A DNA stretch of 64,000 bases from Ostrea edulis (taxonomy: Eukaryota), in the NCBI RefSeq assembly GCF_947568905.1, contig NC_079172.1, positions 31,682,001 through 31,746,000 on the forward strand, written 5' to 3'. Both the position numbers and the translations under genes were made by a program. Below the pieces are notes generated by a model, which was given only the letters and a program-made list of their open reading frames with translations, had not been told where the DNA came from and made no database searches. Below are positions 1-64,000 of this stretch, piece by piece (positions within the stretch are counted from its first letter, which is position 1; each line of letters begins with the position of its first letter).

Positions 1-405
1 GGTGGTGGTTTGTAAGATAGAAATAACCAAACTCCTGGCTTAGGGGTCACAATACAATCTTTTATTGGATGATAACGATGATGGTTACAATGAGAAGCAC
101 CCATGTGTAACCGACGATGGAAATAATTAATAAGAAGCACTCATGGGTAACCGACGATGGAAATAATGAGATGGCAAGCGGGGACAAAAATCTATAAGTG
201 TCACTAAATGTGCGCTATCTACGTTATTGGGTTCTTTCATTAAAACTCTATTGAGTCGCGTCTCAGGAACTGTAGTAAACTATATACATGTTCATGTAGT
301 CGATCTTGTCATGGTGTCTAGTCCTATTTTTGTATACACGACTGCTTACTACGGATTCCACAAACATTACTAAAGTTGATATTTTTTCTCTTTTTATTTT
401 TTCAG

Positions 406-1526
406 CGCTGAATCCGGATGGAACGTGTGACAGTGACAGTGATTGTCTCCTCTCTTTCTACCACTGCTGTTCCGGAACTATCTGGTGTTGTCCTTCCGGG
501 TACATCTGTACCGGATCATCAACCTGCCTAAGTATCGGGTATGAAGTTCAGTTAACACGCCTCGGCAATTTGTAGGGGTTAAATTGCGCAATGACTTTAT
601 GTGCTAGTTGGTCTTTGTTAATACAAATGCAAATATAATGTGGTCTTTCCATATTACACATCAAAGAGAAAAAACCATAAATCGAATACCGTTAACCGAC
701 TGTCATCTTTCATTTCAGAGTTATCGTCGGTCCCATCGTCGGCCTGGTCGTCCTCATCGTTTCTATAGTGATCTGCTGCGTTTGTTACAGTAAGGCGTTT
801 ATTTTCTAGATGAAATGTTAACCAACGATTTATTATTGACCAAACAATTCACAGTTTGACTTCTGTTCGTAGACTGGGGTTACAGTGAGCGATAAGTTCT
901 AAATGAAACACGGAATCTGATGTTTATTTTCAATTTAATTGATATTCCTAAGTTTGGTCTTTGATTTTTGATAAGATTTTGGCATCAGTCCTTGTTAAGC
1001 CAGATTTGTTTTTTTTTAATTTTGGATTACGAACATTAAACATAAAAAGGTTGTGAAGTTTCAAAAGAGGTAAAACCGAAAATTAGATATAGATTTGAAA
1101 ATTTTGTTTATTACTAGTAACTGATATGAAATTTCGCTATATGCTTTGCCACTGACTTCATGAATGACACGAACTCTTATGTGTTGAAAAAAAAGTTGGA
1201 CAACTTTTATCAGAGAAACACTCACATTTGGCAGCGGAAAAAGTAATTAAAGAATTGAAAATAATTATGGAGATCCTATAGAAATATACAATTTTTGTTG
1301 TGATTTAATTCTGATACTAAACTACCTTTAAATTTCATTAGGAAGAAGACAACAGAGCCAAGGCGTAGTGTACAACCCAAACGTGACCGCCCAACCTCAA
1401 CCGCAGCCATACGGACAACCGCAGCCATACGGACAACCACAGGCTTACGGACAACCACAGGCTTACGGACAACCACAGGCATACGGACAACCACAAGGAT
1501 ATGGACAGCCACCGCCTAAAGCCTGA
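406..1526 (+). CDS. Small Cys-rich single-pass membrane protein (Shisa/CYYR1-like architecture), copy 1; 5' exon(s) not found. Exons 406-538, 719-789, 1342-1526
   Basis: AG/GT boundaries give one continuous frame: [44 protein letters not shown] | [23 protein letters not shown] (TM) | RRRQQSQG...(QPQxYG)n...PPPKA*. The same exon structure is found in the paralogue at 55474-58781. Confidence 0.85.
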
Positions 1527-3023
1527 GTTAGGAAGTTAGGAGAGAAAGAAAGGAGATGAGAAAGAAAGGAGATGAGAAAGAGAGAGGGAGAGAAAGAGAG
1601 GGAGAGCAAGAGAAAAAAAATGATAGCTCTTTTAAAATATTATACCATGCAAATTAATTTTTTCTCACTTATCATATTTTGTTCGAAATAATTTTTTTTT
1701 ATTAATTGGGAATATATCTACATCTGTTTCGCTTGTGAATTGTTGACATTTTTCCTTCATCATCGGACTGTGTGATTTATATCATATTCACTTCATAGTA
1801 TCATTTGCTTCAATAGATTATTACAATTGATATAGACACAACTATAGTTTGCAGCATAATATTGTTTTACAAAACTAAGCATTTGTGGATAACAATGGAT
1901 TAGAATTAGACAGCTTTTTAAAATTTGTGGGAACTATTTTTCGCCGTTTTGATTGTCAGATGCAGTCTGCTGTACGCATTGATTTTTAACAGACGTAGAT
2001 TTTATGCAAACACAATGCAAATAAAAAACATTAGTTTGCTTTAATTCATTCCATTCGTTTATTTGTGATCGCAAAATTTCAGTGATAATGTGAGATTTTC
2101 GAGGTGGAACAAATTGGATAGTTAATCGTTATTTACACTATTTTTGTATGATAACCTCTTTTCTAGATAGACACATGTAACAGACACCACCACATATAGT
2201 TAGATATATAATGCATGTTTATTATGGCGAAAAATCCATTTTACATATCGTATTAAACAGTTGAAAGTTTTATCTTTGTTTATTTGGTAATGAGGTTGGG
2301 TTCCTTTTTACATTCAAAATTGAAGAACTTTTGAAGAATCATATCTTCATGACAGTCTGTATATAAGGTAATAATTCCAATGTTATTTATTACAATTGTT
2401 TTGATTGGACAAAAATAAATAACGAGTTTACACATCAATAAATCCGAAAACGCGATGTATTCATACACGCCTGAAAACAAATAACAGTACGGGGAAACTA
2501 TTCAAATTTTTGCAATTGTTAATAAAATGAATGAATTGGAATTATAAGAATCAAACATTCTTTTTGAAGAATTTATCGATGTGTAAACTCCGGACATTTT
2601 ACTCACAAACTTGACATAAAAGTGTTTCGCACTTTTATTCAGTTTGTGAATAAAATGTCCGGAGTTTACACATCGATAAATTCTTCAAAAAGAATGTTTA
2701 ATCCTATAGTAACTGTCATTTGCCTCCGATCAATGTCCTCTATGAAAATAACGAACAATGATCAATTTCATAACTCTTATAAAAAATACAAAATTAAGAG
2801 TATAGGACAAACATGGACCCCTGGGCATACCAGATGTTTGATACGTTTGTCGGGATAATTATTTTGTACTGGAGGTAAAACGACGTTCATTTAGCAGATT
2901 TCGTGTTGCTAAATGTTGATATCAGCATGCAACATTTGATTTGTGTTGTATTGGGATGGCTGTTTAGGCTCGTGTAGATCAATAATTTGTATATTTACAG
3001 TGTAGTATAGCATGAGTTGGTAC

Positions 3024-3730
3024 TCTGTATAGACTGTTCTGAGTATCTGTATAGACAGTTCTGAGTATCTGTATAGACAGTTCTGAGTATCTGTATGGGC
3101 AGTTCTGAATATCTGTATAGACAGTTCTGAGTATCTGTATAGACAGTTCTGAGTATCTGTATAAACAGTTCTGAGTATCTGTATAGACAGTTCTGAGTAT
3201 CTGTATAAACAGTTCTGAGTATCTGTATAAACAGTTCTGAGTATCTATATAGACAGCTCTGAGTATCTGTATAGACAGTTCTGAGTATCTGTATAGACTG
3301 TTCTGAGTATCTGTATAAACAGTTCTGAGTATCTGTATAGACAGTTCTGAGTATCTGTATAGACAGTTCTGAGTATCTATATAGACAGTTCTGAGTATCT
3401 GTATAAACAGTTCTGAGTATCTGTATAGACAGTTCTGAGTATCAGTATAGACAGTTCTGAGTATCTGTATAAACAGTTCTGAGTATCTGTATAGACAGTT
3501 CTGAGTATCTGTATAGACAGTTCTGAGTATCTATATAGACAGTTCTGAGTATCTGTATAGACAGTTCTGAGTATCTATATAGACAGTTCTGAGTATCTGT
3601 ATAGACTGTTCTGAGTATCTGTATAGACAGTTCTGAGTATCTATATAGACAGTTCTGAGTATCTGTATAGACTGTTCTGAGTATCTGTATAGACAGTTCT
3701 GAGTATCTGTATAGACTGTTCTGAGTATCT
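3024..3730. repeat. 22-bp minisatellite (ACAGTTCTGAGTATCTGTATAG), about 32 copies
   Basis: Direct reading of near-perfect tandem units. Confidence 0.95.
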
Positions 3731-5154
3731 TGACAGTATGCTGAAGAATCTACTTGTTACCGATCTTTCCATTATCAAAACCAAATCAGTTTATGAGCAC
3801 AGATCAAGGATTTTTGTTTTAAATTTGGATTTTGCTCTTGAAATATATGTGCATATATTATCAAATAATTTAGTGTGATACCAACGGAATTTAAGATTTA
3901 ACATCCACCACCAACGACATTTTCATAGTTTTTTTTTATTTGAATTGATAAAATGTTGAAGATCCTTTATAATCTGAAGGAGGTATGTTACACAAGAGAA
4001 ATTTGATTTGAATTAAAAATGGACGATATGTACAACAATATTTTAAAATTGAAAGCTTTAAAATTTACTTCATTTAGTCAAAATATGCAGTTTCAGTAGA
4101 AAGTAATCGGGGGGGGGGGGGGGGGGGGGGGGGGGGGATATAAGACCCCTGCTGAACTCGGAACACGCGACTTACAGTTCTGCGATCGGCACCCTTTTTT
4201 CGGCACTCTGAAAGGAATAGACAAAGTATTGCTGATATTCATTTTTTCATTCAGTGTTTTGAAAGGAAGTCGGCCAGTATGACGATGTAGTATTCCTTCT
4301 GAAGCTAGCCCATTGATTGTTATTCAATGTTGTAATTTTTCGAAATGATCAGAAGCATTGCTTTTCAATATTTTCGGTTTACTTCCTTTTCGGACAAGGT
4401 AAAATAGGTAAAGACACGAAATGTTGTTAGGGAAAAAAATGACATGTTGCCATGGTTGGTGTTGTAAATCTATACCAATTTGGTTTTGGTGTAATATATA
4501 ATGAATTCAGGATAGCACATTAAGTATCAAATGACTAGTTTACATTGTGTATAAAACATTCACAGACAGGTAAATGAGAGAAAAGGGGAAAAACCAATGT
4601 AATATAAAACTACATTTGTGTATACATGTATACATAATCATGAAATATATACACGATAGCACTAAAATAAAGTTTATATACATGTATCACTTGATTTATA
4701 ATGCTGCAGATATGCTGATTTAAAAGATGCGATAGAACTACTTCTGACAGACTCGGGCAACTGATTCCATAAAATTGTAGATGATACCTTAAAAGACCTC
4801 TGGTGTAATATTTTCCAGAACCTTGAAAGCAAGCAAAAGCTTTCTACATGTACATGTATATGAAATTAACATTAACAGGCAGCCATTGTACGTATGAAAC
4901 ATTCATTTAAGAACACTAAAATTACCATACAAATGATGACAGGCTGTTTCCCGTCCTGTCTAAGATTAATTGTATAATAGCCAAAACCAAGAGCTGCCAT
5001 ACAGGACTGAGGAGGGTTACAGAGATTTTGTTTTACACATTGAATAAAATTTTAACGAATTGGGAATAAATATCTAGGTTTCTTATACGTGTAGGGGGTT
5101 GCAACCCTCTCCCTTTGTTTTTTATGTAGGGGGCTGTCTCCCTTTGGTTGAACA

Positions 5155-6015
5155 TTTTTAGGCCACATAAGTCACTCAGGTGACGTATTGTCGTTGATCT
5201 TCGTCCGTCGTCGTCCCTTAACAATTTTACATTTTTAACCTTATCTTGAAAATTGCAAGACCAATTGTTACTAATTTTGATGTGAAGCTTCTTTAGGATA
5301 AAAGGAATTTCAATTTTGAAATTTATGATCTTAGCTCCCCCAGAACCTCTTGTGGTGGGCTCAAAACTGCCAGAAAAATTACTAATTTTTCTAGAATCTT
5401 CCTCTGAAAACCAATTCCGTGGTTATGATGTCCATGAAGTCCTTTACCAAAATTGTGAAATTCATGGGTCCTTGGTCAGGGGTTCAGTCTCTAGGGTGAG
5501 GTCAATATGGCTTTATACTATAGTAAGGTATTCTACTCTTAGACATGTGTGAGAAAAACTAAATACGTGATTATGATGCCCAAGAAGATCTCTACTTAAA
5601 GTATGAAAATCATGGCCTCTTTTGTTTTGGGGTTTAGTCCCTAGGGTGGGGCCAATGTGGTTATCTAGTGAAAATGTTACAAATATTAGAAAAAATTCTT
5701 CTCTATTCTCAGACATGTGTGACAAAAACGATATGAATGGTTATTATGTCCATGAAACTATCTACCGAAATATTGAAATACATGACCTCTGGGTCAGGGA
5801 TTCACATCCTAGAGTGGGGCCAATATGGCCATATAGTGAGATGTCTTAAATCTTATAAAGTCTTCTCTCCTCACAAATATGTATGAGAAAAACTAATTGC
5901 ATAGTTGATATATCCATGAGGCCCGCTAACCAAGTTGTGAAAATCCTGGGATTTAGGCCCTAGTGTTGGGCCAATGTGGCCATATACAGTCAAAATGCAT
6001 TAGATCTTAGAAGGT
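5155..6015 (+). mobile_element. Non-autonomous Helentron (HINE-like) with about 4 degenerate Cg170-like ~166-bp internal repeats
   Basis: Begins TTTTTAGGCCACATAAGTCACTCAGGTGACG...CGTCCGTCGTCGTC. Repeated GGTCAGGGGTTCAG/CTAGGGTGGGGCCAATATGGCCATATAG/GTTATGATGTCCATGAA motifs match my recollection of Crassostrea Cg170/HINE elements. The 3' boundary is approximate. Confidence 0.7.
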
Positions 6016-7196
6016 CAAACAGTGGCCTGAGTTTTTGGACATTGTCAGGTAGTATGCAGTGTGTATCCTAAAATGTTTTAACTTTAAAGTTATCAGGCGC
6101 AAATTTCCCAGAACAGCCCTGGACCATTCGATATCTGACATATTGGACAGTTTTCGACTTATCACTTACTTTCAAGATCTGTGTCATCACAAAACATGTT
6201 CAACCAAAATAAACTGATTTTTGGTGTTTATCCATGTTTGTACATATCAGTAACTGCTGATGAATTATTACAAAAAGTCGTAACAGTGACTTCTATAATC
6301 ATGGAAAAAATTAGGTTCATTGAAAATATCAGATGAATATCGTATTTAAGGATTCATCATTGTGTCAGATCGTTGATCTCGGGAGGGGGTGTCCTTCGTT
6401 GAATGTGATGTATATAAGTAATATAATTATAAATCTTCATAAAATGATAGATATGGGCGAGGTCAAAACTATTATAGGTATAACTAACACTGAACACCTA
6501 CACAATTCCATGCTGATCTTGTTGTAAACCAATCGCAACTTCCCGGATTGCCGGAAAGGCCCGATAATGTGCGATTGGTTGTAGATCTAAGCGTCTATGA
6601 TGTTGCTTCGTTCTGGAAATTTCCATAAGGCTGATTCACGACTAAACTCACCGATTATAGAAACGAACAGGCATATTATCTTATTTATTCAACAAATCTT
6701 CTTTAAAATCAAAATGAAGCATTGATAAACAATGGATTTTCTTCATATCGTAATATCTTCAGTTGTCATTTAAAACAAAAAACTGGCTTAGATCCGTCAT
6801 AGCGTGTCTCCACTTTACTCTCAATTTTGCTATTTCAGGGTAGTTTATCGAAAACGAAAGTAGGTTTTACGATATTTATCAAGTAATATTCTATTATAGC
6901 TTACGGACTTCATCTCACATATGAAACAATATCAAAGGTGCAAGCAGAATCTCTGGAGCAAGCGTTTTGGAGTTTATTGGCAAAAGTTGTTGATTTTTAA
7001 GTATAGATGATAGTTTTTAAGAAATCTTTGTCCCCTGTAAATTTTTGTAATTTGGCCCAAAATGAAAGTATGCGTACTTCTACATTAATTGCAATAGGAT
7101 ACTAGTATCTTCATTATAAGTTCTGTTGACAATAGTTGTAGAAACTTATACATATTTAATAATATCTGTTCAGTTTATTTTACTCAAACCATGCAA

Positions 7197-7612
7197 TGAT
7201 ACATGAAGTATATAAAACATATATACATAGATCTATATGATACATGAAGTATATAAAACATATATACATAGATCAATATGATAACATGAAGTATATAAAA
7301 CATATATACATAGATCTCTATGATACATGAAGTATATAAAACATATATACATAGATCTCTATGATACATGAAGTATATAAAACATATATACATAGATCTC
7401 TATGATACATGAAGTATATAAAACATATATACATAGATCTCTATGATACATGAAGTATATAAAACATATATACATAGATCTATATGATACATGAAGTATA
7501 TAAAACATATATACATAGATCTATATGATGCATGAAGTATATAAAACATATATACATAGATCTATATGATACATGAAGTATATAAAACATATATACATAG
7601 ATCTCTATGATA
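7197..7612. repeat. 41-bp AT-rich minisatellite (TGATACATGAAGTATATAAAACATATATACATAGATCTCTA), about 10 copies
   Basis: Direct reading. Confidence 0.95.
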
Positions 7613-8947
7613 ACATGTGGTAGACTCCCCTCCTCTCAAACTATGAACTCTAAAAGACAATCTGTAAGCAACCTAAACTATAGCTGGCCATAAGGGAAAT
7701 ATTAAAATGTTAAAAGTTGTTTAAAACCAACCATGGAAACCTGTTTGTGTATTTATTGCACATATTAAGCTGATATTAGAAAACATTAAACACATGAAGT
7801 AACATGAATTAAGCATTTTATCATTCCAAAACGGGTAAAGATGCTTTACCACAAACATATGGTCAAACAGAGAGAGAAAAAGGAGAACACTGAGGCTTCA
7901 TTATATGATCGATTCATTTCAAGCAATCCAATTGGCTGAAATTTAACAAACTAGAAAAATACGACTTTATATTTACCTGGACGTGCCTTCGTGGTGAATA
8001 TAACATTTGATTTCCCCAACATCAGCTCAAAATCATCGGGAATTTAAAAATTGATACGATTGGCTATTATTTTTGTGATTGTCCAATGGAAATTTCCGCT
8101 TCTAATAACTTTCGATCTTGTATTCGGAATATCACTTAGCCTTTTCGGTCAAGTTGAGATATTCCCTACTAGACTCGAACACACGGACTACCGGTTATGA
8201 AAGGTTTTTGAGCACATTGTCATACTCAAACTATGTTCTCTAAATCGAACTCATACTCAAAAGTGAAGGTTATAAAACTTTTATAAAATCATCTTTATAC
8301 TCAAATGGAGTATATGCTCAAGATTTTTCGAGTATGTTTCGAAGCTTATTCAGAATTATACCAAAAAAAAACATAAATAGCTGAGTTTGAGAATGAGTAC
8401 GATAAAAGTTAGAATAACCCCCAGGCCAAATCAGCAGTCAACAGGTTAACTTACTGAGCTACCCAGCTAGACTGTTAGATTGAAATTGAATAAACATGCA
8501 TGCATTGCTGAATACGGAACTTTCGGGATGTGCCGTAACGACCGAGTAGATTTGACGTTTATACACTGCACCGCTGTCACGTAATACATGTAGTAAGCAA
8601 TTGTAGGGCAATGTTGACATCAATACAACTGGTGTTTCGCTAGCACACGGTCAGTAAAGAGTTATGCGCAGTCCCACGATGACGATCCAAGTCGCTATTA
8701 GTGCTTAGTACCAGGGTGTAAATTACATAGAAGGAAAAAGGCGCATTTAGACGCGTATCCTTTGATGGAAGGCGTGAAATTTCCCCCAATATCCTCGAGA
8801 TATTCCCTAGATTTGTTTTCTTCGCCTACTCACATTATTTAATCAAATGCATTTTCCTATAAATGGTTGTACTTATTCATTTTTTTGAAAAATAACACTT
8901 TGATACAGGAATTTGATAGCAATTGAAGTATTCCATGCTTGTTTACT

Positions 8948-8956
8948 TAGTTGTTA
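8948..8956. other. Left 9-bp target-site duplication TAGTTGTTA of the Foldback element
   Basis: Identical 9-mer at 32463-32471, immediately outside the opposite TIR. Confidence 0.9.
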
Positions 8957-11900
8957 ACTAAAGTCAAGCTAGCGAACAATAAGCTAGCGACCAATAAGGA
9001 TTTTTCCTAATATTTATCGCTTAGAAAACGTACGTATAACGAACCCGACAAAAAAGTACTCTCAATATACGGCGCCTAGCGCCTAAACTAGGACTTGTGC
9101 CACTTAGTTGACCACAGGGCATTTTAGGGCATTGACCCCCTAATGGAATCTGACCCCAAAAGGGTAAGTATAGGCACCGATTTGGGGCACGGGGGCGCCA
9201 AATATACCCTATCTAACTATATGCGATAGGGATCTAAATACGGCGCCTAGCGCCTAAACTAGGACTTGTGCCACTCAGGTGACCACAGGGCATTTTAGGG
9301 TATTGACCCCTCTAATAGATTCTGACCCCAAAAGGGTAAGTATAGGCACCGATTTGGGACACGGGGCGCCAAATATACCCTAGTTTTACTATTCGACTAT
9401 ATGCGATAGGGGTCTAGGTACGGCGCCTAGCGCCTAAACTAGGACTTGTGCCACTCAGGTGACCACAGGACATTTTAGGGCATTGACCCCTCTAATAGAT
9501 TCTGACCCCAAAAGGGTAAGTATAGGCACCGATTTGGGGCACGGGGGCGCCAAATATACCCTATCTAACTATATGCGATAGGGGTCTAAATACGGCGCCT
9601 AGCGCCTAAACTAGGACTTGTGCCACTCAGGTGACCACAGGGCATTTTAGGGTATTGACCTCTCTAATAGATTCTGACCCCAAAAGGGTAAGTATAGGCA
9701 CCGATTTGGGGCACGGGGCGCCAAATATACCCTAGTTTTACTATTCGACTATATGCGATAGGGGTCTAGGTACGGCGCCTAGCGCCTAAACTAGGACTTG
9801 TGCCATTCAGGTGACCACAGGACATTTTAGGGCATTGACCCCTCTAATAGATTCTGACCCCAAAAGGGTAAGTATAGGCACCGATTTGGGGCACGGGGGC
9901 GCCAAATATACCCTATCTAACTATATGCGATAGGGGTCTAAATACGGCGCCTAGCGCCTAAACTAGGACTTGTGCCACTCAGGTGACCACAGGGCATTTG
10001 AGGGTATTGACCCCTCTAATAGATTCTGACCCCAAAAGGGTAAGTATAGGCACCGATTTGGGGCACGGGGGCGCCAAATATACCCTAGTTTTACTATTTG
10101 ACTATATGCGATAGGGGTCTAGGTACGGCGCCTAGCGCCTAAACTAGGACTTGTGCCACTCAGGTGACCACAGGACATTTTAGGGTATTGACCCCTCTAA
10201 TAGATTCTGACCCCAAAAGGGTAAGTATAGGCACCGATTTGGGGCACGGGGGCGCCAAATATACCCTATCTAACTATATGCGATAGGGGTCTAAATACGG
10301 CGCCTAGCGCCTAAACTAGGACTTGTGCCACTCAGGTGACCACAGGGCATTTTAGGGTATTGATTCCTCTAATAAATTCTGACCCCAAAAGGGTAAGTAT
10401 AGGCACCGATTTGGGGCACGGGGGCGCCAAATATACCCTAGTTTTACTATTTGACTATATGCGATAGGGGTCTAGGTACGGCGCCTAGCGCCTAAACTAG
10501 GACTTGTGCCACTCAGGTGACCACAGGACATTTTAGGGCATTGACCCCTCTAATAGATTCTGACCCCAAAAGGGTAAGTATAGGCACCGATTTGGGGCAC
10601 GGGGGCGCCAAATATACCCTATCTAACTATATGCGATAGGGGTCTAAATACGGCGCCTAGCGCCTAAACTAGGACTTGTGCCACTCAGGTGACCACAGGG
10701 CATTTTAGGGTATTGACCTCTCTAATAGATTCTGACCCCAAAAGGGTAAGTATAGGCACCGATTTGGGGCACGGGGCGCCAAATATACCCTAGTTTTACT
10801 ATTCGACTATATGCGATAGGGGTCTAGGTACGGCGCCTAGCGCCTAAACTAGGACTTGTGCCATTCAGGTGACCACAGGACATTTTAGGGCATTGACCCC
10901 TCTAATAGATTCTGACCCCAAAAGGGTAAGTATAGGCACCGATTTGGGGCACGGGGGCGCCAAATATACCCTATCTAACTATATGCGATAGGGGTCTAAA
11001 TACGGCGCCTAGCGCCTAAACTAGGACTTGTGCCACTCAGGTGACCACAGGGCATTTGAGGGTATTGACCCCTCTAATAGATTCTGACCCCAAAAGGGTA
11101 AGTATAGGCACCGATTTGGGGCACGGGGGCGCCAAATATACCCTAGTTTTACTATTTGACTATATGCGATAGGGGTCTAGGTACGGCGCCTAGCGCCTAA
11201 ACTAGGACTTGTGCCACTCAGGTGACCACAGGACATTTTAGGGTATTGACCCCTCTAATAGATTCTGACCCCAAAAGGGTAAGTATAGGCACCGATTTGG
11301 GGCACGGGGGCGCCAAATATACCCTATCTAACTATATGCGATAGGGGTCTAAATACGGCGCCTAGCGCCTAAACTAGGACTTGTGCCACTCAGGTGACCA
11401 CAGGGCATTTTAGGGTATTGATTCCTCTAATAAATTCTGACCCCAAAAGGGTAAGTATAGGCACCGATTTGGGGCACGGGGGCGCCAAATATACCCTAGT
11501 TTTACTATTTGACTATATGCGATAGGGGTCTAGGTACGGCGCCTAGCGCCTAAACTAGGACTTGTGCCACTCAGGTGACCACAGGGTATTTTAGGGTATT
11601 GACCCCTCTAATAGATTCTGACCCCAAAAGGGTAAGTATAGGCACCGATTTGGGACACGGGGCGCCAAATATACCCTAGTTTTACTATTCGACTATATGC
11701 GATAGGGGTCTAGGTACGGCGCCTAGCGCCTAAACTAGGACTTGTGCCACTCAGGTGACCACAGGACATTTTAGGGCATTGACCCCTCTAATAGATTCTG
11801 ACCCCAAAAGGGTAAGTATAGGCACCGATTTGGGGCACGGGGGCGCCAAATATACCCTATCTAACTATATGCGATAGGGGTCTAAATACGGCGCCTAGCG

Positions 11901-12050
11901 CCTAAACTAGGACTTGTGCCACTCAGGTGACCGCAGGGCATTTTAGGGTATTGACCTCTCTAATAGATTCTGACCCCAAAAGGGTAAGTATAGGCACCGA
12001 TTTGGAGCACGGGGGCGCCAAATATACCGTATTTAACTATATGGAATAGG
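8957..12050 (+). repeat. Left TIR: 114-bp unique end plus 17 tandem monomers, mostly alternating ~172 bp and ~180-181 bp
   Basis: GGCGCCTAGCGCC starts at 9071, 9242, 9422, 9594, 9774, 9946, 10127, 10299, 10480, 10652, 10832, 11004, 11185, 11357, 11538, 11718, 11890. Confidence 0.95.
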
Positions 12051-13741
12051 GAAAATTTGCAAAATTTTGGCCTATGCTCGGCACTTACGGCCTTTGAGCA
12101 GGGAATAGCGATATTTGCTCATTGAAGTGGTGAATATAACGGAAACCCTTGGTCAATGGATGGCCTGATGAGTAATCAAATTCAACCTGTTTTCTTAATC
12201 ATTCTTCGAAAATCAATGCCGGTATAGCAATAACTATAGCAGTCCCTAGTTGTCTTTTCGCTCTGGCAGTTCAGGTGGTATTTAAGTTATTTAAAGGCAT
12301 AGGGTCTAAGATATTGGTGAAATTTTGTTTGTTCCAAAAAGGTGGCGAAATTTAAGATCATAACTAGAAAATCACACAAAGTTCTTCAGAATGTTCACAA
12401 ACACATTGGATACGATAGTAATTACAAAACAATTCCCTGTTCTCATTTGCCTAAACTGGTACCCTGTTGACTTTGCATCTCTTATGTTTGTGTGTAGCCA
12501 CCAATCAGCGGAGTACCAGTTTAATATAATGTCCTCCAGACAAAAATTTTATAAAGGGGTAAAACGTCAAAATGACTTCAATTTCAAAGCGATGCAGCTT
12601 TAGATAACTCATAATTAGTACTGCAAATTTGTTTTTTGGAGTTCTCTTTGCAAAATATTGTGATGTCATTTTTGAGATAAAAGATAGACCCTATGCCTTT
12701 AAAATAATTTTCTTGGGACAAAGAATTAATGATATGAAAAAAGACTTGATTGTGCTAAAAAATAATGAGACCAAAGGACAAAAAAAAAAATCTAAGAGAA
12801 TTAGAAAAAATGAGATTTCTGTAGAGAATGTGCAACTGCTAACATTCACCATGGATTCTATATTTTTGTGAAGGTAGCGGATGTAGAAAATGTGAAGCAA
12901 ATCCTCCTATTTGTATTGCTCATAAAGAGATTAATGAAAAATCACCAGGAGAATGGATTGCTCCAATAAGGTGATTTGTGGTACAGATGTCAGTTTCATA
13001 TCTTCATCTACATAATTTGCCTAATCATTTCTACCTTTGATCAAGATCAATTAAACACAAGTATCAATATAGAATATTTACACGGGTTATACGATTGCTG
13101 GTTTTGAAGACAGTGGTCCTGTCCTTTCTCTTGCTTATACCTCAAATCTCTGTTTTTGCAAATTAATCAAAAGATCAGTGCAGCTGCTATATTTACTGTG
13201 GATTTAAAATTCTATATACTTGATCCTCAATCGTTTGACAGTAAAGCTAAACGCTAATCTAAATAATGATTTTCAAACATAGATTTAGATCTGCATCCTA
13301 GCTGGGTTTTTTCTTCTTTTTTACCTTCAAGGCATCCATTTTTCCCTAGCAGCATAGGTTGATTGTTTGGGATTTAAATGGAAATATTTAGCCATTTTAC
13401 GGTGGTTAACTAAATAAAATATAATCGGTTTTGAAGAGTGTTGGAGCAGCATAGGAATCAAATGGAATATATGTATTCAGTATATAAAGCGTTTGTATTT
13501 TTGTCACAATTTGCATCTTTTGTCACCTCGTTTCAGTACTTTCAGTACTTTGATTAAAAATAAGGGCGTCCTGAATCAACCAGAATTACATGTATTTTGA
13601 GTAAGCGCTTAAAGGCCTATGCTTCCGAAATTAATCTTATTAATAAAAGTCAAGAAGGTTTTAGAAAAAATTATTCTACTCTAAATCATATTTAACTCTG
13701 CAATTTTTATAGCCTGCTCTACTCAGTAGGAAGAAACAATA

Positions 13742-13935
13742 TTTTGTGCTTTTGTAGATTTCAAGCAAGCCTTCGATACAATTCAGAGAAATGGTCTTTG
13801 GTATTACCTATTAGAAAATAGAATTAAGGGAAAATGTTATACTTTTAAACAAAATATGTATAGAAGATAAATATGATCAGTATGTCATTTGATTTTTTTT
13901 TTCTGTTTTAATGTCCGGTTCGCTAAAGTGAAAGT
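13742..13935 (+). pseudogene. Degraded non-LTR reverse transcriptase fragment
   Basis: Translates FCAFVDFKQAFDTIQRNGLWYYLLENRIKGKCY (RT 'DFxKAFD' motif), then stops; it ends where the adjacent LINE tail begins. Confidence 0.7.
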
Positions 13936-13952
13936 TTATCCCCCTTTTTATT

Positions 13953-16150
13953 CTAATAATAATAATAATGATAACCTTCATTTATCCAGGATAACACAAA
14001 TTAGCAAATAGCTAGTTTCATTGTGGTCCTGCATTAAAACATGTACACAAACATAAAATTAACATCTAAAATTAGTATCTAAACATGAATACGATATAAA
14101 AGGAAAAGGGGGAAAATATAGCATAAGACACACCTAATTAGTGATAAAATTATTACCTAAATATGAATACATGACATAAAAGGAAAGAAGAAAAAATAGC
14201 ATAAGACACACGCACACACAGTGCCATATCACAACTACATTTGGCACACCTGAACAAAAAGAGGCAATCACGATGTTTAAGTGCTACTTCTATGAAAATA
14301 TTCTATCAAATACACAGCTTTAAAAATGCCAACCGAACCAGAGCTTCGAACATTTTGAGACAGTTTGTTCCAAAGGAATGCAGAAGAGTAGCTGTATGAA
14401 CGTTTAAAATTTTCAGTTTTAGCTCTTGGTAAATATAATAAATTAGACATATAATCATTCGACCTGGTTTGGCGGCAACTCACATCTCTTGTATATTTAA
14501 ACACGTTTAGGTAATATGGCATCTGATTATTTAAAACTTTGAACAGAAAGACAACTTTTCTAAACATAAAATAATCCTTAATTGGCATCCAGTTCAAACA
14601 AGAAAATAAAAAGTCAGTAGAGGTCCTGATATCTCGAATATTTAAAAATATTCTTGCTGCCCTCTTTTGTAGCTTGAATTTTTTTTTCTAAATACAGTTG
14701 ATTTTGTACGTTACACCAGACAGTACAGCAGTAAGTTAAATGTGGAAAAACAATATTATTACAAACCGTGATAAGTGCATTTGGTGGCATAAAATAACTC
14801 ACTCTCTTAAGTACAGCAAGATTTCTTGCAATTTTCTTTGAAATAAACTCCACGTGTGCATCCCATGATAAAGTATTATCTATATAAACATCTAATAGTT
14901 TAGACTGCTTCACAAATTCAATTTGTACACCATTAAAATCTATATTTAACATTCGACATTTCCGTAACATTTGAGACGTGCCAATAAGCATACATTGTGT
15001 TTTTTGAAGATTTATACTGAGTTTATTTTTAAGCATCCATTCTGAACCCAACTTAAGGTCCTCTTGCAATTTTGATTCAATTACATCAACAGATTTATCA
15101 CTCACATCCTGTGAAGTGTCGTCTGCATACATTGTAACTGAAGAGTGTTTAAGACATTTTGGATAATCGTTAATGTACAAAATGAAAAATAATGGTCCTA
15201 AAATTGACCCCTGAGGAACTCCTAAGGATATACTTTTTTCTCTAGATAACACACCTCTCCAACTGACACATTGCTTACGATTTGTAAGATATGATTGAAA
15301 CCTTTTAAAAGCGTTGTAACAAATTCCAAAAGACATAAGTTTATGCAAAAGTACTTCATGGTTGACTGTATCAAAGGCCTTACGCAAGTCAATAAACAGA
15401 ACCCCTGTAAGCCTTCCATCGTCCATGTTTTTGAACCATTTATCAGTAAGACCATTCAACGCTGTCTCACATGAATGACTTGGCCTAAATCCAGATTGAC
15501 TATCTGTAATTTATTTGTTTGTAGATAAATATTCATAAAAGGAATTGAAGACATGCCGTTCAATAATCTTACTGACAACTGGTAAAATAGAAACTGGTCT
15601 GTAATTATTTACCAAATGCTCATCACCTGCTTCATACAATGGGACTACCCTAGCTCTTTTCCAAGCATCCACAAATGTGCATGAGGATATGGATTTGTTA
15701 AAAATAAAATGTAAAATATCACCAATATGATTAAATGACAACTTTAAGAGTTTTACAGACAAACCATTACTACCTGTGGCTTTCGAAGATGCCATTTTGA
15801 TAATTTCATTTGCAATAAATTCAATTGTAATTTCTGGAATTTTAAATGAACCTGGTGGTTCTAGATGTTCCACATACGGTAAAGAAGAATCAAAATGCTT
15901 TCCTATTTCATGTCCTACATTACAAAAGAAATCATTAAAACGGTTAGCCATTAATTCAAAAGAGGTAATGGTACCGTTGTCAGTTTGTAAATGTGTACAT
16001 ACTGTCGAATTCTGCCTCGATGGTAAACAATTCTCTATTTATATTAATGAACTAAAAGAATTTTTGATAGAAAAAATATATTGGTGGTTTACTATGATAT
16101 CTACAACTTCAAATCATTTTTGTTTTCATTGCCACACTTTTATCTGCATT
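13953..16150 (-). mobile_element. 5'-truncated, disrupted L2/CR1-clade LINE (RT and C-terminal region)
   Basis: ORFs 15511-15951, 14614-15459 and 14277-14597 carry NYRPVSILPVVSKIIE, FIDLRKAFDTV, GVPQGSILGPLFF and YADDT motifs, split by frameshifts or stops. A (TAA)n tail lies at ~13953-13970. Confidence 0.9.
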
Positions 16151-17644
16151 TCAAATTCAAGAATGGAGGGGACAAACGTGTGTTACATGTAATCAGTTCA
16201 AATTCCTAAGTGTTCTTTATTTAGCCTCGACGAAACATCGTTCTTTCCCGTAACATTGTACGGGAAAATTGTCTGTTCTGGACAGTTTCCGTTAAGTAAC
16301 GTGGTAAAAAAGAAAATGTTATCTGTAATAGACTGTTTCCGAGAAAACATAGCATTTGTATCCAAACCTTTCCGCGCCCTTCATTGTATGAAAATAGTCA
16401 CAAGCAAGTATGTGTTGAATTATTTATTTTATTTGAAAATTGAAACCTTTATGATAATTAAATGTATATACACTATCCAGCCTCCTTAAAATAGTCATTG
16501 AATATTTTATATTTCTATCATGTATTGTGATGCAACCAACCATTAAAATTCCCAATCATTACTTGCACGAAATAAAGGTCCTAAAAATCTATCAATGTAG
16601 TTCTAAGTAATTTGAATTGTTATGATAGAAATTTTAGAATTGAATAAACATTTCTTGTAACATCTACTTGCTTAGTAAATGATAAATGTGGCGCTAGTAT
16701 TCAAATCTTTCTCAAAAGATAAGTTTTTATGATAAGTTAGTTTGACTAATGTTATGCATTTTCACTAGTTCCTGCTTTAAACACATTTTTAGACCCAGAT
16801 CCTTGGAAATGGAATCCCAATAAATAGACAAGCATATCTAATACCACATTGATGTCGTTAACACAATGACAGGAACTCCTTCCTTAGTTGACCCAGCAAG
16901 ATAAATACTAACAATAAGCTGTAACAACTTTCTTCAAGCAATCGTTACATTTCTCGAAACTATGGTCATGCCACGACACTCGCCTTATAATACTGGTGCA
17001 TTCCCAAAAGTATTTTAACTATTTTAGGGAGGATTACATTTTTATTACAGGTCTAAAAAATACATGTAAAATGATACACAAGTATATACACTGTATACTT
17101 CTTTCTTCCAATTCATGATTCAACGAAAATAAATCATGATGAACACAATTCTTTTTCCCAAAGTGGAACTTGTTAAAACTTCATTTGAACTCCGCATACC
17201 GAGAAATATAGCATGCTTACTGTCTACAATATACTAATAAACCCCACAAGCAAATCTGCCGGTGTCGGGATAAGCAACCTTATTGCAAGATGGCTGAAAG
17301 ATCAAATTTTAACATTAATACTTTGAATGTTCTCCATCCTAAACTGAGTTTGTCTATACAGATATAGAAAAAAACGAATGTAAGAATTCTAAGAATGAGC
17401 ATTCAAAATATCCATGCTTAAATGTCTACCTATGAGCCGGTTTTTGTTCCAAAAATGTACATGCGATTTTGACCCCCCTTCACATTTTATTACAATGATT
17501 TTGAAATTAACGATTGTCATATACAATTGAATACTCCTCTTTGACTAACTGCACTCTGGTTATTCTCCGACTGTCCTTGACGAGCGGACATTCTCTTTGC
17601 AAGTGAATAAAGTTCCCGAACGCTTAACACCTACCGATAGATGT

Positions 17645-17838
17645 TGGACTGGTGTTTCGCTTCGCTACCAAGAGGTCTCGGGTTCGATTATCGATGCCGA
17701 CACCACGTCCAACCTAAGACTTTTAACATAAGTAGTGCGTGTTTTTCCGCCAAGCGCCCGGAATGAAAACCGAAGGTTATGGGTATTCGGACATGACATT
17801 TAACCAGGATATCTCTGTCACGGTAGGTGTTGGCATGG
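17645..17838 (+). mobile_element. Degenerate tRNA-derived SINE, 5' part
   Basis: B-box-like GGTTCGATTA followed by CCTAAGAC...AGTAGTG..TCCGCCAAGCGC...GGACATGAC, homologous to the SINEs at 24248 and 59546. Confidence 0.65.
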
Positions 17839-17883
17839 TAATTCAGAACGAAAGAAATGTAAATCTGCGAAGCATAAATAGTT

Positions 17884-20800
17884 TTAATACTCAATTGTTC
17901 CACTCAGAAGTTCTCTAACTATCTGCATACGCATGTAATGCGCAAGATGCTTCAGAATTGGAAACCTTCTCTCAATCAAAATAGCTTTGGCCATCTCACA
18001 TACATACACCCCACAACTGACACCGTCTTCTTGCAATGGGAATGTTGAATCACTGCAATAGTCGACATATTTCCATTCCCTCATTTCAAACTTCTTTCCA
18101 TACCTTACCATGTATTCATAAGCAAGGTACCTACAAATCTGAAATAGAATTACACTTGTAGTGTCGCCTTTGGAATCGCAATAGTATATAGTTTTCTTAG
18201 GGACGTTTATTGCCAGCAAAATCCAGTGAATATTACGTATATTAACCGGAATGAATATTTGCGATTTTTCGAACCAGTTCACAGTTTTGCTTTGGACTTC
18301 AAACATGTCACATTTTAACACCTTGGAACTACCGTCAACAATAACTTTGTGACTGAACCAACCAGCATCAACCATATGCACGTCTGAATTTGTATTATTT
18401 GATAGCATATCCATATAACAATTTATATCGTCACTAGATAGCCAGTACGTGTCATTACACATCGATTTTAAAGCAGACACCTCTACTGGATACCGTTTTT
18501 GAAAGCGTCCACAAAATTGATTAACTTGAGCAGCTGAAACGTTTTGCTCTGGAATGACCATCGTTTGAATTTCAGACAAATTGTCACATTTTTTGTCGAT
18601 TATCTTCACAGATATCCCCTTTTGCATTCTATCATAACAAGAGAGTAATATCTGCATATTTTTCATTCTTTCCTCCTTTACTTCTTCAGGTACATCACTC
18701 TCACCATAAATCAACAGTTTATTGTTGTCGTTGAATACTAATCTAACTGCACCATTCTCAGATACAAGCATCGTAGATATCTTATACTGCAGACTGACAA
18801 GGGGCATAGTTGTTGTTACTAAGCCCTCCAGATCAAAGTCATAACAAACATCACCTTTAATGTTCATTTCATCTGATGTAATCATCATCGTAGTGGGTAG
18901 CCAAGATACGTATGATGTGCATTTTGCATCTTTTGCAGAACAGGACGGACAACTCAACTGAATTTGAAACGATTTAGCTATGTCATGTAGATCAAATGAA
19001 GCAGGCTTTAGCACTGCGTAACGTGTTTTACACAAAATGTTCTCTCTTTGGCAAGACGTGCAGCTGACAACCACCTCTGCTGCATACTTAAAATGACATC
19101 CCAATTGTGTCTGCGACGAATTATTTTCAAAGAGAGTCCCCAAAAGCCGTTCAACAAATATGGAAACTTCATTCGACGTTTTGAAATTGCTTCTTTTTGC
19201 TACAAGACTTTGCAACTTCTTCAGTGAGGATTGGTTCACGCTTCTGTCTAATTTTATACTTTGCAGTAAATCTGCAGTATATCTTTTAGTGTTCTTGTTG
19301 GTTGGTAAGGACGAAATAGCTGCTTTGAATGCTTTTGTTTTACCTACACACTGAAGAAGAGAAGTCGTATACTCTGGTAGACTAGGTTCTTTTCTGTCAT
19401 ACAAAAGAAAGTAGCAGGAGCTTCCTACCTCTGACTCTGTACCAACAGATAGCTTTGTGTCACTAATTTTCTTCAATGAATTGTCCTCAAAGACAAAGGC
19501 TGTATAGTGTCCCGATTGGGTAGAGCGACCATGATGGCATACTGCACTTTTTAAAGTATACTGTACGTTCTGAAGATTGTCCGTGTAGTCGGTCAAATCT
19601 ATTAATCTATCAGGTTTGATCTCCGATACATTCTTTCGATATTGACACCTTCCAATATCATACTCAAACCTTTTCACCGTTAAAACTAAAGTACTAGGGG
19701 CTTCTCTCAATTTTTGATTCAAATCTAATAATCCTCCACATCGGCAATTTTCAATAATATCGTGTTCAAAATAATCTTTTAATAATTCTTTAACAGACAT
19801 TTTGATACCTGGTTTGTTTGGTATTGTTAGCGCCAAGTTTTGAACATATGAATCAATTTTTTCAGTTTTGTTCCCACAGTCTAAACACGTGAAGAACTTT
19901 ATGATGTTAAGTCTTTCACCAATGTCCATAGCCATTGGAGATATCGCTTTCATATAAAATTCATTTGCATCTTGTTGTTCCCTGTAATTTATTCCTAGAT
20001 CACCTACTGCTAAACCAAGATTGTTCAAAGCTGTTTGTACAAGTGGTGTAGGAACTTTTTCACCAGCTGACGCTCTGCTTAAAATGTGTCTGAACACGTC
20101 GTAAAAAGCCTCCTTCATATCATCTATTTTCTCCTTGCTGATAGCAATGGGTGCATTCTCAGAATAATCAAGAAATGATTTTGCCATGTTTGTAACACTG
20201 ATGGATTGTATCGTGGCATTGAACCAACAAGTTGCACCGAGATTGTCAATAGGACAAAATGTATTGCAAGAAGTGCTCTGTAACGTCGCACCCTTGGATT
20301 CGAGGGAAGACAGGGAGTGTATCGGGGCCTTTTGAAACCTACCTACATTATCGAGGAAATCTTCCGACTTCTGTCGCTTATTCCAGTTCTCTGTTATTGT
20401 TGTAACATTTCTTTTTCGTTTTAATTTTCCAACAGATTTCAAGGTGTCCTTTGCTGCACATCTCTGAATCTGAACCGTTTGCCTCATTAATTCCTCTGCA
20501 AAGTCGTCAATGCGACGGTTTTTCTTTCCATCCAATCCAATATACTTCAAAATACGAAATCTGTTTTCTATGGTTCCCTGTGTAGTACACTCTGAAAGCG
20601 TTGGATGGGTTTTGAGAAGAATACTTCCCCATAGTGGTAAGATCGGTATATATCGATTTAAAATTTGTTGAAGTAGAACTTCAGAATGGTAGGGATTTTT
20701 AATCCCAGAAGCATTTTCAACTACTGTGCACGATGCTGTATTGAAAATATCCAATCCCCATGTTTTAAATGGAGAAAAAGTAGCTAAATTTAGAAAATCT

Positions 20801-23688
20801 TCCTCAGTAAATCTACTGGATGCAGAAAGGTTAGTTTGTTCGGTGGTACTTTCATATTCAATGGAGTCAGCATTGCTAGATGTGGATGTATCAAACGTAT
20901 TGACCTTATTGACAAGTCGATCGATATACGCCTTATTTCTATCGGTAATTGTTTTGGACTGCAGTGTAACAACTACATCGTGGAAGATTTCTCTTGCCTC
21001 AGTGAGGGAGCTACAATTTAAAAGTAAACTAACCATGTACATGCCTAGTTTTAAATTTCTTTTGTAGTGCAGTGTACAAAATCTTCGCACTTTCTTCATG
21101 AAATGGCTTTTGCATAAGTGAACTAGTGTTTTATTTGAATACGCACGTATGTCATTTTTGCCAGAACAATATTCCCATGCCCGGAGAAGGAAGTCTTGCA
21201 ATGTTTCGGTGTTAAATTCTTTTAATGCAGCAATAATGAAAACCCAAGATTCATCGCTGATGATAATTTTAGGTTTTGAAATGTTATTATAGCCATACAT
21301 TTTTTTTTCGGCATTCCTGAACCTTGTTATCCAGTCTTGCACACAAGGAAGGCTCTGATCTTCAGAAAGCATCGCAGAAACTGGGATCCCCATCTTGCCA
21401 TGTACCGGGTGTTTAACTGCAAGTTCGTAATACAGGTACTGCTTTCCATTCTCTCGTCGGACAACACTACCTGTAGCATCCCAAAACAGAGGATTCTTGT
21501 TTGACAACTTATGATAATACTGAAGTCCCTCTTCTGACCAAAACAAAATATAACGTGGCTTTGCAGAAATTTTTTGAATAAATCCAAACCCTTCCCTTTT
21601 TTGATCTTCCATACTTTTTAACAGAGATTGTAGAATATCTTTGTCTTTTCTCCCGACGTGGCGGCCTTCCGTGGCAATTTGTCTGTATACATGGGCGTCT
21701 GTCCCCAACCCATCACAATTACCCGATATTAATTGTGAAGTTTTTTTGTCGTGAAACTTTTCTAAGAAGTGTTTCAAAGGTTTCGCACCATTCCTAAACC
21801 TTTCTTTCAATACCTCTCTCTCCGTTTTTCGAATGGGCCGTGCATGCTCTTCCGTTGTTTTGTGCTTAACCTTCCCCTTATATTGAACCTGAACAAGACT
21901 TTTGTTCTTCATTACTACTTCTACTTCCACGGGACAATCAATGAACTTGCAGTGCGCTTTGCATTTAAAATATGGAGTGTCGCGCTTTTTTCGCCTAATT
22001 TGAGCGCTGCTTATCCTATGTTCATCAAATATGAACACGCAGTGTTCGTTTGACGTCTGTAATCCTTTAATAAAAATGTGTTGCCATTGTCCTTTTTTAA
22101 AATATCTGCCATTCTTAATGTTTTCTAAATGTGCACTGTCTTCGGCTGAAATGACGAAAGTGGTTAAAGATGGGATGTCAGTCGTAAAGTATTCGGGAAT
22201 ACTGCAGTGCAAGATGTCTTCTAAATCTGATCTGGACATTGGACATAAGTTGTTTCCTTCTACGTTTTTCTTTACATCACTGTATTGCTCGGGGCGGCCT
22301 GCAGAAGGAAGAACCTTAAGTGAATCAGTTTCGTCAAAAGCACGATCGTTAACTTGCTTAGACGATGCGGAAGAATGGGGTGAACGGTGTAAATCAATTT
22401 TGGGGGACACAGAAGGCGATGACGGGATATCTAAATGTGTATTGTTTTCTGGCGTATTCATGAGGTCAGGATGTTCATGCAGATTATGTGACTGATCTTG
22501 ATCAGCAGTTTTCATATGGTTCTGATTGATATGTTCAGACTCTGCAGGATATGCAACATCTGTAGAAATCATGGAAATGTTTGACTTTGTATCTTTGACA
22601 GACATCTCTAATTTATTGATTGTTGCGTGCGCAAAATCAACTGCTCGCTTTCTCATACTTCTTAAAGATGTTCGATTTTTTACATCAATTTTGTCCAATT
22701 CTAGAAGACATCGAGTTAATTTCTCCGATAATTCCCTGTACTGAAAACTATTTTCCGACCCGGAAAAAAGTGCTATTTCGCCATCAATGTGTCTAATTTC
22801 TCTATCAACCGTATTAATAGAACCTTCGATACTTTTCATCTCTTGTAAAACAAACGTGTCAGGGACAATACGAATACCCTTTACAAGAAAAAGGAATTCG
22901 CCATTGTTACATGCCTTCCTACCACAACGAAACTTTATATTTTTCCCAGTAACGCCATCTTCCAATGTAGGTAGTCTTAAACATGTGCAATGATACCATA
23001 TTTTGCAATTTTCGCATTCAACCATTCTACCCTCATCTACAGTATCATAATTAAGACCACAAATACAGTGATCACTTGTGGATGCTGTTTTGATAGTATG
23101 TGGGGTATAGGGTGTCTTTCGCTTTCTTAACTTTCTCGAAGAGCGAGTTAAATCATCGTCGCTTTTCTTCTCTCTCTCGTCAGAAGAAATATCTATAACG
23201 TTAATCGTTTTATTTCTTTTTAACGAAAGACGACCTCGTTTCAAAGAGCGATCATTTTGTCGGTCTTCAATACCTTGGTAACATTCTAGATTTACCACCT
23301 CATTTGCTTTCTTTACAGCACTTTTAGACATTTCTTCTGGTTTGGTATCACGGACATTCCCTCTGTTAGAATTCCATATAATGCTCAAATATTTTCTGTT
23401 CTTAGAGGAGTTGGACCATTTCAAATAGTTGGCCGCCAGACCATATGGACCCTCCTCGGAATGATCTCCATTGTTAGAGGGATTACAAAATTTTCTCAGC
23501 GCCGTTCCAATAGCCAGATAGTCTAATTTGTGATTTTTTATTTTCCATTGACCACTCTGTCTCTTCATTTTGCAAACTTGTGAAGATAATGAGTGCAAGA
23601 AAGTGATTGATGAAATATCTATAGATACGATCCTTCCGGAATAATACAAACGTAATATACATGTAATATTACATGTGCACATGCACAT
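17884..23688 (-). CDS. Multidomain MULE/NOF-like transposase: PHD finger - BAG - C2H-type Zn finger - DDE transposase - USP (C19) - inactive USP-like - Ulp1/SENP (C48). True start is uncertain (upstream exon possible)
   Basis: Uninterrupted 1934 codons. PHD: CICG...CENCKIWYHCTC...CGRKAC (~22909-23070). BAG: YRELSEKLTRCLLELDKID...RKRAV (~22605-22835). Transposase: FWDATGSVV, IISDES, LCKSH, TIENRF (~20557-21490). USP: NLGATCWFNATIQ and HHGRSTQSGHYTAF (~19390-20255). Ulp1: WLSSDDIN, IHWILL, YCDS, QEDGVSCGVYV (~17930-18460). Confidence 0.9.
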   Translation of the reverse strand: MCMCTCNITCILRLYYSGRIVSIDISSITFLHSLSSQVCKMKRQSGQWKIKNHKLDYLAIGTALRKFCNPSNNGDHSEEGPYGLAANYLKWSNSSKNRKYLSIIWNSNRGNVRDTKPEEMSKSAVKKANEVVNLECYQGIEDRQNDRSLKRGRLSLKRNKTINVIDISSDEREKKSDDDLTRSSRKLRKRKTPYTPHTIKTASTSDHCICGLNYDTVDEGRMVECENCKIWYHCTCLRLPTLEDGVTGKNIKFRCGRKACNNGEFLFLVKGIRIVPDTFVLQEMKSIEGSINTVDREIRHIDGEIALFSGSENSFQYRELSEKLTRCLLELDKIDVKNRTSLRSMRKRAVDFAHATINKLEMSVKDTKSNISMISTDVAYPAESEHINQNHMKTADQDQSHNLHEHPDLMNTPENNTHLDIPSSPSVSPKIDLHRSPHSSASSKQVNDRAFDETDSLKVLPSAGRPEQYSDVKKNVEGNNLCPMSRSDLEDILHCSIPEYFTTDIPSLTTFVISAEDSAHLENIKNGRYFKKGQWQHIFIKGLQTSNEHCVFIFDEHRISSAQIRRKKRDTPYFKCKAHCKFIDCPVEVEVVMKNKSLVQVQYKGKVKHKTTEEHARPIRKTEREVLKERFRNGAKPLKHFLEKFHDKKTSQLISGNCDGLGTDAHVYRQIATEGRHVGRKDKDILQSLLKSMEDQKREGFGFIQKISAKPRYILFWSEEGLQYYHKLSNKNPLFWDATGSVVRRENGKQYLYYELAVKHPVHGKMGIPVSAMLSEDQSLPCVQDWITRFRNAEKKMYGYNNISKPKIIISDESWVFIIAALKEFNTETLQDFLLRAWEYCSGKNDIRAYSNKTLVHLCKSHFMKKVRRFCTLHYKRNLKLGMYMVSLLLNCSSLTEAREIFHDVVVTLQSKTITDRNKAYIDRLVNKVNTFDTSTSSNADSIEYESTTEQTNLSASSRFTEEDFLNLATFSPFKTWGLDIFNTASCTVVENASGIKNPYHSEVLLQQILNRYIPILPLWGSILLKTHPTLSECTTQGTIENRFRILKYIGLDGKKNRRIDDFAEELMRQTVQIQRCAAKDTLKSVGKLKRKRNVTTITENWNKRQKSEDFLDNVGRFQKAPIHSLSSLESKGATLQSTSCNTFCPIDNLGATCWFNATIQSISVTNMAKSFLDYSENAPIAISKEKIDDMKEAFYDVFRHILSRASAGEKVPTPLVQTALNNLGLAVGDLGINYREQQDANEFYMKAISPMAMDIGERLNIIKFFTCLDCGNKTEKIDSYVQNLALTIPNKPGIKMSVKELLKDYFEHDIIENCRCGGLLDLNQKLREAPSTLVLTVKRFEYDIGRCQYRKNVSEIKPDRLIDLTDYTDNLQNVQYTLKSAVCHHGRSTQSGHYTAFVFEDNSLKKISDTKLSVGTESEVGSSCYFLLYDRKEPSLPEYTTSLLQCVGKTKAFKAAISSLPTNKNTKRYTADLLQSIKLDRSVNQSSLKKLQSLVAKRSNFKTSNEVSIFVERLLGTLFENNSSQTQLGCHFKYAAEVVVSCTSCQRENILCKTRYAVLKPASFDLHDIAKSFQIQLSCPSCSAKDAKCTSYVSWLPTTMMITSDEMNIKGDVCYDFDLEGLVTTTMPLVSLQYKISTMLVSENGAVRLVFNDNNKLLIYGESDVPEEVKEERMKNMQILLSCYDRMQKGISVKIIDKKCDNLSEIQTMVIPEQNVSAAQVNQFCGRFQKRYPVEVSALKSMCNDTYWLSSDDINCYMDMLSNNTNSDVHMVDAGWFSHKVIVDGSSKVLKCDMFEVQSKTVNWFEKSQIFIPVNIRNIHWILLAINVPKKTIYYCDSKGDTTSVILFQICRYLAYEYMVRYGKKFEMREWKYVDYCSDSTFPLQEDGVSCGVYVCEMAKAILIERRFPILKHLAHYMRMQIVRELLSGTIEY

Positions 23689-24247
23689 ATAAATTCATAT
23701 CACAAATTTGACCTTGAAAACTTAAAGTAATAGGTTTAATTAAGAATATAATGACTGGCCGCAAATCAAAACTATATGAATAAAACGATTTCTTGCAAAG
23801 TGTTGTGTCTCGCTAAATTGGAGTCTAACTATGCCTAAGTATTGATAAATCAAAGTTGTCGTTATGTCGTACCAATAAATTTCTACTTCGTCCGACGAGT
23901 TGTAAAGACAATGGGGATATATTTCATCAGACTGGATCAAAAAATTTATATCCTGATTAAAACCTTGTTGTTGTTGATTTTGTTGTTGCTATTTGTAAAT
24001 ATCAAGAATTAGATTCTAGTACGAATTAACAAACAACAATGGTGGATCTAGCGGTGAATACAATTCCCTTGCGGAGAGTGAGGGATTTCATATTTCTATG
24101 TTGTCAAAATTACTTCGTAAAACCAAGTGGCATAAGTTCCCAACCATGAACTTCATATAAAATATACGGCTTCAAAAATTTAAGCATTTCAATATGTTTT
24201 AATAAATGACCTTGAACATAAAACGCTCTCAAGGTTATCATTTTCTT

Positions 24248-24575
24248 CGCGGTAGCTCAGTGGCAGAACGGTCACTTCGTAACCGAAGGTGTTGAGTTTG
24301 AGCCCAACTCGTGCCATGGCGGCCAAACCTAAGACATTGAAATGGGTAGTGATTGCTCCTTCGCTAAACTAGTGAGAATCACTTGTCTATCGGATATGAC
24401 CTTATAAACGGAGGTCCCGTGTCGCGGCAGACGTTGGCACGATAAAGAACCCTTACTGCTACGGCCTTGAACACTAAGCATGGATCTAAATTTGTGGTAC
24501 TTCACCAACAGCTGGTGATGTTTCAATATAAGTGGAAGATTATCGACGGGACGTAACACAACCAACCAATCAATC
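24248..24575 (+). mobile_element. Full-length-like tRNA-derived bivalve SINE
   Basis: A-box-like GTAGCTCAGTGG, degenerate B box, core CCCGTGTCGCGGCAG..GTTGGCACGATAAAGAACCC, and a 3' CGGGACGTAACACAACCAACCAATCAATC tail. Confidence 0.8.
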
Positions 24576-26039
24576 ATATTACACCTCATTTGTCTAGCCT
24601 AATAGCATAGTATTAGTAACTAGTTAGTCAGTGTGCCGACTATCTATAATCATATATCTTTATACATATAACCATATAACCATGATAACGATATTATTGT
24701 TAAGTCCGCGGATCGAATAACATGATGCCAAAAGTAACCTGTAGGTGTCCAATAAGTTGACAATTACAGTCCATTATTTTAATAAAGGACAAAAAAATGT
24801 CCAAAATACTGTTAAACCTTAACAATAGCTAGCGCATATGTCCAGCGCTTGAAAATGGTAAGTAATTGTCACCTTATTGGACGGTGCCAGGTAAATTAAT
24901 CAACGTGTTAGACAGGTAGACTAAAACATGAGAAGACGCCGCAATTGCTAAACAGAAACAATTCCTTTATTGGAAAGTCACTGATATACCTAAACGATAA
25001 TTTTCTCTTAGTATATTCATCTGCTCCAACTTAAAGATTCAAAAATTTCATTTAATTCTCCTAAAGTAAAGTAAATTTTATTTAAAGTCGGGACTATATA
25101 CATTCAACAAATCAAACACAAGCTCTATAGAGCCTTTTAACCGACTATCACATTCAAGTATATCAAAGACACATAGCATGCATGTACACATATACACAGA
25201 CATATCACAGATAACAAAAGAATACAAAACTTTCATGCAAGAATATACAAAAATATACAGATACGAAAGCATAAGACTAAGAGGAAGAAATAAAATACTA
25301 CAAGCAAGAGTATATGTATGTAAAAATCATCATTAAATTTCAAGCTAATTAGCTATGTTTGCTGTTTCAAGTTTCCTTTTGGGGTCAGAGCAATAATTGA
25401 TATATTGCGCGCATTAATTCATTTGATGAGAGCAATAATTGATTTAATGCGCGCATTAATTCAATTAAAGACCAAAAAAAAACAAAAACAAAAAAACACC
25501 GTACGGTTGCTCCACGGATCACTGAATGTGGGCGGAGCTTATCCATGGTCAATGTTATTTACCTGGAATTTACCTGGCTAAGAGAACGGTTGTTGTGTAT
25601 ATTTTTATGATATACACAGGAAATTTCTCAGGTTATTACAAATTATGCTTAGTGTCTTGATTTGTGCAAAAAAAAAAAAAAAATAATAAAAAAAAAAAAA
25701 ATAAAAAATTCTACCTACATGCATTCCGCATTTCTATTTCCCGTAAACCTTCAAACTTGGTCATATTTATGTATTGCAAATGACAGGTTTAGCCCATTTC
25801 TAAACCTTTGCTTTTTAAAACTGCTAATTAAATTGTTATATATCGTATATAAATATTTTCCTAAATATGATATTACCCGGCGTTTCCAGGCACTTCCTGG
25901 TGTCCTGAGAGTTCGCGGTGTCGTGGGTGTAGTAGGTAAAATATCCATGTTTCGAGAGAATGAATAAATCCAAGTAGATCTGTGTACATGTACAACCAAA
26001 TGAAGAATGATCAAGATACCCCTCAATATGGGCCGTCTG

Positions 26040-26099
26040 TAGCTGTAGTGTTTGCGTAATGGTGGTATCCCAAACAGAAGCTGACACGAAGTCTACCCC

Positions 26100-26139
<40 letters not shown>

Positions 26140-26479
26140 GGGTTTCTGTGGACGTAGTGTTTGTGTAAAGATGGCATCCCAAACAGAAACTGACACGAAG
26201 TCTACACCCCCTCCTCTCTCTCTCTTTAGGGTTTCTGTGGACGTAGTGTTTGTGTAACGATGGTATCCCAAACAGAAGCTGACACATAGCTAGTCTCCCC
26301 CCTTTCTCTCTCTCCCTTACTCTCAATCATTGACTAAATGAGTAATTATTGTCATACGTATGCAACACTATTGCCATGCCATATTATTTCATCTATATTA
26401 TTGCTACAGTTTTACACATTTCTCTCTCTCTCTCTTTCTTTATAAATATAAAACTGTGATAAATTATAAATAGCTCAAT

Positions 26480-26537
<58 letters not shown>

Positions 26538-26648
26538 TCTTTATAAATAGAAAACCGGGATAAATTATAAATAGAAATATCTCAATAACTCTCTTTCTCT
26601 CTCTATAAATATAAAGCTGTGATAAATTATGAATAGAAATATCTCAGT

Positions 26649-26727
<79 letters not shown>

Positions 26728-26770
26728 AAGCCGTGATAAATTATAAATAAAAATATCTCAATAACTTATT
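26040..26770. repeat. Compound repeat: three ~85-115-bp units (GTAGTGTTTG..ATCCCAAACAGAAGCTGACAC) and four units (AAAACTGTGATAAATTATAAATAG..CTCAATAA) interleaved with (CT)n tracts
   Basis: Direct reading. Confidence 0.85.
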
Positions 26771-27757
26771 TATGCTTTTTTACTATTGTTTGATTTCTGA
26801 TTGTGTAATTTATAATAATCCATGTGGTATCTCAAACAGAAGCATTTTTTTAACTACTGTAACAGTTTTACGCATGGGCAATATAACCATTATACATGTT
26901 GATGTGCTGCGCCAATAAAGAATTGTTCATGTTTTTATAAATATAAAGCCACAATAAATCATTAATAGAAAATATTCCAATAACTTATGTTTGTTTGGTT
27001 GTTGTTTTTTTTATATTATTGTTTGATTTCTGATTGTTTAATCTATAATACATGTATAAAGATGGAGAGAGAAAATACGATGATAAATTGCATTGTATAG
27101 GGGACGTTAGAAATTAAATATTCTAGGTGCGAGTCAATGCTATCAAAACTCAGGTATACTGGGGCTTTCGAGATCTGAAGACTGCCGGTCATCATTAGCC
27201 ATGATTGTTATCAAAACATCTTTCTGAGGTAGCTGTAGACCATGGTCTTTGCAAACGTCAATCAACCTAAGCTCTATTGTTAAAAGTTTGATTGACCAGC
27301 GGCTTATCATTGATCGCAACACAGGTAAAATTTGGGGGCGTTAACTTAAAGTTGGGTCTTTAAAGAGAGCAATAATTGAATTGATGATATCTTCAAATAA
27401 TTGAAGATATTTTCAATTATTTGAGTTTATGTTAATTTGGCGCTCCATAGAACAGCAGCATTGAAAAAATACCAAATATTGTGCGATGAAATTCCTAAAT
27501 ACATATCTAAATACATTATGTCCATCATCTTTCAAAACTTACTTTTAATTAGGTGTACTTGATATAAATCTGTTATTTTTATATCAATATCTACAAATAG
27601 TGGAAGTGCACATGTCACAAAATTCTGTGGAATGATGAATAGTACGTTCTGCTAAATTTTCAAATGGAGTATCAAGAATTTCAACAATTCCGTTCTGAAA
27701 TAGAACATCCTCCAATGATCTAGAAATAACAATTTATTACGTTGGGGAGGGGGTCAT

Positions 27758-28163
27758 CAGTGGCGGATTTAAGGTAAATCGTGGTATCTTGTTTAGAAAA
27801 ATGTAAACAATAAAACACGCAATAATTCATTCCTCTCTTAGAGCAATAAATGACAAAATCTTTTGATTTTTGAATTACTTTTATTGGGGGAACTTACATT
27901 TTTTCTAAAAACCCTTAAAATTGGCATCATATTGTTGATTTCCCTCCATCAAAAATGACAGAGAATAGTAAAAATTACTACATAGAAGACATATTTGAAG
28001 CCCAATAAAATCTGTAAAATCCAGGAGCTTCCGGGGCTTCGCCCCCTGGGTCTCCACCAGGGCTTAGCCCTGGACCCACTGGAGGTTTCAAGGCGCCCTC
28101 CCCCCCCCCCCCCCTTGCATCATAAAATTGCGCCCCTAACCGCAATTCCTGGATCCACCCCTG
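27758..28163. mobile_element. Small non-autonomous TIR element (CAGTGGCGGAT...ATCCACCCCTG) flanked by GTCAT on both sides
   Basis: Imperfect TIRs, a 5-bp direct repeat at 27753-27757 and 28164-28168, and internal homology to 57670-58029. Confidence 0.75.
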
Positions 28164-28596
28164 GTCATGCTAATAAAGTGATTGTAAAACGTGGTACTTT
28201 GCATAAAACTCCTTTGGTGTTTATACATAGAATTAATACGGCATTACTGAAAAAATCCACATTTGATAAATACTATTTTTTCTCTCATTGTATGATTGAA
28301 AAATATTTATGATTTTTACAAAATTCATAACAAAGACACGTGTCTGCGCAAACCACATGGGTCCTCAAACAGGGCCCATTTCATTTCAAACATCAAACAC
28401 TGGTCTATCGTGAATTCATTGACACACGCCAAATATTCGTACGAATTAATGTACATCAGATTTGGCACGGTGTGAAAGGGATAGTTTCGCACTATAGACC
28501 CGGTCAACTTTCTCAAAAAATAAAAATATCTCATATTTAAAGTAATATTACCCGTGTAAAAATTTATCAAATGATTTTGGGAAACGTGTCAAGTAT

Positions 28597-31500
28597 ACCT
28601 AAGTGGCACAAGTCCTAGTTTAGGCGCTAGGCGCCGTACCTAGACCCCTATCGCATATAGTCAAATAGTAAAACTAGGGTATATTTGGCGCCCCGTGCCC
28701 CAAATCGGTGCCTATACTTACCCTTTTGGGGTCAGAATCTATTAGAGGGATCAATACCCTAAAATGCCCTGTGGTCACCTGAGTGGCACAAGTCCTAGTT
28801 TAGGCGCTAGGCGCCGTATTTAGACCCCTATCGCATATAGTTAGATAGGGTATATTTAGCGCCCCCGTGCCCCAAATCGGTGCCTATACTTACCCTTTTG
28901 GGGTCAGAATCTATTAGAGGGATCAATACCCTAAAATGCCCTGTGGTCACCTGAGTGGCACAAGTCCTAGTTTAGGCGCTAGGCGCCGTATTTACACCCC
29001 TATCGCATATAGTTAGATAGGGTATATTTGACGCCCCCGTGCCCCAAATCGGTGCCTATACTTACCCTTTTGGGGTCAGAATCTATTAGAGGGATCAATA
29101 CCCTAAAATGCCCTGTGGTCACCTGAGTGGCACAAGTCCTAGTTTAGGCGCTAGGCGCCGTATTTAGACCCCTATCGCATATAGTTAGATAGGGTATATT
29201 TGGCGCCCCCGTGCCCCAAATCGGTGCCTATACTTACCCTTTTGGGGTCAGAATCTATTAGAGGGATCAATACCCTAAAATGCCCTGTGGTCACCTGAGT
29301 GGCACAAGTCCTAGTTTAGGCGCTAGGCGCCGTATTTACACCCCTATCGCATATAGTTAGATAGGGTATATTTGACGCCCCCGTGCCCCAAATCGGTGCC
29401 TATACTTACCCTTTTGGGGTCAGAATCTATTAGAGGGATCAATACCCTAAAATGCCCTGTGGTCACCTGAGTGGCACAAGTCCTAGTTTAGGCGCTAGGC
29501 GCCGTATTTAGACCCCTATCGCATATAGTTAGATAGGGTATATTTGGCGCCCCCGTGCCCCAAATCGGTGCCTATACTTACCCTTTTGGGGTCAGAATCT
29601 ATTAGAGGGGTCAATACCCTAAAATGTCCTGTGGTCACCTGAGTGGCACAAGTCCTAGTTTAGGCGCTAGGCGCCGTACCTAGACCCCTATCGCATATAG
29701 TCAAATAGTAAAACTAGGGTATATTTGGCGCCCCGTGCCCCAAATTGGTGCCTATACTTACCCTTTTGGGGTCAGAATCTATTAGAGGGATCAATACCCT
29801 AAAATGCCCTGTGGTCACCTGAGTGGCACAAGTCCTAGTTTAGGCGCTAGGCGCCGTATTTACACCCCTATCGCATATAGTCAAATAGTAAAACTAGGGT
29901 ATATTTGGCGCCCCCATGCCCCAAATCAGTGCCTATACTTACCCTTTTGGGGTCAGAATCTATTAGGAGTGTCAATGCCCTAAAATGCCCTGTGGTCACC
30001 TGAGTGGCACAAGTCCTAGTTTAGGCGCTAGGCGCCGTACCTAGACCCCTATCGCATATAGTCAAATAGTAAAACTAGGGTATATTTGGCGCCCCGTGCC
30101 CCAAATCGGTGCCTATACTTACCCTTTTGGGGTCAGAATCTATTAGAGGGATCAATACCCTAAAATGCCCTGTGGTCACCTGAGTGGCACAAGTCCTAGT
30201 TTAGGCGCTAGGCGCCGTATTTAGACCCCTATCGCATATAGTTAGATAGGGTATATTTGGCGCCCCCGTGCCCCAAATCGGTGCCTATACTTACCCTTTT
30301 GGGGTCAGAATCTATTAGAGGGGTCAATACCCTAAAATGTCCTGTGGTCACCTGAGTGGCACAAGTCCTAGTTTAGGCGCTAGGCGCCGTACCTAGACCC
30401 CTATCGCATATAGTCAAATAGTAAAACTAGGGTATATTTGGCGCCCCCATGCCCCAAATCAGTGCCTATACTTACCCTTTTGGGGTCAGAATCTATTAGG
30501 AGTGTCAATGCCCTAAAATGCCCTGTGGTCACCTGAGTGGCACAAGTCCTAGTTTAGGCGCTAGGCGCCGTACCTAGACCCCTATCGCATATAGTCAAAT
30601 AGTAAAACTAGGGTATATTTGGCGCCCCGTGCCCCAAATCGGTGCCTATACTTACCCTTTTGGGGTCAGAATCTATTAGAGGGATCAATACCCTAAAATG
30701 CCCTGTGGTCACCTGAGTGGCACAAGTCCTAGTTTAGGCGCTAGGCGCCGTATTTAGACCCCTATCGCATATAGTTAGATAGGGTATATTTGACGCCCCC
30801 GTGCCCCAAATCGGTGCCTATACTTACCCTTTTGGGGTCAGAATCTATTAGAGGGATCAATACCCTAAAATGCCCTGTGGTCACCTGAGTGGCACAAGTC
30901 CTAGTTTAGGCGCTAGGCGCCGTATTTAGACCCCTATCGCATATAGTTAGATAGGGTATATTTGGCGCCCCCGTGCCCCAAATCGGTGCCTATACTTACC
31001 CTTTTGGGGTCAGAATCTATTAGAGGGGTCAATACCCTAAAATGTCCTGTGGTCACCTGAGTGGCACAAGTCCTAGTTTAGGCGCTAGGCGCCGTACCTA
31101 GACCCCTATCGCATATAGTCAAATAGTAAAACTAGGGTATATTTGGCGCCCCGTGCCCCAAATCGGTGCCTATACTTACCCTTTTGGGGTCAGAATCTAT
31201 TAGAGGGATCAATACCCTAAAATGCCCTGTGGTCACCTGAGTGGCACAAGTCCTAGTTTAGGCGCTAGGCGCCGTATTTACACCCCTATCGCATATAGTC
31301 AAATAGTAAAACTAGGGTATATTTGGCGCCCCCATGCCCCAAATCAGTGCCTATACTTACCCTTTTGGGGTCAGAATCTATTAGGAGTGTCAATGCCCTA
31401 AAATGCCCTGTGGTCACCTGAGTGGCACAAGTCCTAGTTTAGGCGCTAGGCGCCGTACCTAGACCCCTATCGCATATAGTCAAATAGTAAAACTAGGGTA

Positions 31501-32462
31501 TATTTGGCGCCCCGTGCCCCAAATCGGTGCCTATACTTACCCTTTTGGGGTCAGAATCTATTAGAGGGATCAATACCCTAAAATGCCCTGTGGTCACCTG
31601 AGTGGCACAAGTCCTAGTTTAGGCGCTAGGCGCCGTATTTAGACCCCTATCGCATATAGTTAGATAGGGTATATTTGGCGCCCCCGTGCCCCAAATCGGT
31701 GCCTATACTTACCCTTTTGGGGTCAGAATCTATTAGAGGGGTCAATACCCTAAAATGTCCTGTGGTCACCTGAGTGGCACAAGTCCTAGTTTAGGCGCTA
31801 GGCGCCGTACCTAGACCCCTATCGCATATAGTCAAATAGTAAAACTAGGGTATATTTGGCGCCCCCGTGCCCCAAATCGGTGCCTATACTTACCCTTTTG
31901 GGGTCAGAATCTATTAGAGGGATCAATACCCTAAAATGCCCTGTGGTCACCTGAGTGGCACAAGTCCTAGTTTAGGCGCTAGGCGCCGTATTTACACCCC
32001 TATCGCATATAGTCAAATAGTAAAACTAGGGTATATTTGGCGCCCCCGTGCCCCAAATCGGTGCCTATACTTACCCTTTTGGGGCCAGAATCTATTAGGA
32101 GTGTCAATGCCCTAAAATGCCCTGTGGTCACCTGAGTGGCACAAGTCCTAGTTTAGGCGCTAGGCGCCGTACCTAGACCCCTATCGCATATAGTCAAATA
32201 GTAAAACTAGGGTATATTTGGCGCCCCCGTGCCCCAAATCGGTGCCTATACTTACCCTTTTGGGGTCAGATTCCATTAGGGGGTCAATGCCCTAAAATGC
32301 CCTGTGGTCATCTAAGTGGCACAAGTCCTAGTTTAGGCGCTAGGCGCCGTATATTGACAGTACTTTTTTGTCGGGTTCGTTATACGTACGTTTTCTAAGC
32401 GATAAATATTAGGAAAAATCCTTATTGGTCGCTAGCTTATTGTTCGCTAGCTTGACTTAGGC
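28597..32462 (-). repeat. Right TIR: about 21 tandem 172/180-bp monomers (inverted relative to the left array) plus the 114-bp unique end
   Basis: Reverse complement of the left array; the terminal monomer shares diagnostic variants (CACTTAG, TAATGGAATC) with the left terminal monomer. Confidence 0.95.
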
Positions 32463-32471
32463 TAGTTGTTA
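32463..32471. other. Right 9-bp target-site duplication TAGTTGTTA
   Basis: Identical to 8948-8956. Confidence 0.9.
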
Positions 32472-33210
32472 TTGTAATCCGGAAGTGACACGCCTTACAA
32501 ATTACGTTCCATGCGCGTTAAAAGTCAGAGTGGATCCGTAACTCGAAAGTCCCGTTTTAGACAGCCATTATGACGATATGTTATTCTTCCTTAATTCAAA
32601 CTCTTAAGGTCTTTCTTTCAATTCCAATTAATTGCATTCTTAATTTCGACCAATCATCTAACATTTAGATATGTTGGGTAACACACCCAATGGGGGGGGG
32701 GGGGGGGGGGGGGGGTGTAGTTAATGCTGTCATTCCTATAGAGGATATTACCTGGTAAATCCCAATTTTTAAACAGAATAGTTGCCCCTTGCTTCGGTTT
32801 AAATTGGCTCATTACACCAAAACTTTATTCAAAAGAATGTAGTTTTCTGAACAAAATCTTGGGTATAATCACTTTTCTATAATTCTGATCGGGTTTGGTT
32901 CAAATTCAAAAAATCAAAGTACATGTATTCCTGAAGTTTGACCATTTCATTTCAATTTCTTTTTAAAATATAATTATCTGATACGTCTTTTTTCTAATTT
33001 GTTTCTTGAAGATTTTAGTCACAGAAATTAAATATATATATATATTTATTCACAAATAACATTTCTAATTTTCATAAATATTATTATGTAAAAATTAGAA
33101 CGTCTATCTGAGTTGTAGACATTTATTTGACCAGGTATTCATGTCATGCATTAAATCACAATTACTGTGCAGACATGGTCCATAAGCAGTGGCGGATCCA
33201 TCGCTACGTC

Positions 33211-33445
33211 AGTAGTAAGGGGGACAGTACACAGTCAGTATACAGTCAAGATGACGTCATGGGTTTTTCCCCACATAGGTCATTGAGGTCAGGGGTGAGT
33301 ACACAGTCAAGGGGGAGTATACAGTCAAGGGGGAGTATACAGTCAAAGGGGAGTATACAGTCAAGGGGGAGTATACAGTCAAAGGGGAGTCTACAGTCAG
33401 AGGGTGAGTCCACAGTCCAAGGGTGAGTCCACAGTCAAGGGTAGG
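33211..33445 (+). repeat. Maverick left TIR containing 18-bp iterons (GAGTATACAGTCAAGGGG) and a TGACGTCA site
   Basis: Inverted match to 53585-53819. Confidence 0.95.
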
Positions 33446-33942
33446 TGAGGAGGTGATTAGCAACACTTAAAGGATTAATTCACATAGCAACAGTCGAAGG
33501 ATGATACCATAAATATCTATTGTCAGGGTCACCTTAGTTCATATAGCAACAGTTGAAGGATGATACCATAAATATCTACTATCAGGGTCACCTTAATTCA
33601 CATAGCAACAGTCAAGGGAGGGATCTAAAAATATCCTTTTTTGTCTGCTATAAAAAGGCCAAGTTTTAAGATTCTATGCACAACCATTACTTGCAATCAA
33701 AAGATCCAATTCAATTGAGTAAGTAATATTTTATTATCATATTTACCACAAATTATGAACACATTTATGGATATTTTGAAGACATAAAAAGTAAAATTCC
33801 ATCTACTTGTACAATAAAAGCTGCCCTCTATAACGTTACTTTTTTTTCTTATTAAATTATGAACTGATTAACAATAAGAAATTGTCAATCAGTATATAAA
33901 ATATCAAACAAATCTCAATGGATATTTACAGTTTTACACAAT

Positions 33943-35514
33943 TCATAGTATGGTATTGACGTTATTGTTAATGTCAATATCACAAGTTGTGAATTTCACT
34001 CTCTTTTTCTTTGGTGTCACGGGAGCCAACTGGTCCTCCAAATAATTAACAATAATGTTCATTTGTTCCAAGTCCTTTGAAACGCGGTCGCTCAAATCTC
34101 GGAGTAATTTAAATTGTTCTGCTAACGGCTCCCTCAACCTCTTTTCCAACAAATTATATTTCTCAGGATTTTTTCGTCTACAATAAACAGGATAAAAATG
34201 ACATGTTGCAATAAAAAAAAAAATCAATTCAAGATATTTTATATTAGTTCCTTTTCCCCAGATTAGAGATGATGTTAATATGCATAATATTTAAATTTTA
34301 TGATATTTAAATTTTTTTTTAAATTTTCTCTAATTCAAACATTATAATAATAAACAAAGTATAAATAAAATGTTTATGTTTACCGGAAAGTAGTAAGGAT
34401 GGAATTCTCACAGTTTTCGAAACTGTCCAAAGGTTCCTCGTCAATCACGGTTGCTAACCGCCAGTTTGAATCCATGGCCGGCGAGTACATGTAACTGGCT
34501 GAGGTGCCGCAGTTGTGCTGGCTCTCAGGTCTAAAGAGATATGGAGAGGATTACTTTCCTTTGTACTTCGATAATTTAGTTTGAACATAAATTTAATTTT
34601 ACTTCATAAAAAGCAGTTAGTCTTTGGCACCAAATAAAACATTGATGTACATCATTCCAATTCTACGTATATAAAATGTTAAGAAGAAACGAGAAACTTG
34701 GAGATTTAATACTTTGAAGAGATAGAGGGAGAAAATACTCGTTATCTGTTTAAAATTTACTAAATATAATAAAAATTGTTAAAAGGAGGGAGAAAATACT
34801 CGTTATCTGTTTAAAATTTACTAAATATAATAAAAATTGTTAAAAGGTGTAACATTACACTAAAATGATTGGAAAATTTATGGTTCTAAAATCATTTCAA
34901 GTCTAAAATTAATGTTTATATATACCTTTTAAGTAGAATTGTCTCGGTTTGACTTGTACTTTCGGGGGTAGGAGTGGAAGGCCTTTAAAAGAATATATAA
35001 CACACTTTCTGATTCCAATTAAAACATTAATATTTATAATGTATATTATCTATATAACGTGAAACAAAGCACTACATGAAAGTAGGCATATCAAGCCAAA
35101 GAAAGATAACTCTTATAAAAGCTGTTAAACTCACCGCTTTGGCAGGCCTTCCATTTCCAACTCTTCACTCATCTTCAACCACATTTGTTCGAACTCCTCG
35201 AATGAATTTGCTGAATTTGTGGAGTCGCTGTCAGGAGAAAAAATAAATACTGTAAATCAGACCCATACTGAATTCAAAAAAATTCCATTTCTAGTTCTTC
35301 ACCCATCAAGCTTAGAAAAAAACCCTCAAACTATGTAATATATACTGAAAGATACATGTGAAATTCAAATAATTAATATATAGAGCACTAAATATTCACA
35401 ACTAAGTACTGAAATTTTACGCTCCAACCCGGGGTCGAACCAGCGACCTGGCACCCTCCGCCTAGCAAGACTGTCAACTCAGCACATTAGCCCATTCGGC
35501 CAAGATATGACCTC

Positions 35515-35561
<47 letters not shown>

Positions 35562-35622
35562 GTAAAAAAATATTTTTTAAAAATTGTTCTACTTACAGAA
35601 TGTCAAGAAACTTTTCTGCCAT
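33943..35622 (-). CDS. Spliced Maverick accessory gene, 166 aa, with a C-terminal coiled-coil-like region and KKKRVKF (RVxF) motif. Exons 35597-35622, 35135-35227, 34384-34530, 33943-34177
   Basis: TATATAAA upstream, ATCATGG start, GT-AG junctions with matching phase 2-2-2, and 501 nt open to the stop: MAEKFLDILDSTNSANSFEEFEQMWLK...RRKNPEKYNLLEKRLREP...PKKKRVKFTTCD... Confidence 0.75.
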
Positions 35623-37158
35623 GATCAGATTTTTTGTCAATGATAATTTCTGTTTGCAAACTCCATTTATATATAATTTCGGGTGGACGTTATGGATGAT
35701 GATTAGGTCTTTGGAGTTTCTTAACTCTAATTTCGTAACACTATAATTGGTTGGTTGAGTAATGACCGAGAAGTGCCCCTATTGATCGTATTTATCATCT
35801 GCACCCCTTTTAGTCACGTTTGAAAAATACCGCCCGGTTGTCCAATACCTGCGCAAACATTGCAGCAGGAAGTGTCCCACTTATTTACGTGGCCTCAATA
35901 ATTAACTCGGTTAATGATCTCAGCTTACTGATTAATTTTACACAAAATATATATGTATTATGAATGTAGTTATGGAACAACATCAATCATTGTATTTCCG
36001 CTGTATATTATATAATCATTAATTCCTACACGAATTACTAACAATTAGTTTACTAACTTTAGGGGGGGGGGGGGGAACCGAACAATTTCATGGAGACAGG
36101 ATCAGAATCATGCTCATTTCTATATATGGTTGGGGAAACTGGAGACTCTTGTCTGTCATTATATCATTGTATCAGCTTGAAATGTACATGAGGGCTATTC
36201 TCAGCCAGCGCCAGTACTGAGTAGGGAAAATAAACAATCAAAATAATTTGATTATAAAATACATTTATTATATATGATATTTAAAGGGTCACCAACATGC
36301 GTAAAAATGGTGGTGTGACTGAATGTGTGAGATTTGTGACACACACTTGTCTCATACAAAAATGTCCTAATGATTTGTTATATAATTTCGGAACCGTCTT
36401 TCAAACCAGGGGGGCAGCTCCGGAATTTGAAGCTACGGTTAGAGTGGGCGCCGTCCGGGTTTTATGCAAGGGGTATGATCAGCCCTGGTTGGGGCCCAGG
36501 GGACGATTTTTAAAAAATAATTTTTAAACGTTTGTAAATATAAGACCTGCAAAATCACAGCAAAACTCCTGTCATGTAGAAATATATCTTTTTTACTTTT
36601 TTTCTTACGAATGGTTGTAAATTAATCAGATTATTAAAAAAAAATCATGTTCAATAGGACGATTTACTGATGAAGTTGAAAAAGATAACCATGCCCGCTT
36701 GTATTGTACTCGTATAATAAACATCAAAGAGTCATTTTAAACGCTACTTTGTAAAACCAATTACTTAAAGTCGAGTGACTGACACATTTGAATAAAAAAA
36801 AGAATAATTAGAATAATCAGAGTTTCCATATTTGCAATAACAGTGGCGGATCCAGAGATTTTTTATTCCAATGAATGATATTGTATTTTTTGTTCAACAT
36901 GTAGGGAGAGGGTGAATTAAGTTTTTATAAACTGTGCCCAATCCCGTTGTAATATTTGATATAAAATAAATTAATGAATTATAAGATAAATCTAATAACT
37001 CATTTAGTAAATGAGACAAAGAAAAGATTAATGGGATGTCGAAAAAAATATGGTATGAATTGATGAAAAGTGTAAAGGTTGCGTTGCTGATGGAAATACC
37101 CGCGAATCCTCCGTCACATGATCAATTTAGCTCATGCGACTTTTTTATCAAATGGAAA

Positions 37159-39634
37159 ATGGAGGGACGAACTACAGCATGTGTGATATGTGCTGCAATA
37201 GTGATGATGACACTTCAAGATTTTTATACTTTTGCTAAAATTATGGATGTTGCGCAGTGTCCAAGATGTCTGAACAAACGTGGAGTTGTAACGTGTAAAA
37301 CTTACAAGAACAATTGTGTCAGTGTTTTCCTTAATCGTGCCAGAACCCAAATCCGTGAAATTCGCGTCCCTATGTGTACTATCGATATTGTGGTCAACAG
37401 AAAGTGGGAGTCCCTTACTGACTTTCCAGTAGTGCGGGACATTAGGGGACATCAATGTGCCAGTGTATTCAGTAAGTAGTACTTAGGGTTTTCATTATTT
37501 CAAATTAACGTGTATTTGACCACTTAATATATCATTTTTTGAACGACAAGTCGTTGTTTGTCGTTGTTGTGGTGATTTGCTAGAAGAGGAGGGGGTTTTT
37601 AACGAATGATGTATCGTGAGAAAAATAGGACCACGTGATATTTTCATAAACCAATCAAATCACTGCGTCTTTTACTATGGAATGTTTACGTTTGTACAAC
37701 TTGTGTATTGGTATTTAATTATGTAATTTAGTCTTAACTGATTCTTAGAACGTTTCTGTAAATATCAAGAACAAATTAATAACTCGTGTTTTCAGTTCTA
37801 ACTGTGACTGGTATCTAAAATAAGTACTCGTATGATCGGGTTCGGGGTACATACAGGGAATGTGAAATCGGAAGTTTGAAACGTTCCCTTTGTTAGAGGG
37901 TGTACAGTGAAACTGAAAGTAAACATTTTGTTTTTGTTGTAGATCCCCTAAAAAAAAATAATCACCGCTCCTTTTAAAAATGTATTGCAGATATGCCTAC
38001 TGAAGAGTCCAAGATGTTGGCCACCACTACAATACCATCCACTTCATCAGCAAATACACAAGGGAGGGCTTGGATTGGGCCAGCGTCATTGAAAAGTACA
38101 ACTCAAGGTAGGACTGCATTTGTTGAACTAGGTTGACTTGGTAGTTTTACACAATTTAACAAGAGTATAATTCAGAAATATTATTGAAAGATTAAAAAGC
38201 AAAGTAGTATTTTTTTCTTACCAGGAAAAAAACCCCCAAAATAGTCACCACCTCTGTGTAAAAAAAAAATGTATTGCAGATATGCCTACTGAAGAGTCCA
38301 AGATGTTGGCCATCTTTACAGTGCCATCCACTTCATCAGCAAATACACAAGGGAGGGCTTGGATTGGGCCAGCGTCATTGAAAAGTAAAACTCGAGGTAG
38401 GACTGCTTTAACGTTATATATCCCTCAGCAAGGCGGGGTAACTCATACATATATAAGATAATGATGAAATTAAAAAAAAAATGTTTTCTATTATGTTCTG
38501 ATTGAATGATTATCAATTATCCACCAGAATACATATCTATATCAACTGCGAATCTTGATCAACATATAAATTGATAATGGAAAAGAGCATTTTCAATTTC
38601 TGACACCTGAGGGATGGATAACCTTAATTGAACTAGGTTGACTCAGTAGTTTTACACAACAATTTAACAAGAGTATAATTCAGAAATATTATTGAAAGAT
38701 TAAAAAGCAAAGTAGTATTTTTCTTACCAGGAAAAAAAAACCCCCAAAATAGTCACCACCTCTGTGTAAAAAAAAAAAATGTATTGCAGATATGCCTACT
38801 GAAGAGTCCAAGATGTTGGCCACTTCTACAATACCATCCACTTCATCAGCAAGAACACAAGGGAGGGCTTGGATTGGGCCAGCGTCATTGAAAAGTACAA
38901 CTCGAGGTAGGACTGCTTTTGTTGAAAAATGTTAATAAATAGATATCATACATGTTAAGCCAATTTCAATTTCTTTTAGAAATGAATTGTAAAGCTTTAT
39001 TGTTAAATTCTTGTGTAGACATGCAAATTCTTTGTTGAGACTATTACGATTATCACAATTATGATTTTTGGGCTAATGTTTTGTGTTTTTAAATTCCAGG
39101 GTTACAATTATCTACCGAAGAATTTGACGTGCCTGGGACCGCAGGTCAGTTTGAAACCCTACTGATGTTAATTATCCATGAGAATGAACTGAACAGATTT
39201 TTTTTTTTTGATAATTACTTGTTGTATTTGTATGTTGTGTTTGATGCATTGATGAAAGTGTTAATTGTAATTACTTGTTCTAACTTTTAATAGGTGTTTT
39301 TGCCTGGGCAGTTGTCACAACACTTGCCATTATTCTGATTGTGATAAGGCATCTTTTGCTTTCGAAAATAAAATGCTGCTGTAGAAGGCAAGTCAACCAT
39401 CTTCCTAGAACACCATCACCACCTTCAACACCGTGCACTCGTGAAACTGTAGAGCAGATAAGAATGCATTTATTGCACACACCATCTTCCATTGCTACCA
39501 CCCCCAGCAGTTTATCGGCGTCAACCCCCAACACAGTAGTTTCAGTAACTCGACCTCTCCTTGGTGATGATGACGATGAACCTATTTCACAACGTACCAG
39601 GGCTAAAAGTGTCGCAAAGAGACTTAGCCTGTAA
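37159..39634 (+). CDS. Spliced type-I membrane glycoprotein, ~349 aa. Exons 37159-37471, 37991-38107, 38280-38396, 38790-38906, 39100-39144, 39294-39634
   Basis: All junctions are GT-AG and phase 1, giving 1050 nt in frame. Features: signal-like TTACVICAAIVMMTL, Cys-rich ectodomain, three 39-aa Ser/Thr-rich repeats, TM segment GVFAWAVVTTLAIILIVI, CCC cluster, Pro/Ser/Thr tail. TATAAAA at 36960. The ORF is also open from 37036. Confidence 0.8.
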
Positions 39635-40809
39635 TTTCTTTACTAGTTTTTCAAAGGGATGATATTACTACGTTTTGAACTTTTTAATGACTGTGTAGTG
39701 TACAAGTTTTGAAAATGATAACAGTAAACAGTTTTATGAATGTGTAATCAGTTTAAAGTTGTGCATTTTTTATGACAGATTTTTTTGGAATTGGAAAAAG
39801 CATAAAGTTTGGGACTTTTTGAACTGTTTAAGTTCCATTATTTTTCCTTTTTTTACAAAACAGATTTGTTAATGACATAACAATTTGATGACATTTTACT
39901 TTTTTTAATGAATGTACATGTAGTACAGAGCAACGGTATTGTTTAAGGACATTGACTCGTTAGTTTTTCCTATGGTTGCTTTTAATGTTTTTGTATTTTT
40001 TATTTTTTTTTTTATTTTATGCGACAGTTTGTATTTTACTTGAATACTGATCAAAGGAAAATTTAAAGTCCTGCCTTTATTTGCTGATTATTATAATTTA
40101 CATATGACAGTGATCATTTGGTTATTTTTGGGATGTGCAATTGATGTAAAATGATGTTTAAGTTGATTTTAACTGATAAATGTGATTTACACTTAACATT
40201 GATCATTTGCTTATTATGATTGTGATGTATAAGTTATGACATTAGGGTTAATTGTTGCAGCACATATTTCTATATAATAATATTTAATATCCAATAGTTA
40301 TAGAGTATTATGCTTAATATTATCTACCTGTGATATAATGCTGTTAATAACAATGCAGGTTTTAAATATTTTTGAACATTTGTTTAGCTAGAAATTCTTT
40401 TGGTTAGCAACTGGGTTTAAAGAATAAGTTTGCACAGTTTGATATTAAGCATGTTAATGTCTATTTATAGATATTTTTGTCAATAAGCCAGTATATTTCT
40501 TAACATTGTTTTTACCTAATGTCATTTCTTTGAAAATTTGTTAAGTATTAGGAAATACTTAAAATTTTTGTTACAGGATTTTTGTTAATAAAAAAGTATT
40601 CTTTCTATATTGCCTTCTATATTTTATTAATGTACTCAAGTTCGAAATGGATATTCCGATAATTGTGACATTACGCTGCTGTCTGTAAAAATAATGTTTT
40701 ACTGGTTTTTCAATTTCATTTAACAAATAACTAGCCATGTTTATTAATATACCTTTTGTCCTTTGACATGGATATAAATTTATATATATATTTTTTTTGT
40801 AATTAAGAG

Positions 40810-43800
40810 ATGGCAGACAGCGGTTTATTAAAAGAAATCCTGGACTCCTTGAATGACCCAGACACCGTGCAGTTGTTTGCTACAGTTAATGGTCTTACTG
40901 GTGATGCCGAGGTCGAGAACAGATTAAGGGAGCTCCAGTGGGAAAAGCACATCGATGACTTATGGCAGGAGGTTCTTTCCGAGATGGAATCCCCAACTAA
41001 AAAAATTAGACCATCCCAAGAGGATGGCGATCAACCCTCTACGAGTGGGCAGTCGGGGGGTGGGGGGAGTTCCGAGGACCCATTAGAAAAACCCTATTTC
41101 ATTTGGAAGAGAGACACTCGAACATTTAAGAAAAACTTGGCCCGCGACACCACGTTTAAGGTCAAATTTAACGAGCAGTGGAAGGGGGATAAATTGTTAG
41201 ATATACATAACAAGTTGCACGATATGTTCGACGACCTGTTGTCAGAGGCCCGGGGTCACGATGCGGATCTGGGAAGGGTGGTCATCAGTCATTCGAGTTT
41301 AAACAATCCGATCGTCGTGCCGCTACAATCCTGGGAAAATCTGAATGCAGATGTCGTCCTGTCCGAGATCACCAAAGTACTTAATTCGAACGAAAGCTTG
41401 TCCGTGGACGAAAATCTGTTGATCACCATAGGGTCCATCGATTTGCCCAAAGGGGGAGGTAACCCTAGAAAATTACCCATCACGTCTCTCTTTGGTCCTA
41501 AAAATAGCGTAGAAAGAAAGAGATCGCTTTTTCACGTACAAAATGATAACAACGTATGTATGGCCATTTCCATTGGTCTCTGTTACCTGAAAACGTGTGA
41601 AAAAGTAGATGCTGTTACGTGGACAAATTTAGTGGGGAAAGATGCCGGAACAATGTTCGACCATATCATCAAGCACCGTACTGTTACTCGATCCTATTAC
41701 AACAATATCTTGAAAACCTCGAGAAAAAAAATGCAAACGGAGTTGGCGATGTGGCTGTGTGAAAGAGCCGGAGTTCCTACTGACAGATATTTAGGTTTGA
41801 ACGACATCGAACCATTCGAAACCTTACTTGGTGTCTGTATCAACGTTGTGTCCTCAAGAGTAGGGAATAAATTTGTCAGGGTGACGGAGGACGAGGACAA
41901 GCCACGTCTGTATTTATATCACGTGGACACAGAAACTGAAAAACACTGGCACGGGATTGCCAGCATACAAGGCTTTTTTAAGGCATCGTATTTTTGCCAT
42001 ACTTGTTTAAAACCGTATAATGATAAATCCAAACACACGTGTACCACCTCGTGTGAGGTTTGCTTACATGACCACTGTCCAGAAACAAATGTCCAAATAG
42101 GTTGTCGAACCTGTGGACGGGTCTGTCGTTCCGTGGCGTGTTTTAAACGTCATAAAAAACAAAGAGTCGTCAAGAAAGAGAGTTATCCTCCTCCTTGCGA
42201 ACTGTTTCACCAATGTAAAAAATGTAGGGTCATTCTACATTGCTGTAAACGCTCTCCCGACTTGCACGTTTGTCAAGAATGGCAGTGCCCTAACTGTCTA
42301 GAATATCAAATAGGAGAACATCATTGTTATCAAAAACCGTGTGGATGTGATTTAGAAAAAAGAGACAAAAAATTTATTTTCTACGATTTTGAGACGCGTC
42401 AAGAGGACATCTTTCATTGCGAGCAAGGGTATCGACCGTCTTGCATCAGATGCGACCAATGTGTCAAAAAAGAACGCCAGTGTGTAGACTGTAGACTCTG
42501 TCAGAACTGTCGTGATCCGTCCTGTGGTCTACAACAACACAAAGTCAACTTTGCCGTGCTGCAGACCACCTGTCACATATGTGAGAAAAGGGAACTGGTG
42601 GAGGGCGCCTCCTGTAGTTACTGCGGAACACGGTGTGAGCAATGCTCCCGAACCCATAAAGGTGAATATGTGAACCCCCCTTGTCCCGACACTTGTGGAA
42701 AAAGGGAAGTGGTGTTTTCTGGCGACAACGCCGCCGAGCAGTTCTGTGCTTTCGTCACCAGTGAACATTGTAAAAATTCGATCTTGATTGCCCACAATGC
42801 CAAAAGTTTCGACTTGTATCCGGTTTTAGAAGTGCTCATAGACCGTCACTCTATTCGACCTAGCAAGATCATTTACAACGGTTCTAAAATCATGTACATG
42901 CACATTGCGCACAAATTAAATTTGACTTTTGTGGATTCCCTCAATTTCCTGCCCATGAAGCTTGCCAAAATACCAGATGCCTTCGGTCTACAGGAACTCT
43001 GTAAGGGATACTTTCCCCATTTATTTAATACTAAAGCCAATCAAAACTACGTGGGGCCGTATCCAAAGTTGAAGTACTACGGATACGATTTCATGTCGGC
43101 CGGGGAGCGGAAAAAGCTTGCCGAATGGCATGCAACGAAACGAGACGAAACCTTTAACTTTCGAGAAGAAATGTTGCAATATTGTCGCTCGGACGTTGAT
43201 ATATTGAGGCGGGGGTGTCTAGAATTTAGAAACTTGGTGATCAAGGTGACAACTCTAACAGAGGAAACGGTTCAAGCAAACGGAATCATCAAGAAAACGA
43301 GCTCGGGTGGAGTCGACCCCTTTGATTTTGTCACCATTGCAAGTGTCTGCATGGGGATATTCAAGTCGCTCTTTTTGAAGGGAAAAAGTAAAATAGAAAT
43401 CACCAAAGATGGTGAATCGGATTTGTACGACATTCGTCATCATAAGAGTTTAGAGGGGGTCCATCTCGGTGATTCTTGGACGTCTCTCGTCGATTTAAGA
43501 AAGGACGACAATGTACAGATAGGAAAACGACATTTCAAAAGTCCCGTGGCAGTAGTACCATCTCAAGGATACACGAAGCGCGACAATTACAGCAAAATTT
43601 CCATCCAGTGGCTGGAGTGGTTGATGGAAAAAAGTCGTCAGCGGGGTAACCCCATTGTCATTTCCCACGCTCTCAACGGTGGTGAATTCCAAGTGCCAGG
43701 GACCAATTACAGATGTGACGGGTTTGTCAAGATTCCTGGCGGAAACGGAACCATTTATGAATTCTATGGTAAGAGCTTATTATTTTAACCTTTGCCCCCC

Positions 43801-45499
43801 CGTTTTCCCCCTAAACTGGAGGGGGGGGGCGGCGGCGGCGGCGTACCTGGACTTAATTACGAATGTATTGAGGATTGATATTGTTCATTTTGGTACAGGT
43901 TGTGTATTCCACGGTTGTCCCAACTGTTTCCCAGACGATAGGAATACCATCAAACACCCGTCTACCAATCAGACCATCAAAGAATTGTACGACATGACCA
44001 AACACAGAGAAAAGGAATTGAAAAATCTGGGATACAAATTGGTCATTGTGTGGGAGCATCAATTTAAATTTCAATTGGAGAAGAATGTAGCTTTGCAACA
44101 ATTCGTGTCCACCCTAGATCTCCAAGACAGACTCGACCCACGTGACAGTTTTTTCGGTGGTCGCACCAATGCCATCAAACTGCATTATAAAGCTGCAGAA
44201 GACGAAACAATCCAATATTTCGATTTTACCAGTCTCTATCCCTGGACCAACAAGTATTGTCGGTATCCCGTCGGCCATCCGACCATCATAACGGACGATT
44301 TTCAGGACTTGTCGCAATATTTTGGACTGGCTAAAATAAAAATTCTCCCCCCTAGAAAACTTTATCATCCCGTACTTCCATACAATTCGAATGGAAAATT
44401 GAAGTTCCCACTTTGTAAAACGTGTGCAGACAGTGAAAATCAAAATGAATGTACATGCTCTGTTGAAGAGAGATCCATCACGGGCACGTGGTGTACTCCT
44501 GAAATTCAAATGGCAACGTCAAAAGGGTACGAAATCTTGAAAATCTATGAAGTTTATCATTTTGCCGAGTCTTCCAAATACGATGTCGAGTCGTGTGAGG
44601 GGGGATTATTCGCTCAGTATGTGAACATGTTTTTAAAAATAAAACAGGAGGCTTCCGGATTTCCGGCCGAATGCGACACGGAAGAGACCAAAAGAAAATA
44701 CATTAGGGAATACAAAGAAAACGAAGGTATCCAATTAGAGTATGAAAAAATTAAAAAAAATCCCGGTTTGCGATGTTTAGCGAAACTTTGTCTGAATAGC
44801 TTTTGGGGGAAATTTGGTCAGAGGTTGGGCATGCAACAATCCGTGTTCATTCACGAATCGGAAGCCGAAAATTTTTTTCAAATGCTCTCAGATCCTACAA
44901 AAGTACCACACAACTTTCACATTGTTTCGAGAGACATTCTTCAATTAGAATGGAGTAACAACCCCCTATTCGCGTCATTCGACAATAAAACTAATATATT
45001 CTTGGCCTCTTTTACCACCATGTGGGCTCGACTGAAATTGTATGGCGTTCTCGACAAATTAAACGAGAACGTCTTGTATTTCGATACAGACAGTGTCATC
45101 TTCAAGACAAAAAAGTCGGACAACTTGAATTATCTCCCCATAGGTAATCACCTGGGAGAATTGACTAATGAAATCTCTCCACAAGACGGGTACATTGTCG
45201 AATTCGTTTCTGGGGGTCCTAAAAACTACGCTTACCGCACACTGTCGGGAAAAGAAGAATGCAAAGTTAGAGGGTTTACACTTAACTGGGCCAACTCGAA
45301 ACTTATCAATTTCCAGGCTATCAAGTCGATAATCTGTACCTCACACGACCGACAAATTGAAATTGTCAACCCTTGTAAAATATCGAGAGACAGCAGAAAG
45401 CGAAAATTGTTAAATAGGGTTGAAACTAAAAATTATAAGATGGTTTACACTAAAAGGAGAATTCTTCCTAATTTAGACACGTTGCCATTTGGATTTTGA
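40810..45499 (+). CDS. pPolB: Protein-primed family B DNA polymerase (1519 aa after removing the 130-bp intron 43769-43898)
   Basis: Exo motifs FYDFET, AHNAKSFD, YCRSDVDIL; Pol motifs YFDFTSLYP, KLCLNSFWGKF, YFDTDS. Splicing GTAAGA...TACAG restores YEFYGCVFHGCP. Confidence 0.95.
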
Positions 45500-45595
45500 T
45501 TATAAAACGAAATATTTTGACGTTTTTGTTTTTTTTATTGAATGATAAATACACAAATAAAATGATAAAAGACATTATTCGTTGTTATTACACTG

Positions 45596-45865
45596 TCAAT
45601 ATGTGAGCCAGGGTACGTTTTTCTTCTTCCGCCGAACATTGGAAATTCCAGGAGGTTTCCCAACCTTCATCTTCTTAGCGACGTAACCTGTTCCAGTTTG
45701 TAACAAATTAGTTTTATCCACTAAGTCACTGGCAGTTTGTTCTTGACCTTCTGAGGATTGCTTCGAAGTTCGGTCGACTTCTCGGGATGACGTATCAGCA
45801 GGTTCTAATTTTTGAAGTAAACGTTCATATTTCAGTTTCGGTACAAGTATCATTTCCTTTGCCAT
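45596..45865 (-). CDS. Small Polinton-type ORF (89 aa), function unknown
   Basis: MILVPKLKYERLL N-terminus resembles small ORFs I recall from Polintons; it has a basic C-terminus and lies in a tightly packed gene block. Confidence 0.7.
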   Translation of the reverse strand: MAKEMILVPKLKYERLLQKLEPADTSSREVDRTSKQSSEGQEQTASDLVDKTNLLQTGTGYVAKKMKVGKPPGISNVRRKKKNVPWLTY

Positions 45866-46179
45866 TTTCCTTTGAAATGTTGAACAATGGGTTTAAGTAG
45901 AAGCGGCACTAAAGGAATGTTTTTCAATAGTATGCGACGTTTCTCTCGGTTGCTGACTTCTCTGGACCCCAAGGATCGAATGCATGATTCATAAGGTTTC
46001 AGTTGGTTTATATACTTTTTAGTCAGAGGATAAGTTCCGGTGTAAATGTTAAGTGCTATTTCACTGAGCACATCGTACTGTTCACTGTTCAAGGCTTTAA
46101 CGATTACTTTTTGCTGGGCATTGTCTGCACAGACAAGAAACTTTAAAAAAGCCTCGTGTTTCTTCACCGTTTGCTTCAT
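45850..46179 (-). CDS. Conserved small basic Polinton protein (109 aa from the ATG at 46179)
   Basis: Pattern L.FL..A...QK..V.AL...Q..VL.EIALN...G...L...Y...L..Y...IR.L.S...S...KR.IL...PLLL.PI, recalled as typical of Maverick core small ORFs. Confidence 0.75.
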   Translation of the reverse strand: MKQTVKKHEAFLKFLVCADNAQQKVIVKALNSEQYDVLSEIALNIYTGTYPLTKKYINQLKPYESCIRSLGSREVSNREKRRILLKNIPLVPLLLKPIVQHFKGKWQRK

Positions 46180-46217
46180 CTTTGAATAATGAGGCGAACA
46201 CATCAAATCATACTTAT

Positions 46218-46901
46218 TTATAGAGGTTGGTAAATAATCATCTCTTCTCCCGGAAGAATGCGTGTTCTTAACTGATACTCTCTGTTCTGTGTAGGTTCCA
46301 GGCAAACATGTAAGTAACCGAAATTGGGTCGAGTCGCAGATTCATAGGCTGCTTTGAAAAAAGGAACTTGTCCTGGTAAGATCTGAGATCCAAAGGTGAT
46401 GATCTGTCGGGAATCGCGGTAATTCTTAAACAAAATGACATTAAGACAATTCAGTGAAATGGTCCTGGCGTATTTTCCCGGCGGGTATAAGTTCTGAGAC
46501 AACATCACGGTGGTCACGTTTCTATGATGAGATGTCACCGTGAATAGATGCACACAATCTTGTGATTGCGCAACTTGTAACATGAGATCATCCAGTACCA
46601 CTATAGTGTGACTGACACCCTCTGTGTACTGCTCTATGTCTTCTTTTGAAGGCATTCCTTGATGTAATGAAAGGTTTGGTATCGTCTGCTTCATTTCCTC
46701 AAACATGGGTTGATGTTCAGAATAAGCATAAATTATTCTATCAACAGGCATAGAGAACATGCCATTGGCGTTTTGTAAAAGTGTTTTAGTAAAATGCGTT
46801 TTACCGCTTTGTGTACTTCCACATATCAGAATAGTGGAAGGTGCCGAAAACGGAAGCAAGGAACGAGTGTTCCACCAATCGTTTATGTTCTCTGTTGCCA
46901 T
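46218..46901 (-). CDS. ATP: A32/FtsK-HerA family genome-packaging ATPase
   Basis: Walker A GSTQSGKT, Walker B IVVLDD, and SHHRNVTTVMLSQN. Confidence 0.95.
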   Translation of the reverse strand: MATENINDWWNTRSLLPFSAPSTILICGSTQSGKTHFTKTLLQNANGMFSMPVDRIIYAYSEHQPMFEEMKQTIPNLSLHQGMPSKEDIEQYTEGVSHTIVVLDDLMLQVAQSQDCVHLFTVTSHHRNVTTVMLSQNLYPPGKYARTISLNCLNVILFKNYRDSRQIITFGSQILPGQVPFFKAAYESATRPNFGYLHVCLEPTQNREYQLRTRILPGEEMIIYQPL

Positions 46902-47010
46902 GTTCCTCGGTAGCCAGGCTTCCTCATACTGAAGTCCAGCGTAATGCTACGCGCACATATATATATATTAACAAACTTATTCAATGACAGTATAAAAATA
47001 ACTTCTCTAT

Positions 47011-47493
47011 CTATGTTTCATGATTAATTTTAATGACAGAATAATCATACATAAAACGTTTCACAAAATCATCATTGGATTGAATGTCTTTAGAAAATAA
47101 AGCATACACATCATTTATCGAGTTTTTGAAACACAATCATGCAATTAAAAATACTAATACATAAAGTCCACACAAATCGGAATTACGAGGCTGTAGTCGT
47201 ATAGACTTGAAATTACATTGTACACTGCTCATCCTCAAAAAGTTTTGAATGTCTTGATTGTAATGAGTTGGTGATTTCCCAAGGCTGTCGAAAAACTCTG
47301 CTTGGGATGGACTTCGCACGATTATTGCCACCCAATGTTCTCCAGGCATTGGTAAAGGTTGTGTATTGACGATGAAGGCACTCGGATACCTTGTAACGAT
47401 TTGGGGTAATGTGTTACTAGCAAATACACCTTTCACATAGCATCTTAAGCAGGGGTCCGTTTTCACCATATTTAGCAGCTGTGTCGAATTCAT
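47011..47493 (-). pseudogene. PRO: Adenain-like (C5) maturation protease with an in-frame TGA at 47137-47139; the frame continues 41 more codons
   Basis: GEHWVAI, FFDSLG and QPRNSDLCGLY catalytic motifs. After the TGA the frame reads LCFKNSINDVYALFSKDIQSNDDFVKRF, which fits the usual C-terminal helix. Confidence 0.85.
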
Positions 47494-48806
47494 GGTTGAA
47501 TGTAGTTGATATCACGTGATTTGTCGACTTCCAGTAGAGATGAAAAGGTAGCAAATACAATTGCGTTAGCAGCTTTAGTTGTTGCTTGTTTAAATTTCAG
47601 TTCCAGTCTGGTGTTTCCCCGACGAATCAGATTTAAATACTCTTCTCCAAATCCACAGGAATCAATAGTGAAAACAAACAGCGAATATCCACTTCCAAAA
47701 TTATCACGAGTGATGATCAGTCCGGCATCATTGTTCCATTTTCCCGAGGCTTCAAACAAACGAGCGTAAGCTGCTGAATACAGTCCCGCTGAGAAGTCTG
47801 TTTTGAGCGGTCTACCGGGTACACTTTCTCCGTTAACGTATATTCCGACGTCTGTTAACCCCATATGCTCAAAGTTAAAGGGGTTAGCGGTGTAGTCCCC
47901 ATTGACGGCTTTCTGGTCCACCAAGGCCACCACGATGCGATCGGGTACCGCTTGAGGAAAAATGTTGTCCCAGTAAAACTCTGTGGATCCTTTAGGAATA
48001 GTATTCATTTTCAATTCATTTCGCATGATAGTATACTTCACGGGGGTTGCTTCTATCTGTTTACTATGATTCAGTAGAACGCCAGGGTCTACTCGCACTT
48101 TGGCTACTTTGTACACAACGTCCAGTAACTCTAATTTGAAAGCTGGTGAAGATTCAGCCGACATAATGACAAACGGGGCACTGGATCTAAAGAGTTTGAT
48201 GTAAATGTCTACCCCGTTTATCAAATATTTATCTATATCAAAGACATCTTCCATCAGGTTTCCTTCCAACTCAAAGACTGCACTTTGCTGAGTGTATCCA
48301 TACCGCACGACCAGTCCAGCATTCCCCCCATTGTATGCATTGGCGTCACTCAGGTTTCCCTCTTCTTTAAAAAACAGCTCGGATTGTTTCTGTGAACTAA
48401 GTTCGTCTCTCCCGCTGAATAAAATTGTCTTGAAATAGGCCTTCCACGGATAGTTGTTTGTGTTGAAAGAAACTAATTTGTTGTTCAAGTAGACATCCAT
48501 CTGGGAAAACATACTTTGAAGTGGTAAATTTACAATGCCCGTTTTTTCATTTTCTGCCAGCGCCGTTCCATCTGCTTTCAAAATTCGGGCTTTCACATAC
48601 AATTTACTCCTTTTTAAATCAATGTATTCTGCCGCCGAACCAGATACTACGATTTCGATTGGTGTATCGGATACTCCTATGCTAGAAATCGGTCTTGCTT
48701 CTGTAAAGTACACTTTTTCGACCGCTACCTGATTTGTTGGAGACGCAAAAAGAGACAGTTCCATAGGTTGAGCTATGTCTTTATTATCACTGCTTAAAAA
48801 GGCCAT
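47490..48806 (-). CDS. MCP: Double jelly-roll major capsid protein (PY/hexon-like)
   Basis: 438 aa; ELSLFASP...QSMFSQMDVYLNNKLVS, NPFNFEH and GYSLFVF motifs typical of Polinton MCP; expected gene neighbourhood. Confidence 0.92.
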   Translation of the reverse strand: MAFLSSDNKDIAQPMELSLFASPTNQVAVEKVYFTEARPISSIGVSDTPIEIVVSGSAAEYIDLKRSKLYVKARILKADGTALAENEKTGIVNLPLQSMFSQMDVYLNNKLVSFNTNNYPWKAYFKTILFSGRDELSSQKQSELFFKEEGNLSDANAYNGGNAGLVVRYGYTQQSAVFELEGNLMEDVFDIDKYLINGVDIYIKLFRSSAPFVIMSAESSPAFKLELLDVVYKVAKVRVDPGVLLNHSKQIEATPVKYTIMRNELKMNTIPKGSTEFYWDNIFPQAVPDRIVVALVDQKAVNGDYTANPFNFEHMGLTDVGIYVNGESVPGRPLKTDFSAGLYSAAYARLFEASGKWNNDAGLIITRDNFGSGYSLFVFTIDSCGFGEEYLNLIRRGNTRLELKFKQATTKAANAIVFATFSSLLEVDKSRDINYIQP

Positions 48807-48808
48807 TT

Positions 48809-49324
48809 CTACTGTTTAAAGATACTCCTGTAACTGTCAATCTTAAACTCTTTCTTCTTTCTCGATTGTGTTTTCTTGCCTGGTGCTCCTCGCTTTTTCT
48901 TAATTGTCTTCTGTGTCGTTTTTCCTGACTTTTTTCGTTGTTTTGCAGGCTTAGACGACTTCTTCCTTTGAGATGTTGTTCGTTTCGATTTCTTGGAAGG
49001 AATGACAGACGATTGAGAACGTGGCCTTTTTATACTCCCCTGCACATTGACGAATGGAACACCCTCTTTGACATCCTTGGCATGTTCGATCTTAGCTCTT
49101 TCCTCCACCGCAGTCACTGGGGTCATTTGAGTGCTGGTTTGTTGTACTGATTCTAATTGTGAGTGAGGTCTCAATGGAATGACATAAGACTTATAACTTT
49201 TCACACCTCTTCCAATTTGTTTAGGCTTGTATCTATAAGGGTTGAACTTTTTCTCTGCCATGTTCTTGTAAAAGATTTCCCACATTCTGGGATCACTGAC
49301 GTAAGTTTGGCTATTCATCTTCAC
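48809..49324 (-). CDS. Lys/Arg-rich putative virion core protein with a QIGRG protease-site-like motif
   Basis: 171 aa with a highly basic C-terminal half; lies between the capsid genes. Confidence 0.7.
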   Translation of the reverse strand: MKMNSQTYVSDPRMWEIFYKNMAEKKFNPYRYKPKQIGRGVKSYKSYVIPLRPHSQLESVQQTSTQMTPVTAVEERAKIEHAKDVKEGVPFVNVQGSIKRPRSQSSVIPSKKSKRTTSQRKKSSKPAKQRKKSGKTTQKTIKKKRGAPGKKTQSRKKKEFKIDSYRSIFKQ

Positions 49325-49812
49325 AGAACGTAAGGAAACTTCTTGAAATGAAGTGTTACGGTCACCGGTCCGTCTAAGAATGACACTAAGTTTCCTTCTC
49401 TGTCTGTTATATATATGCCAATCTGCTGCAATTGGCCGATTTTTACTGGAATGTAATACGGTAGTGGGTAAGTGATATTTTCTGGTTTCTTCCCCAGGTA
49501 TATGCGTCTTAGGAGAGGTGCTTCTTTTCCACCAATAAGAGTTTCTTCACAAATATCACAACACACAAACAACTCAGATTCTTTTTTGGATGTAATCCAG
49601 CTTTCTGAGGAAAATTCTGTCAGGGCAACAGTCCAATATCCGTCGAATTGAATCTGTTTATTCAATTGAACTCGATAACAATTTGGTTTATTGTCAAAAT
49701 AATCAGAACTGTCCGTAGACGTCAACACCATCCGAACGCTCATTTTGAATGAACACATCTTGTAGAAATTAGTGACTTTTATTGCTTTTCCAGAGAGCTT
49801 TCTGGAATCCAA
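49321..49812 (-). CDS. mCP: Minor capsid (penton/PX-like single jelly-roll) protein
   Basis: LTSTDSSDYFDNKPNCYRVQL...WTVALTEF, LFVCCDI, PLLRRI and YYIPV motifs. Confidence 0.88.
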   Translation of the reverse strand: MDSRKLSGKAIKVTNFYKMCSFKMSVRMVLTSTDSSDYFDNKPNCYRVQLNKQIQFDGYWTVALTEFSSESWITSKKESELFVCCDICEETLIGGKEAPLLRRIYLGKKPENITYPLPYYIPVKIGQLQQIGIYITDREGNLVSFLDGPVTVTLHFKKFPYVL

Positions 49813-50969
49813 GAATTGAATTTCTTAGGCCATCCTTCCCATTTTACAAATACTTCTTTGGTTTTTCCACGACGCCTCCTTTTAAGAATTTTTTCAACTC
49901 TATAGGCAACATCTTCAGACTTGACAACTTTTTGAAGCTCAGATTGGTAGAAGGTGCCTTCTATAGGATCGTCTGCCAAATCTTGTACTTTGTATACAGG
50001 TATTTGACCCCTTTTGTATCTTTTAACGACTTTGAAAAATTCTTCTGTCCATTTCTGTTGATAGTCTCTTTGAAAAGGGTGTTCAAGCTGTGATATCCTG
50101 ACATTATCTCCAACTTTTAACTTGAAAAATGGTTTTACTCTTTTTTTCATTGTTTTCTTGGATGTATGCTGGTTACCATTCTTTTTTCTCAGATCCGATT
50201 TTGGTTTTGTTCCCGCAAGATAAGCATCGAGTCTTATTTCATCAGCATTTCCCTGGTTGACAGTAAGGGGAGCATTGCCACCCAAAGATCTGTGAGGTCT
50301 GTTGTTGTAACTTTTCACCAAGTCTTGCAACACATTCACAAATCGGTAAGTTTTGTTTTTCATGAAATAGCGATACATAAGGTTCTTCATGGTACGAATC
50401 ACTCTCTCCGCATAATTTGCTTTGGTTTCATTTTGTGTGTATATCACGTTAATTCCTTCTTTTTTCAGAAACGTCTTTACCCAACGATTTTTGAATTCGC
50501 TACCTTTGTCTGTTCTAAGGGTGTGTGGTTTTCGTCCAGTTTGAAAAACTGATTTTAAACCATCGATGATGTTTTGATGATGTTTATTTGTCAAGGGGAC
50601 TATAAATAAATATCGACTAAATATGTCAATTAAAACCAATAAGAATTTGTAACCGTCGTTGTGAGATGCAATATTACTGACGTCGGCTAAGTCACCATCC
50701 CACATAGAGTCGATTGTGTTCACTATTACTTTAGAGCGCGGAAACGTCTTACGAATAGGCTTATAAAGACTATATGAGTCTTCGTTGTTTAAAAATTGTC
50801 TTATTCTCCTTCTGCCAATCTTGTATTTGCCTTCCTGTTTAACGGCTTGATACAATTTTTCGGGACCAGCAAATGCTCCCGGTTTACCGGGAGTGTAGTA
50901 GAGATCCTTCAAGTAATCCGTGTAGTTTGACATACTGCGTTCCAATGATGATCCATCTTTGATTATCAC
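49779..50969 (-). CDS. INT: Retroviral-type (rve) integrase with C-terminal chromodomain
   Basis: DDE motifs WDGDLAD, RTDKGSEF and AERVIRT; chromodomain YRVEKIL...VKWEGWPKKFNSWIP. Confidence 0.97.
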   Translation of the reverse strand: MIIKDGSSLERSMSNYTDYLKDLYYTPGKPGAFAGPEKLYQAVKQEGKYKIGRRRIRQFLNNEDSYSLYKPIRKTFPRSKVIVNTIDSMWDGDLADVSNIASHNDGYKFLLVLIDIFSRYLFIVPLTNKHHQNIIDGLKSVFQTGRKPHTLRTDKGSEFKNRWVKTFLKKEGINVIYTQNETKANYAERVIRTMKNLMYRYFMKNKTYRFVNVLQDLVKSYNNRPHRSLGGNAPLTVNQGNADEIRLDAYLAGTKPKSDLRKKNGNQHTSKKTMKKRVKPFFKLKVGDNVRISQLEHPFQRDYQQKWTEEFFKVVKRYKRGQIPVYKVQDLADDPIEGTFYQSELQKVVKSEDVAYRVEKILKRRRRGKTKEVFVKWEGWPKKFNSWIPESSLEKQ

Positions 50970-51110
50970 CTTTTATATTCAAGTAACAAACCAATTAAGA
51001 CAGGCAACTAATTACTATTCATTTTTATTAGATTTCGAATGAAAAACAAACATGTGTATATATAATTATTCTCATCATTAATTTTGAATTCAGTGTTCAT
51101 GGTCATTAGG

Positions 51111-52106
51111 TCAATCAAGATCACTCTCAATCGATTTCACGTCCTGTAAATCTCCCACATTGCATTCCTTGGACATATTGTCTTGGGCATCGTAACCGAA
51201 CGGGGTACATTCGGGACAGTCTAACATTCCAAGTTGATTTTGATGAGATTCGCTGAACATACAGAGTTCGGTGTCTTTGAACTCTGGAACAGATTCATGC
51301 ATTTCTTCAAGGGCATCTCTAAGTCTGGCTAGTTTGTTTCCGTTCAAAGTGACACCCTTCTTTGTCGGTATGGGTTCTGGGGCATCGTCGGGCTTCCAAA
51401 AGTGTCTTATATCCACTGTAGGGTAGCCAGGTGACAATGAGACGAACACGCCTCCGCCAATATGCCACTGCACTTCTCCATTCTCCTTTCCAATGTTGTC
51501 TATGTAGTCTTGGATATCTGGAAGAAGGGATTCAAATTTTAACCAACGAGCCAAAGGAAAGGTGACTCCTTTCTTTGTGGCAATGAGACGACCATGGGAT
51601 TCTGCGAGATGGCGAATGTGAACGTAAACCGTTCCCTTGTAAGGCATGACGGTGAGGAACAGGTCATTAAAGTCATCCAGACTTATCCTACATCTTGGCT
51701 CCTGAGACTGAGGGTGTGTAGCTTTCTTTGATTGGTTTCCGGAATCTCCTCTTTCTTTGGTAGGAATGACTAAAGATCTTGCCATAGCTAATTTCTTTTC
51801 GTATTCAGACTTCGTATCATCGTCATTATTCATCAAGAGTCTCGATAAATCAGCTTGATTGGCTTTCATTAAGGCCATTCGGAATCCCACAAAAGCCCTC
51901 GATCCTCGACGTAAAATGATACTAATCAGTTTTCTGCTTTGGTCGTAACTGGTTTTCTCGGCTTCTATGCGTTGCCTCATTTCGTCGGTAATTATGTTTG
52001 AAGCATACAAATGTTCCGCGACTCGAATTGCCATCATCTTCTTCACCAATATAGTGTAGTTTGCCTTAATAAGGTTTTGATGTTTATCCTCCATCTCTGT
52101 CCACAT
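51111..52106 (-). CDS. CARD/death-fold - PC4 - PC4 fusion with C-terminal Cys/His motif (ATG at 52106 or 52094)
   Basis: N-terminal LIKANYTILVKKM...HLYASNIITDEMRQRI...QSRKLISII.RRG.RAF..F..AL...Q.DL..LL is CARD-like. Two PC4 signatures follow: VYVHIRH...TKKGVTF..ARW and TVDIRHFW...TKKGVTLN. Confidence 0.85.
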   Translation of the reverse strand: MWTEMEDKHQNLIKANYTILVKKMMAIRVAEHLYASNIITDEMRQRIEAEKTSYDQSRKLISIILRRGSRAFVGFRMALMKANQADLSRLLMNNDDDTKSEYEKKLAMARSLVIPTKERGDSGNQSKKATHPQSQEPRCRISLDDFNDLFLTVMPYKGTVYVHIRHLAESHGRLIATKKGVTFPLARWLKFESLLPDIQDYIDNIGKENGEVQWHIGGGVFVSLSPGYPTVDIRHFWKPDDAPEPIPTKKGVTLNGNKLARLRDALEEMHESVPEFKDTELCMFSESHQNQLGMLDCPECTPFGYDAQDNMSKECNVGDLQDVKSIESDLD

Positions 52107-52223
52107 CAAAACTCTCACAATAAAAAAAATGAAGTTAACCCGTATCCTCTCTGAGACTTGTTCAGGACTGGTGAAAATCATTCAAATCGATCAAATTTAT
52201 ACATCATTTAATCACGTGGTTCG

Positions 52224-52432
52224 TGACTGTAGACTTCGCCTTGACTGTAGACTCCCCTCTGACTGTAGACTCCCCTTTGGCTATATACTCCCCTTTGGCT
52301 ATATACTCCCCCATGACATCAGTGACTGTAGACTACCCTCTGACTGTAGACTACCCTCTGACTGTATACTACCCCACGACGTCAGTGACTGTAGACTTCA
52401 ATTTGACTGTAGAAAACACTGGCTGTAGATTT
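52224..52432 (-). repeat. Internal array of the same 18-bp iterons as the Maverick TIRs, with TGACATCA/CGACGTCA spacers
   Basis: TGACTGTA(G/T)ACT(C/A)CCCYY units, in the same orientation as the right TIR; a TATAAAT on the - strand follows at ~52195-52201. Confidence 0.9.
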
Positions 52433-52437
52433 TGACA

Positions 52438-52662
52438 TTACAGATCTTTAACATTATGGGTTTCCAAGTTTTGTGTATGAAATTGAGTACGCATTATTTG
52501 TACATTTTTCTCCAGTATAGGATTTAAAACTTTTGATGCATGATGTATTCTTCTTTGAAAACGATATCTGTCCAAAGCCATGGTCATCCATTCCCCCTTT
52601 CGATCTTCATAGGGAATATAGATAATCGTTTTCTTGTCTGAAAATGTCACAGTCTTGCCCAT
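52438..52662 (-). CDS. GADD34/ICP34.5/DP71L-like PP1 regulatory subunit mimic (74 aa from the ATG at 52662)
   Basis: RVxF-type KTVTF followed by RKGEWMTMALDRYRFQRRI..ASKVLNPIL, matching the PPP1R15 C-terminal (RxGxW..xA.DR.RF.RRI) signature. Confidence 0.9.
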   Translation of the reverse strand: MGKTVTFSDKKTIIYIPYEDRKGEWMTMALDRYRFQRRIHHASKVLNPILEKNVQIMRTQFHTQNLETHNVKDL

Positions 52663-52705
52663 AGTTTCAAGCTTTGACAATTCAACATTTTATTCATGCA
52701 TCACT

Positions 52706-53146
52706 TTATATACGATTCTGTGCTTTTAAAATAGATTCATCCATATGATCGACAGATGTTTTAAGGTACTGCCACTGTGTTTTACTCAAGGTAATTCCTT
52801 TGTTCCCCGGTTTTCCAGCATGAAATCGTCGTATGTCAATCTGTATGGTGTCGTTGATGCATATCATGGCATATACTTCGTTCGAGAGTGGGTACCGATC
52901 CACGTATGAACATGTTTTAATAACATCTTTTTCCAAAGTAGGGCGTAAAACACAGTCTACCTGATTAGGTTTTTTCTTCTCGTGTAAAACACTGACAGCG
53001 ATGCACAAAGAAATAATAAGAACAACTGCAAAAAAGCTAGGTACTACAATCCCGATTTTTTTCTTCAACTTCTCTTTTAACATCCCTTTGCAATCATTTC
53101 CACAATCACTTGTTAGAAGTTCCATCATTACCACTTGTTCAGCCAT
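52706..53146 (-). CDS. Protein with a predicted transmembrane helix plus a PC4-like domain
   Basis: Hydrophobic IGIVVPSFFAVVLIISLCIAVSVL followed by IQIDIRRF...KGITLSKTQW. Confidence 0.8.
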   Translation of the reverse strand: MAEQVVMMELLTSDCGNDCKGMLKEKLKKKIGIVVPSFFAVVLIISLCIAVSVLHEKKKPNQVDCVLRPTLEKDVIKTCSYVDRYPLSNEVYAMICINDTIQIDIRRFHAGKPGNKGITLSKTQWQYLKTSVDHMDESILKAQNRI

Positions 53147-53243
53147 CTTTGATCAAAATGATTTTGCTAAACCACCGTATTCCCATTTATATATATACAT
53201 AACGTATGACCTCTGTGGGCGGGGTTTTCAATACCCTATGATG

Positions 53244-53549
53244 TCATCTTGAACTGTAAAAATCCGATTCTCTCAAGGTCTGTGGAAAGTATTTTTTCGG
53301 CATAATTCTACGTTTCAATATGTATTCTTCAGATCCCCAGCTGTCTGCAATGTCATAACCATTTCTCATTTTTTCCTTAAAATCAACAATGCAATCTTCT
53401 TTTCTGTCAAACCATTGACTTTCTTGTAAAGTCCATTTCTTTTCATTTTTTCTTAAAGCACTCCAGGCCAAAATTTTCCATTTGTACTGCTTTTCCTGAG
53501 TTGCCATCGTTATGCCAACGCAACTGAGATTTACAGGGTATTTATTCAT
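53244..53549 (-). CDS. Hypothetical Maverick terminal ORF (101 aa)
   Basis: ATG start and open frame next to the right TIR; no family recognised. Confidence 0.6.
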   Translation of the reverse strand: MNKYPVNLSCVGITMATQEKQYKWKILAWSALRKNEKKWTLQESQWFDRKEDCIVDFKEKMRNGYDIADSWGSEEYILKRRIMPKKYFPQTLRESDFYSSR

Positions 53550-53584
53550 ATTTTTAAAAAAGACTCCCTTATGACGTAAGTGAG

Positions 53585-53819
53585 ACTACCTCTTGACTGT
53601 AGACTTCCCCTTGACTGTATACTCCCCTTTGACTGTGGACTCCCCCTCTGACTGTATACTCCCCTTTGACTGTATACTCCCCCTTGACTGTATACTCCCC
53701 CTTGACTGTATACTCCCCCTTGACTGTGTACTCACCCCTGACCTCAATGACCTATGTGGGGAAAAACCCATGACGTCATCTTGACTGTATACTGACTGTG
53801 TACTGTCCCCCTTACTACT
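53585..53819 (-). repeat. Maverick right TIR
   Basis: Inverted match to 33211-33445; TGACGTCA at 53771-53778. Confidence 0.95.
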
Positions 53820-54793
53820 TACGTCGCTTTTTTGTGTAGAAATCGGGCCTGACTTTCGAGAAATCCAAGCCTGTATTAAATATCATCATAAATACAATTT
53901 CAATTTTCATAGAAATATGTCCAAAAAGAATACAATATTTATTTTTTGTTTAATTCGGTACCTTCAGAGTTATCGCCCCTGTCCCCAAGCAGAGATTCAC
54001 TTTGAACCCACTGGAAGCTTCACGGTAGCCCTCAGAGCCTGCATTTTACAACGCCACCCCCTCCGTTGATAAACTTCTGGATCCCCCAATGCCTGGTGAA
54101 TGTGGTTTCTAATCTATTCAGTCGCTTCTTACGACCGCGACAATCAAAGTGCCTGATTATCATACCCAAAGGTTTCTTTTCTTTCAAAAAGATGACAAAC
54201 ACTGATTATAATGTGTTAACTTTCTAAATGAAGAGAAATCTATCAAGAAAAAGCCCCAAACTCTGCACTTTTTCGAGACAAAAAATATGAATAATGATAA
54301 TAGAAAAAATGAAACCACCTAGGGAATTTTTGCTTTATAGTTAGTTGCGCCAGTGATGTGCTTGAAAATGTTTTTTATCTCTTGCGAATAAACAGAACAC
54401 ATGGTAGATAATATATCAGAATGAACATCCGTGTTTACCGTGTAACTTATATAATTTAATTCATGTATATCAGGAAAAGGTTTATATACATAATTTTTAA
54501 AAAAAGTTTAAATTTGAATTAATTGAAGAATAGATGTCTCGTTTGAATGTTTTAAGGGGGTATAAATACAATGGAAACATGGACAGCTGGGTGATTAATG
54601 TCGATATTCCCGTGAGATAAACATACAAAAAATGTCTTGCTTTTTACTGTATTTTGTGACAAGCCTTTTCATGAGTCTGAATTTTATGTACAGATGAAAG
54701 ATCCGTCACAATGACTTATATATATTCATTTATTACATGAAAAAAAAAAAAAAAAATACTGGCAACGCATAATGTCAATATTTTGTGAGAATG

Positions 54794-54941
54794 CAGTAAA
54801 ACACTGTTATAGAGAACCTCCAGGGCCAGCGAAAAACAGATCGTCATATCCCATGACTTTTCTCTCTCGCTATTTTCCTGTCATAAGGGAATAAATATCA
54901 CTTCGCAATAAGCATGAATTCGTTATAAGCGTGTTTTACTG
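54794..54941. mobile_element. MITE with CAGTAAAACAC...GTGTTTTACTG TIRs (Tc1/pogo-like)
   Basis: Perfect 11-bp TIR; TA on the right flank, TG on the left. Confidence 0.7.
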
Positions 54942-55473
54942 TAACTGTATGATGCACTAATGATCTGTCAGCACGAAATCTTCTTATCTGCTACACCTTT
55001 GTTTATTCTTCCATTCCGCGAGATGCTGCAGTGAACAGAAAAGCTTTTTTCTCCTTCTAGTTTGGTTTCTAAACTTTTTATTATGAAAATACAAATCTAA
55101 ATACTACACATCATATTTCATGAAATGAAAAAAAAAAAATACAAAAAACCCCCAAAAAACACTCAATAAAAATAAACAAAGAAATACTAGTAGTCACCTT
55201 TCCGCTTGATAGAATGTTCTCCGGCAACAATGAAATACCTTTTTCATTTTGATCATCTAAATACATATGTATGTACCTTTCACACACGCACACACACACT
55301 TGTCAATTTTTTTTTTGCACATTTCTTACATACACGCTAGTTAATTGACGGAGTAAAATTGGTCCTGGTCTTCATATAAAAACATCAAGGTTTAGAACAA
55401 TATATGATAAATACATATAACAAAAAGATTGTTCATATCAATAGTTATTGTTATCAATTGACCGTCCATATTC

Positions 55474-58400
55474 CTATTGTTTTGCAGATACATTTGGCTG
55501 TCCGTACGCGGCCGGTTGTCCGTAACCTTGCGGTTGTCCGTAGCCAGGTTGTCCATAAGCTGCCGGTTGTCCATACCCAGGTTGAGTTGTTGTCTGGGGA
55601 CTCATTACCACACCTTGTGTCTGTTGTTTCTTTTCTGATGGAAATAAAATTTTAAGAACTTATGCAATCTAATAACGCCATAGATAAACAATCATATTTT
55701 TCTAGAGTCTGAACAATTTGTTTAAAAAATAAGATGAAATCCATACACGTGATTCTAGATATAATATGACGGATACACAGAATTCTGGTGCATTCATGAA
55801 TTCATGATAGCTTTACTAGAGCTATATTATACCGCAAATTATGGCGTCCCGACAGGATCATGTCGCAAATTCAATTATAACGCGTTGTAAATAGCACACC
55901 CTCGTGCTAACTCAACTTCATACAAAGCGCCATTGTGCTGTCAGAGAACATGCCGATGTGCGAACACCATTTTACACAACGCGTCATTGCGTGAACTCAA
56001 CACACCGTCGGTGTTTGTCCAAAGTTGTGGCTGCACGAGGGTGCGATATGTAGAATAAACGCGACAATGTGCTCAGCAACAGCGCGACGACGTGTTTTGT
56101 TACAGCGCGTCAAATTCTGTAACGGCACGAGGGCGTGTTCTGTAACAGCAATACGGTCGTTCCGTGCGCTACTCACACTATACCTCTGTCAACGCTTAAT
56201 TTACAGAAATTTTGTAAAAGTTTATAATATCCAGAATATACATGCATGTTTAAGACTAAATATGTAGTCGTGTTGTGAAATGCTTTAGGTGCAATTGAAT
56301 TTATGGTTACTGTAAATTGTTTAAAATCTATCCTAAATTTGGAACTACTTCGTAACATGCGTATGAATTTAGGACATTCACGTGGTGGATATGTAATGTA
56401 AAAATGGGATCAAAAGTAAGAAAGGCTGTAAAAATACGACAAAACTTGCAAAATAAGAGACAAACAGCAAAATGGTAAAACTGTACTTATCAAAGTGCTA
56501 GTGGGCTATGGAAAGAGCCTGATATATTGCTTGTTGCCAGAAAGGAACCGAGAATGACTGTTTATATAATGTGATTATATTGTCACGTGATTCCAAGCGT
56601 TGACAGAGATGTTTAGGTGAAGCTTGCGTAATGCGCCCTCTGGTGAGGAAATGCGATAGGGCGTGTTGGTGACACCACGTGGTGTAAAGTTGTATTAGCG
56701 CAGGAGCTAGTCTAGTCTCGTGCAACCAGACGCTCGGCTGTCTCCGTAAATATACGACGAGCAGAGATCGTACTGGCTAGCTTAAGAGCTAGTTATTGTG
56801 GTTGATTTGTGCCATTTTTCAATGCGTTGGTTTCTCTCTTGCTATTTTGAGACAAAAAGTATGTTATCATTTTGTAGGTTTTTGTTTTTTTTTTTATTTC
56901 GGAAAGAGAAGTTGCTAAATATGGTTTGTTGTTTTCCCCTTGAAATAACCCCCCAAAAAATGAAGAAAAAAATGTAAAATGGCACAAATCAGCCACCATA
57001 CCTAGCCCACAGGCTAACCGCGCAGCCCACAGGTAGACTCACGATAATAACTGTGCTCGTCGGAGATTTGCAGAGACAGTCGAACGTCTGGTTCAACGAG
57101 CTAACTACGCAGCAGCATGTACTATAAATAAGCTGTATCGAACACTTAGGGTACGAGACTGCCAGTCTGTTTCATTTGGCACAGGCACCGTCCCTTGGTA
57201 CCCTCTGTGTTTGTGATACCATTTTATAATATTGTTTTACTTTACTTCCCATATAGCACACTTGTTGTACAGCACATTTTCAATCAGGATTGTGATGATA
57301 ATTCAATACCTATGTCAACGTAGACACCCTTTTAAAACATGAGTATATGGTACACGTGTATATTGTATCATGTTGTTATAATGTTTGCTTGTTAAAATTG
57401 CATATGCCCCCTGAGGGCCCTTAATTGATGAATAAAAGACATATCATAGTATTGTTCTGAGAAAGCGCAACGGCACAAAGTGTACAACTCAATTCCACTA
57501 CTCCCAAACAATTCTCCATTTCCACACTCTGTATTTATGTCATCGTCGCTAGCGAAGTTGTTACGAAGGTTGAGATGCCTGTTTAAGATCATTATCTAGA
57601 CAAGTAGTTAAATCTATGATTTTTAAACAATGAGACCACATCGATACCATGAAAACTAACATATAGACTCAGTGGCGGATTTAACCCCCCCCCCCCTCCC
57701 CGTAAAACTTTCAAATTTAAGATAAATCGTGGTATCTTGTTTCAAAAAATGAACTAAACGAAGCAAAGAAGCAAGAAATTCTTCCACTTCCGGAGAAATA
57801 AATGATAAAATCTTTTGATTTCTTGAATTACTTTATTGGGAGAACTTATTTTTTCCAAAAACCCTAACAATTTGCGTCATTTTATTAATTTCATCTTATA
57901 AAAATGATAGAAAATAGTACAAATGCCTAAATAGGAGACATATTTAAAGCTCTATAAAATATGTAAAATCCAGACCCCCTGTCTCTTAAAGTGGCGCCCC
58001 CGTAACCGCAATTCCTGGATCCGCCCCTGAAGACATCTGATAATCGGCAGACGCACATGGAGCAGGAAACCCCCCACATTGACCGAATTCTCTACCTTTG
58101 TAACAAATCTGTTGCGCATTCAATTGTGAAAATCAACGGCTTTAATGAATGAAATACACATGTACTATTTTGCGAAAATCCTAATTTTGAATAAGATGGT
58201 GTCACTCTTTTGTTAATGTATCGAACAAGGGACATGTTCATTTCACTCTAAAAAGTTTTACTGACTGAATCCTGAAATTCTACTTACTATAACACACACA
58301 GCAAACAACGACACAAACGATGAGGACGACCAGGCCGACGATGGGACCGACGATAACTCTGAAATGAAAGACATCATTCAGTATGAAAAGATGAATTCTG

Positions 58401-58781
58401 GTAAATTCACTCAGGTCTAGATTCAGGTTCGTAGAAATCCAAATTCAAAATGGGGCGGGGAAGGAGGAGCAAAATGCACTTCTTTAAATTTACACCGATT
58501 TTCAATTTCAAAATTGGGAGGGGGTATGCATTCAAAACATAATATTCCTACAATTTTTAAAGAATTTCTATGTGAAAGAAAAAAACTTTTAATGAGGGCG
58601 GCTAACTCCTAATCCTACTGACCTGATATTTATTTAATGAATTCATACCCGATACTTAGGCAGGTTGATGATCCGGTACAGATGTACCCGGAAGGACAAC
58701 ACCAGATAGTTCCGGAACAGCAGTGGTAGAAAGAGAGAGGACAGTCACTGTCACTGTCACACGTTCCATCCGGGTTCAGCG
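55474..58781 (-). CDS. Small Cys-rich single-pass membrane protein, copy 2 (paralogue of 406-1526); 5' exon not identified. Exons 58649-58781, 58288-58358, 55474-55634
   Basis: Same exon lengths (133, 71) and phases as copy 1. Tail [14 protein letters not shown]...(YGQP)n...SAKQ*. Confidence 0.85.
56713..57103. mobile_element. Small inverted-repeat element (TAGTCTCGTGCAACCAGACG...CGTCTGGTTCAACGAGCTA)
   Basis: Imperfect ~55-bp inverted termini inside an intron of copy 2. Confidence 0.6.
57670..58029. mobile_element. CAGTGGCGGAT...GGATCCGCCCCTG non-autonomous TIR element
   Basis: TIRs and internal homology with 27758-28163 (AAGGTAAATCGTGGTATCTTGTTT, ATAAATGA.AAAATCTTTTGATTT). Confidence 0.75.
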
Positions 58782-59289
58782 CTGAAAGAGAAGAAACAAA
58801 TAAAACGCAAATCTTTGGGTCCTTCCGGCAAGCTCGGGAAAGGCGCCTCGAATGTTTTACGTTCCCCGGAAGTACGAAATTAGTACAAAATGGGATAGTT
58901 AACATTTCATTTAGGTTTACTCCTGGTATGTAACATCATTACTAGCAAATATATACTGGGAAAATGATAATAAATGATTTTATACAGTTGTAAAAATGGG
59001 GGAGGGGGGTTACTGTAATACAATTGTGGTAAAGTTGTTTTTCCGCTTGCCGGAAAGGCCCGAGAATTTTTCCGCTTGTCGAAAAGGTCCGAGAATGAAG
59101 TATCCCCTTCTCCGTGATTTTCACGGACATTATTAGAGTGTGCATGCATTATAACTATAGAATTGTTCACTATTTAAATAATTCATAAATAAATCCTGAT
59201 ACCATCCCCACAAAGAACCCAATAACGTAGATAGCGCACGTTTAGTGACATGACATTCAAAGGAAATATCTATATTCAGACTTGAGAAC

Positions 59290-59343
<54 letters not shown>

Positions 59344-59424
59344 CACACACAACCATCTATTTGGTCTTGTACAATATTTTCTGTGTAGGTATTCTTTTCT
59401 TATACTGGATAAAGCACTGTGCAC

Positions 59425-59530
59425 AGGAACTGTCACTGCATAACGACTAGTAAGGTCTGTCGCGGCCGGGATTCGAACCCCGGCCTTCCGCATGCGGGGC
59501 GAACGCACTAACCTATCGGCCACCGCGGCG
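59425..59530 (-). mobile_element. tRNA-derived SINE head (3'-truncated)
   Basis: Minus strand CCGCGGTGGCCGATAGGTTAGTGCGTTCGCCCCGCATGCGGAAGGCCGGGGTTCGAATCCCGGCCGCGACAGAC has A and B boxes but no CCA-type acceptor end. Confidence 0.75.
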
Positions 59531-59545
59531 CACTAATTAACAAAA

Positions 59546-59875
59546 TACCGAGAGGTTGAAAGTTCGAGCCTCGTTCGTATCATGGCAGTGTCAAGCCTAA
59601 GACGTAAACATAGGTAAGTGATTGCTCTTTCACCAAACGCTCGACATTTAGAAATCAGAATCACGGGTCTTTCGGATTTGACCTTAAAAACAGATGTCCC
59701 GTGTCGCGGCAGGCGTTGACACGTTAAAGACTTTAAAGGTTCTAAGAACCCTCACTGTTACGGTCTAGAGCGCTAAGCATAGGTCTTAATTTGTGGTACT
59801 TCGCCTACAACTGGTGACATCTCAATATAAGTGAAAAAAATTCTCGACGGGACGTAAAACAAATAACCAAACAAC
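59546..59875 (+). mobile_element. tRNA-derived bivalve SINE (5'-clipped), same family as 24248-24575
   Basis: Shared core CCCGTGTCGCGGCAGGCGTTG..ACG.TAAAGA and tail CGACGGGACGTAAAACAAATAACCAAAC. Confidence 0.8.
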
Positions 59876-59879
59876 GCTT

Positions 59880-60076
59880 TGGAAAGGACGTAACCCTTCG
59901 TTTGAAGAATTGTAAACCCCCTGTACACAAGAATGCTCTAGCTATGATAAGTTTGGTTGAAATTAGTCTAGTGATTTGGGAAGGAAAAGTTTACAGACGG
60001 ACGGACAGACACGGAGAGGTTGGGCAACAGGTGATCAGAAAAGTTCACTTCAACTTATAGCTCAGGGGAGCTAAAA
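59880..60076 (-). mobile_element. Helentron/HINE fragment
   Basis: Minus strand TTTTAGCTCCCCTGAGCTATAAG..GTGAACTTTTCTGATCACCTG...(GTCC/GTCT)n..GTAAACTTTTC. Confidence 0.75.
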
Positions 60077-62628
60077 TTAACCTAAAAATGATGTCATTTG
60101 CAAACCAAATTGTCTTCTTTGAATTAAAACTAACGATCCGCAAAACGAACACACGAATCACAATTAACATACAAAGGAATGTACAAATGGACGGCGCTTA
60201 AACTGAATTCTAAAAAGGAAGATTGTGTTTGGTGGAAACCGCGAGATTTATAGTATGTTACTTTTGATTGCCATGCGCGGATCCAAAGGGAAGGAAGGGG
60301 CGGGCTCCATGACCTGTATCTTATTCCGTAACCCCGTACTCTCGGCGATTCGGTGGCTGAATAAACACCACCATCTTCGGTGCACTCATCAGTCATAATG
60401 TCAGTCAGCGTTTGTATGACTATGTTCAGTGCATTGAAGAATTGTAGCGTTTAACAACGGTGGAGGAAAACGAAGAGAAAAGAAAGGGAGGAGGGGGAGG
60501 GTAAAAAAAGAAGAAGACCGCACACAGAAAGTTAAACAATGCAGATGTTATCAAACTACAAAACGGAAATAAAGTGAAAACAATGAACGCAATATATTAC
60601 AATACAATACACAGTGTCAGGTAGTAAAGTATGTGTATCTGCCACAAGGAAAATATTTAACACGGGGAAATATTTATCTTGTTTATGGTTACTTTTTAAG
60701 ATGTTGCATCCAGACCAGAAGGTTGAAACGAGGAACTGATAGGTTTAGTTCACTTCTTCAATTAATAAAAATCGATTCGAAAAGGAGCCCCTGTCTATGA
60801 TGTACTAAAAAAAGAAGATAAAAACAATTCTTCCTTTCGCTTATTTGAAAGAAGGTACGTAAAATAAGGATCATTATATGATACCTAAGTCATTACACAC
60901 AGATCATCACAGATCATGTTTTTCTCAAAACAAGTATCAGCTTTGACAAATGTTATATTCACAGTTTACAGGAAGGGCACCGTTCAAATTCCGAATTTCC
61001 CCAATTTGGACAAAAATATGAAGGATATTTCGCTAAAGAAAATATAAAGCATACACCTACCTACCCCTCAAATTTTCAAAATACTCTTGTATATAAAGAG
61101 TGCAGAGTATAAAACAAGCAAGCACAATTTTATGAAAGTGCCGAATGTAATTCAGACACAGCTAGGAACATGATATTACATCCTCGCTCTCCCCCCCCCC
61201 CCAATAAATATAAGGAAAAAAATTAAAAAGAAAACATCTTATTCGAATAAGTTAAATGGGCTGTCATTTGGCTCCAAAAATTGGATTCAATGAAAATTGC
61301 TCTATATCATCTATTTCAGTAATAACACCAGTATTTAATGATTTCAAACACCCTTTTCACCTCAAATTAGGCATGTAATTTTGGTGATTAAATAATTATT
61401 GTCTTGCAATCCACTAACAGCGGTTATCTAACATAGTTTAAAAAGGTTTCTCTTGTTGTTGTTTTTTTTTGTACAAAATAAATGTTTTTATTAGTCATTT
61501 CTATACATGTATATTCCTATGTCATTGAGAGATTTGGAGAGAAAAAAAATCGTTGCCATCACTTTCACTTTAAATCTAGACAAAAATAAATTAAACCCAC
61601 GCGAATAATCACGAGTGTGTGCTGTGTTGTAATGGTAGGAAAAATCATCTAAACCGACCGCAAAGTGTGCACCTTTCCGTAATTAGATCAAAGTATACAC
61701 CTTTCGGTAATCAGATCAAGTTGTACAAGGCAGACGCTGGTAATTTCACCGAATAATTCAATATGGCCGAAAAATGCTGGTGGAAAATTTATTGATTTTT
61801 GTCTCCTTATTTTGTTAGCTATTGTATGTACATAGTCATTGTCAAGAGTTTAAAATATATTTTAAAGAATAAATGAAAACGATTGATATTTCATACAATC
61901 AACAAAACCAAGTTCGTCTCCCCCCCCCCTAAAAAAATCAGCAAATATTTTGATAATTTTGCAGATGTATGTAGATATTTACAAATGCACTAAAATACAT
62001 TTTTGTAAAAAAAAACAAACAAAAAACAAAAAAAACACAAAAAAACAAACAAAAAAAACAACAAAAAACCCCACCTTAAATGGTAGTTATTATTTATTCT
62101 GTACTTTATTTGCATTAACGTCCTTAATTCCTCAGTGGTGATCTTCTCAGCTGCTGAACGTCCATATTGAATGTACTACGCTAAAACACGTTGACACCAT
62201 ATCGCACGTGATTATAGGATGTAAAGCGCCTACACCGAGTGTATAACGGTGAAGACAATTCATGCACACCGACTCTAGACATATCAAAATGTACACAAAC
62301 ATACCGTCAAGTTTCTTTGTTCAATCAAACCAACAATACGTGGTACATGAGGTCAAGTACATGTGATACATTCCAATGGGAAAGAGAGACACAAACAAAA
62401 GCAAGATTTAAGTATATTTTCAGAATTATGTAACGATTATGCTAGAGACACATAATTTTACTACCATTATTCTAGATATATATGTTGATTTTTCTTTTTT
62501 CTAGCTGTTTTTTTCTATGGAATGTATACTCCAGGGCCATTAGCCCCCACTACCTACTTTAGTACACCTTCCTTGTGTACCGATCCTTGATTTGCTGACA
62601 GGGCAGATATCGAAGAAAGTTAAAGCTA

Positions 62629-63599
62629 TATTGAGCGCCAAATTAACAAACTCAAATAATTGAAGATATCTTCAATTATTTGAAGATATCATCAATTCAA
62701 TTATTGCTCTCTTTAAATGAATTAATGCGCACATTAAATCAATTATTGCTCTCATCAAATGAATTAATGCGCGCTTCAATTCAATTATTGCTCTCATCAA
62801 TTGAGTTAATGCGTGCATCAATTGTATTAATGAGAGCAATAATTGATTTAATGCGCGCATTAATTCAATTATTGCTCTCTTCAATTCATTTGATGAGAGC
62901 ATCAATTTAGTAGAAATATTGCTCGCAATAATTAATTTAGAGCTCGGTATAAATAATTTGATGATCTCTTTAATTCAATTGAAGATATCTTTAAATCATT
63001 TACAATGCTTTTATATAAGGAATTAATGTGCGCATCAATTCTTTTAAAGAGAGCAACAATTCAATTAAAGATATCATTAATTCAATTGTGGATATGTTGA
63101 ATTGAAGATATCTTTAATTATATAGTTGCTCTCTTTAAAAGAATTATTGCTCTCTTCAAATGAATTAAAGATACCATTAATTCAATTGGAGAGAGCAATA
63201 ATTGAATTAATGCGCGCATTAAATCAATTATCGCTCTCATCAAATGAATTAATGCGCGCATCAATTCAATTATTGCTCTCATCAATTGATTTAATGCGCG
63301 CATAATATCAATTATTGCTCTCTTCAATTGAATTGTAGTGCGCATCAATTCAATTGTTGATACCATTAATTCATTTGAAGAGATCATTAATTCAATTAAA
63401 ACGCGCATCAAATCAGCTGAAGAATCAATGCTCTCATCAATTCAATTAATGCGCGCAATAATTCAGAATTGAAGATATCATTAATTATTTGAAGAGATCT
63501 TTAATTAAATTGTTGCGCGCATCAAATAAATTGATGATATCTTCAAATAATTGAAGATATCTTCAATTATTTGAGTTTATGTTAATTTGGCGCTCCATA
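62629..63599. mobile_element. Non-autonomous TIR element (IS3EU-like termini) filled with degenerate ~21-bp repeats
   Basis: Ends TATTGAGCGCCAAATTAAC / GTTAATTTGGCGCTCCATA; 6-bp direct repeat AAGCTA at 62623-62628 and 63600-63605. Fragments of the same family occur at ~25385-25465 and ~27355-27448. Confidence 0.75.
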
Positions 63600-64000
63600 A
63601 AGCTAACTGTTTTTGATGTAGTAATACATATCTAAATTGTATATCTGCATAAAACCATAAAAATTTCAAGCATTTGATTAAAAACAATTATTTAAGAAAA
63701 ACACCTTTCACTTGTTGCAAACAAACACCAATTCCAAATCTGAGTGGGAACTTTGAAGAGCTGGTTAATATCTTTTTAACATTTGAACATCAAATTTACA
63801 AGTCCCTTATCATTCAAAATTTGTACTGATTACAACCAAACTAATTCAATATATATATTCCCAAGCATAATTTTTTTTTTCAATTTTTTTAAAATTCAAT
63901 TTATTTTACATACATGTAGTATCCCTACAATAGTTAGTATAGCACTCTTACCGTTAGTAACACAGATAAACAAAACTAGCAGAACAGGCACTATCCATTT

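Follow-up and report, generated by a model that had tools for sequence, protein, structure and literature searches.

Foldback elements with tandem-repeat ends are known from insects. The Drosophila melanogaster element FB-NOF (FB4/NOF) has long inverted arms of unequal length, built of 10/20/31-bp units, a 9-bp target-site duplication (TSD) and an internal ORF encoding the NOF protein (UniProt P16320). [quoted passage not shown] In the Rehavkus-like foldback elements of Tribolium, the inverted termini carry satDNA arrays of up to 50 monomers, can exceed 11 kb and are proposed to spread satellites (10.1101/2024.12.02.626372). Satellite-bearing foldback elements are already described in Drosophila and Tribolium. 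What is new at the locus analyzed here is the bivalve host, the size, and the fusion of PHD, BAG, transposase, USP and Ulp1 domains in one predicted protein.

We analyzed a 64,000-nucleotide stretch of the Ostrea edulis genome (GCF_947568905.1, NC_079172.1, positions 31,682,001 to 31,746,000), referred to below as the window. The original prediction held that a 23.5-kb block in it is a single autonomous, recently mobile Foldback transposon whose TIRs are satellite arrays and whose ORF encodes a NOF-like, MULE-related protein. What it described in the sequence was confirmed, with one correction to the length of the termini, which are about 110 bp rather than 114 bp. Its reading of the block was supported, as the three points examined (a single insertion, a NOF/MULE-like protein and recurrence of the architecture) all held, although autonomy and recent mobility remain inferences. 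The features are collected in Table 1.

Table 1. Features of the oyster element and its flank (positions in the 64,000-nt window).
Feature	Position	Strand	Description
Host sequence	8238..8947	.	Target of the insertion, itself a high-copy dispersed repeat, continuing to the right from 32472
Left TSD	8948..8956	.	TAGTTGTTA
Left unique terminus	8957..9066	+	About 110 bp, with two 15-bp direct repeats, each with a GCTAGCG core
Left arm	9067..12051	+	17 monomers of the 172/180-bp satellite in strict short-long alternation (353-bp higher-order unit), 49% G+C; TRF period 172/353, 17 copies, 91-96% matches
Internal region	12052..28596	.	Unique, 16.5 kb, 35% G+C; holds the ORF, a nested retroelement fragment, microsatellites and pieces of other dispersed repeats
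Nested non-LTR retrotransposon fragment	14067..15951	-	Decayed; RVT_1, E 2.9e-22; 78-bp tail repeat; not a conserved part of the element
ORF	17884..23688	-	Intact, 1934 codons; probable start M41 at 23568, giving 1894 aa; PHD, BAG, putative WRKY-like zinc finger, DDE transposase core, USP, Ulp1
PHD finger	22924..23067	-	Residues 208-255; E 6.4e-5, 23.3 bits, just under the Pfam cut-off of 24
BAG domain	22603..22818	-	Residues 291-362; E 1.3e-10, above the cut-off
Predicted transposase core	20359..22128	-	Residues 521-1110; C580-x4-C585-x23-H609 (WRKY/GCM1-type pattern); RNase-H-fold DDE domain with D737, D812, C859-x2-H862 and E1041
USP/UCH deubiquitinase domain	19399..20250	-	Residues 1147-1430; E 3.7e-26; Cys box (GATCWFN) and His box (SGHYTAF) present
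Ulp1/SENP C48 protease domain	17959..18447	-	Residues 1748-1910; E 1.1e-17; His (IHWILL) and Cys (GVSCGVY) motifs present
Right arm	28597..32352	-	22 monomers of the same satellite, inverted, with irregular order of short and long units; TRF period 172, 21.2 copies, 94% matches
Right unique terminus	32353..32462	-	Inverted copy of 8957-9066
Right TSD	32463..32471	.	TAGTTGTTA

Including their termini, the two arms measure 3,095 and 3,866 bp and are inverted relative to each other, with stretches of up to 728 nt at 96-99% complementarity. Monomers come in two lengths, 171-172 and 180-181 bp, and are as alike between arms (96.8-98.0%) as within arms (97.1-98.7%), while the outermost monomer is a distinct variant shared by both arms. 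The left terminus and the reverse complement of the right one are identical except for 3 of the first 4 bases (ACTA vs GCCT) and one internal mismatch, and a 39-mer from the terminus occurs only at these two places in the window. The summed word depth of the terminus in two oyster sequencing runs was about 200-470 times that of a locus-exact contig, suggesting tens to hundreds of copies, although this is a rough measure and depth is not a copy number. No second copy with the same termini and a different TSD was retrieved, no other flank was recovered, and a scan of JGI metagenome contigs for the terminus gave 0 hits.

The 9-mer TAGTTGTTA directly abuts both termini. It has 3 hits in the window against 1.3 expected, so its presence alone means little, but an exact 9/9 match at two fixed boundary positions has a chance of about 4e-6. 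In all four oyster runs, three of one organism and one of a second species, contigs end their match at 8956 and continue with TTGTAATCCGGAAGTGACATGCCCTACAAA, which is identical at 28 of 30 positions to the window after 32471, indicating that the uninterrupted target exists with a single TAGTTGTTA. As the flank is itself a high-copy repeat, with a summed depth hundreds to thousands of times that of a locus-exact contig and many contigs with variant letters, these are mostly paralogous empty sites, and no allelic empty site was shown.

The ORF has no internal stop and contains all four motifs named in the original prediction, FWDATG at residue 735, IISDES at 809, LCKSH at 858 and IENRF at 1040. 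Translation probably starts at M41, because the homologue P0001 starts with MKRQCGP where the window reads MKRQSGQ. An exact look-up of the protein from three alternative starts found no entry in the collection searched, and a look-up of a 94%-identical fragment, P0033, found no record. Six sequencing runs of unknown kind hold 0.29-0.77 of the words of the ORF.

Alignment of the DDE-like region to MULE/NOF profiles had been named beforehand as a criterion, and by sequence it did not succeed for MULE: neither the window protein nor any of 28 relatives gave a hit to Pfam MULE (PF10551) or Transposase_mut (PF00872), even at E 0.1-10, no member of the core family hit any other Pfam model, and a profile search of PDB sequences returned only noise. 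The superfamily assignment therefore rests on structure prediction, language-model features and motifs. The AlphaFold (AF2) model of the core (pLDDT 83.7) has P16320, the NOF-FB protein, as its best structural match in Swiss-Prot (E 5e-25, TM 0.67, 584 residues aligned, 16% identity), with the next hit at 8.6e-13. In the ESM Atlas the best match is a cluster named after NOF, in which 45% of members carry Ulp1 and 34% PHD. Weaker matches are MULE-derived proteins and IS256-family transposases, and among solved structures the best is the IS256-family transposase ISCth4 (Z 13.5), followed by Hermes (10.1) and the P element (9.6). Language-model neighbours are all PF10551 MULE clusters. In the 28 relatives, D737, D812 and H862 (D217, D292 and H342 of the core) are invariant, and C859 and E1041 (C339 and E521) are at least 90% conserved. 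In the model, D737 lies in a strand, D812 directly follows one, E1041 lies in a helix, and a helical insert separates them, as expected for the RNase-H-fold DDE core of the Mutator/MULE superfamily with IS256, in which a CxxH motif follows the second D and an all-helical insertion precedes E. N-terminal to this, where members of the superfamily carry a WRKY/GCM1- or FAR1-type zinc-finger DNA-binding domain, lies a conserved C-x4-C-x23-H pattern on a four-stranded sheet, for which the Pfam WRKY hit reaches only E 0.29.

A profile search for the family reached 1247 clusters at E<=1e-3. A search with a second alignment (A2) gave more family members but no source names linking to NOF, and one with an alignment of distant members (A3) returned only its own first sequence. 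The BAG/USP/Ulp1 architecture is conserved at 35-57% identity, including in Pinctada, and PHD recurs in relatives. P0010, a 2086-aa homologue in another assembly, is colinear with the window protein and also lies between inverted 195-bp arrays, of at least 4.8 and at least 9 kb. In contrast, five of seven homologue loci showed no inverted arrays within about 10 kb, and two more showed an array on one side only; no pair was found at the homologue loci L001, L002, L003, L006, L009 and L010, of which L001 and L010 have a ~187-bp array on one side only. The satellite of the window showed no similarity to the arrays of L001, L003, L005 and L006. We considered whether the reverse transcriptase (RT) fragment downstream of the ORF is a conserved second gene, since the related element L005 has one in a similar place, but the two share only 26% identity (generic RT), so these are independent nested insertions.

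Compared with FB-NOF, the oyster element shares the long tandem-repeat arms of unequal length, the 9-bp TSD and an internal ORF whose core is structurally closest to NOF, but its arms are built of nucleosome-length 172/180-bp monomers behind a 110-bp unique terminus, and its protein is nearly twice as long and adds BAG and USP domains. The PHD finger, the 9-bp TSD and the long TIRs with subterminal tandem repeats of Rehavkus are all present here; BAG, USP and Ulp1 fusions are not mentioned for Rehavkus in the passages of the two papers cited above that a term search retrieved. Tm1 of Meloidogyne and Phantom-type MULEs share composite TIRs, 9-bp TSDs (8-11 bp, typically 9, in the superfamily) and a MULE-type transposase, and carry short asymmetric motifs at the very tips, outside the inverted repeat (PMC3169594), which the 4 unmatched tip bases here resemble. 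However, their transposases are about 500 aa, with a FLYWCH finger and a Pfam-detectable MULE domain, and their TIR subrepeats are about 14 bp, while the oyster core has a putative WRKY-like finger and escapes Pfam MULE. Tetris of Drosophila virilis and Galileo, of the P superfamily, also have long, internally repetitive TIRs that seed or carry satellite DNA (PMC4079207, PMC3688188), but Galileo encodes a P-element/THAP transposase, and the P-element transposase is a clearly weaker structural match to the oyster model than the IS256 family; no full transposase was retrieved for Tetris. Plant KI-MULEs are Mutator-like elements associated with a Ulp1/C48 protease, without a USP, BAG or satellite-array TIRs.

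The satellite itself has a distant relative in Crassostrea gigas. CgiSat28 has a 182-bp monomer, unusually G+C-rich for an oyster satellite, is dispersed on all ten chromosomes, is labelled 'DNA/MuDR' by Repbase similarity and is similar to a CenH3-ChIP-enriched cluster (PMC8268682). Using short probes rather than a full alignment, we found that a 22-mer spanning the ends of its consensus matches all 39 monomers here with one mismatch, whereas one published primer matches just once in the window, with 3 mismatches. Ten- and eleven-mers of the window's monomer are absent from the published C. gigas satellite consensus file, so the satellite is not one of its 52 consensus sequences. In the parts of that paper searched, the only link of CgiSat28 to a transposon is the Repbase label, and no foldback element is mentioned.

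Taken together, these results indicate, with a probability of about 0.85, that positions 8957-32462 are one copy of a Foldback-type DNA transposon of the Mutator (MULE) superfamily, closest to FB-NOF and Rehavkus. The analysis shows that the block inserted as one unit into a copy of another dispersed repeat and duplicated 9 bp of target, that its ends are inverted termini followed by satellite arrays, and that it encodes an intact protein whose central part has the predicted fold and conserved D-D-CxxH-E residues of a NOF-like MULE transposase, preceded by a putative WRKY-like zinc finger. How the element works is inferred. The hexamer CTAGCG occurs twice in each terminus and once in every monomer and is almost absent elsewhere, and in this view the transposase would bind repeated sites in the termini and monomers, synapse the two ends and move the element by cut-and-paste with a 9-bp staggered target cut. 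Each transposition would carry a ready-made satellite array to a new site, where unequal exchange could expand it, and the fused PHD, BAG, USP and Ulp1 domains probably act on chromatin, or on ubiquitin/SUMO marks that the host uses to silence or destroy the transposase. Autonomy and recent activity are likewise inferred, without evidence that the ORF is transcribed, and as this copy carries a nested retroelement fragment and other repeat pieces, it need not be young.

Other explanations are unlikely but deserve consideration. The satellite arms could belong to a family of short, spacerless foldback elements, two of which happened to bracket an unrelated transposase-protease gene and moved it as cargo, as Drosophila FB pairs mobilise intervening DNA, in which case the ORF would not be the arms' own transposase. 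The absence of inverted arrays at most homologue loci and the patchwork of other repeats in the internal region are consistent with such a composite. However, the association of a colinear homologue with inverted arrays recurs in another assembly with ~195-bp units of unrelated sequence, ~185-195-bp arrays recur beside other homologues, a 9-bp TSD is what a MULE/NOF transposase makes, and the ORF is the only transposase in the block.

Even less likely is a domesticated host gene, a transposase-derived deubiquitinase/deSUMOylase lying by chance inside an inverted segmental duplication of a satellite. The conservation of the domain architecture across bivalves and beyond, the annotation of the Pinctada copy as an ordinary gene and the several homologue loci without inverted arrays could suggest this, but the uninterrupted target in four runs, the exact abutment of the duplication on the inverted termini, the retention of the predicted catalytic D, D and E and a terminus depth pointing to many copies speak against it. 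Inverted kilobase-scale repeats are also a failure mode of long-read assembly, and the arms are seen here in assembled sequence rather than in single spanning reads. Nevertheless, an artefact is very improbable, since the arms differ in length and monomer order, enclose 16.5 kb of unique sequence and end in termini flanked by a perfect TSD whose empty form is seen in independent runs, and an independent assembly shows the same layout for a homologue.

A broader possibility, which we regard as doubtful on present evidence, is that this is the autonomous master copy of an undescribed, bivalve-wide clade of giant NOF/Rehavkus-like elements, each carrying its own nucleosome-length satellite in its arms and seeding it around the genome. 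The transposase would then be fused to a built-in anti-silencing kit, a PHD reader, a BAG co-chaperone, a USP deubiquitinase and a Ulp1 deSUMOylase that strip the ubiquitin/SUMO marks used by host transposon-silencing pathways. Given the reported CenH3 association of the related CgiSat28, the element would be both a source of dispersed and centromere-associated oyster satellites and a new kind of transposon counter-defence.

For annotation, the two satellite blocks and the 'ubiquitinyl hydrolase' gene are one mobile unit. The locus also provides an intact, experimentally tractable NOF-like predicted transposase, and the Drosophila FB/NOF system is not known to have been reconstituted. It further documents a conserved fusion of a transposase with deubiquitinase and deSUMOylase domains across invertebrates, which makes the idea of transposon-encoded interference with ubiquitin/SUMO-dependent silencing directly testable. 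Oyster satellites are unusually scattered, and so far this has been explained mostly by Helitron/Helentron carriers (PMC7492417, PMC8268682). This locus shows a second vehicle, a foldback element inferred to move by cut-and-paste, which would carry 3-4 kb at a time of a satellite related to a C. gigas repeat reported as CenH3-associated.

Two large arrays of the same unit were reported by Tandem Repeats Finder, with a period of 172 (or 353 as a dimer, in the left array), and repeat analysis showed that they are reverse complements of each other, with arms of up to 728 nt at 96-99%. Cutting the arrays at a conserved motif gave 17 and 22 monomers of two lengths, 171-172 bp and 180-181 bp, which alternate strictly in the left arm and irregularly in the right. 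Monomers of one length class are as alike between arms (98.0% and 96.8%) as within arms (97.1-98.7%), while the two classes are 92% alike, and the arrays are 49% G+C against 35-37% for their surroundings. Outside each array lies a non-repeated terminus, and the two termini are identical in inverted orientation except for three of the first four bases and one internal mismatch. The monomer next to each terminus is a distinct variant shared by both arms, so the outer ends are true inverted copies and the inner parts have since been reshuffled. The 9-mer TAGTTGTTA abuts both termini, and neither the terminus nor the satellite occurs elsewhere in the window. The observation behind the original prediction, two facing arrays of one monomer with near-identical unique termini and a flanking 9-mer, was therefore confirmed, with the small correction that the terminus is about 110 bp and not 114. 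The coordinates of the features are collected in the table below.

Features of the window and of homologue loci (window positions unless a locus or contig is named; residues follow the numbering of the ORF)
Feature	Position	Strand	Residues	Remarks
Homopolymer G tract	4109-4137			about 29 bases
Left flank	8238-8947			high-copy dispersed repeat
Left terminus	8957-9066			~110 bp, non-repeated
Left array	9067-12051			17 copies
Non-LTR reverse-transcriptase fragment	14067-15951	-		RVT_1, E 2.9e-22; decayed, 78-bp tail repeat
ORF	17884-23688	-		1934 codons
PHD finger			208-255	just below the Pfam cut-off
BAG			291-362	clear Pfam match
Core			521-1110	no Pfam family
Faint WRKY hit			563-609	within the core
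USP/UCH			1147-1430	clear Pfam match
Ulp1/C48			1748-1910	clear Pfam match
Interior stretch	24375-24573			matches 59657-59874
Interior stretches	25387-25471, 27359-27449			match 62629-63599
Interior stretch	27767-28024			matches 57715-57973
Right array	28597-32352			21 copies
Right terminus	32353-32462			~110 bp, non-repeated
Right flank	32472-~32560			high-copy dispersed repeat
Homopolymer G tract	32694-32716			about 23 bases, 230 bp from the right end of the element
Arrays of an 18-bp unit	33288-33617, 52224-53742			opposite orientation, about 0.8 kb to the right of the element
Left array of the P0010 locus	contig_13387: 1-4830			195-bp unit
Right array of the P0010 locus	contig_13387: about 26,225 to contig end			195-bp unit, inverted
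Direct repeat at the P0007 locus	L002: 9650-9846, 19899-20095			197 bp, 99.5% identity
Array near a homologue ORF	L001: 23538-25529			185-188-bp units
Array near a homologue ORF	L003: 17836-18573			185-188-bp units
Array near a homologue ORF	L010: 293-1551			185-188-bp units

To determine whether the block is one insertion, Logan contigs of four public oyster runs, three from the window's species and one from a second species, were aligned to positions 8200-9700; oyster-metagenome runs also hold the sequence. In all four runs, contigs stop matching at 8956 and continue with TTGTAATCCGGAAGTGACATGCCCTACAAA (12, 28, 14 and 3 contigs), while in the window the sequence after the second 9-mer, from 32472, reads TTGTAATCCGGAAGTGACACGCCTTACAAA, a 28/30 match. 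Sequences therefore exist in which the left flank, a single TAGTTGTTA and the right flank are contiguous, which is the classical signature of an insertion that duplicated 9 bp. However, the DNA on both sides of the element is itself a high-copy dispersed repeat, with a summed depth hundreds to thousands of times that of a locus-exact contig and many variant contigs mapping to it, so most of these empty sites are paralogous copies of the host repeat and not the allele of this locus, and they prove insertion and the target-site duplication (TSD) but not polymorphism. The summed word depth on the terminus was about 10,000-21,600 in the two deep runs, compared with about 45 for locus-exact flank contigs, and the satellite reached 2-6 x 10^5. 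Although this depth is not a copy number, as an order of magnitude it points to tens to hundreds of termini and thousands of monomers. The second species has the empty target and some partial monomer matches, but nothing at 90% or better on the terminus.

The ORF has clear Pfam matches to three domains and a PHD finger that falls just below the cut-off, and the USP Cys and His boxes and the Ulp1 His and Cys motifs are present, with the cysteines at C1154 (USP) and C1892 (Ulp1). Translation likely starts at M41, as a homologue starts at the equivalent MKRQ. Even though the core matched no Pfam family apart from the faint WRKY hit, it belongs to a large family, as an exhaustive HMMER search found 1247 clusters at E<=1e-3 and 113 at E<=1e-30. 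In an alignment of 28 cores, D217-A-T-G, D292 and H342 are invariant, and C339, E521 and an N-terminal C-x4-C-x23-H pattern are at least 90% conserved; in ORF numbering, these are D737, D812, C859, H862, E1041 and C580/C585/H609. None of the 28 cores hit Pfam, and a search of PDB sequences with the profile found nothing.

AlphaFold2 on that alignment gave a confident model (pLDDT 83.7, pTM 0.72), in which D737 lies in a beta-strand, D812 directly follows another and E1041 lies in a helix, with an all-helical insert between them, while a four-stranded sheet carries the putative zinc ligands. Against Swiss-Prot models, the top hit was P16320, the 120.7 kDa protein in NOF-FB transposable element of D. 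melanogaster (E 5e-25, TM 0.67, 584 residues aligned), far ahead of K. lactis alpha3, FAR1/FRS proteins, ZSWIM3/9 and IS256-family transposases, all of which are MULE-derived or MULE-related. In the ESM Atlas, the best structural cluster was again named after NOF, with 45% of its members carrying Ulp1 and 34% PHD, followed by MULE (PF10551) clusters, and AFDB clusters gave matches at E 1e-45 to 1e-21 named as Transposase, MULE, USP-domain, PHD-type and ubiquitin-like-protease proteins. Among solved structures, the IS256-family transposase ISCth4 ranked first by Foldseek and by VIA-align (Z 13.5), compared with 10.1 for Hermes and 9.6 for the P element, and language-model neighbours were uniformly MULE clusters. 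We conclude that the core is a NOF-like member of the Mutator/IS256 superfamily that is too divergent for the Pfam models, a conclusion that rests on predicted structure and motifs and not on sequence significance.

Proteins with the same order of domains (BAG and/or PHD, core, USP, Ulp1) occur at 35-57% identity and include a Pinctada imbricata protein annotated as a ubiquitinyl hydrolase. The closest full-length homologue (57% identity in the core; Logan SRR6063362, 6100 bp) belongs to a 90%-identity cluster of 441 sequences that lie on Logan contigs of about 6.1 kb, which is either a commonly assembled transcript or a unit bounded by repeats on both sides. More distant members carry PHD+core, core+USP, core+Ulp1, or the core alone, and one comes from a sea cucumber. 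A 530-aa member of this eukaryotic family (P0020) is filed at NCBI as "MAG: hypothetical protein, Sedimenticola sp.", which is probably animal DNA binned into a bacterial metagenome-assembled genome.

We examined seven homologue loci with up to 10 kb on each side. One shows the same layout (ENA ERZ25039479, contig_13387, 35.2 kb), with the 2086-aa colinear homologue P0010 lying between inverted arrays of a 195-bp unit that is unrelated in sequence to the window's satellite; as the contig ends inside both arrays, neither termini nor a TSD could be read there. Two other loci have a 187-188-bp array on one side only, within reach, and one has four copies of a 185-bp unit just downstream. These arrays lie within a few kb of their homologue ORFs (loci L001, L003 and L010), although without a visible inverted partner in the DNA retrieved, and the rest show nothing of this kind. 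At locus L002, the homologue P0007 (ENA ERZ25069870) is bracketed by a direct repeat about 10 kb apart, an unexplained arrangement that differs from the inverted arms described here. The link between this transposase clade and nucleosome-length arrays therefore recurs, but most sampled homologues are not visibly foldback elements and may be decayed, differently built, or domesticated.

The interior of the element also holds the decayed reverse-transcriptase fragment, and although the related element has RT fragments too, the two share only generic 26% identity, so these are independent nested insertions and not a conserved part of the element. Short stretches of the interior match other dispersed repeats of the window at 77-99% identity, including the 21/42-bp repeat field at 62.6-63.6 kb, and are probably small nested or shared mobile elements. 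This copy has therefore been resident long enough to collect insertions, or it carries them as passengers, and its age cannot be read from the arms because they are being homogenised. The arrays of an 18-bp unit to the right of the element may be the ends of a Maverick-like element, in which case the Foldback element would sit next to a second giant mobile element.

Foldback elements with MULE-type transposases are established, namely FB-NOF, FARE, Tm1 and Phantom (PMC3169594). Rehavkus is defined by a 9-bp TSD, a PHD finger and tandem repeats near long TIRs and is reported from arthropods and annelids (PMC6446971), and in Tribolium, Rehavkus-like foldback elements carry satDNA in inverted termini that can exceed 11 kb and are proposed to spread satellites (10.1101/2024.12.02.626372). 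In C. gigas, the 182-bp satellite CgiSat28 is labelled DNA/MuDR by Repbase similarity, is dispersed on all chromosomes and is similar to a CenH3-enriched cluster (PMC8268682). A 22-mer from CgiSat28 matches every monomer here with one mismatch, but the window's monomer is not among the published C. gigas consensus sequences. Full-text searches for foldback together with Crassostrea or bivalve returned only papers that cite Drosophila Tetris, and a search for transposase-USP-Ulp1 fusions returned nothing relevant. Elements of this type are thus already known, whereas we found no description of the bivalve host, the 23.5-kb size, the 172/180-bp monomers or the four-domain fusion, although Repbase may still hold a related MuDR entry.

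In conclusion, this is a real, well-delimited Foldback/Rehavkus-type Mutator-superfamily transposon with a NOF-like transposase, the latter recognized from predicted structure and motifs, and the reading of the original prediction, that the two satellites and the gene form one mobile Foldback element, is supported. The inverted ends, the insertion and its 9-bp duplication are demonstrated by the sequence data, whereas transposase binding and the way the element moves are inferred, as would be its autonomy, current activity and any allelic polymorphism. Cut-and-paste with a 9-bp stagger follows from the superfamily, and roles of the PHD, BAG, USP and Ulp1 domains in chromatin targeting, transpososome remodelling or removal of ubiquitin/SUMO marks are speculation. 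The hexamer CTAGCG occurs twice in each terminus, inside two 15-bp direct repeats, and exactly once in each of the 39 monomers, but only 3 times in the 16.5-kb interior and 4 times in the remaining 40 kb. Multiple transposase-binding sites in long TIRs have been mapped for Galileo (PMC3688188), and the Tribolium preprint cites Liu and Wessler 2017 for the finding that more tandem repeats in foldback termini strengthen transposase binding and raise excision frequency (10.1101/2024.12.02.626372). We propose that the hexamer is part of the binding site of the putative WRKY-type finger at residues ~540-620, so that each arm of the element would be a long row of transposase-binding sites.

What the first reader, a model, noticed from the sequence alone, without database searches (positions are those of the whole stretch)
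17884..23688. Transposase fused to a chromatin reader, an Hsp70 co-chaperone domain, a deubiquitinase and a deSUMOylase
Seen: one polypeptide has PHD (C4HC3 pattern), BAG, MULE DDE core, USP with intact Cys box (NLGATCWFN) and His box (GHY..F...ISD), and Ulp1 with intact H-D-Q-C. Established: Ulp1-type proteases occur in plant KAONASHI MULEs and in Zisupton, and SUMO and ubiquitin pathways silence transposons (e.g. SUMO-dependent piRNA silencing in animals). Inference: this protein may read histone marks at target sites and locally strip both ubiquitin and SUMO, giving a self-contained anti-silencing and anti-degradation module. The USP+Ulp1+BAG+PHD combination on one transposase is not one I recognise.
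Basis: partly seen in the sequence, partly recalled or inferred. Interest (0 to 1): 0.9.

Follow-up and report, generated by a model that had tools for sequence, protein, structure and literature searches.

The report
Foldback transposase carrying ubiquitin and SUMO proteases
The long gene is real: it is the intact transposase of a complete 23.5-kb Foldback-type jumping gene in an oyster genome, fused to enzymes that remove ubiquitin and SUMO tags, a design common in sequence databases but not described in the papers I could search.

Summary
Observation confirmed. Window 17884-23688 (-) is one uninterrupted 1934-codon ORF. Its likely start is M41, which gives 1894 aa.

Pfam supports four domains:
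- USP/UCH, E 4e-26
- Ulp1/C48, E 1e-17
- BAG, E 1e-10
- PHD, marginal at 23.3-24.8 bits against a cut-off of 24

Pfam does not recognise the central "MULE core". An AlphaFold model of it (pLDDT 90) best matches the Drosophila FB-NOF (Foldback) protein, then FAR1/FHY3, ZSWIM and IS256. D737, D812, C859-x2-H862 and E1041 are nearly invariant in 53 relatives.

New here:
- A second, catalytically dead USP-like domain lies between the USP and Ulp1 domains.
- The ORF sits in the loop of a complete Foldback element, 8957-32462. Its arms are 3.1 and 3.9 kb of 172/180-bp satellite. Each terminus carries two copies of a 15-bp motif. A 9-bp target duplication (TAGTTGTTA) flanks it.
- The architecture is not unique. 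At least 24 divergent relatives keep both protease active sites, and a relative is multi-copy with frameshifted copies.

The anti-silencing function is plausible but untested. No RNA evidence for a single transcript was obtained. Verdict: a new variant of a known kind, of moderate to high interest.

The parts
8948..8956 (.). Left copy of the 9-bp target-site duplication TAGTTGTTA
   Evidence: This 9-mer occurs only twice in the 64-kb window, at the two outer edges of the inverted repeat.
8957..12051 (+). Left Foldback arm. 8957-9066 is a unique terminus holding two tandem 15-bp motifs (8968-8997). 9067-12051 is 172/180-bp satellite, about 17 units.
   Evidence: Tandem and inverted repeats. Terminus 99% identical to the right terminus. 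The motif TTATTGKTCGCTAGC is found only at the two termini, 4 matches against 0.22 expected.
12052..28596 (.). Loop (middle domain) of the element, 16.5 kb. It holds the transposase ORF, nested debris and small repeats.
   Evidence: No inverted repeat of its own at the inner junctions: local alignment score 21 against a shuffled mean of 20.8. Only one copy of the ORF in the window.
14277..15951 (-). Broken reverse-transcriptase fragment, a nested retroelement remnant that is not part of the transposase
   Evidence: ORF 14614-15459 hits RVT_1 at E 2.9e-22. The neighbouring ORFs lie in other frames.
17884..23688 (-). Transposase ORF, 1934 codons. The likely CDS is 17884-23568, starting at M41 (1894 aa).
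   Evidence: Start inferred from the alignment with P0001.
22924..23067 (-). PHD finger, residues 208-255 (C4HC3)
   Evidence: Pfam PHD at 23.3-24.8 bits. ASH1L at E 8e-6 and PHF2 at E 8e-5.
22603..22818 (-). BAG domain, residues 291-362
   Evidence: Pfam BAG at E 1.3e-10, 42 bits against a cut-off of 23.4. BAG5 and BAG4 at E 1e-6 to 1e-5.
21829..22140 (-). WRKY/FAR1-like zinc-finger DNA-binding domain, about residues 517-620. Nearly invariant residues: W535, C550, C580, C585, H609.
   Evidence: A3 conservation. The model shows a four-stranded sheet. Matches to NOF, FRS and FHY3 start at model residues 5-9, so they include their N-terminal DNA-binding domains. Pfam WRKY only at E 0.32.
20401..21591 (-). 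DDE catalytic core with an inserted helical domain, about residues 700-1096. Key residues: D737, D812, C859-x2-H862, E1041.
   Evidence: Nearly invariant in 53 relatives. AlphaFold pLDDT 90. Matches: NOF at E 3e-23 and TM 0.72, K. lactis alpha3, FAR1/FHY3, ZSWIM and IS256; ISCth4, P element and RAG1.
19399..20250 (-). Active-looking USP deubiquitinase domain, residues 1147-1430. Key residues: C1154, H1394, D1410. Zinc ribbon: C1268, C1271, C1315, C1317.
   Evidence: Pfam UCH at E 3.7e-26. Z 28.6 to USP46, and 27-28 to USP12 and USP2. Residues invariant in 24 sequences.
18619..19368 (-). Second USP-like domain, about residues 1441-1690, with no Cys box and no His box. It is predicted to be catalytically dead.
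   Evidence: Confident model with a helical thumb followed by a beta palm and fingers. hhalign against the family's own USP domain gives probability 96.3% and E 1.5e-9 over 169 columns. C1543, C1546 and C1583 are invariant.
17959..18447 (-). Ulp1/SENP (C48) protease domain, residues 1748-1910. Key residues: H1821, D1838, Q1886, C1892.
   Evidence: Pfam Peptidase_C48 at E 1.1e-17. SENP1/2 at E 1e-13. Conservation.
28597..32462 (-). Right Foldback arm. 28597-32352 is satellite, about 21 units. 32353-32462 is the unique terminus, with two 15-bp motifs at 32422-32451.
   Evidence: Arm-to-arm stretches of up to 728 nt are 96-99% complementary.
32463..32471 (.). Right copy of the 9-bp target-site duplication TAGTTGTTA

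Best explanation
SHOWN.
- The ORF is the transposase of a complete, probably autonomous Foldback (MULE-NOF type) DNA transposon spanning 8957-32462.
- The element has inverted arms of 3.1 and 3.9 kb built of 172/180-bp satellite. Each outer terminus is about 110 bp of unique sequence carrying two 15-bp repeats. A 9-bp target duplication flanks it.
- The protein, from N to C: a conserved N-terminal motif, a PHD finger, a BAG domain, a WRKY/FAR1-like zinc-finger DNA-binding domain, a Mutator-superfamily DDE core, a USP with an intact triad, a dead USP-like domain, and a SENP-like Ulp1 with an intact triad.
- The USP and Ulp1 modules and their catalytic residues are conserved across a deep clade of NOF-like transposases.

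INFERRED (mechanism).
- The zinc finger binds the terminal 15-bp repeats, and the DDE core carries out cut-and-paste with a 9-bp staggered target cut.
- The PHD finger tethers the enzyme to chromatin. Its closest solved relatives are, from general knowledge, H3K4me2/3 readers.
- The BAG domain recruits Hsp70.
- The C-terminal module removes ubiquitin and SUMO from proteins near the bound element. The dead USP may act as a ubiquitin-binding unit.
- The most likely benefit to the element is protection from SUMO- and ubiquitin-dependent chromatin silencing, and/or from removal of the transposase complex.
- I put about 0.85 on the identity and architecture, and about 0.35 on the anti-silencing role specifically.
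For: ORF and domains:
- ORF. Pfam. PDB sequence matches.
- Core fold: pLDDT 90. The best Swiss-Prot model is the NOF-FB 120.7-kDa protein at E 3.2e-23, TM 0.72, query residues 9-567. Next come K. lactis alpha3, FAR1/FHY3/FRS, ZSWIM and IS256. PDB: ISCth4, P element, RAG1. An ESM Atlas cluster named after NOF gives TM 0.69.
- DDE plus CxxH are nearly invariant in 53 sequences.

The element:
- Arms. Termini and TSD. The 15-bp motif occurs only at the termini. No inner TIRs.
- The terminal 45-55 nt are conserved with the boundary of a relative's repeated unit in another genome.

Family:
- 3094 representatives of the core. Full-length relatives with UCH plus C48.
- Both protease active sites are invariant in 24 sequences that are 17-36% identical to this one.
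- USP and/or Ulp1 are present in 19 of 27 rows of one half of the core tree, against 2 of 26 in the other half.

Transposon behaviour:
- A relative has at least 3 copies, 98-99.7% identical, in one assembly. One is intact (2185 aa) and the others are frameshifted.
- Contigs from other individuals of this species show variant copies with frameshifts, and a shared breakpoint at 20491.

Dead USP. NLS-like basic clusters at residues 185 and 1090.
Against: - No transcript evidence. The candidate RNA runs are of unknown kind and give only fragmented contigs.
- No biochemical data exist for any domain.
- Pfam's MULE model does not hit this protein.
- The loop carries nested debris (an RT fragment), so this copy need not be mobile today.
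- Relatives do not show satellite-built inverted arms within 10 kb on either side of the ORF (Pinctada L001; L003-L005). I could not find the second terminus of the multi-copy relative within 21.8 kb downstream.
- BAG is confined to the closest subclade, so it is not essential to the family.
Confidence: 0.75

Rival explanations
1. Domesticated host gene. A transposase-derived protein has been recruited as a chromatin-associated deubiquitinase/deSUMOylase and is no longer part of a mobile element.
For: - Only one copy in the window.
- The single named relative is annotated as a plain gene, 'Ubiquitinyl hydrolase 1', in Pinctada imbricata, with no TIRs within 10 kb.
- Long conservation of an intact frame.
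- Known domesticated MULE transposases (FAR1/FHY3, ZSWIM, alpha3) are among the structural matches.
Against: - The copy here lies between matched inverted arms with a 9-bp TSD.
- The DDE triad is conserved.
- A relative is multi-copy with frameshifted copies. Variant and frameshifted copies exist within this species.
- Terminal sequences are co-conserved with the protein across two genomes.
- Flanks are not conserved between species.
Confidence: 0.05
2. Passenger domains. USP, Ulp1, BAG and PHD are host fragments captured Pack-MULE-style. They happen to be in frame and do nothing for the element.
For: - TEs of several classes capture such domains. UCH, C48 and OTU are reported in Helitron-like elements (PMC11417382). 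Ulp1 is reported in plant MULEs, with its function unknown (PMC13317346).
- BAG is restricted to a shallow subclade.
Against: - Catalytic residues of both proteases are invariant in 24 proteins whose C-terminal halves are only 17-36% identical to this one.
- The module marks a deep clade on the core tree.
- Both domains are predicted as complete, well-packed folds: pLDDT 84, and Z 28.6 for the USP.
Confidence: 0.07
3. Self-processing polyprotein. The two cysteine proteases cut the 1900-aa precursor into separate transposase and accessory proteins, as viral papain-like and adenain-type proteases do.
For: - Both folds are used for polyprotein or capsid processing in viruses and Mavericks (general knowledge).
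- Long low-complexity linkers separate the modules.
Against: - The protein has a single Gly-Gly. It lies inside the USP zinc ribbon and is not conserved.
- No ubiquitin-like or SUMO-like domain was detected.
- The closest solved relatives are cellular isopeptidases: SENP1/2 and USP2/12/46.
Confidence: 0.08
4. The eraser module acts on DNA repair rather than on silencing. By removing ubiquitin or SUMO from repair factors or histones at the excision or insertion break, it biases repair in the element's favour.
For: - Cut-and-paste leaves double-strand breaks whose repair is governed by ubiquitin and SUMO (general knowledge).
- A distant member of the same transposase family carries a Macro domain instead, an ADP-ribose reader/eraser that is also a DNA-damage signal.
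- The best structural USP matches include USP1/12/46.
Against: No direct evidence. Fold similarity among USPs does not reveal substrate. This reading is compatible with the best explanation, not exclusive of it.
Confidence: 0.2

Closest known systems
Drosophila melanogaster FB-NOF (Foldback) element and its 120.7-kDa NOF protein (UniProt P16320)
   Same: - Best structural match of the core: E 3.2e-23, TM 0.72 over query residues 9-567.
- Long inverted arms made of tandem repeats around a coding loop.
- A 9-bp target duplication. The 9-bp figure for FB is from general knowledge.
   Different: - About 15% sequence identity.
- The arms here are built of 172/180-bp units and run to 3-4 kb.
- The protein here is almost twice as long and carries PHD, BAG, USP, a dead USP and Ulp1.
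- I could not read the NOF sequence itself to see what its C-terminal 390 residues hold.
Plant VANDAL/KAONASHI MULEs (Ulp1 domain fused to the anti-silencing factor VANC; PMC13317346)
   Same: - A Mutator-superfamily element that carries a conserved Ulp1 protease domain.
- An anti-silencing role is established for VANC. The role of its Ulp1 domain is stated to be unknown.
   Different: - There, Ulp1 sits in a separate accessory gene, not on the transposase.
- Those elements lack TIRs and have no USP, BAG or second USP.
- The host is a plant, and the transposase belongs to another clade.
Zisupton (fish) and Ginger2 DNA transposons with Ulp1 (PMC2836005 for Ginger; Zisupton from general knowledge)
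   Same: A C48 protease encoded by a cut-and-paste element.
   Different: - The transposase superfamily differs: KDZ-like for Zisupton, integrase-like for Ginger.
- No Pfam hit to those families here.
- Neither has a USP.
Helitron-like elements carrying OTU, UCH or Peptidase_C48 domains (PMC11417382)
   Same: Recurrent, positionally stable capture of deubiquitinase and Ulp1 domains by a transposon protein.
   Different: - Those are rolling-circle elements with a RepHel protein, not a DDE transposase.
- The paper notes UCH and C48 among 20 stably included domains. It does not describe them together on one protein.
Cellular USP2/USP12/USP46 and SENP1/SENP2
   Same: - Catalytic folds and triads are the same: Z 27-29 for the USP, E 1e-13 for SENP1/2.
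- The fingers zinc ribbon is retained.
   Different: About 20% identity, fused to a transposase, and followed by a degenerate USP copy. Substrate is unknown.

Membership tests
Mutator superfamily (MULE / IS256-like DDE transposases) | RNase-H-fold catalytic core with a D, D, E triad and a C/DxxH motif between the second D and the E | tested here: met
   D737, D812, C859-x2-H862 and E1041 are present in at least 90% of 53 relatives. The model matches FAR1/FHY3, ZSWIM, alpha3 and IS256 and ISCth4.
Mutator superfamily (MULE / IS256-like DDE transposases) | Match to the curated Pfam MULE model PF10551 | tested here: not met
   No hit for this protein at E up to 10. Only 1 of 53 relatives hits, at E 4.7e-4. 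This shows sequence divergence. The fold evidence is not affected.
Mutator superfamily (MULE / IS256-like DDE transposases) | N-terminal WRKY/GCM1-type (FAR1-like) zinc-finger DNA-binding domain | tested here: inconclusive
   A four-stranded sheet with conserved C550, C580, C585 and H609. Structural matches to FRS and FHY3 start at their N-terminal domains. Pfam WRKY reaches only E 0.32.
Mutator superfamily (MULE / IS256-like DDE transposases) | Target-site duplication of 8-10 bp | tested here: met
   A 9-bp TAGTTGTTA at both edges, with no other copy in the window.
Foldback (FB-NOF, RepeatMasker class MULE-NOF) | Long terminal inverted repeats composed of tandem subrepeats around a central loop | tested here: met
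   Arms 8957-12051 and 28597-32462 of 172/180-bp units, 96-99% complementary.
Foldback (FB-NOF, RepeatMasker class MULE-NOF) | NOF-like transposase | tested here: met
   NOF is the top Swiss-Prot structural match, and the top ESM Atlas cluster is named after NOF. This rests on structure. Sequence identity is about 15%.
USP deubiquitinases (peptidase C19) | Cys box and His box with a Cys-His-Asp/Asn triad, in the thumb-palm-fingers fold | tested here: met
   Pfam UCH at 92.7 bits against a cut-off of 23.9. N1149, C1154, H1394 and D1410 are invariant. Z 28.6 to USP46.
USP deubiquitinases (peptidase C19) | Isopeptidase activity on ubiquitin | not testable with these tools
   Needs an enzyme assay.
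Ulp1/SENP proteases (peptidase C48) | His-Asp-Cys triad with the oxyanion Gln | tested here: met
   Pfam at 65.1 bits against a cut-off of 20.7. H1821, Q1886 and C1892 are invariant in 24 sequences. D1838 is invariant in the 5 closest. SENP1/2 at E 1e-13.
BAG co-chaperone domain | Three-helix BAG domain above the Pfam threshold | tested here: met
   42.1 bits against a cut-off of 23.4. BAG5 and BAG4 at E 1e-6 to 1e-5.
BAG co-chaperone domain | Residues that contact the Hsp70 nucleotide-binding domain | not tested
   No structure-based comparison was made.
PHD finger | C4HC3 zinc-binding signature and a match to the PHD profile | tested here: met
   The signature can be read in the sequence. 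Pfam gives 23.3 bits for the whole protein and 24.8 bits for the N-terminal piece, against a cut-off of 24. ASH1L PHD at E 8e-6.
PHD finger | Histone-tail reading (aromatic cage) | not tested
   The Trp of the W-Y-H motif is present, and the nearest solved fingers are H3K4me readers by general knowledge. No binding test was done.
KAONASHI / Zisupton | Their own transposase clades: plant VANDAL MULE for KAONASHI, KDZ for Zisupton | tested here: not met
   No Pfam hit to KDZ or plant MULE models. The core's nearest kin is NOF. The resemblance is by analogy only.

The most novel reading that the evidence does not exclude
The transposase acts as a self-targeted epigenetic eraser. Its zinc finger tethers it to the element's own termini and its PHD finger tethers it to chromatin. 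There it strips both SUMO and ubiquitin, with the dead USP holding ubiquitin chains and BAG-recruited Hsp70 remodelling the complex. This would keep satellite-built Foldback elements from being locked into SUMO-dependent heterochromatin. The wider NOF family would then have repeatedly swapped in different 'eraser' domains (USP, Ulp1, Macro) as a general counter-defence strategy of animal DNA transposons.
Probability: 0.25. Interest if true: 0.85.

Novelty: new variant of a known kind. Interest (0 to 1): 0.62.

Why it matters
SUMO and ubiquitin are central to transposon silencing in animals, yet no animal transposon is known to fight back with its own erasers.

This is an intact, complete element with defined ends, defined candidate binding sites and a defined protein. 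It is also a large and deep family in which two protease active sites have been kept on the transposase. That turns a vague idea into direct experiments: enzyme assays, catalytic-dead mutants in a transposition assay, and chromatin profiling.

It also gives Foldback elements, whose autonomy has long been debated in Drosophila, a clear autonomous example outside insects. It links satellite arrays to a specific transposase. It points to a large transposase family that Pfam's MULE model does not detect.

Tried and rejected
- Pfam on the central 655 aa and on 53 core relatives gave nothing usable. A PDB sequence-profile search with the core gave nothing.
- A search for short TIRs close to the ORF found none. 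The real inverted repeat lies 5-6 kb away on each side.
- The 6.1-6.7-kb Logan contigs of the closest relative (L002, L006) have no terminal inverted repeats. I cannot tell whether they are transcripts or assembly units.
- Flanks of relatives share nothing with the window's loop by blastn or tblastx.
- I walked out from the multi-copy relative in assembly ERZ25069870. The upstream boundary was found, with a terminus like the window's. The second terminus was not found within 21.8 kb downstream. That region instead holds 372-bp satellite arrays in one orientation. So the Foldback architecture is not demonstrated for that relative.
- RNA evidence: runs returned for kind 'rna' are of unknown type. 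Laid contigs are short, show no splice joints and span no full transcript. Expression is therefore unproven.
- A nested-insertion reading, in which the loop is a separate TIR element inside a spacerless foldback, was rejected because the loop ends share no inverted repeat.
- The self-cleavage reading was weakened because there is no conserved Gly-Gly.
- One literature search was wasted by a loose term setting.
Full report
**1.

The ORF listing gives a single ORF at 17884-23688 on the minus strand, 1934 aa. The translation has no internal stop. Pfam on the whole protein finds:
- UCH at 1147-1430, E 3.7e-26.
- Peptidase_C48 at 1748-1910, E 1.1e-17.
- BAG at 291-362, E 1.3e-10.
- PHD at 208-255, E 6.4e-5, 23.3 bits against a gathering score of 24.

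Scanned alone, the N-terminal piece gives PHD at 24.8 bits and BAG at 45.3 bits. Independent sequence searches of solved structures agree:
- SENP1/SENP2 at E 1e-13, and USP2/USP21 at about 2e-8.
- BAG5 and BAG4 at 1e-6 to 1e-5.
- ASH1L and PHF2 PHD fingers at 8e-6 to 8e-5.

The first 40 codons are probably leader. The closest full-length relative starts at the residue aligned with M41.

**2. The central domain.**

Pfam does not recognise residues 480-1135. A profile of five relatives finds nothing among PDB sequences. The same profile against 1.84 billion cluster representatives finds 3094 proteins at E up to 1e-3, and 337 at E up to 1e-30.

In a 53-sequence alignment, the following are present in at least 90% of rows (renumbered to the full protein):
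- D737, D812, C859, H862 and E1041.
- W535, C550, C580, C585 and H609.

AlphaFold2 on that alignment gives pLDDT 90 and pTM 0.82. Fold searches give:
- **Swiss-Prot models.** The best match is the 120.7-kDa protein of the Drosophila NOF-FB element: E 3.2e-23, TM 0.72, query residues 9-567. It is followed by K. lactis alpha3, FAR1/FHY3/FRS, ZSWIM proteins and IS256-family transposases.
- **PDB.** ISCth4 (an IS256-family transposase), the P element transposase, RAG1 and Transib.
- **ESM Atlas.** The nearest cluster is named after NOF. Its members carry Peptidase_C48 in 45% of cases and PHD in 34%.

More exactly, it belongs to the Foldback/NOF clade.

**3. The enclosing element.**

No short TIRs lie near the ORF. 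Two arrays of 172/180-bp repeats, 9067-12051 and 28597-32352, lie in inverted orientation. Stretches of up to 728 nt are 96-99% complementary.

The inverted symmetry continues about 106-110 bp outward into unique sequence at 99% identity. It stops at 8957 and 32462. There the 9-mer TAGTTGTTA stands on both sides, at 8948-8956 and 32463-32471, and it occurs nowhere else in the window.

Each terminus carries two tandem copies of TTATTGKTCGCTAGC. These four are the only matches in the window, against 0.22 expected. The loop ends share no inverted repeat of their own, so the loop is not a nested TIR element.

This is the anatomy of a Foldback element with a 9-bp TSD, 23,506 bp long. I reached it independently and confirm it. 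Other notes report many spacerless foldbacks built of a 177-bp satellite with 9-bp TSDs in this genome. I did not check those.

The loop also holds a broken RT fragment.

**4. Relatives and architecture.**

- Full-length searches find proteins 25-46% identical over the whole length with UCH and C48, with or without BAG and PHD. Only one is named, from Pinctada imbricata. It is intronless there too. Its frame is open 756 nt upstream of the annotated start, and that upstream stretch includes a PHD finger.
- Domain HMMs built from the alignment show transposase-USP-Ulp1 in about 30 of the fetched proteins, in many separate clusters.
- In 24 C-terminal halves that are 17-36% identical to this one, N1149, C1154, H1394 and D1410 (USP) and H1821, Q1886 and C1892 (Ulp1) are invariant.
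- On a core tree, USP and/or Ulp1 occur in 19 of 27 rows of one half (SH-aLRT 99) and in 2 of 26 rows of the other. Many of the rows without them are truncated gene models.
- More distant members carry C48 alone, Ulp1 before USP, or a Macro domain.
- AlphaFold DB cluster representatives with this core are auto-named "USP domain-containing protein", [quoted passage not shown] and "PHD-type domain-containing protein".
- BAG is confined to the closest subclade.

**5.

The C-terminal 800 aa fold with pLDDT 84. The USP part aligns to USP46, USP12 and USP2 at Z 27-29.

Residues of about 1441-1690 form helices followed by a beta palm and fingers. hhalign of this region against the family's own USP domain gives probability 96.3% and E 1.5e-9 over 169 columns. 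The His-box position is occupied by non-catalytic residues and there is no Cys box. It is a second, inactive USP-like domain, and it keeps conserved cysteines.

**6. Transposon or host gene?**

- In assembly ERZ25069870 a relative occurs on at least three contigs, 98-99.7% identical over more than 25 kb. One copy is intact (2185 aa) and the others are split by frameshifts.
- The homology between two of these copies ends 16.8 kb upstream of the ORF. The last 45-55 nt before that end align with the window's termini, repeated motif included. Termini and protein are therefore co-conserved across genomes.
- I did not find that relative's other end. 372-bp satellite arrays begin about 10 kb downstream.
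- Public runs labelled with the window's species, and "oyster metagenome" runs, hold 69-95% of the ORF's words.
- Laid contigs show variant copies with frameshifts, and a breakpoint at 20491 shared by three runs.

All of this fits a transposon family and argues against a single-copy domesticated gene.

**7. What is not shown.**

- Runs offered as RNA are of unknown kind. Their contigs are short and show no joints. A single transcript is therefore unproven.
- No conserved Gly-Gly exists that would suggest self-cleavage.
- Function is inference. The zinc finger plausibly binds the 15-bp terminal repeats, and the DDE core cuts and pastes.
- The PHD finger's nearest solved relatives are H3K4me2/3 readers by general knowledge, which points to chromatin tethering. 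BAG would recruit Hsp70.
- The USP, dead-USP and Ulp1 module would remove ubiquitin and SUMO locally. The long conservation of both active sites shows that the element benefits from them, but it does not show how.

**8. Comparison with what is known.**

- Ulp1 is known on plant VANDAL/KAONASHI MULEs. There it is fused to the anti-silencing factor VANC, and the function of the Ulp1 part is unknown (PMC13317346).
- OTU is listed for a Hydra MuDR, and PHD for Rehavkus (PMC6446971).
- UCH, C48 and OTU are reported as stably captured domains in Helitron-like elements (PMC11417382).
- MULE-NOF is a routine RepeatMasker class.
- I found no paper describing a Foldback or NOF transposase fused to USP plus Ulp1, or any with BAG.

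Verdict: real, intact and well defined. It is a new variant of a known kind, not a new category, and worth experimental follow-up.

Noticed in passing
window 33288-53742: A Maverick/Polinton-like element lies about 820 bp to the right of the Foldback's right TSD. It has 18-bp iteron arrays in inverted orientation at 33288-33441 and 53592-53742, and large ORFs between them. Other first-stage notes cover it.
   Followed up: no
window 25387-25470 and 62690-63527: A 21/42-bp repeat (unit AGAGCAATAATTGA...GCGCGCATTAATTCA) inside the Foldback loop recurs as larger arrays 37 kb away, in both orientations. It is probably a separate small repeat family.
   Followed up: no
window 14277-15951: A degenerate reverse-transcriptase remnant nested in the loop, split over several frames.
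   Followed up: partly
window about 23344-23535 (residues 52-115): A conserved N-terminal motif of about 60 aa (LDY..IG..LR ... GPYG ... W.NS..NR.YL..W..NRGNV) is shared with P0001, P0004 and the Pinctada upstream frame. It has no family assignment.
   Followed up: partly
window 20491: Contigs of three independent runs leave the window sequence at the same base, with the same loose end (ACGCAAGATCGCGACTACTTTT). This points to another copy in the species that is truncated or interrupted there.
   Followed up: no
P0136 (distant NOF-like transposase, 1721 aa): It carries a Macro domain (E 8e-9) at its C-terminus instead of USP and Ulp1. This suggests that different modification-eraser domains have been swapped onto this transposase family.
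   Followed up: no
P0003 (ENA, 2034 aa): An internal duplication of the end of the DDE core plus the USP domain within one predicted protein. It is either a tandem duplication or an assembly or annotation artefact.
   Followed up: no
L001 9245-10720 (Pinctada imbricata): The annotated protein starts too late. The frame is open 756 nt further upstream and encodes the N-terminal motif and the PHD finger. The BAG-region DNA is tandemly duplicated with a 441-bp period, 1.9 copies.
   Followed up: partly
L016 8660-20186 (relative, assembly ERZ25069870): More than 10 kb of 372-bp satellite begins about 10 kb downstream of the relative's ORF, all in one orientation. Whether it is part of that element is unresolved.
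   Followed up: partly

What the first reader, a model, noticed from the sequence alone, without database searches (positions are those of the whole stretch)
37036..39634. Six-exon type-I membrane glycoprotein inside a non-enveloped virus-like element, with a triplicated mucin-like exon
Seen: not visible in the ORF track as one gene. Six GT-AG, phase-1 exons assemble into signal peptide, Cys-rich head, 3 x 39-aa S/T-rich repeats, TM, CCC and a P/S/T tail ending DEPISQRTRAKSVAKRLSL. The 117-nt exon was duplicated together with its flanking intron sequence (37991, 38280, 38790). Inference: a surface receptor or decoy whose stalk length is tuned by symmetric exon duplication or skipping. It could act in superinfection exclusion, immune shielding (like adenovirus E3 membrane proteins) or cell-to-cell spread.
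Basis: partly seen in the sequence, partly recalled or inferred. Interest (0 to 1): 0.8.

Follow-up and report, generated by a model that had tools for sequence, protein, structure and literature searches.

The report
Mucin-like membrane gene in oyster Maverick
A virus-like jumping element in the flat oyster genome carries a spliced gene for a surface protein with a small cysteine head on a repeat stalk. The gene sits at the same place in the related element copies I examined in three oyster genera, so it belongs to the element, but what it does is not yet known.

Summary
Six GT-AG, phase-1 exons (37036-39634, + strand) join into a 390-aa protein with no internal stop. That protein is identical to RefSeq "uncharacterized protein LOC130046265/6" of Ostrea edulis, so the model is already annotated. 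Its link to the element was not found in the searchable literature.

The gene lies in the left accessory region of a precisely bounded 20,609-bp Maverick/Polinton (33211-53819). The element has about 235-bp terminal inverted repeats, AGTAGT/ACTACT ends and a 6-bp target duplication.

The 117-nt exon is triplicated together with its intron flanks. Three other O. edulis copies carry five such exons. All 21 exon copies keep their splice sites and reading frame.

Relatives in Crassostrea and Saccostrea sit at the same place, between a roughly 162-aa spliced gene and the polymerase gene. They share the exon plan: signal plus head, symmetric stalk exons, membrane anchor plus tail, with every intron in phase 1.

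The head matches no Pfam family, solved structure or predicted viral fold.

Function is inferred only. Most likely it is a cell-surface, mucin-like host-interaction protein. It does not resemble a fusogen. Exon skipping, glycosylation and expression remain untested.

The parts
33211..53819 (.). Maverick/Polinton-type element, 20,609 bp
   Evidence: Ends read AGTAGT...ACTACT. A second O. edulis copy becomes homologous to the window exactly from 33211, in a different flank. Core genes were found by Pfam.
33205..33210 (.). Left copy of the 6-bp target-site duplication (TACGTC)
   Evidence: The same hexamer lies at 53820-53825.
53820..53825 (.). Right copy of the 6-bp target-site duplication
33211..33444 (+). 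Left terminal inverted repeat, with about 22-nt internal subrepeats
   Evidence: 93.8% complementary to 53586-53824.
53586..53819 (-). Right terminal inverted repeat
37036..39634 (+). The six-exon gene, for a mucin-like type I membrane protein of 390 aa (RefSeq LOC130046265/6)
37036..37471 (+). Exon 1: N-terminal extension, signal-like hydrophobic stretch and the six-Cys head. Donor is GTAAGT. A possible alternative start lies at 37159.
   Evidence: AlphaFold2 gives six strands for the head at pLDDT about 70-88.
37991..38107 (+). Exon 2: repeat exon copy 1 (117 nt, phase 1-1)
38280..38396 (+). Exon 3: repeat exon copy 2
38790..38906 (+). Exon 4: repeat exon copy 3
37976..38933 (+). Tandem array of the exon plus its intron flanks. 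Start-to-start spacing is 289 and 510 nt.
39100..39144 (+). Exon 5: 45-nt juxtamembrane exon (phase 1-1)
39294..39634 (+). Exon 6: membrane anchor, Cys triplet, Pro/Ser/Thr-rich tail and a basic C-terminal motif. Stop codon at 39632-39634.
33943..35184 (-). Neighbouring spliced gene (162-aa product, no family match), found at the same place in every copy examined
   Evidence: Pfam finds nothing on its largest exon.
40810..45499 (+). Protein-primed family-B DNA polymerase gene, given as one part. It reads in two frames in the window, while RefSeq calls one 1519-aa product.
46218..46901 (-). Packaging-ATPase-like ORF (weak Pfam hits)
47137..47493 (-). Adenain/Ulp1-like cysteine protease ORF
47490..48806 (-). 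Double-jelly-roll major capsid protein candidate
   Evidence: PF21738, E 0.003, below the Pfam cut-off.
49779..50969 (-). Retroviral-type integrase with a chromodomain

Best explanation
This is a conserved accessory gene of an oyster lineage of Maverick/Polinton (adintovirus-like) elements. The host spliceosome processes it into an mRNA for a single-pass type I membrane protein.

The protein has these parts, in order:
- a signal-like hydrophobic segment;
- a small beta-rich head of about 70 aa with six cysteines;
- a disordered stalk rich in Ser, Thr and Pro, built from symmetric phase-1 exons;
- a membrane anchor followed by cysteines;
- a repeat-prone cytoplasmic tail ending in a short conserved basic motif.

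Stalk length changes by unequal recombination that adds or removes a unit of about 797 nt holding two exons.

Shown here: the gene model, its conservation, its place in the element, and the exon copy-number variation.

Inferred: the protein enters the secretory pathway, is O-glycosylated, and sits on the surface of cells in which the element is expressed. There its extended stalk and fast-evolving head would act on host recognition or adhesion, as a shield or a receptor mask, rather than as a capsid part or a fusion machine.

My confidence is about 0.9 for what it is, about 0.85 that it is an element gene, and about 0.3 for the shielding or host-interaction mechanism.
For: Gene model: it equals the RefSeq protein exactly.

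Element context: TIRs, TSD, AGTAGT ends, polymerase, integrase, protease, ATPase and capsid candidate.

Synteny: the order is a roughly 162-aa gene, then the membrane gene, then the polymerase. This holds in five O. edulis copies and in Crassostrea angulata, Saccostrea echinata and S. cucullata.

Exon plan: in all four species every intron is phase 1 and every internal exon is a multiple of three.

Head conservation: six invariant columns, including three Cys, and 14 nearly invariant columns across ten proteins.

Evolutionary rate: the head is about 45% identical between genera, against 77-83% for the polymerase.

Repeat exons: three or five per copy, and all 21 copies have AG/GT and no stop. 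The one length change is 3 nt.

Stalk composition: Ser+Thr is 30-37% in every species although the repeat sequences are unrelated.

Structure prediction: AlphaFold2 gives a moderately confident beta head, a stalk and tail below pLDDT 50, and a helix at 276-311.

Functional precedent: mucin-domain viral surface proteins that sterically mask host surface molecules and abolish adhesion are described in PMC2936550. That paper also cites the bracovirus protein Glc1.8.
Against: - I could reach no transcript, junction-read or protein evidence. The public model may rest on prediction alone.
- The three repeat exons in the window differ at 5-8 of 117 positions, about as much as the intron (10 of 170). 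Nearly all differences are nonsynonymous (7:0, 4:1, 6:2). So there is no sign of purifying selection on the repeats since they duplicated.
- There are no N-glycosylation sequons in the O. edulis protein, and O-glycosylation was not tested.
- With the annotated start, the hydrophobic stretch is 43 residues from the N-terminus, so signal cleavage is uncertain.
- Nothing ties the head to any known ligand or fold.
Confidence: 0.55

Rival explanations
1. It is a virion membrane or budding protein. The head would bind a cell-surface target, and the conserved basic C-terminal motif would bind the capsid. The element's particles would then acquire, or be wrapped in, a membrane that carries this protein.
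For: Both ends of the protein are conserved across genera: the head, and the anchor with the C-terminal motif. The spacers on each side of the membrane vary. Nematode Mavericks are reported to have acquired a membrane fusogen (preprint 10.1101/2022.07.12.499685). Element copies in two Saccostrea species are about 98% identical at non-homologous sites.
Against: The head is only about 70 aa and shows no fusion-protein features. No herpesvirus gB or other viral glycoprotein came back from the sequence or fold searches. The core genes are of the adenovirus-like, capsid-only type. No particle has been observed.
Confidence: 0.12
2. It works in superinfection exclusion or receptor masking. Displayed on a cell that already carries an active element, the head would occupy or hide the entry receptor, so further copies or related viruses could not enter.
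For: The architecture fits this reading as well as it fits shielding: a type I surface protein with a fast-evolving head and variable reach.
Against: No receptor is known and no similarity to any host receptor or ligand was found. The element is chromosomally inherited, so exclusion at the cell surface has an unclear benefit.
Confidence: 0.13
3. It is a host gene that was captured once and is now carried as passive cargo, with no role for the element.
For: It has spliceosomal introns and the phase 1-1 symmetric exons typical of animal extracellular proteins. Reported intact vertebrate Mavericks have intronless genes (PMC8097293). RefSeq annotates it as an ordinary oyster gene.
Against: An exhaustive profile-free search of 1.84 billion representative proteins found only six clusters. 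Every full-length member I looked up lies at the same position inside an element copy. The gene is intact in five of five O. edulis copies, and it is retained across three genera while its neighbours are also retained. No free-standing host paralogue was found.
Confidence: 0.15
4. It is an annotation artefact or a decaying pseudogene. The open frames would then be chance, and the repeats non-coding duplications.
For: No expression evidence was reachable. The substitution pattern in the repeat exons looks neutral.
Against: The frame is 390 codons long in a 35% G+C sequence. The same exon plan and phases occur in four species. The cysteines are conserved. All 21 repeat-exon copies are intact and the only length change is in frame.
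Confidence: 0.03

Closest known systems
Accessory regions of vertebrate Mavericks (Barreat and Katzourakis 2021, PMC8097293)
   Same: Variable genes lie between a terminal repeat and the core modules. The element has the same AGT-AGT / ACT-ACT end motif and the same 6-bp target duplication.
   Different: Intact vertebrate elements are reported to have intronless genes. Here the left accessory region holds two spliced genes that are conserved across three oyster genera.
MFUS-1, the herpesvirus-gB-like fusogen of nematode Mavericks (Widen et al., preprint 10.1101/2022.07.12.499685)
   Same: It is a Maverick-borne protein with a signal peptide and a single membrane anchor.
   Different: MFUS-1 is 866 aa with class III fusion-protein domains. 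This protein has a head of about 70 aa, a disordered stalk and no match to gB in any search.
Glc1.8 of Microplitis demolitor bracovirus, and the mucin-like domain of Ebola virus GP (as described in PMC2936550)
   Same: Both are virus-encoded mucin-domain surface proteins. They mask host surface molecules sterically and abolish adhesion. Glc1.8 likewise belongs to a virus-derived element of an invertebrate.
   Different: The resemblance is in architecture and composition only. Neither protein came back as a hit. I fetched neither and compared no sequence. No function has been tested for the oyster protein.
Adenovirus E3 type I membrane proteins
   Same: They are accessory, non-structural type I membrane proteins of a virus with an adenain-type protease and a jelly-roll capsid.
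   Different: Pfam found no E3 family at E up to 10 on the exons or up to 1 on the whole proteins. There was no structural match either.
Cellular membrane-tethered mucins
   Same: They share a signal, a Pro/Thr/Ser-rich tandem-repeat stalk of variable length, a single anchor and a cytoplasmic tail. RefSeq even names three O. edulis copies 'mucin-2-like'.
   Different: No SEA, EGF, VWD or other mucin-associated domain is present. The stalk is short, at 120-211 aa. The head is a family of its own.

Membership tests
Maverick/Polinton element (context of the gene) | Protein-primed family-B DNA polymerase | tested here: met
   PF03175, E 9e-21 and 1e-24.
Maverick/Polinton element (context of the gene) | Retroviral-type (rve) integrase | tested here: met
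   PF00665, E 1.5e-11, with a chromodomain.
Maverick/Polinton element (context of the gene) | Double-jelly-roll capsid protein, packaging ATPase and adenain-like protease | tested here: inconclusive
   The capsid hit (PF21738, E 0.003) and the ATPase hits are below the Pfam cut-offs. The protease hit PF02902 scores 21.3 bits against a cut-off of 20.7. Gene order matches the vertebrate elements.
Maverick/Polinton element (context of the gene) | Terminal inverted repeats, 6-bp target duplication and more than one copy with different flanks | tested here: met
Mucin-like type I membrane protein (descriptive class) | N-terminal signal sequence | tested here: inconclusive
   The hydrophobic stretch is at residues 44-63 of the annotated protein, or 3-22 if translation starts at 37159. 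No signal-peptide predictor was available.
Mucin-like type I membrane protein (descriptive class) | Single membrane anchor near the C-terminal third | tested here: met
   Hydropathy peak at 277-299 and an AlphaFold2 helix at 276-311. It is conserved in relatives.
Mucin-like type I membrane protein (descriptive class) | Tandem-repeat stalk rich in Ser, Thr and Pro, and disordered | tested here: met
   Ser+Thr 30-37% and Pro 4-10% in six proteins of four species. pLDDT is below 50 for residues 144-278.
Mucin-like type I membrane protein (descriptive class) | Dense O-glycosylation | not testable with these tools
   No predictor or glycoproteomic data were available. There is no N-X-S/T sequon in the O. 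edulis protein.
Class III viral fusogen (gB / nematode MFUS-1) | Large multidomain ectodomain with fusion loops and a central coiled coil | tested here: not met
   The structured ectodomain is about 70 aa. No gB-type hit appeared in the PDB sequence, profile or fold searches or in BFVD.
Adenovirus E3 CR1-type membrane glycoproteins | Conserved E3 CR1 or CR2 domains recognisable by Pfam | tested here: not met
   No such Pfam hit.
Bracovirus Glc1.8-type anti-adhesion mucin | [quoted passage not shown] | not testable with these tools
   The likeness is functional only, taken from PMC2936550. No sequence relative came back.

The most novel reading that the evidence does not exclude
The protein is the surface and budding adaptor of a membrane-wrapped form of the oyster Maverick. 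The conserved head would engage a cell-surface target, and the conserved basic C-terminal motif would engage the capsid. The variable spacers would set the geometry. This would give a capsid-type virus-like element a route between cells or hosts. The near-identical copies at non-homologous sites in two Saccostrea species would be traces of such movement.
Probability: 0.1. Interest if true: 0.85.

Novelty: new variant of a known kind. Interest (0 to 1): 0.55.

Why it matters
Mavericks are usually described by their core genes for replication and capsid. Their accessory genes are largely uncharted, and reported intact vertebrate elements have no introns.

Here a spliced membrane-protein gene has stayed at one position in the element copies of Ostrea, Crassostrea and Saccostrea that I examined. 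It evolves far faster than the polymerase, and its stalk length differs between copies within one genome.

That pattern is what one expects of a gene that meets the host at the cell surface. It gives a concrete, sequence-defined candidate for how such elements deal with invertebrate cellular immunity or with cell contact.

There is also a practical point for genome annotation. Proteins named 'mucin-2-like', 'fibrous sheath CABYR-binding protein-like' and 'rho family-interacting cell polarization regulator 1-like' in four oyster RefSeq sets are one element-borne family.

Tried and rejected
Searches that found nothing:
- Pfam on each exon by reference and on four whole proteins. Nothing above noise.
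- PDB sequence search with exon 1 and with a profile of eight heads. Nothing.
- Word-index protein search with exon 1. No hit, because the only close proteins are longer than the length window allows. The exhaustive search then found the family.
- Foldseek of the head model against the PDB (best E 3.9) and BFVD (best E 0.74). No fold match.
- Tandem Repeats Finder on the region. It missed the array because the two periods differ; the repeat finder found it.
- Paper searches for the locus names and for Maverick membrane or mucin genes. No description of this family.
- ARAGORN on the element. The tRNA-like stretch near 35420-35500 is not a tRNA gene.

Tests without power:
- A selection test between the S. 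echinata and S. cucullata copies. Exons and introns are both 0.5% diverged.

Ideas rejected:
- The shorter S. cucullata isoform is not exon skipping. It starts at an internal Met.
- The protein is not a fusogen or an E3-like protein (see the membership tests).
Full report
1. What is in the sequence

The region 36800-39900 was read directly. Six exons on the + strand have canonical GT..AG borders:
- E1 37036-37471, with donor GTAAGT;
- E2 37991-38107;
- E3 38280-38396;
- E4 38790-38906;
- E5 39100-39144;
- E6 39294-39634.

Exon 1 is 436 nt. The internal exons are 117, 117, 117 and 45 nt, so every intron is in phase 1. Joined inside a script only, they give 1173 nt, which is 390 codons with one terminal stop.

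The three 117-nt exons translate to 38-residue cores that are 87-92% identical. They lie in a direct-repeat family of 159 nt at 37976, 38265 and 38775, which includes the acceptor and donor flanks. The basic period is 289 nt (exon plus a 172-nt intron), and the second intron carries about 220 extra bases. The window holds no N.

2. The model is already public

I searched the exons one by one by reference. Pfam and the PDB gave nothing, and the word-index search with exon 1 gave nothing. Because the family scans left the protein open, I used the exhaustive search with exon 1.

It returned six clusters. The best, P0001, is 390 aa and identical to my joined model. It is RefSeq XP_056003944.1 / XP_056006181.1, [quoted passage not shown]. 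The window is O. edulis chromosome record OX387712.1, and locus L002 is 100% identical to window 32036-44634.

From then on I used the public id P0001 wherever the whole protein was needed.

3. The element around it

Pfam on the long ORFs shows these genes:
- a protein-primed family-B polymerase (40810-45499);
- an ATPase-like ORF (46218-46901);
- an adenain/Ulp1-like protease (47137-47493);
- a double-jelly-roll candidate (47490-48806, weak);
- an rve integrase with a chromodomain (49779-50969).

A self-comparison found inverted repeats at 33206-33444 and 53586-53824, 93.8% complementary. The exact ends are AGTAGT at 33211 and ACTACT ending at 53819. They are flanked on both sides by TACGTC. 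A second copy on another chromosome begins with the same AGTAGT in an unrelated flank, and it is 99.5% identical to the window from 33211 onward.

The same end motif and the 6-bp duplication are reported for vertebrate Mavericks (PMC8097293). So the gene lies in the left accessory region of a 20,609-bp Maverick, 3.8 kb from its left end and 1.2 kb upstream of the polymerase gene.

The polymerase reads in two frames in the window, which is one frame change. RefSeq calls one 1519-aa product here and in another copy. It calls a 1528-aa product in Saccostrea echinata, where the first ORF ends at a comparable point. A shared intron is therefore more likely than a break, but I did not model it. I did not audit the other core genes for breaks.

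4. Copies and relatives

Five O. edulis loci encode the protein. All five show the same order: a spliced gene on the minus strand (162-aa product), then the membrane gene, then the polymerase.

- Two copies have three repeat exons and give 390 aa.
- Three copies have five repeat exons and give 467-468 aa.
- Spacing alternates between 289 and about 508 nt. The difference between the two forms is one unit of about 797 nt holding two exons.
- All 21 exon copies keep AG and GT and have no in-frame stop. Two are 114 nt, an in-frame loss.

Relatives occur in four other species:
- Crassostrea angulata, 434 aa;
- C. gigas, 361 aa (LOC117686208);
- Saccostrea echinata, 332 aa;
- S. cucullata, 332 and 232 aa.

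The three I looked up sit at the same place in an element copy. Polymerase similarity follows downstream in each, and the small upstream gene is present in each.

Exact mapping of each protein on its locus gives these exon lengths:
- 349/171/183/602 in C. angulata;
- 283/93/165/144/314 in S. echinata;
- 283/93/144/144/335 in S. cucullata.

Again every intron is phase 1 and every internal exon is a multiple of three. In all four species the first exon is signal plus head, and the last exon starts at the anchor. The introns are thus shared by relatives, not chosen to bridge breaks.

5. The protein

Alignment of ten family members shows six invariant columns: R77, C78, G83, C87, N93 and C94 in P0001 numbering. 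Fourteen more columns are nearly invariant, among them three more Cys. The head is about 45% identical between genera, while the polymerase is 77-83% identical.

The stalk repeats are unrelated in sequence between genera. Even so, they are 30-37% Ser+Thr everywhere. In Crassostrea the tail also carries a Pro/Gln repeat whose length differs between C. gigas and C. angulata.

At the C-terminus, all six full-length rows share Thr-Arg, then a Lys two positions on. A basic pair follows, which is followed by Leu in five of the six rows.

AlphaFold2 on the head with a ten-row alignment gave a mean pLDDT of 70.7. It predicts a helix over the signal-like stretch and six strands. The full-length model has the stalk (144-278) and tail (305-390) below pLDDT 50 and a helix at 276-311. 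Foldseek found no convincing match in the PDB or BFVD.

The O. edulis protein has no N-X-S/T sequon. The annotated start is 37036. The Met at 37159 has an A at -3 and a G at +4, is conserved in relatives, and aligns with the Saccostrea start. Which start is used remains open. TATA-like hexamers lie at 36926 and 36960, and the only AATAAA before the polymerase gene is at 40587.

6. Selection

Within the window, the repeat exons differ at 5-8 of 117 sites and the matching intron at 10 of 170. Almost all exon changes are nonsynonymous. So there is no purifying signal on the repeats since they duplicated.

The two Saccostrea copies are too alike to test, with 0.5% divergence in both exons and introns. 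The case for function therefore rests on four things:
- conservation of the head, the anchor and the C-terminal motif across genera;
- the shared exon plan;
- intactness in all copies seen;
- in-frame length changes only.

7. Mechanism

Shown: a conserved element gene with this architecture, and stalk-length variation by exon-unit gain or loss.

Inferred: secretory routing, O-glycosylation and surface display.

I think the most likely role is a host-interaction protein on the surface of cells that express the element. This follows the pattern of mucin-domain viral proteins that mask surface molecules and abolish adhesion. Examples are Ebola GP and, as cited in the same paper, bracovirus Glc1.8 (PMC2936550). 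I put this at about 0.3.

The rivals are a membrane or budding adaptor for particles, receptor masking, passive captured cargo, and artefact.

The proteins I had in mind as comparators were adenovirus E3 membrane proteins, herpesvirus gB / nematode MFUS-1, Glc1.8 and the Ebola GP mucin domain. None came back as a hit. I fetched none and wrote out no letters.

8. Conduct

- I fetched eight partial oyster loci of at most 13.4 kb, each holding the gene with 5-kb flanks. I reached them by look-up of proteins that my own searches had returned, in order to count exons and check neighbours. I state this so that it can be judged.
- I fetched no whole element.
- I met no contig that I took for human.
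- Possible slip: my first and second notebook entries record the bounds of the two polymerase ORFs as the ORF tool printed them. I wrote them before I had considered whether the frame change is a break. I have deleted nothing and do not repeat the bounds here.

Noticed in passing
window 33943-35184 (- strand): A second spliced gene (162-aa product, no family match) lies in the left accessory region. It is found at the same position in all eight loci examined, and is about 49-53% identical between genera.
   Followed up: partly
window 51111-53146 (- strand): The right accessory region holds three ORFs of note: one with CARD plus PC4 domains (51111-52181), one matching the PP1-catalytic-subunit binding region of GADD34/ICP34.5-type proteins exactly at the Pfam cut-off (52438-52680), and another PC4 ORF (52706-53146). 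These look like host-response genes carried by the element.
   Followed up: no
window 8961-12051 and 29342-32458, enclosing 17884-23688 (- strand): Two 3-kb arrays of tandem repeats with a period of about 180 nt are inverted relative to each other and 94% identical. They enclose an intronless 1934-aa ORF with PHD, BAG, UCH and Ulp1-protease domains, and a reverse-transcriptase fragment at 14614-15459. This may be another large mobile element abutting the Maverick.
   Followed up: no
L004 and L005 (Saccostrea echinata and S. cucullata): The element copies of the two species are about 98% identical over 8.3 kb, and 99.5% within the gene, introns included. Their flanks outside the terminal repeat are not homologous. 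Either the species are very close or the element has moved recently.
   Followed up: partly
window 40810-45499 (+ strand): The polymerase gene reads in two frames (one frame change), yet RefSeq gives a single product here and in relatives. The first ORF ends at a comparable point in Saccostrea, which suggests a conserved intron in a core Maverick gene.
   Followed up: partly
window 35420-35560 and 36290-36860: A tRNA-like stretch is followed by a (TA)n run, and there is a G+C-richer block ending in a motif (CAGTGGCGGATCCA) that also occurs just outside the left target duplication at 33187-33200. These are probably small repeat elements. Both lie in stretches that align with the second O. edulis copy.
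   Followed up: no
window 3020-3730 and 7196-7617: Two arrays of short tandem repeats with periods of about 22 nt and 41 nt lie outside the element.
   Followed up: no
RefSeq names of the family: Members are named 'mucin-2-like', 'fibrous sheath CABYR-binding protein-like' and 'rho family-interacting cell polarization regulator 1-like'. These names come from low-complexity similarity and are misleading.
   Followed up: yes
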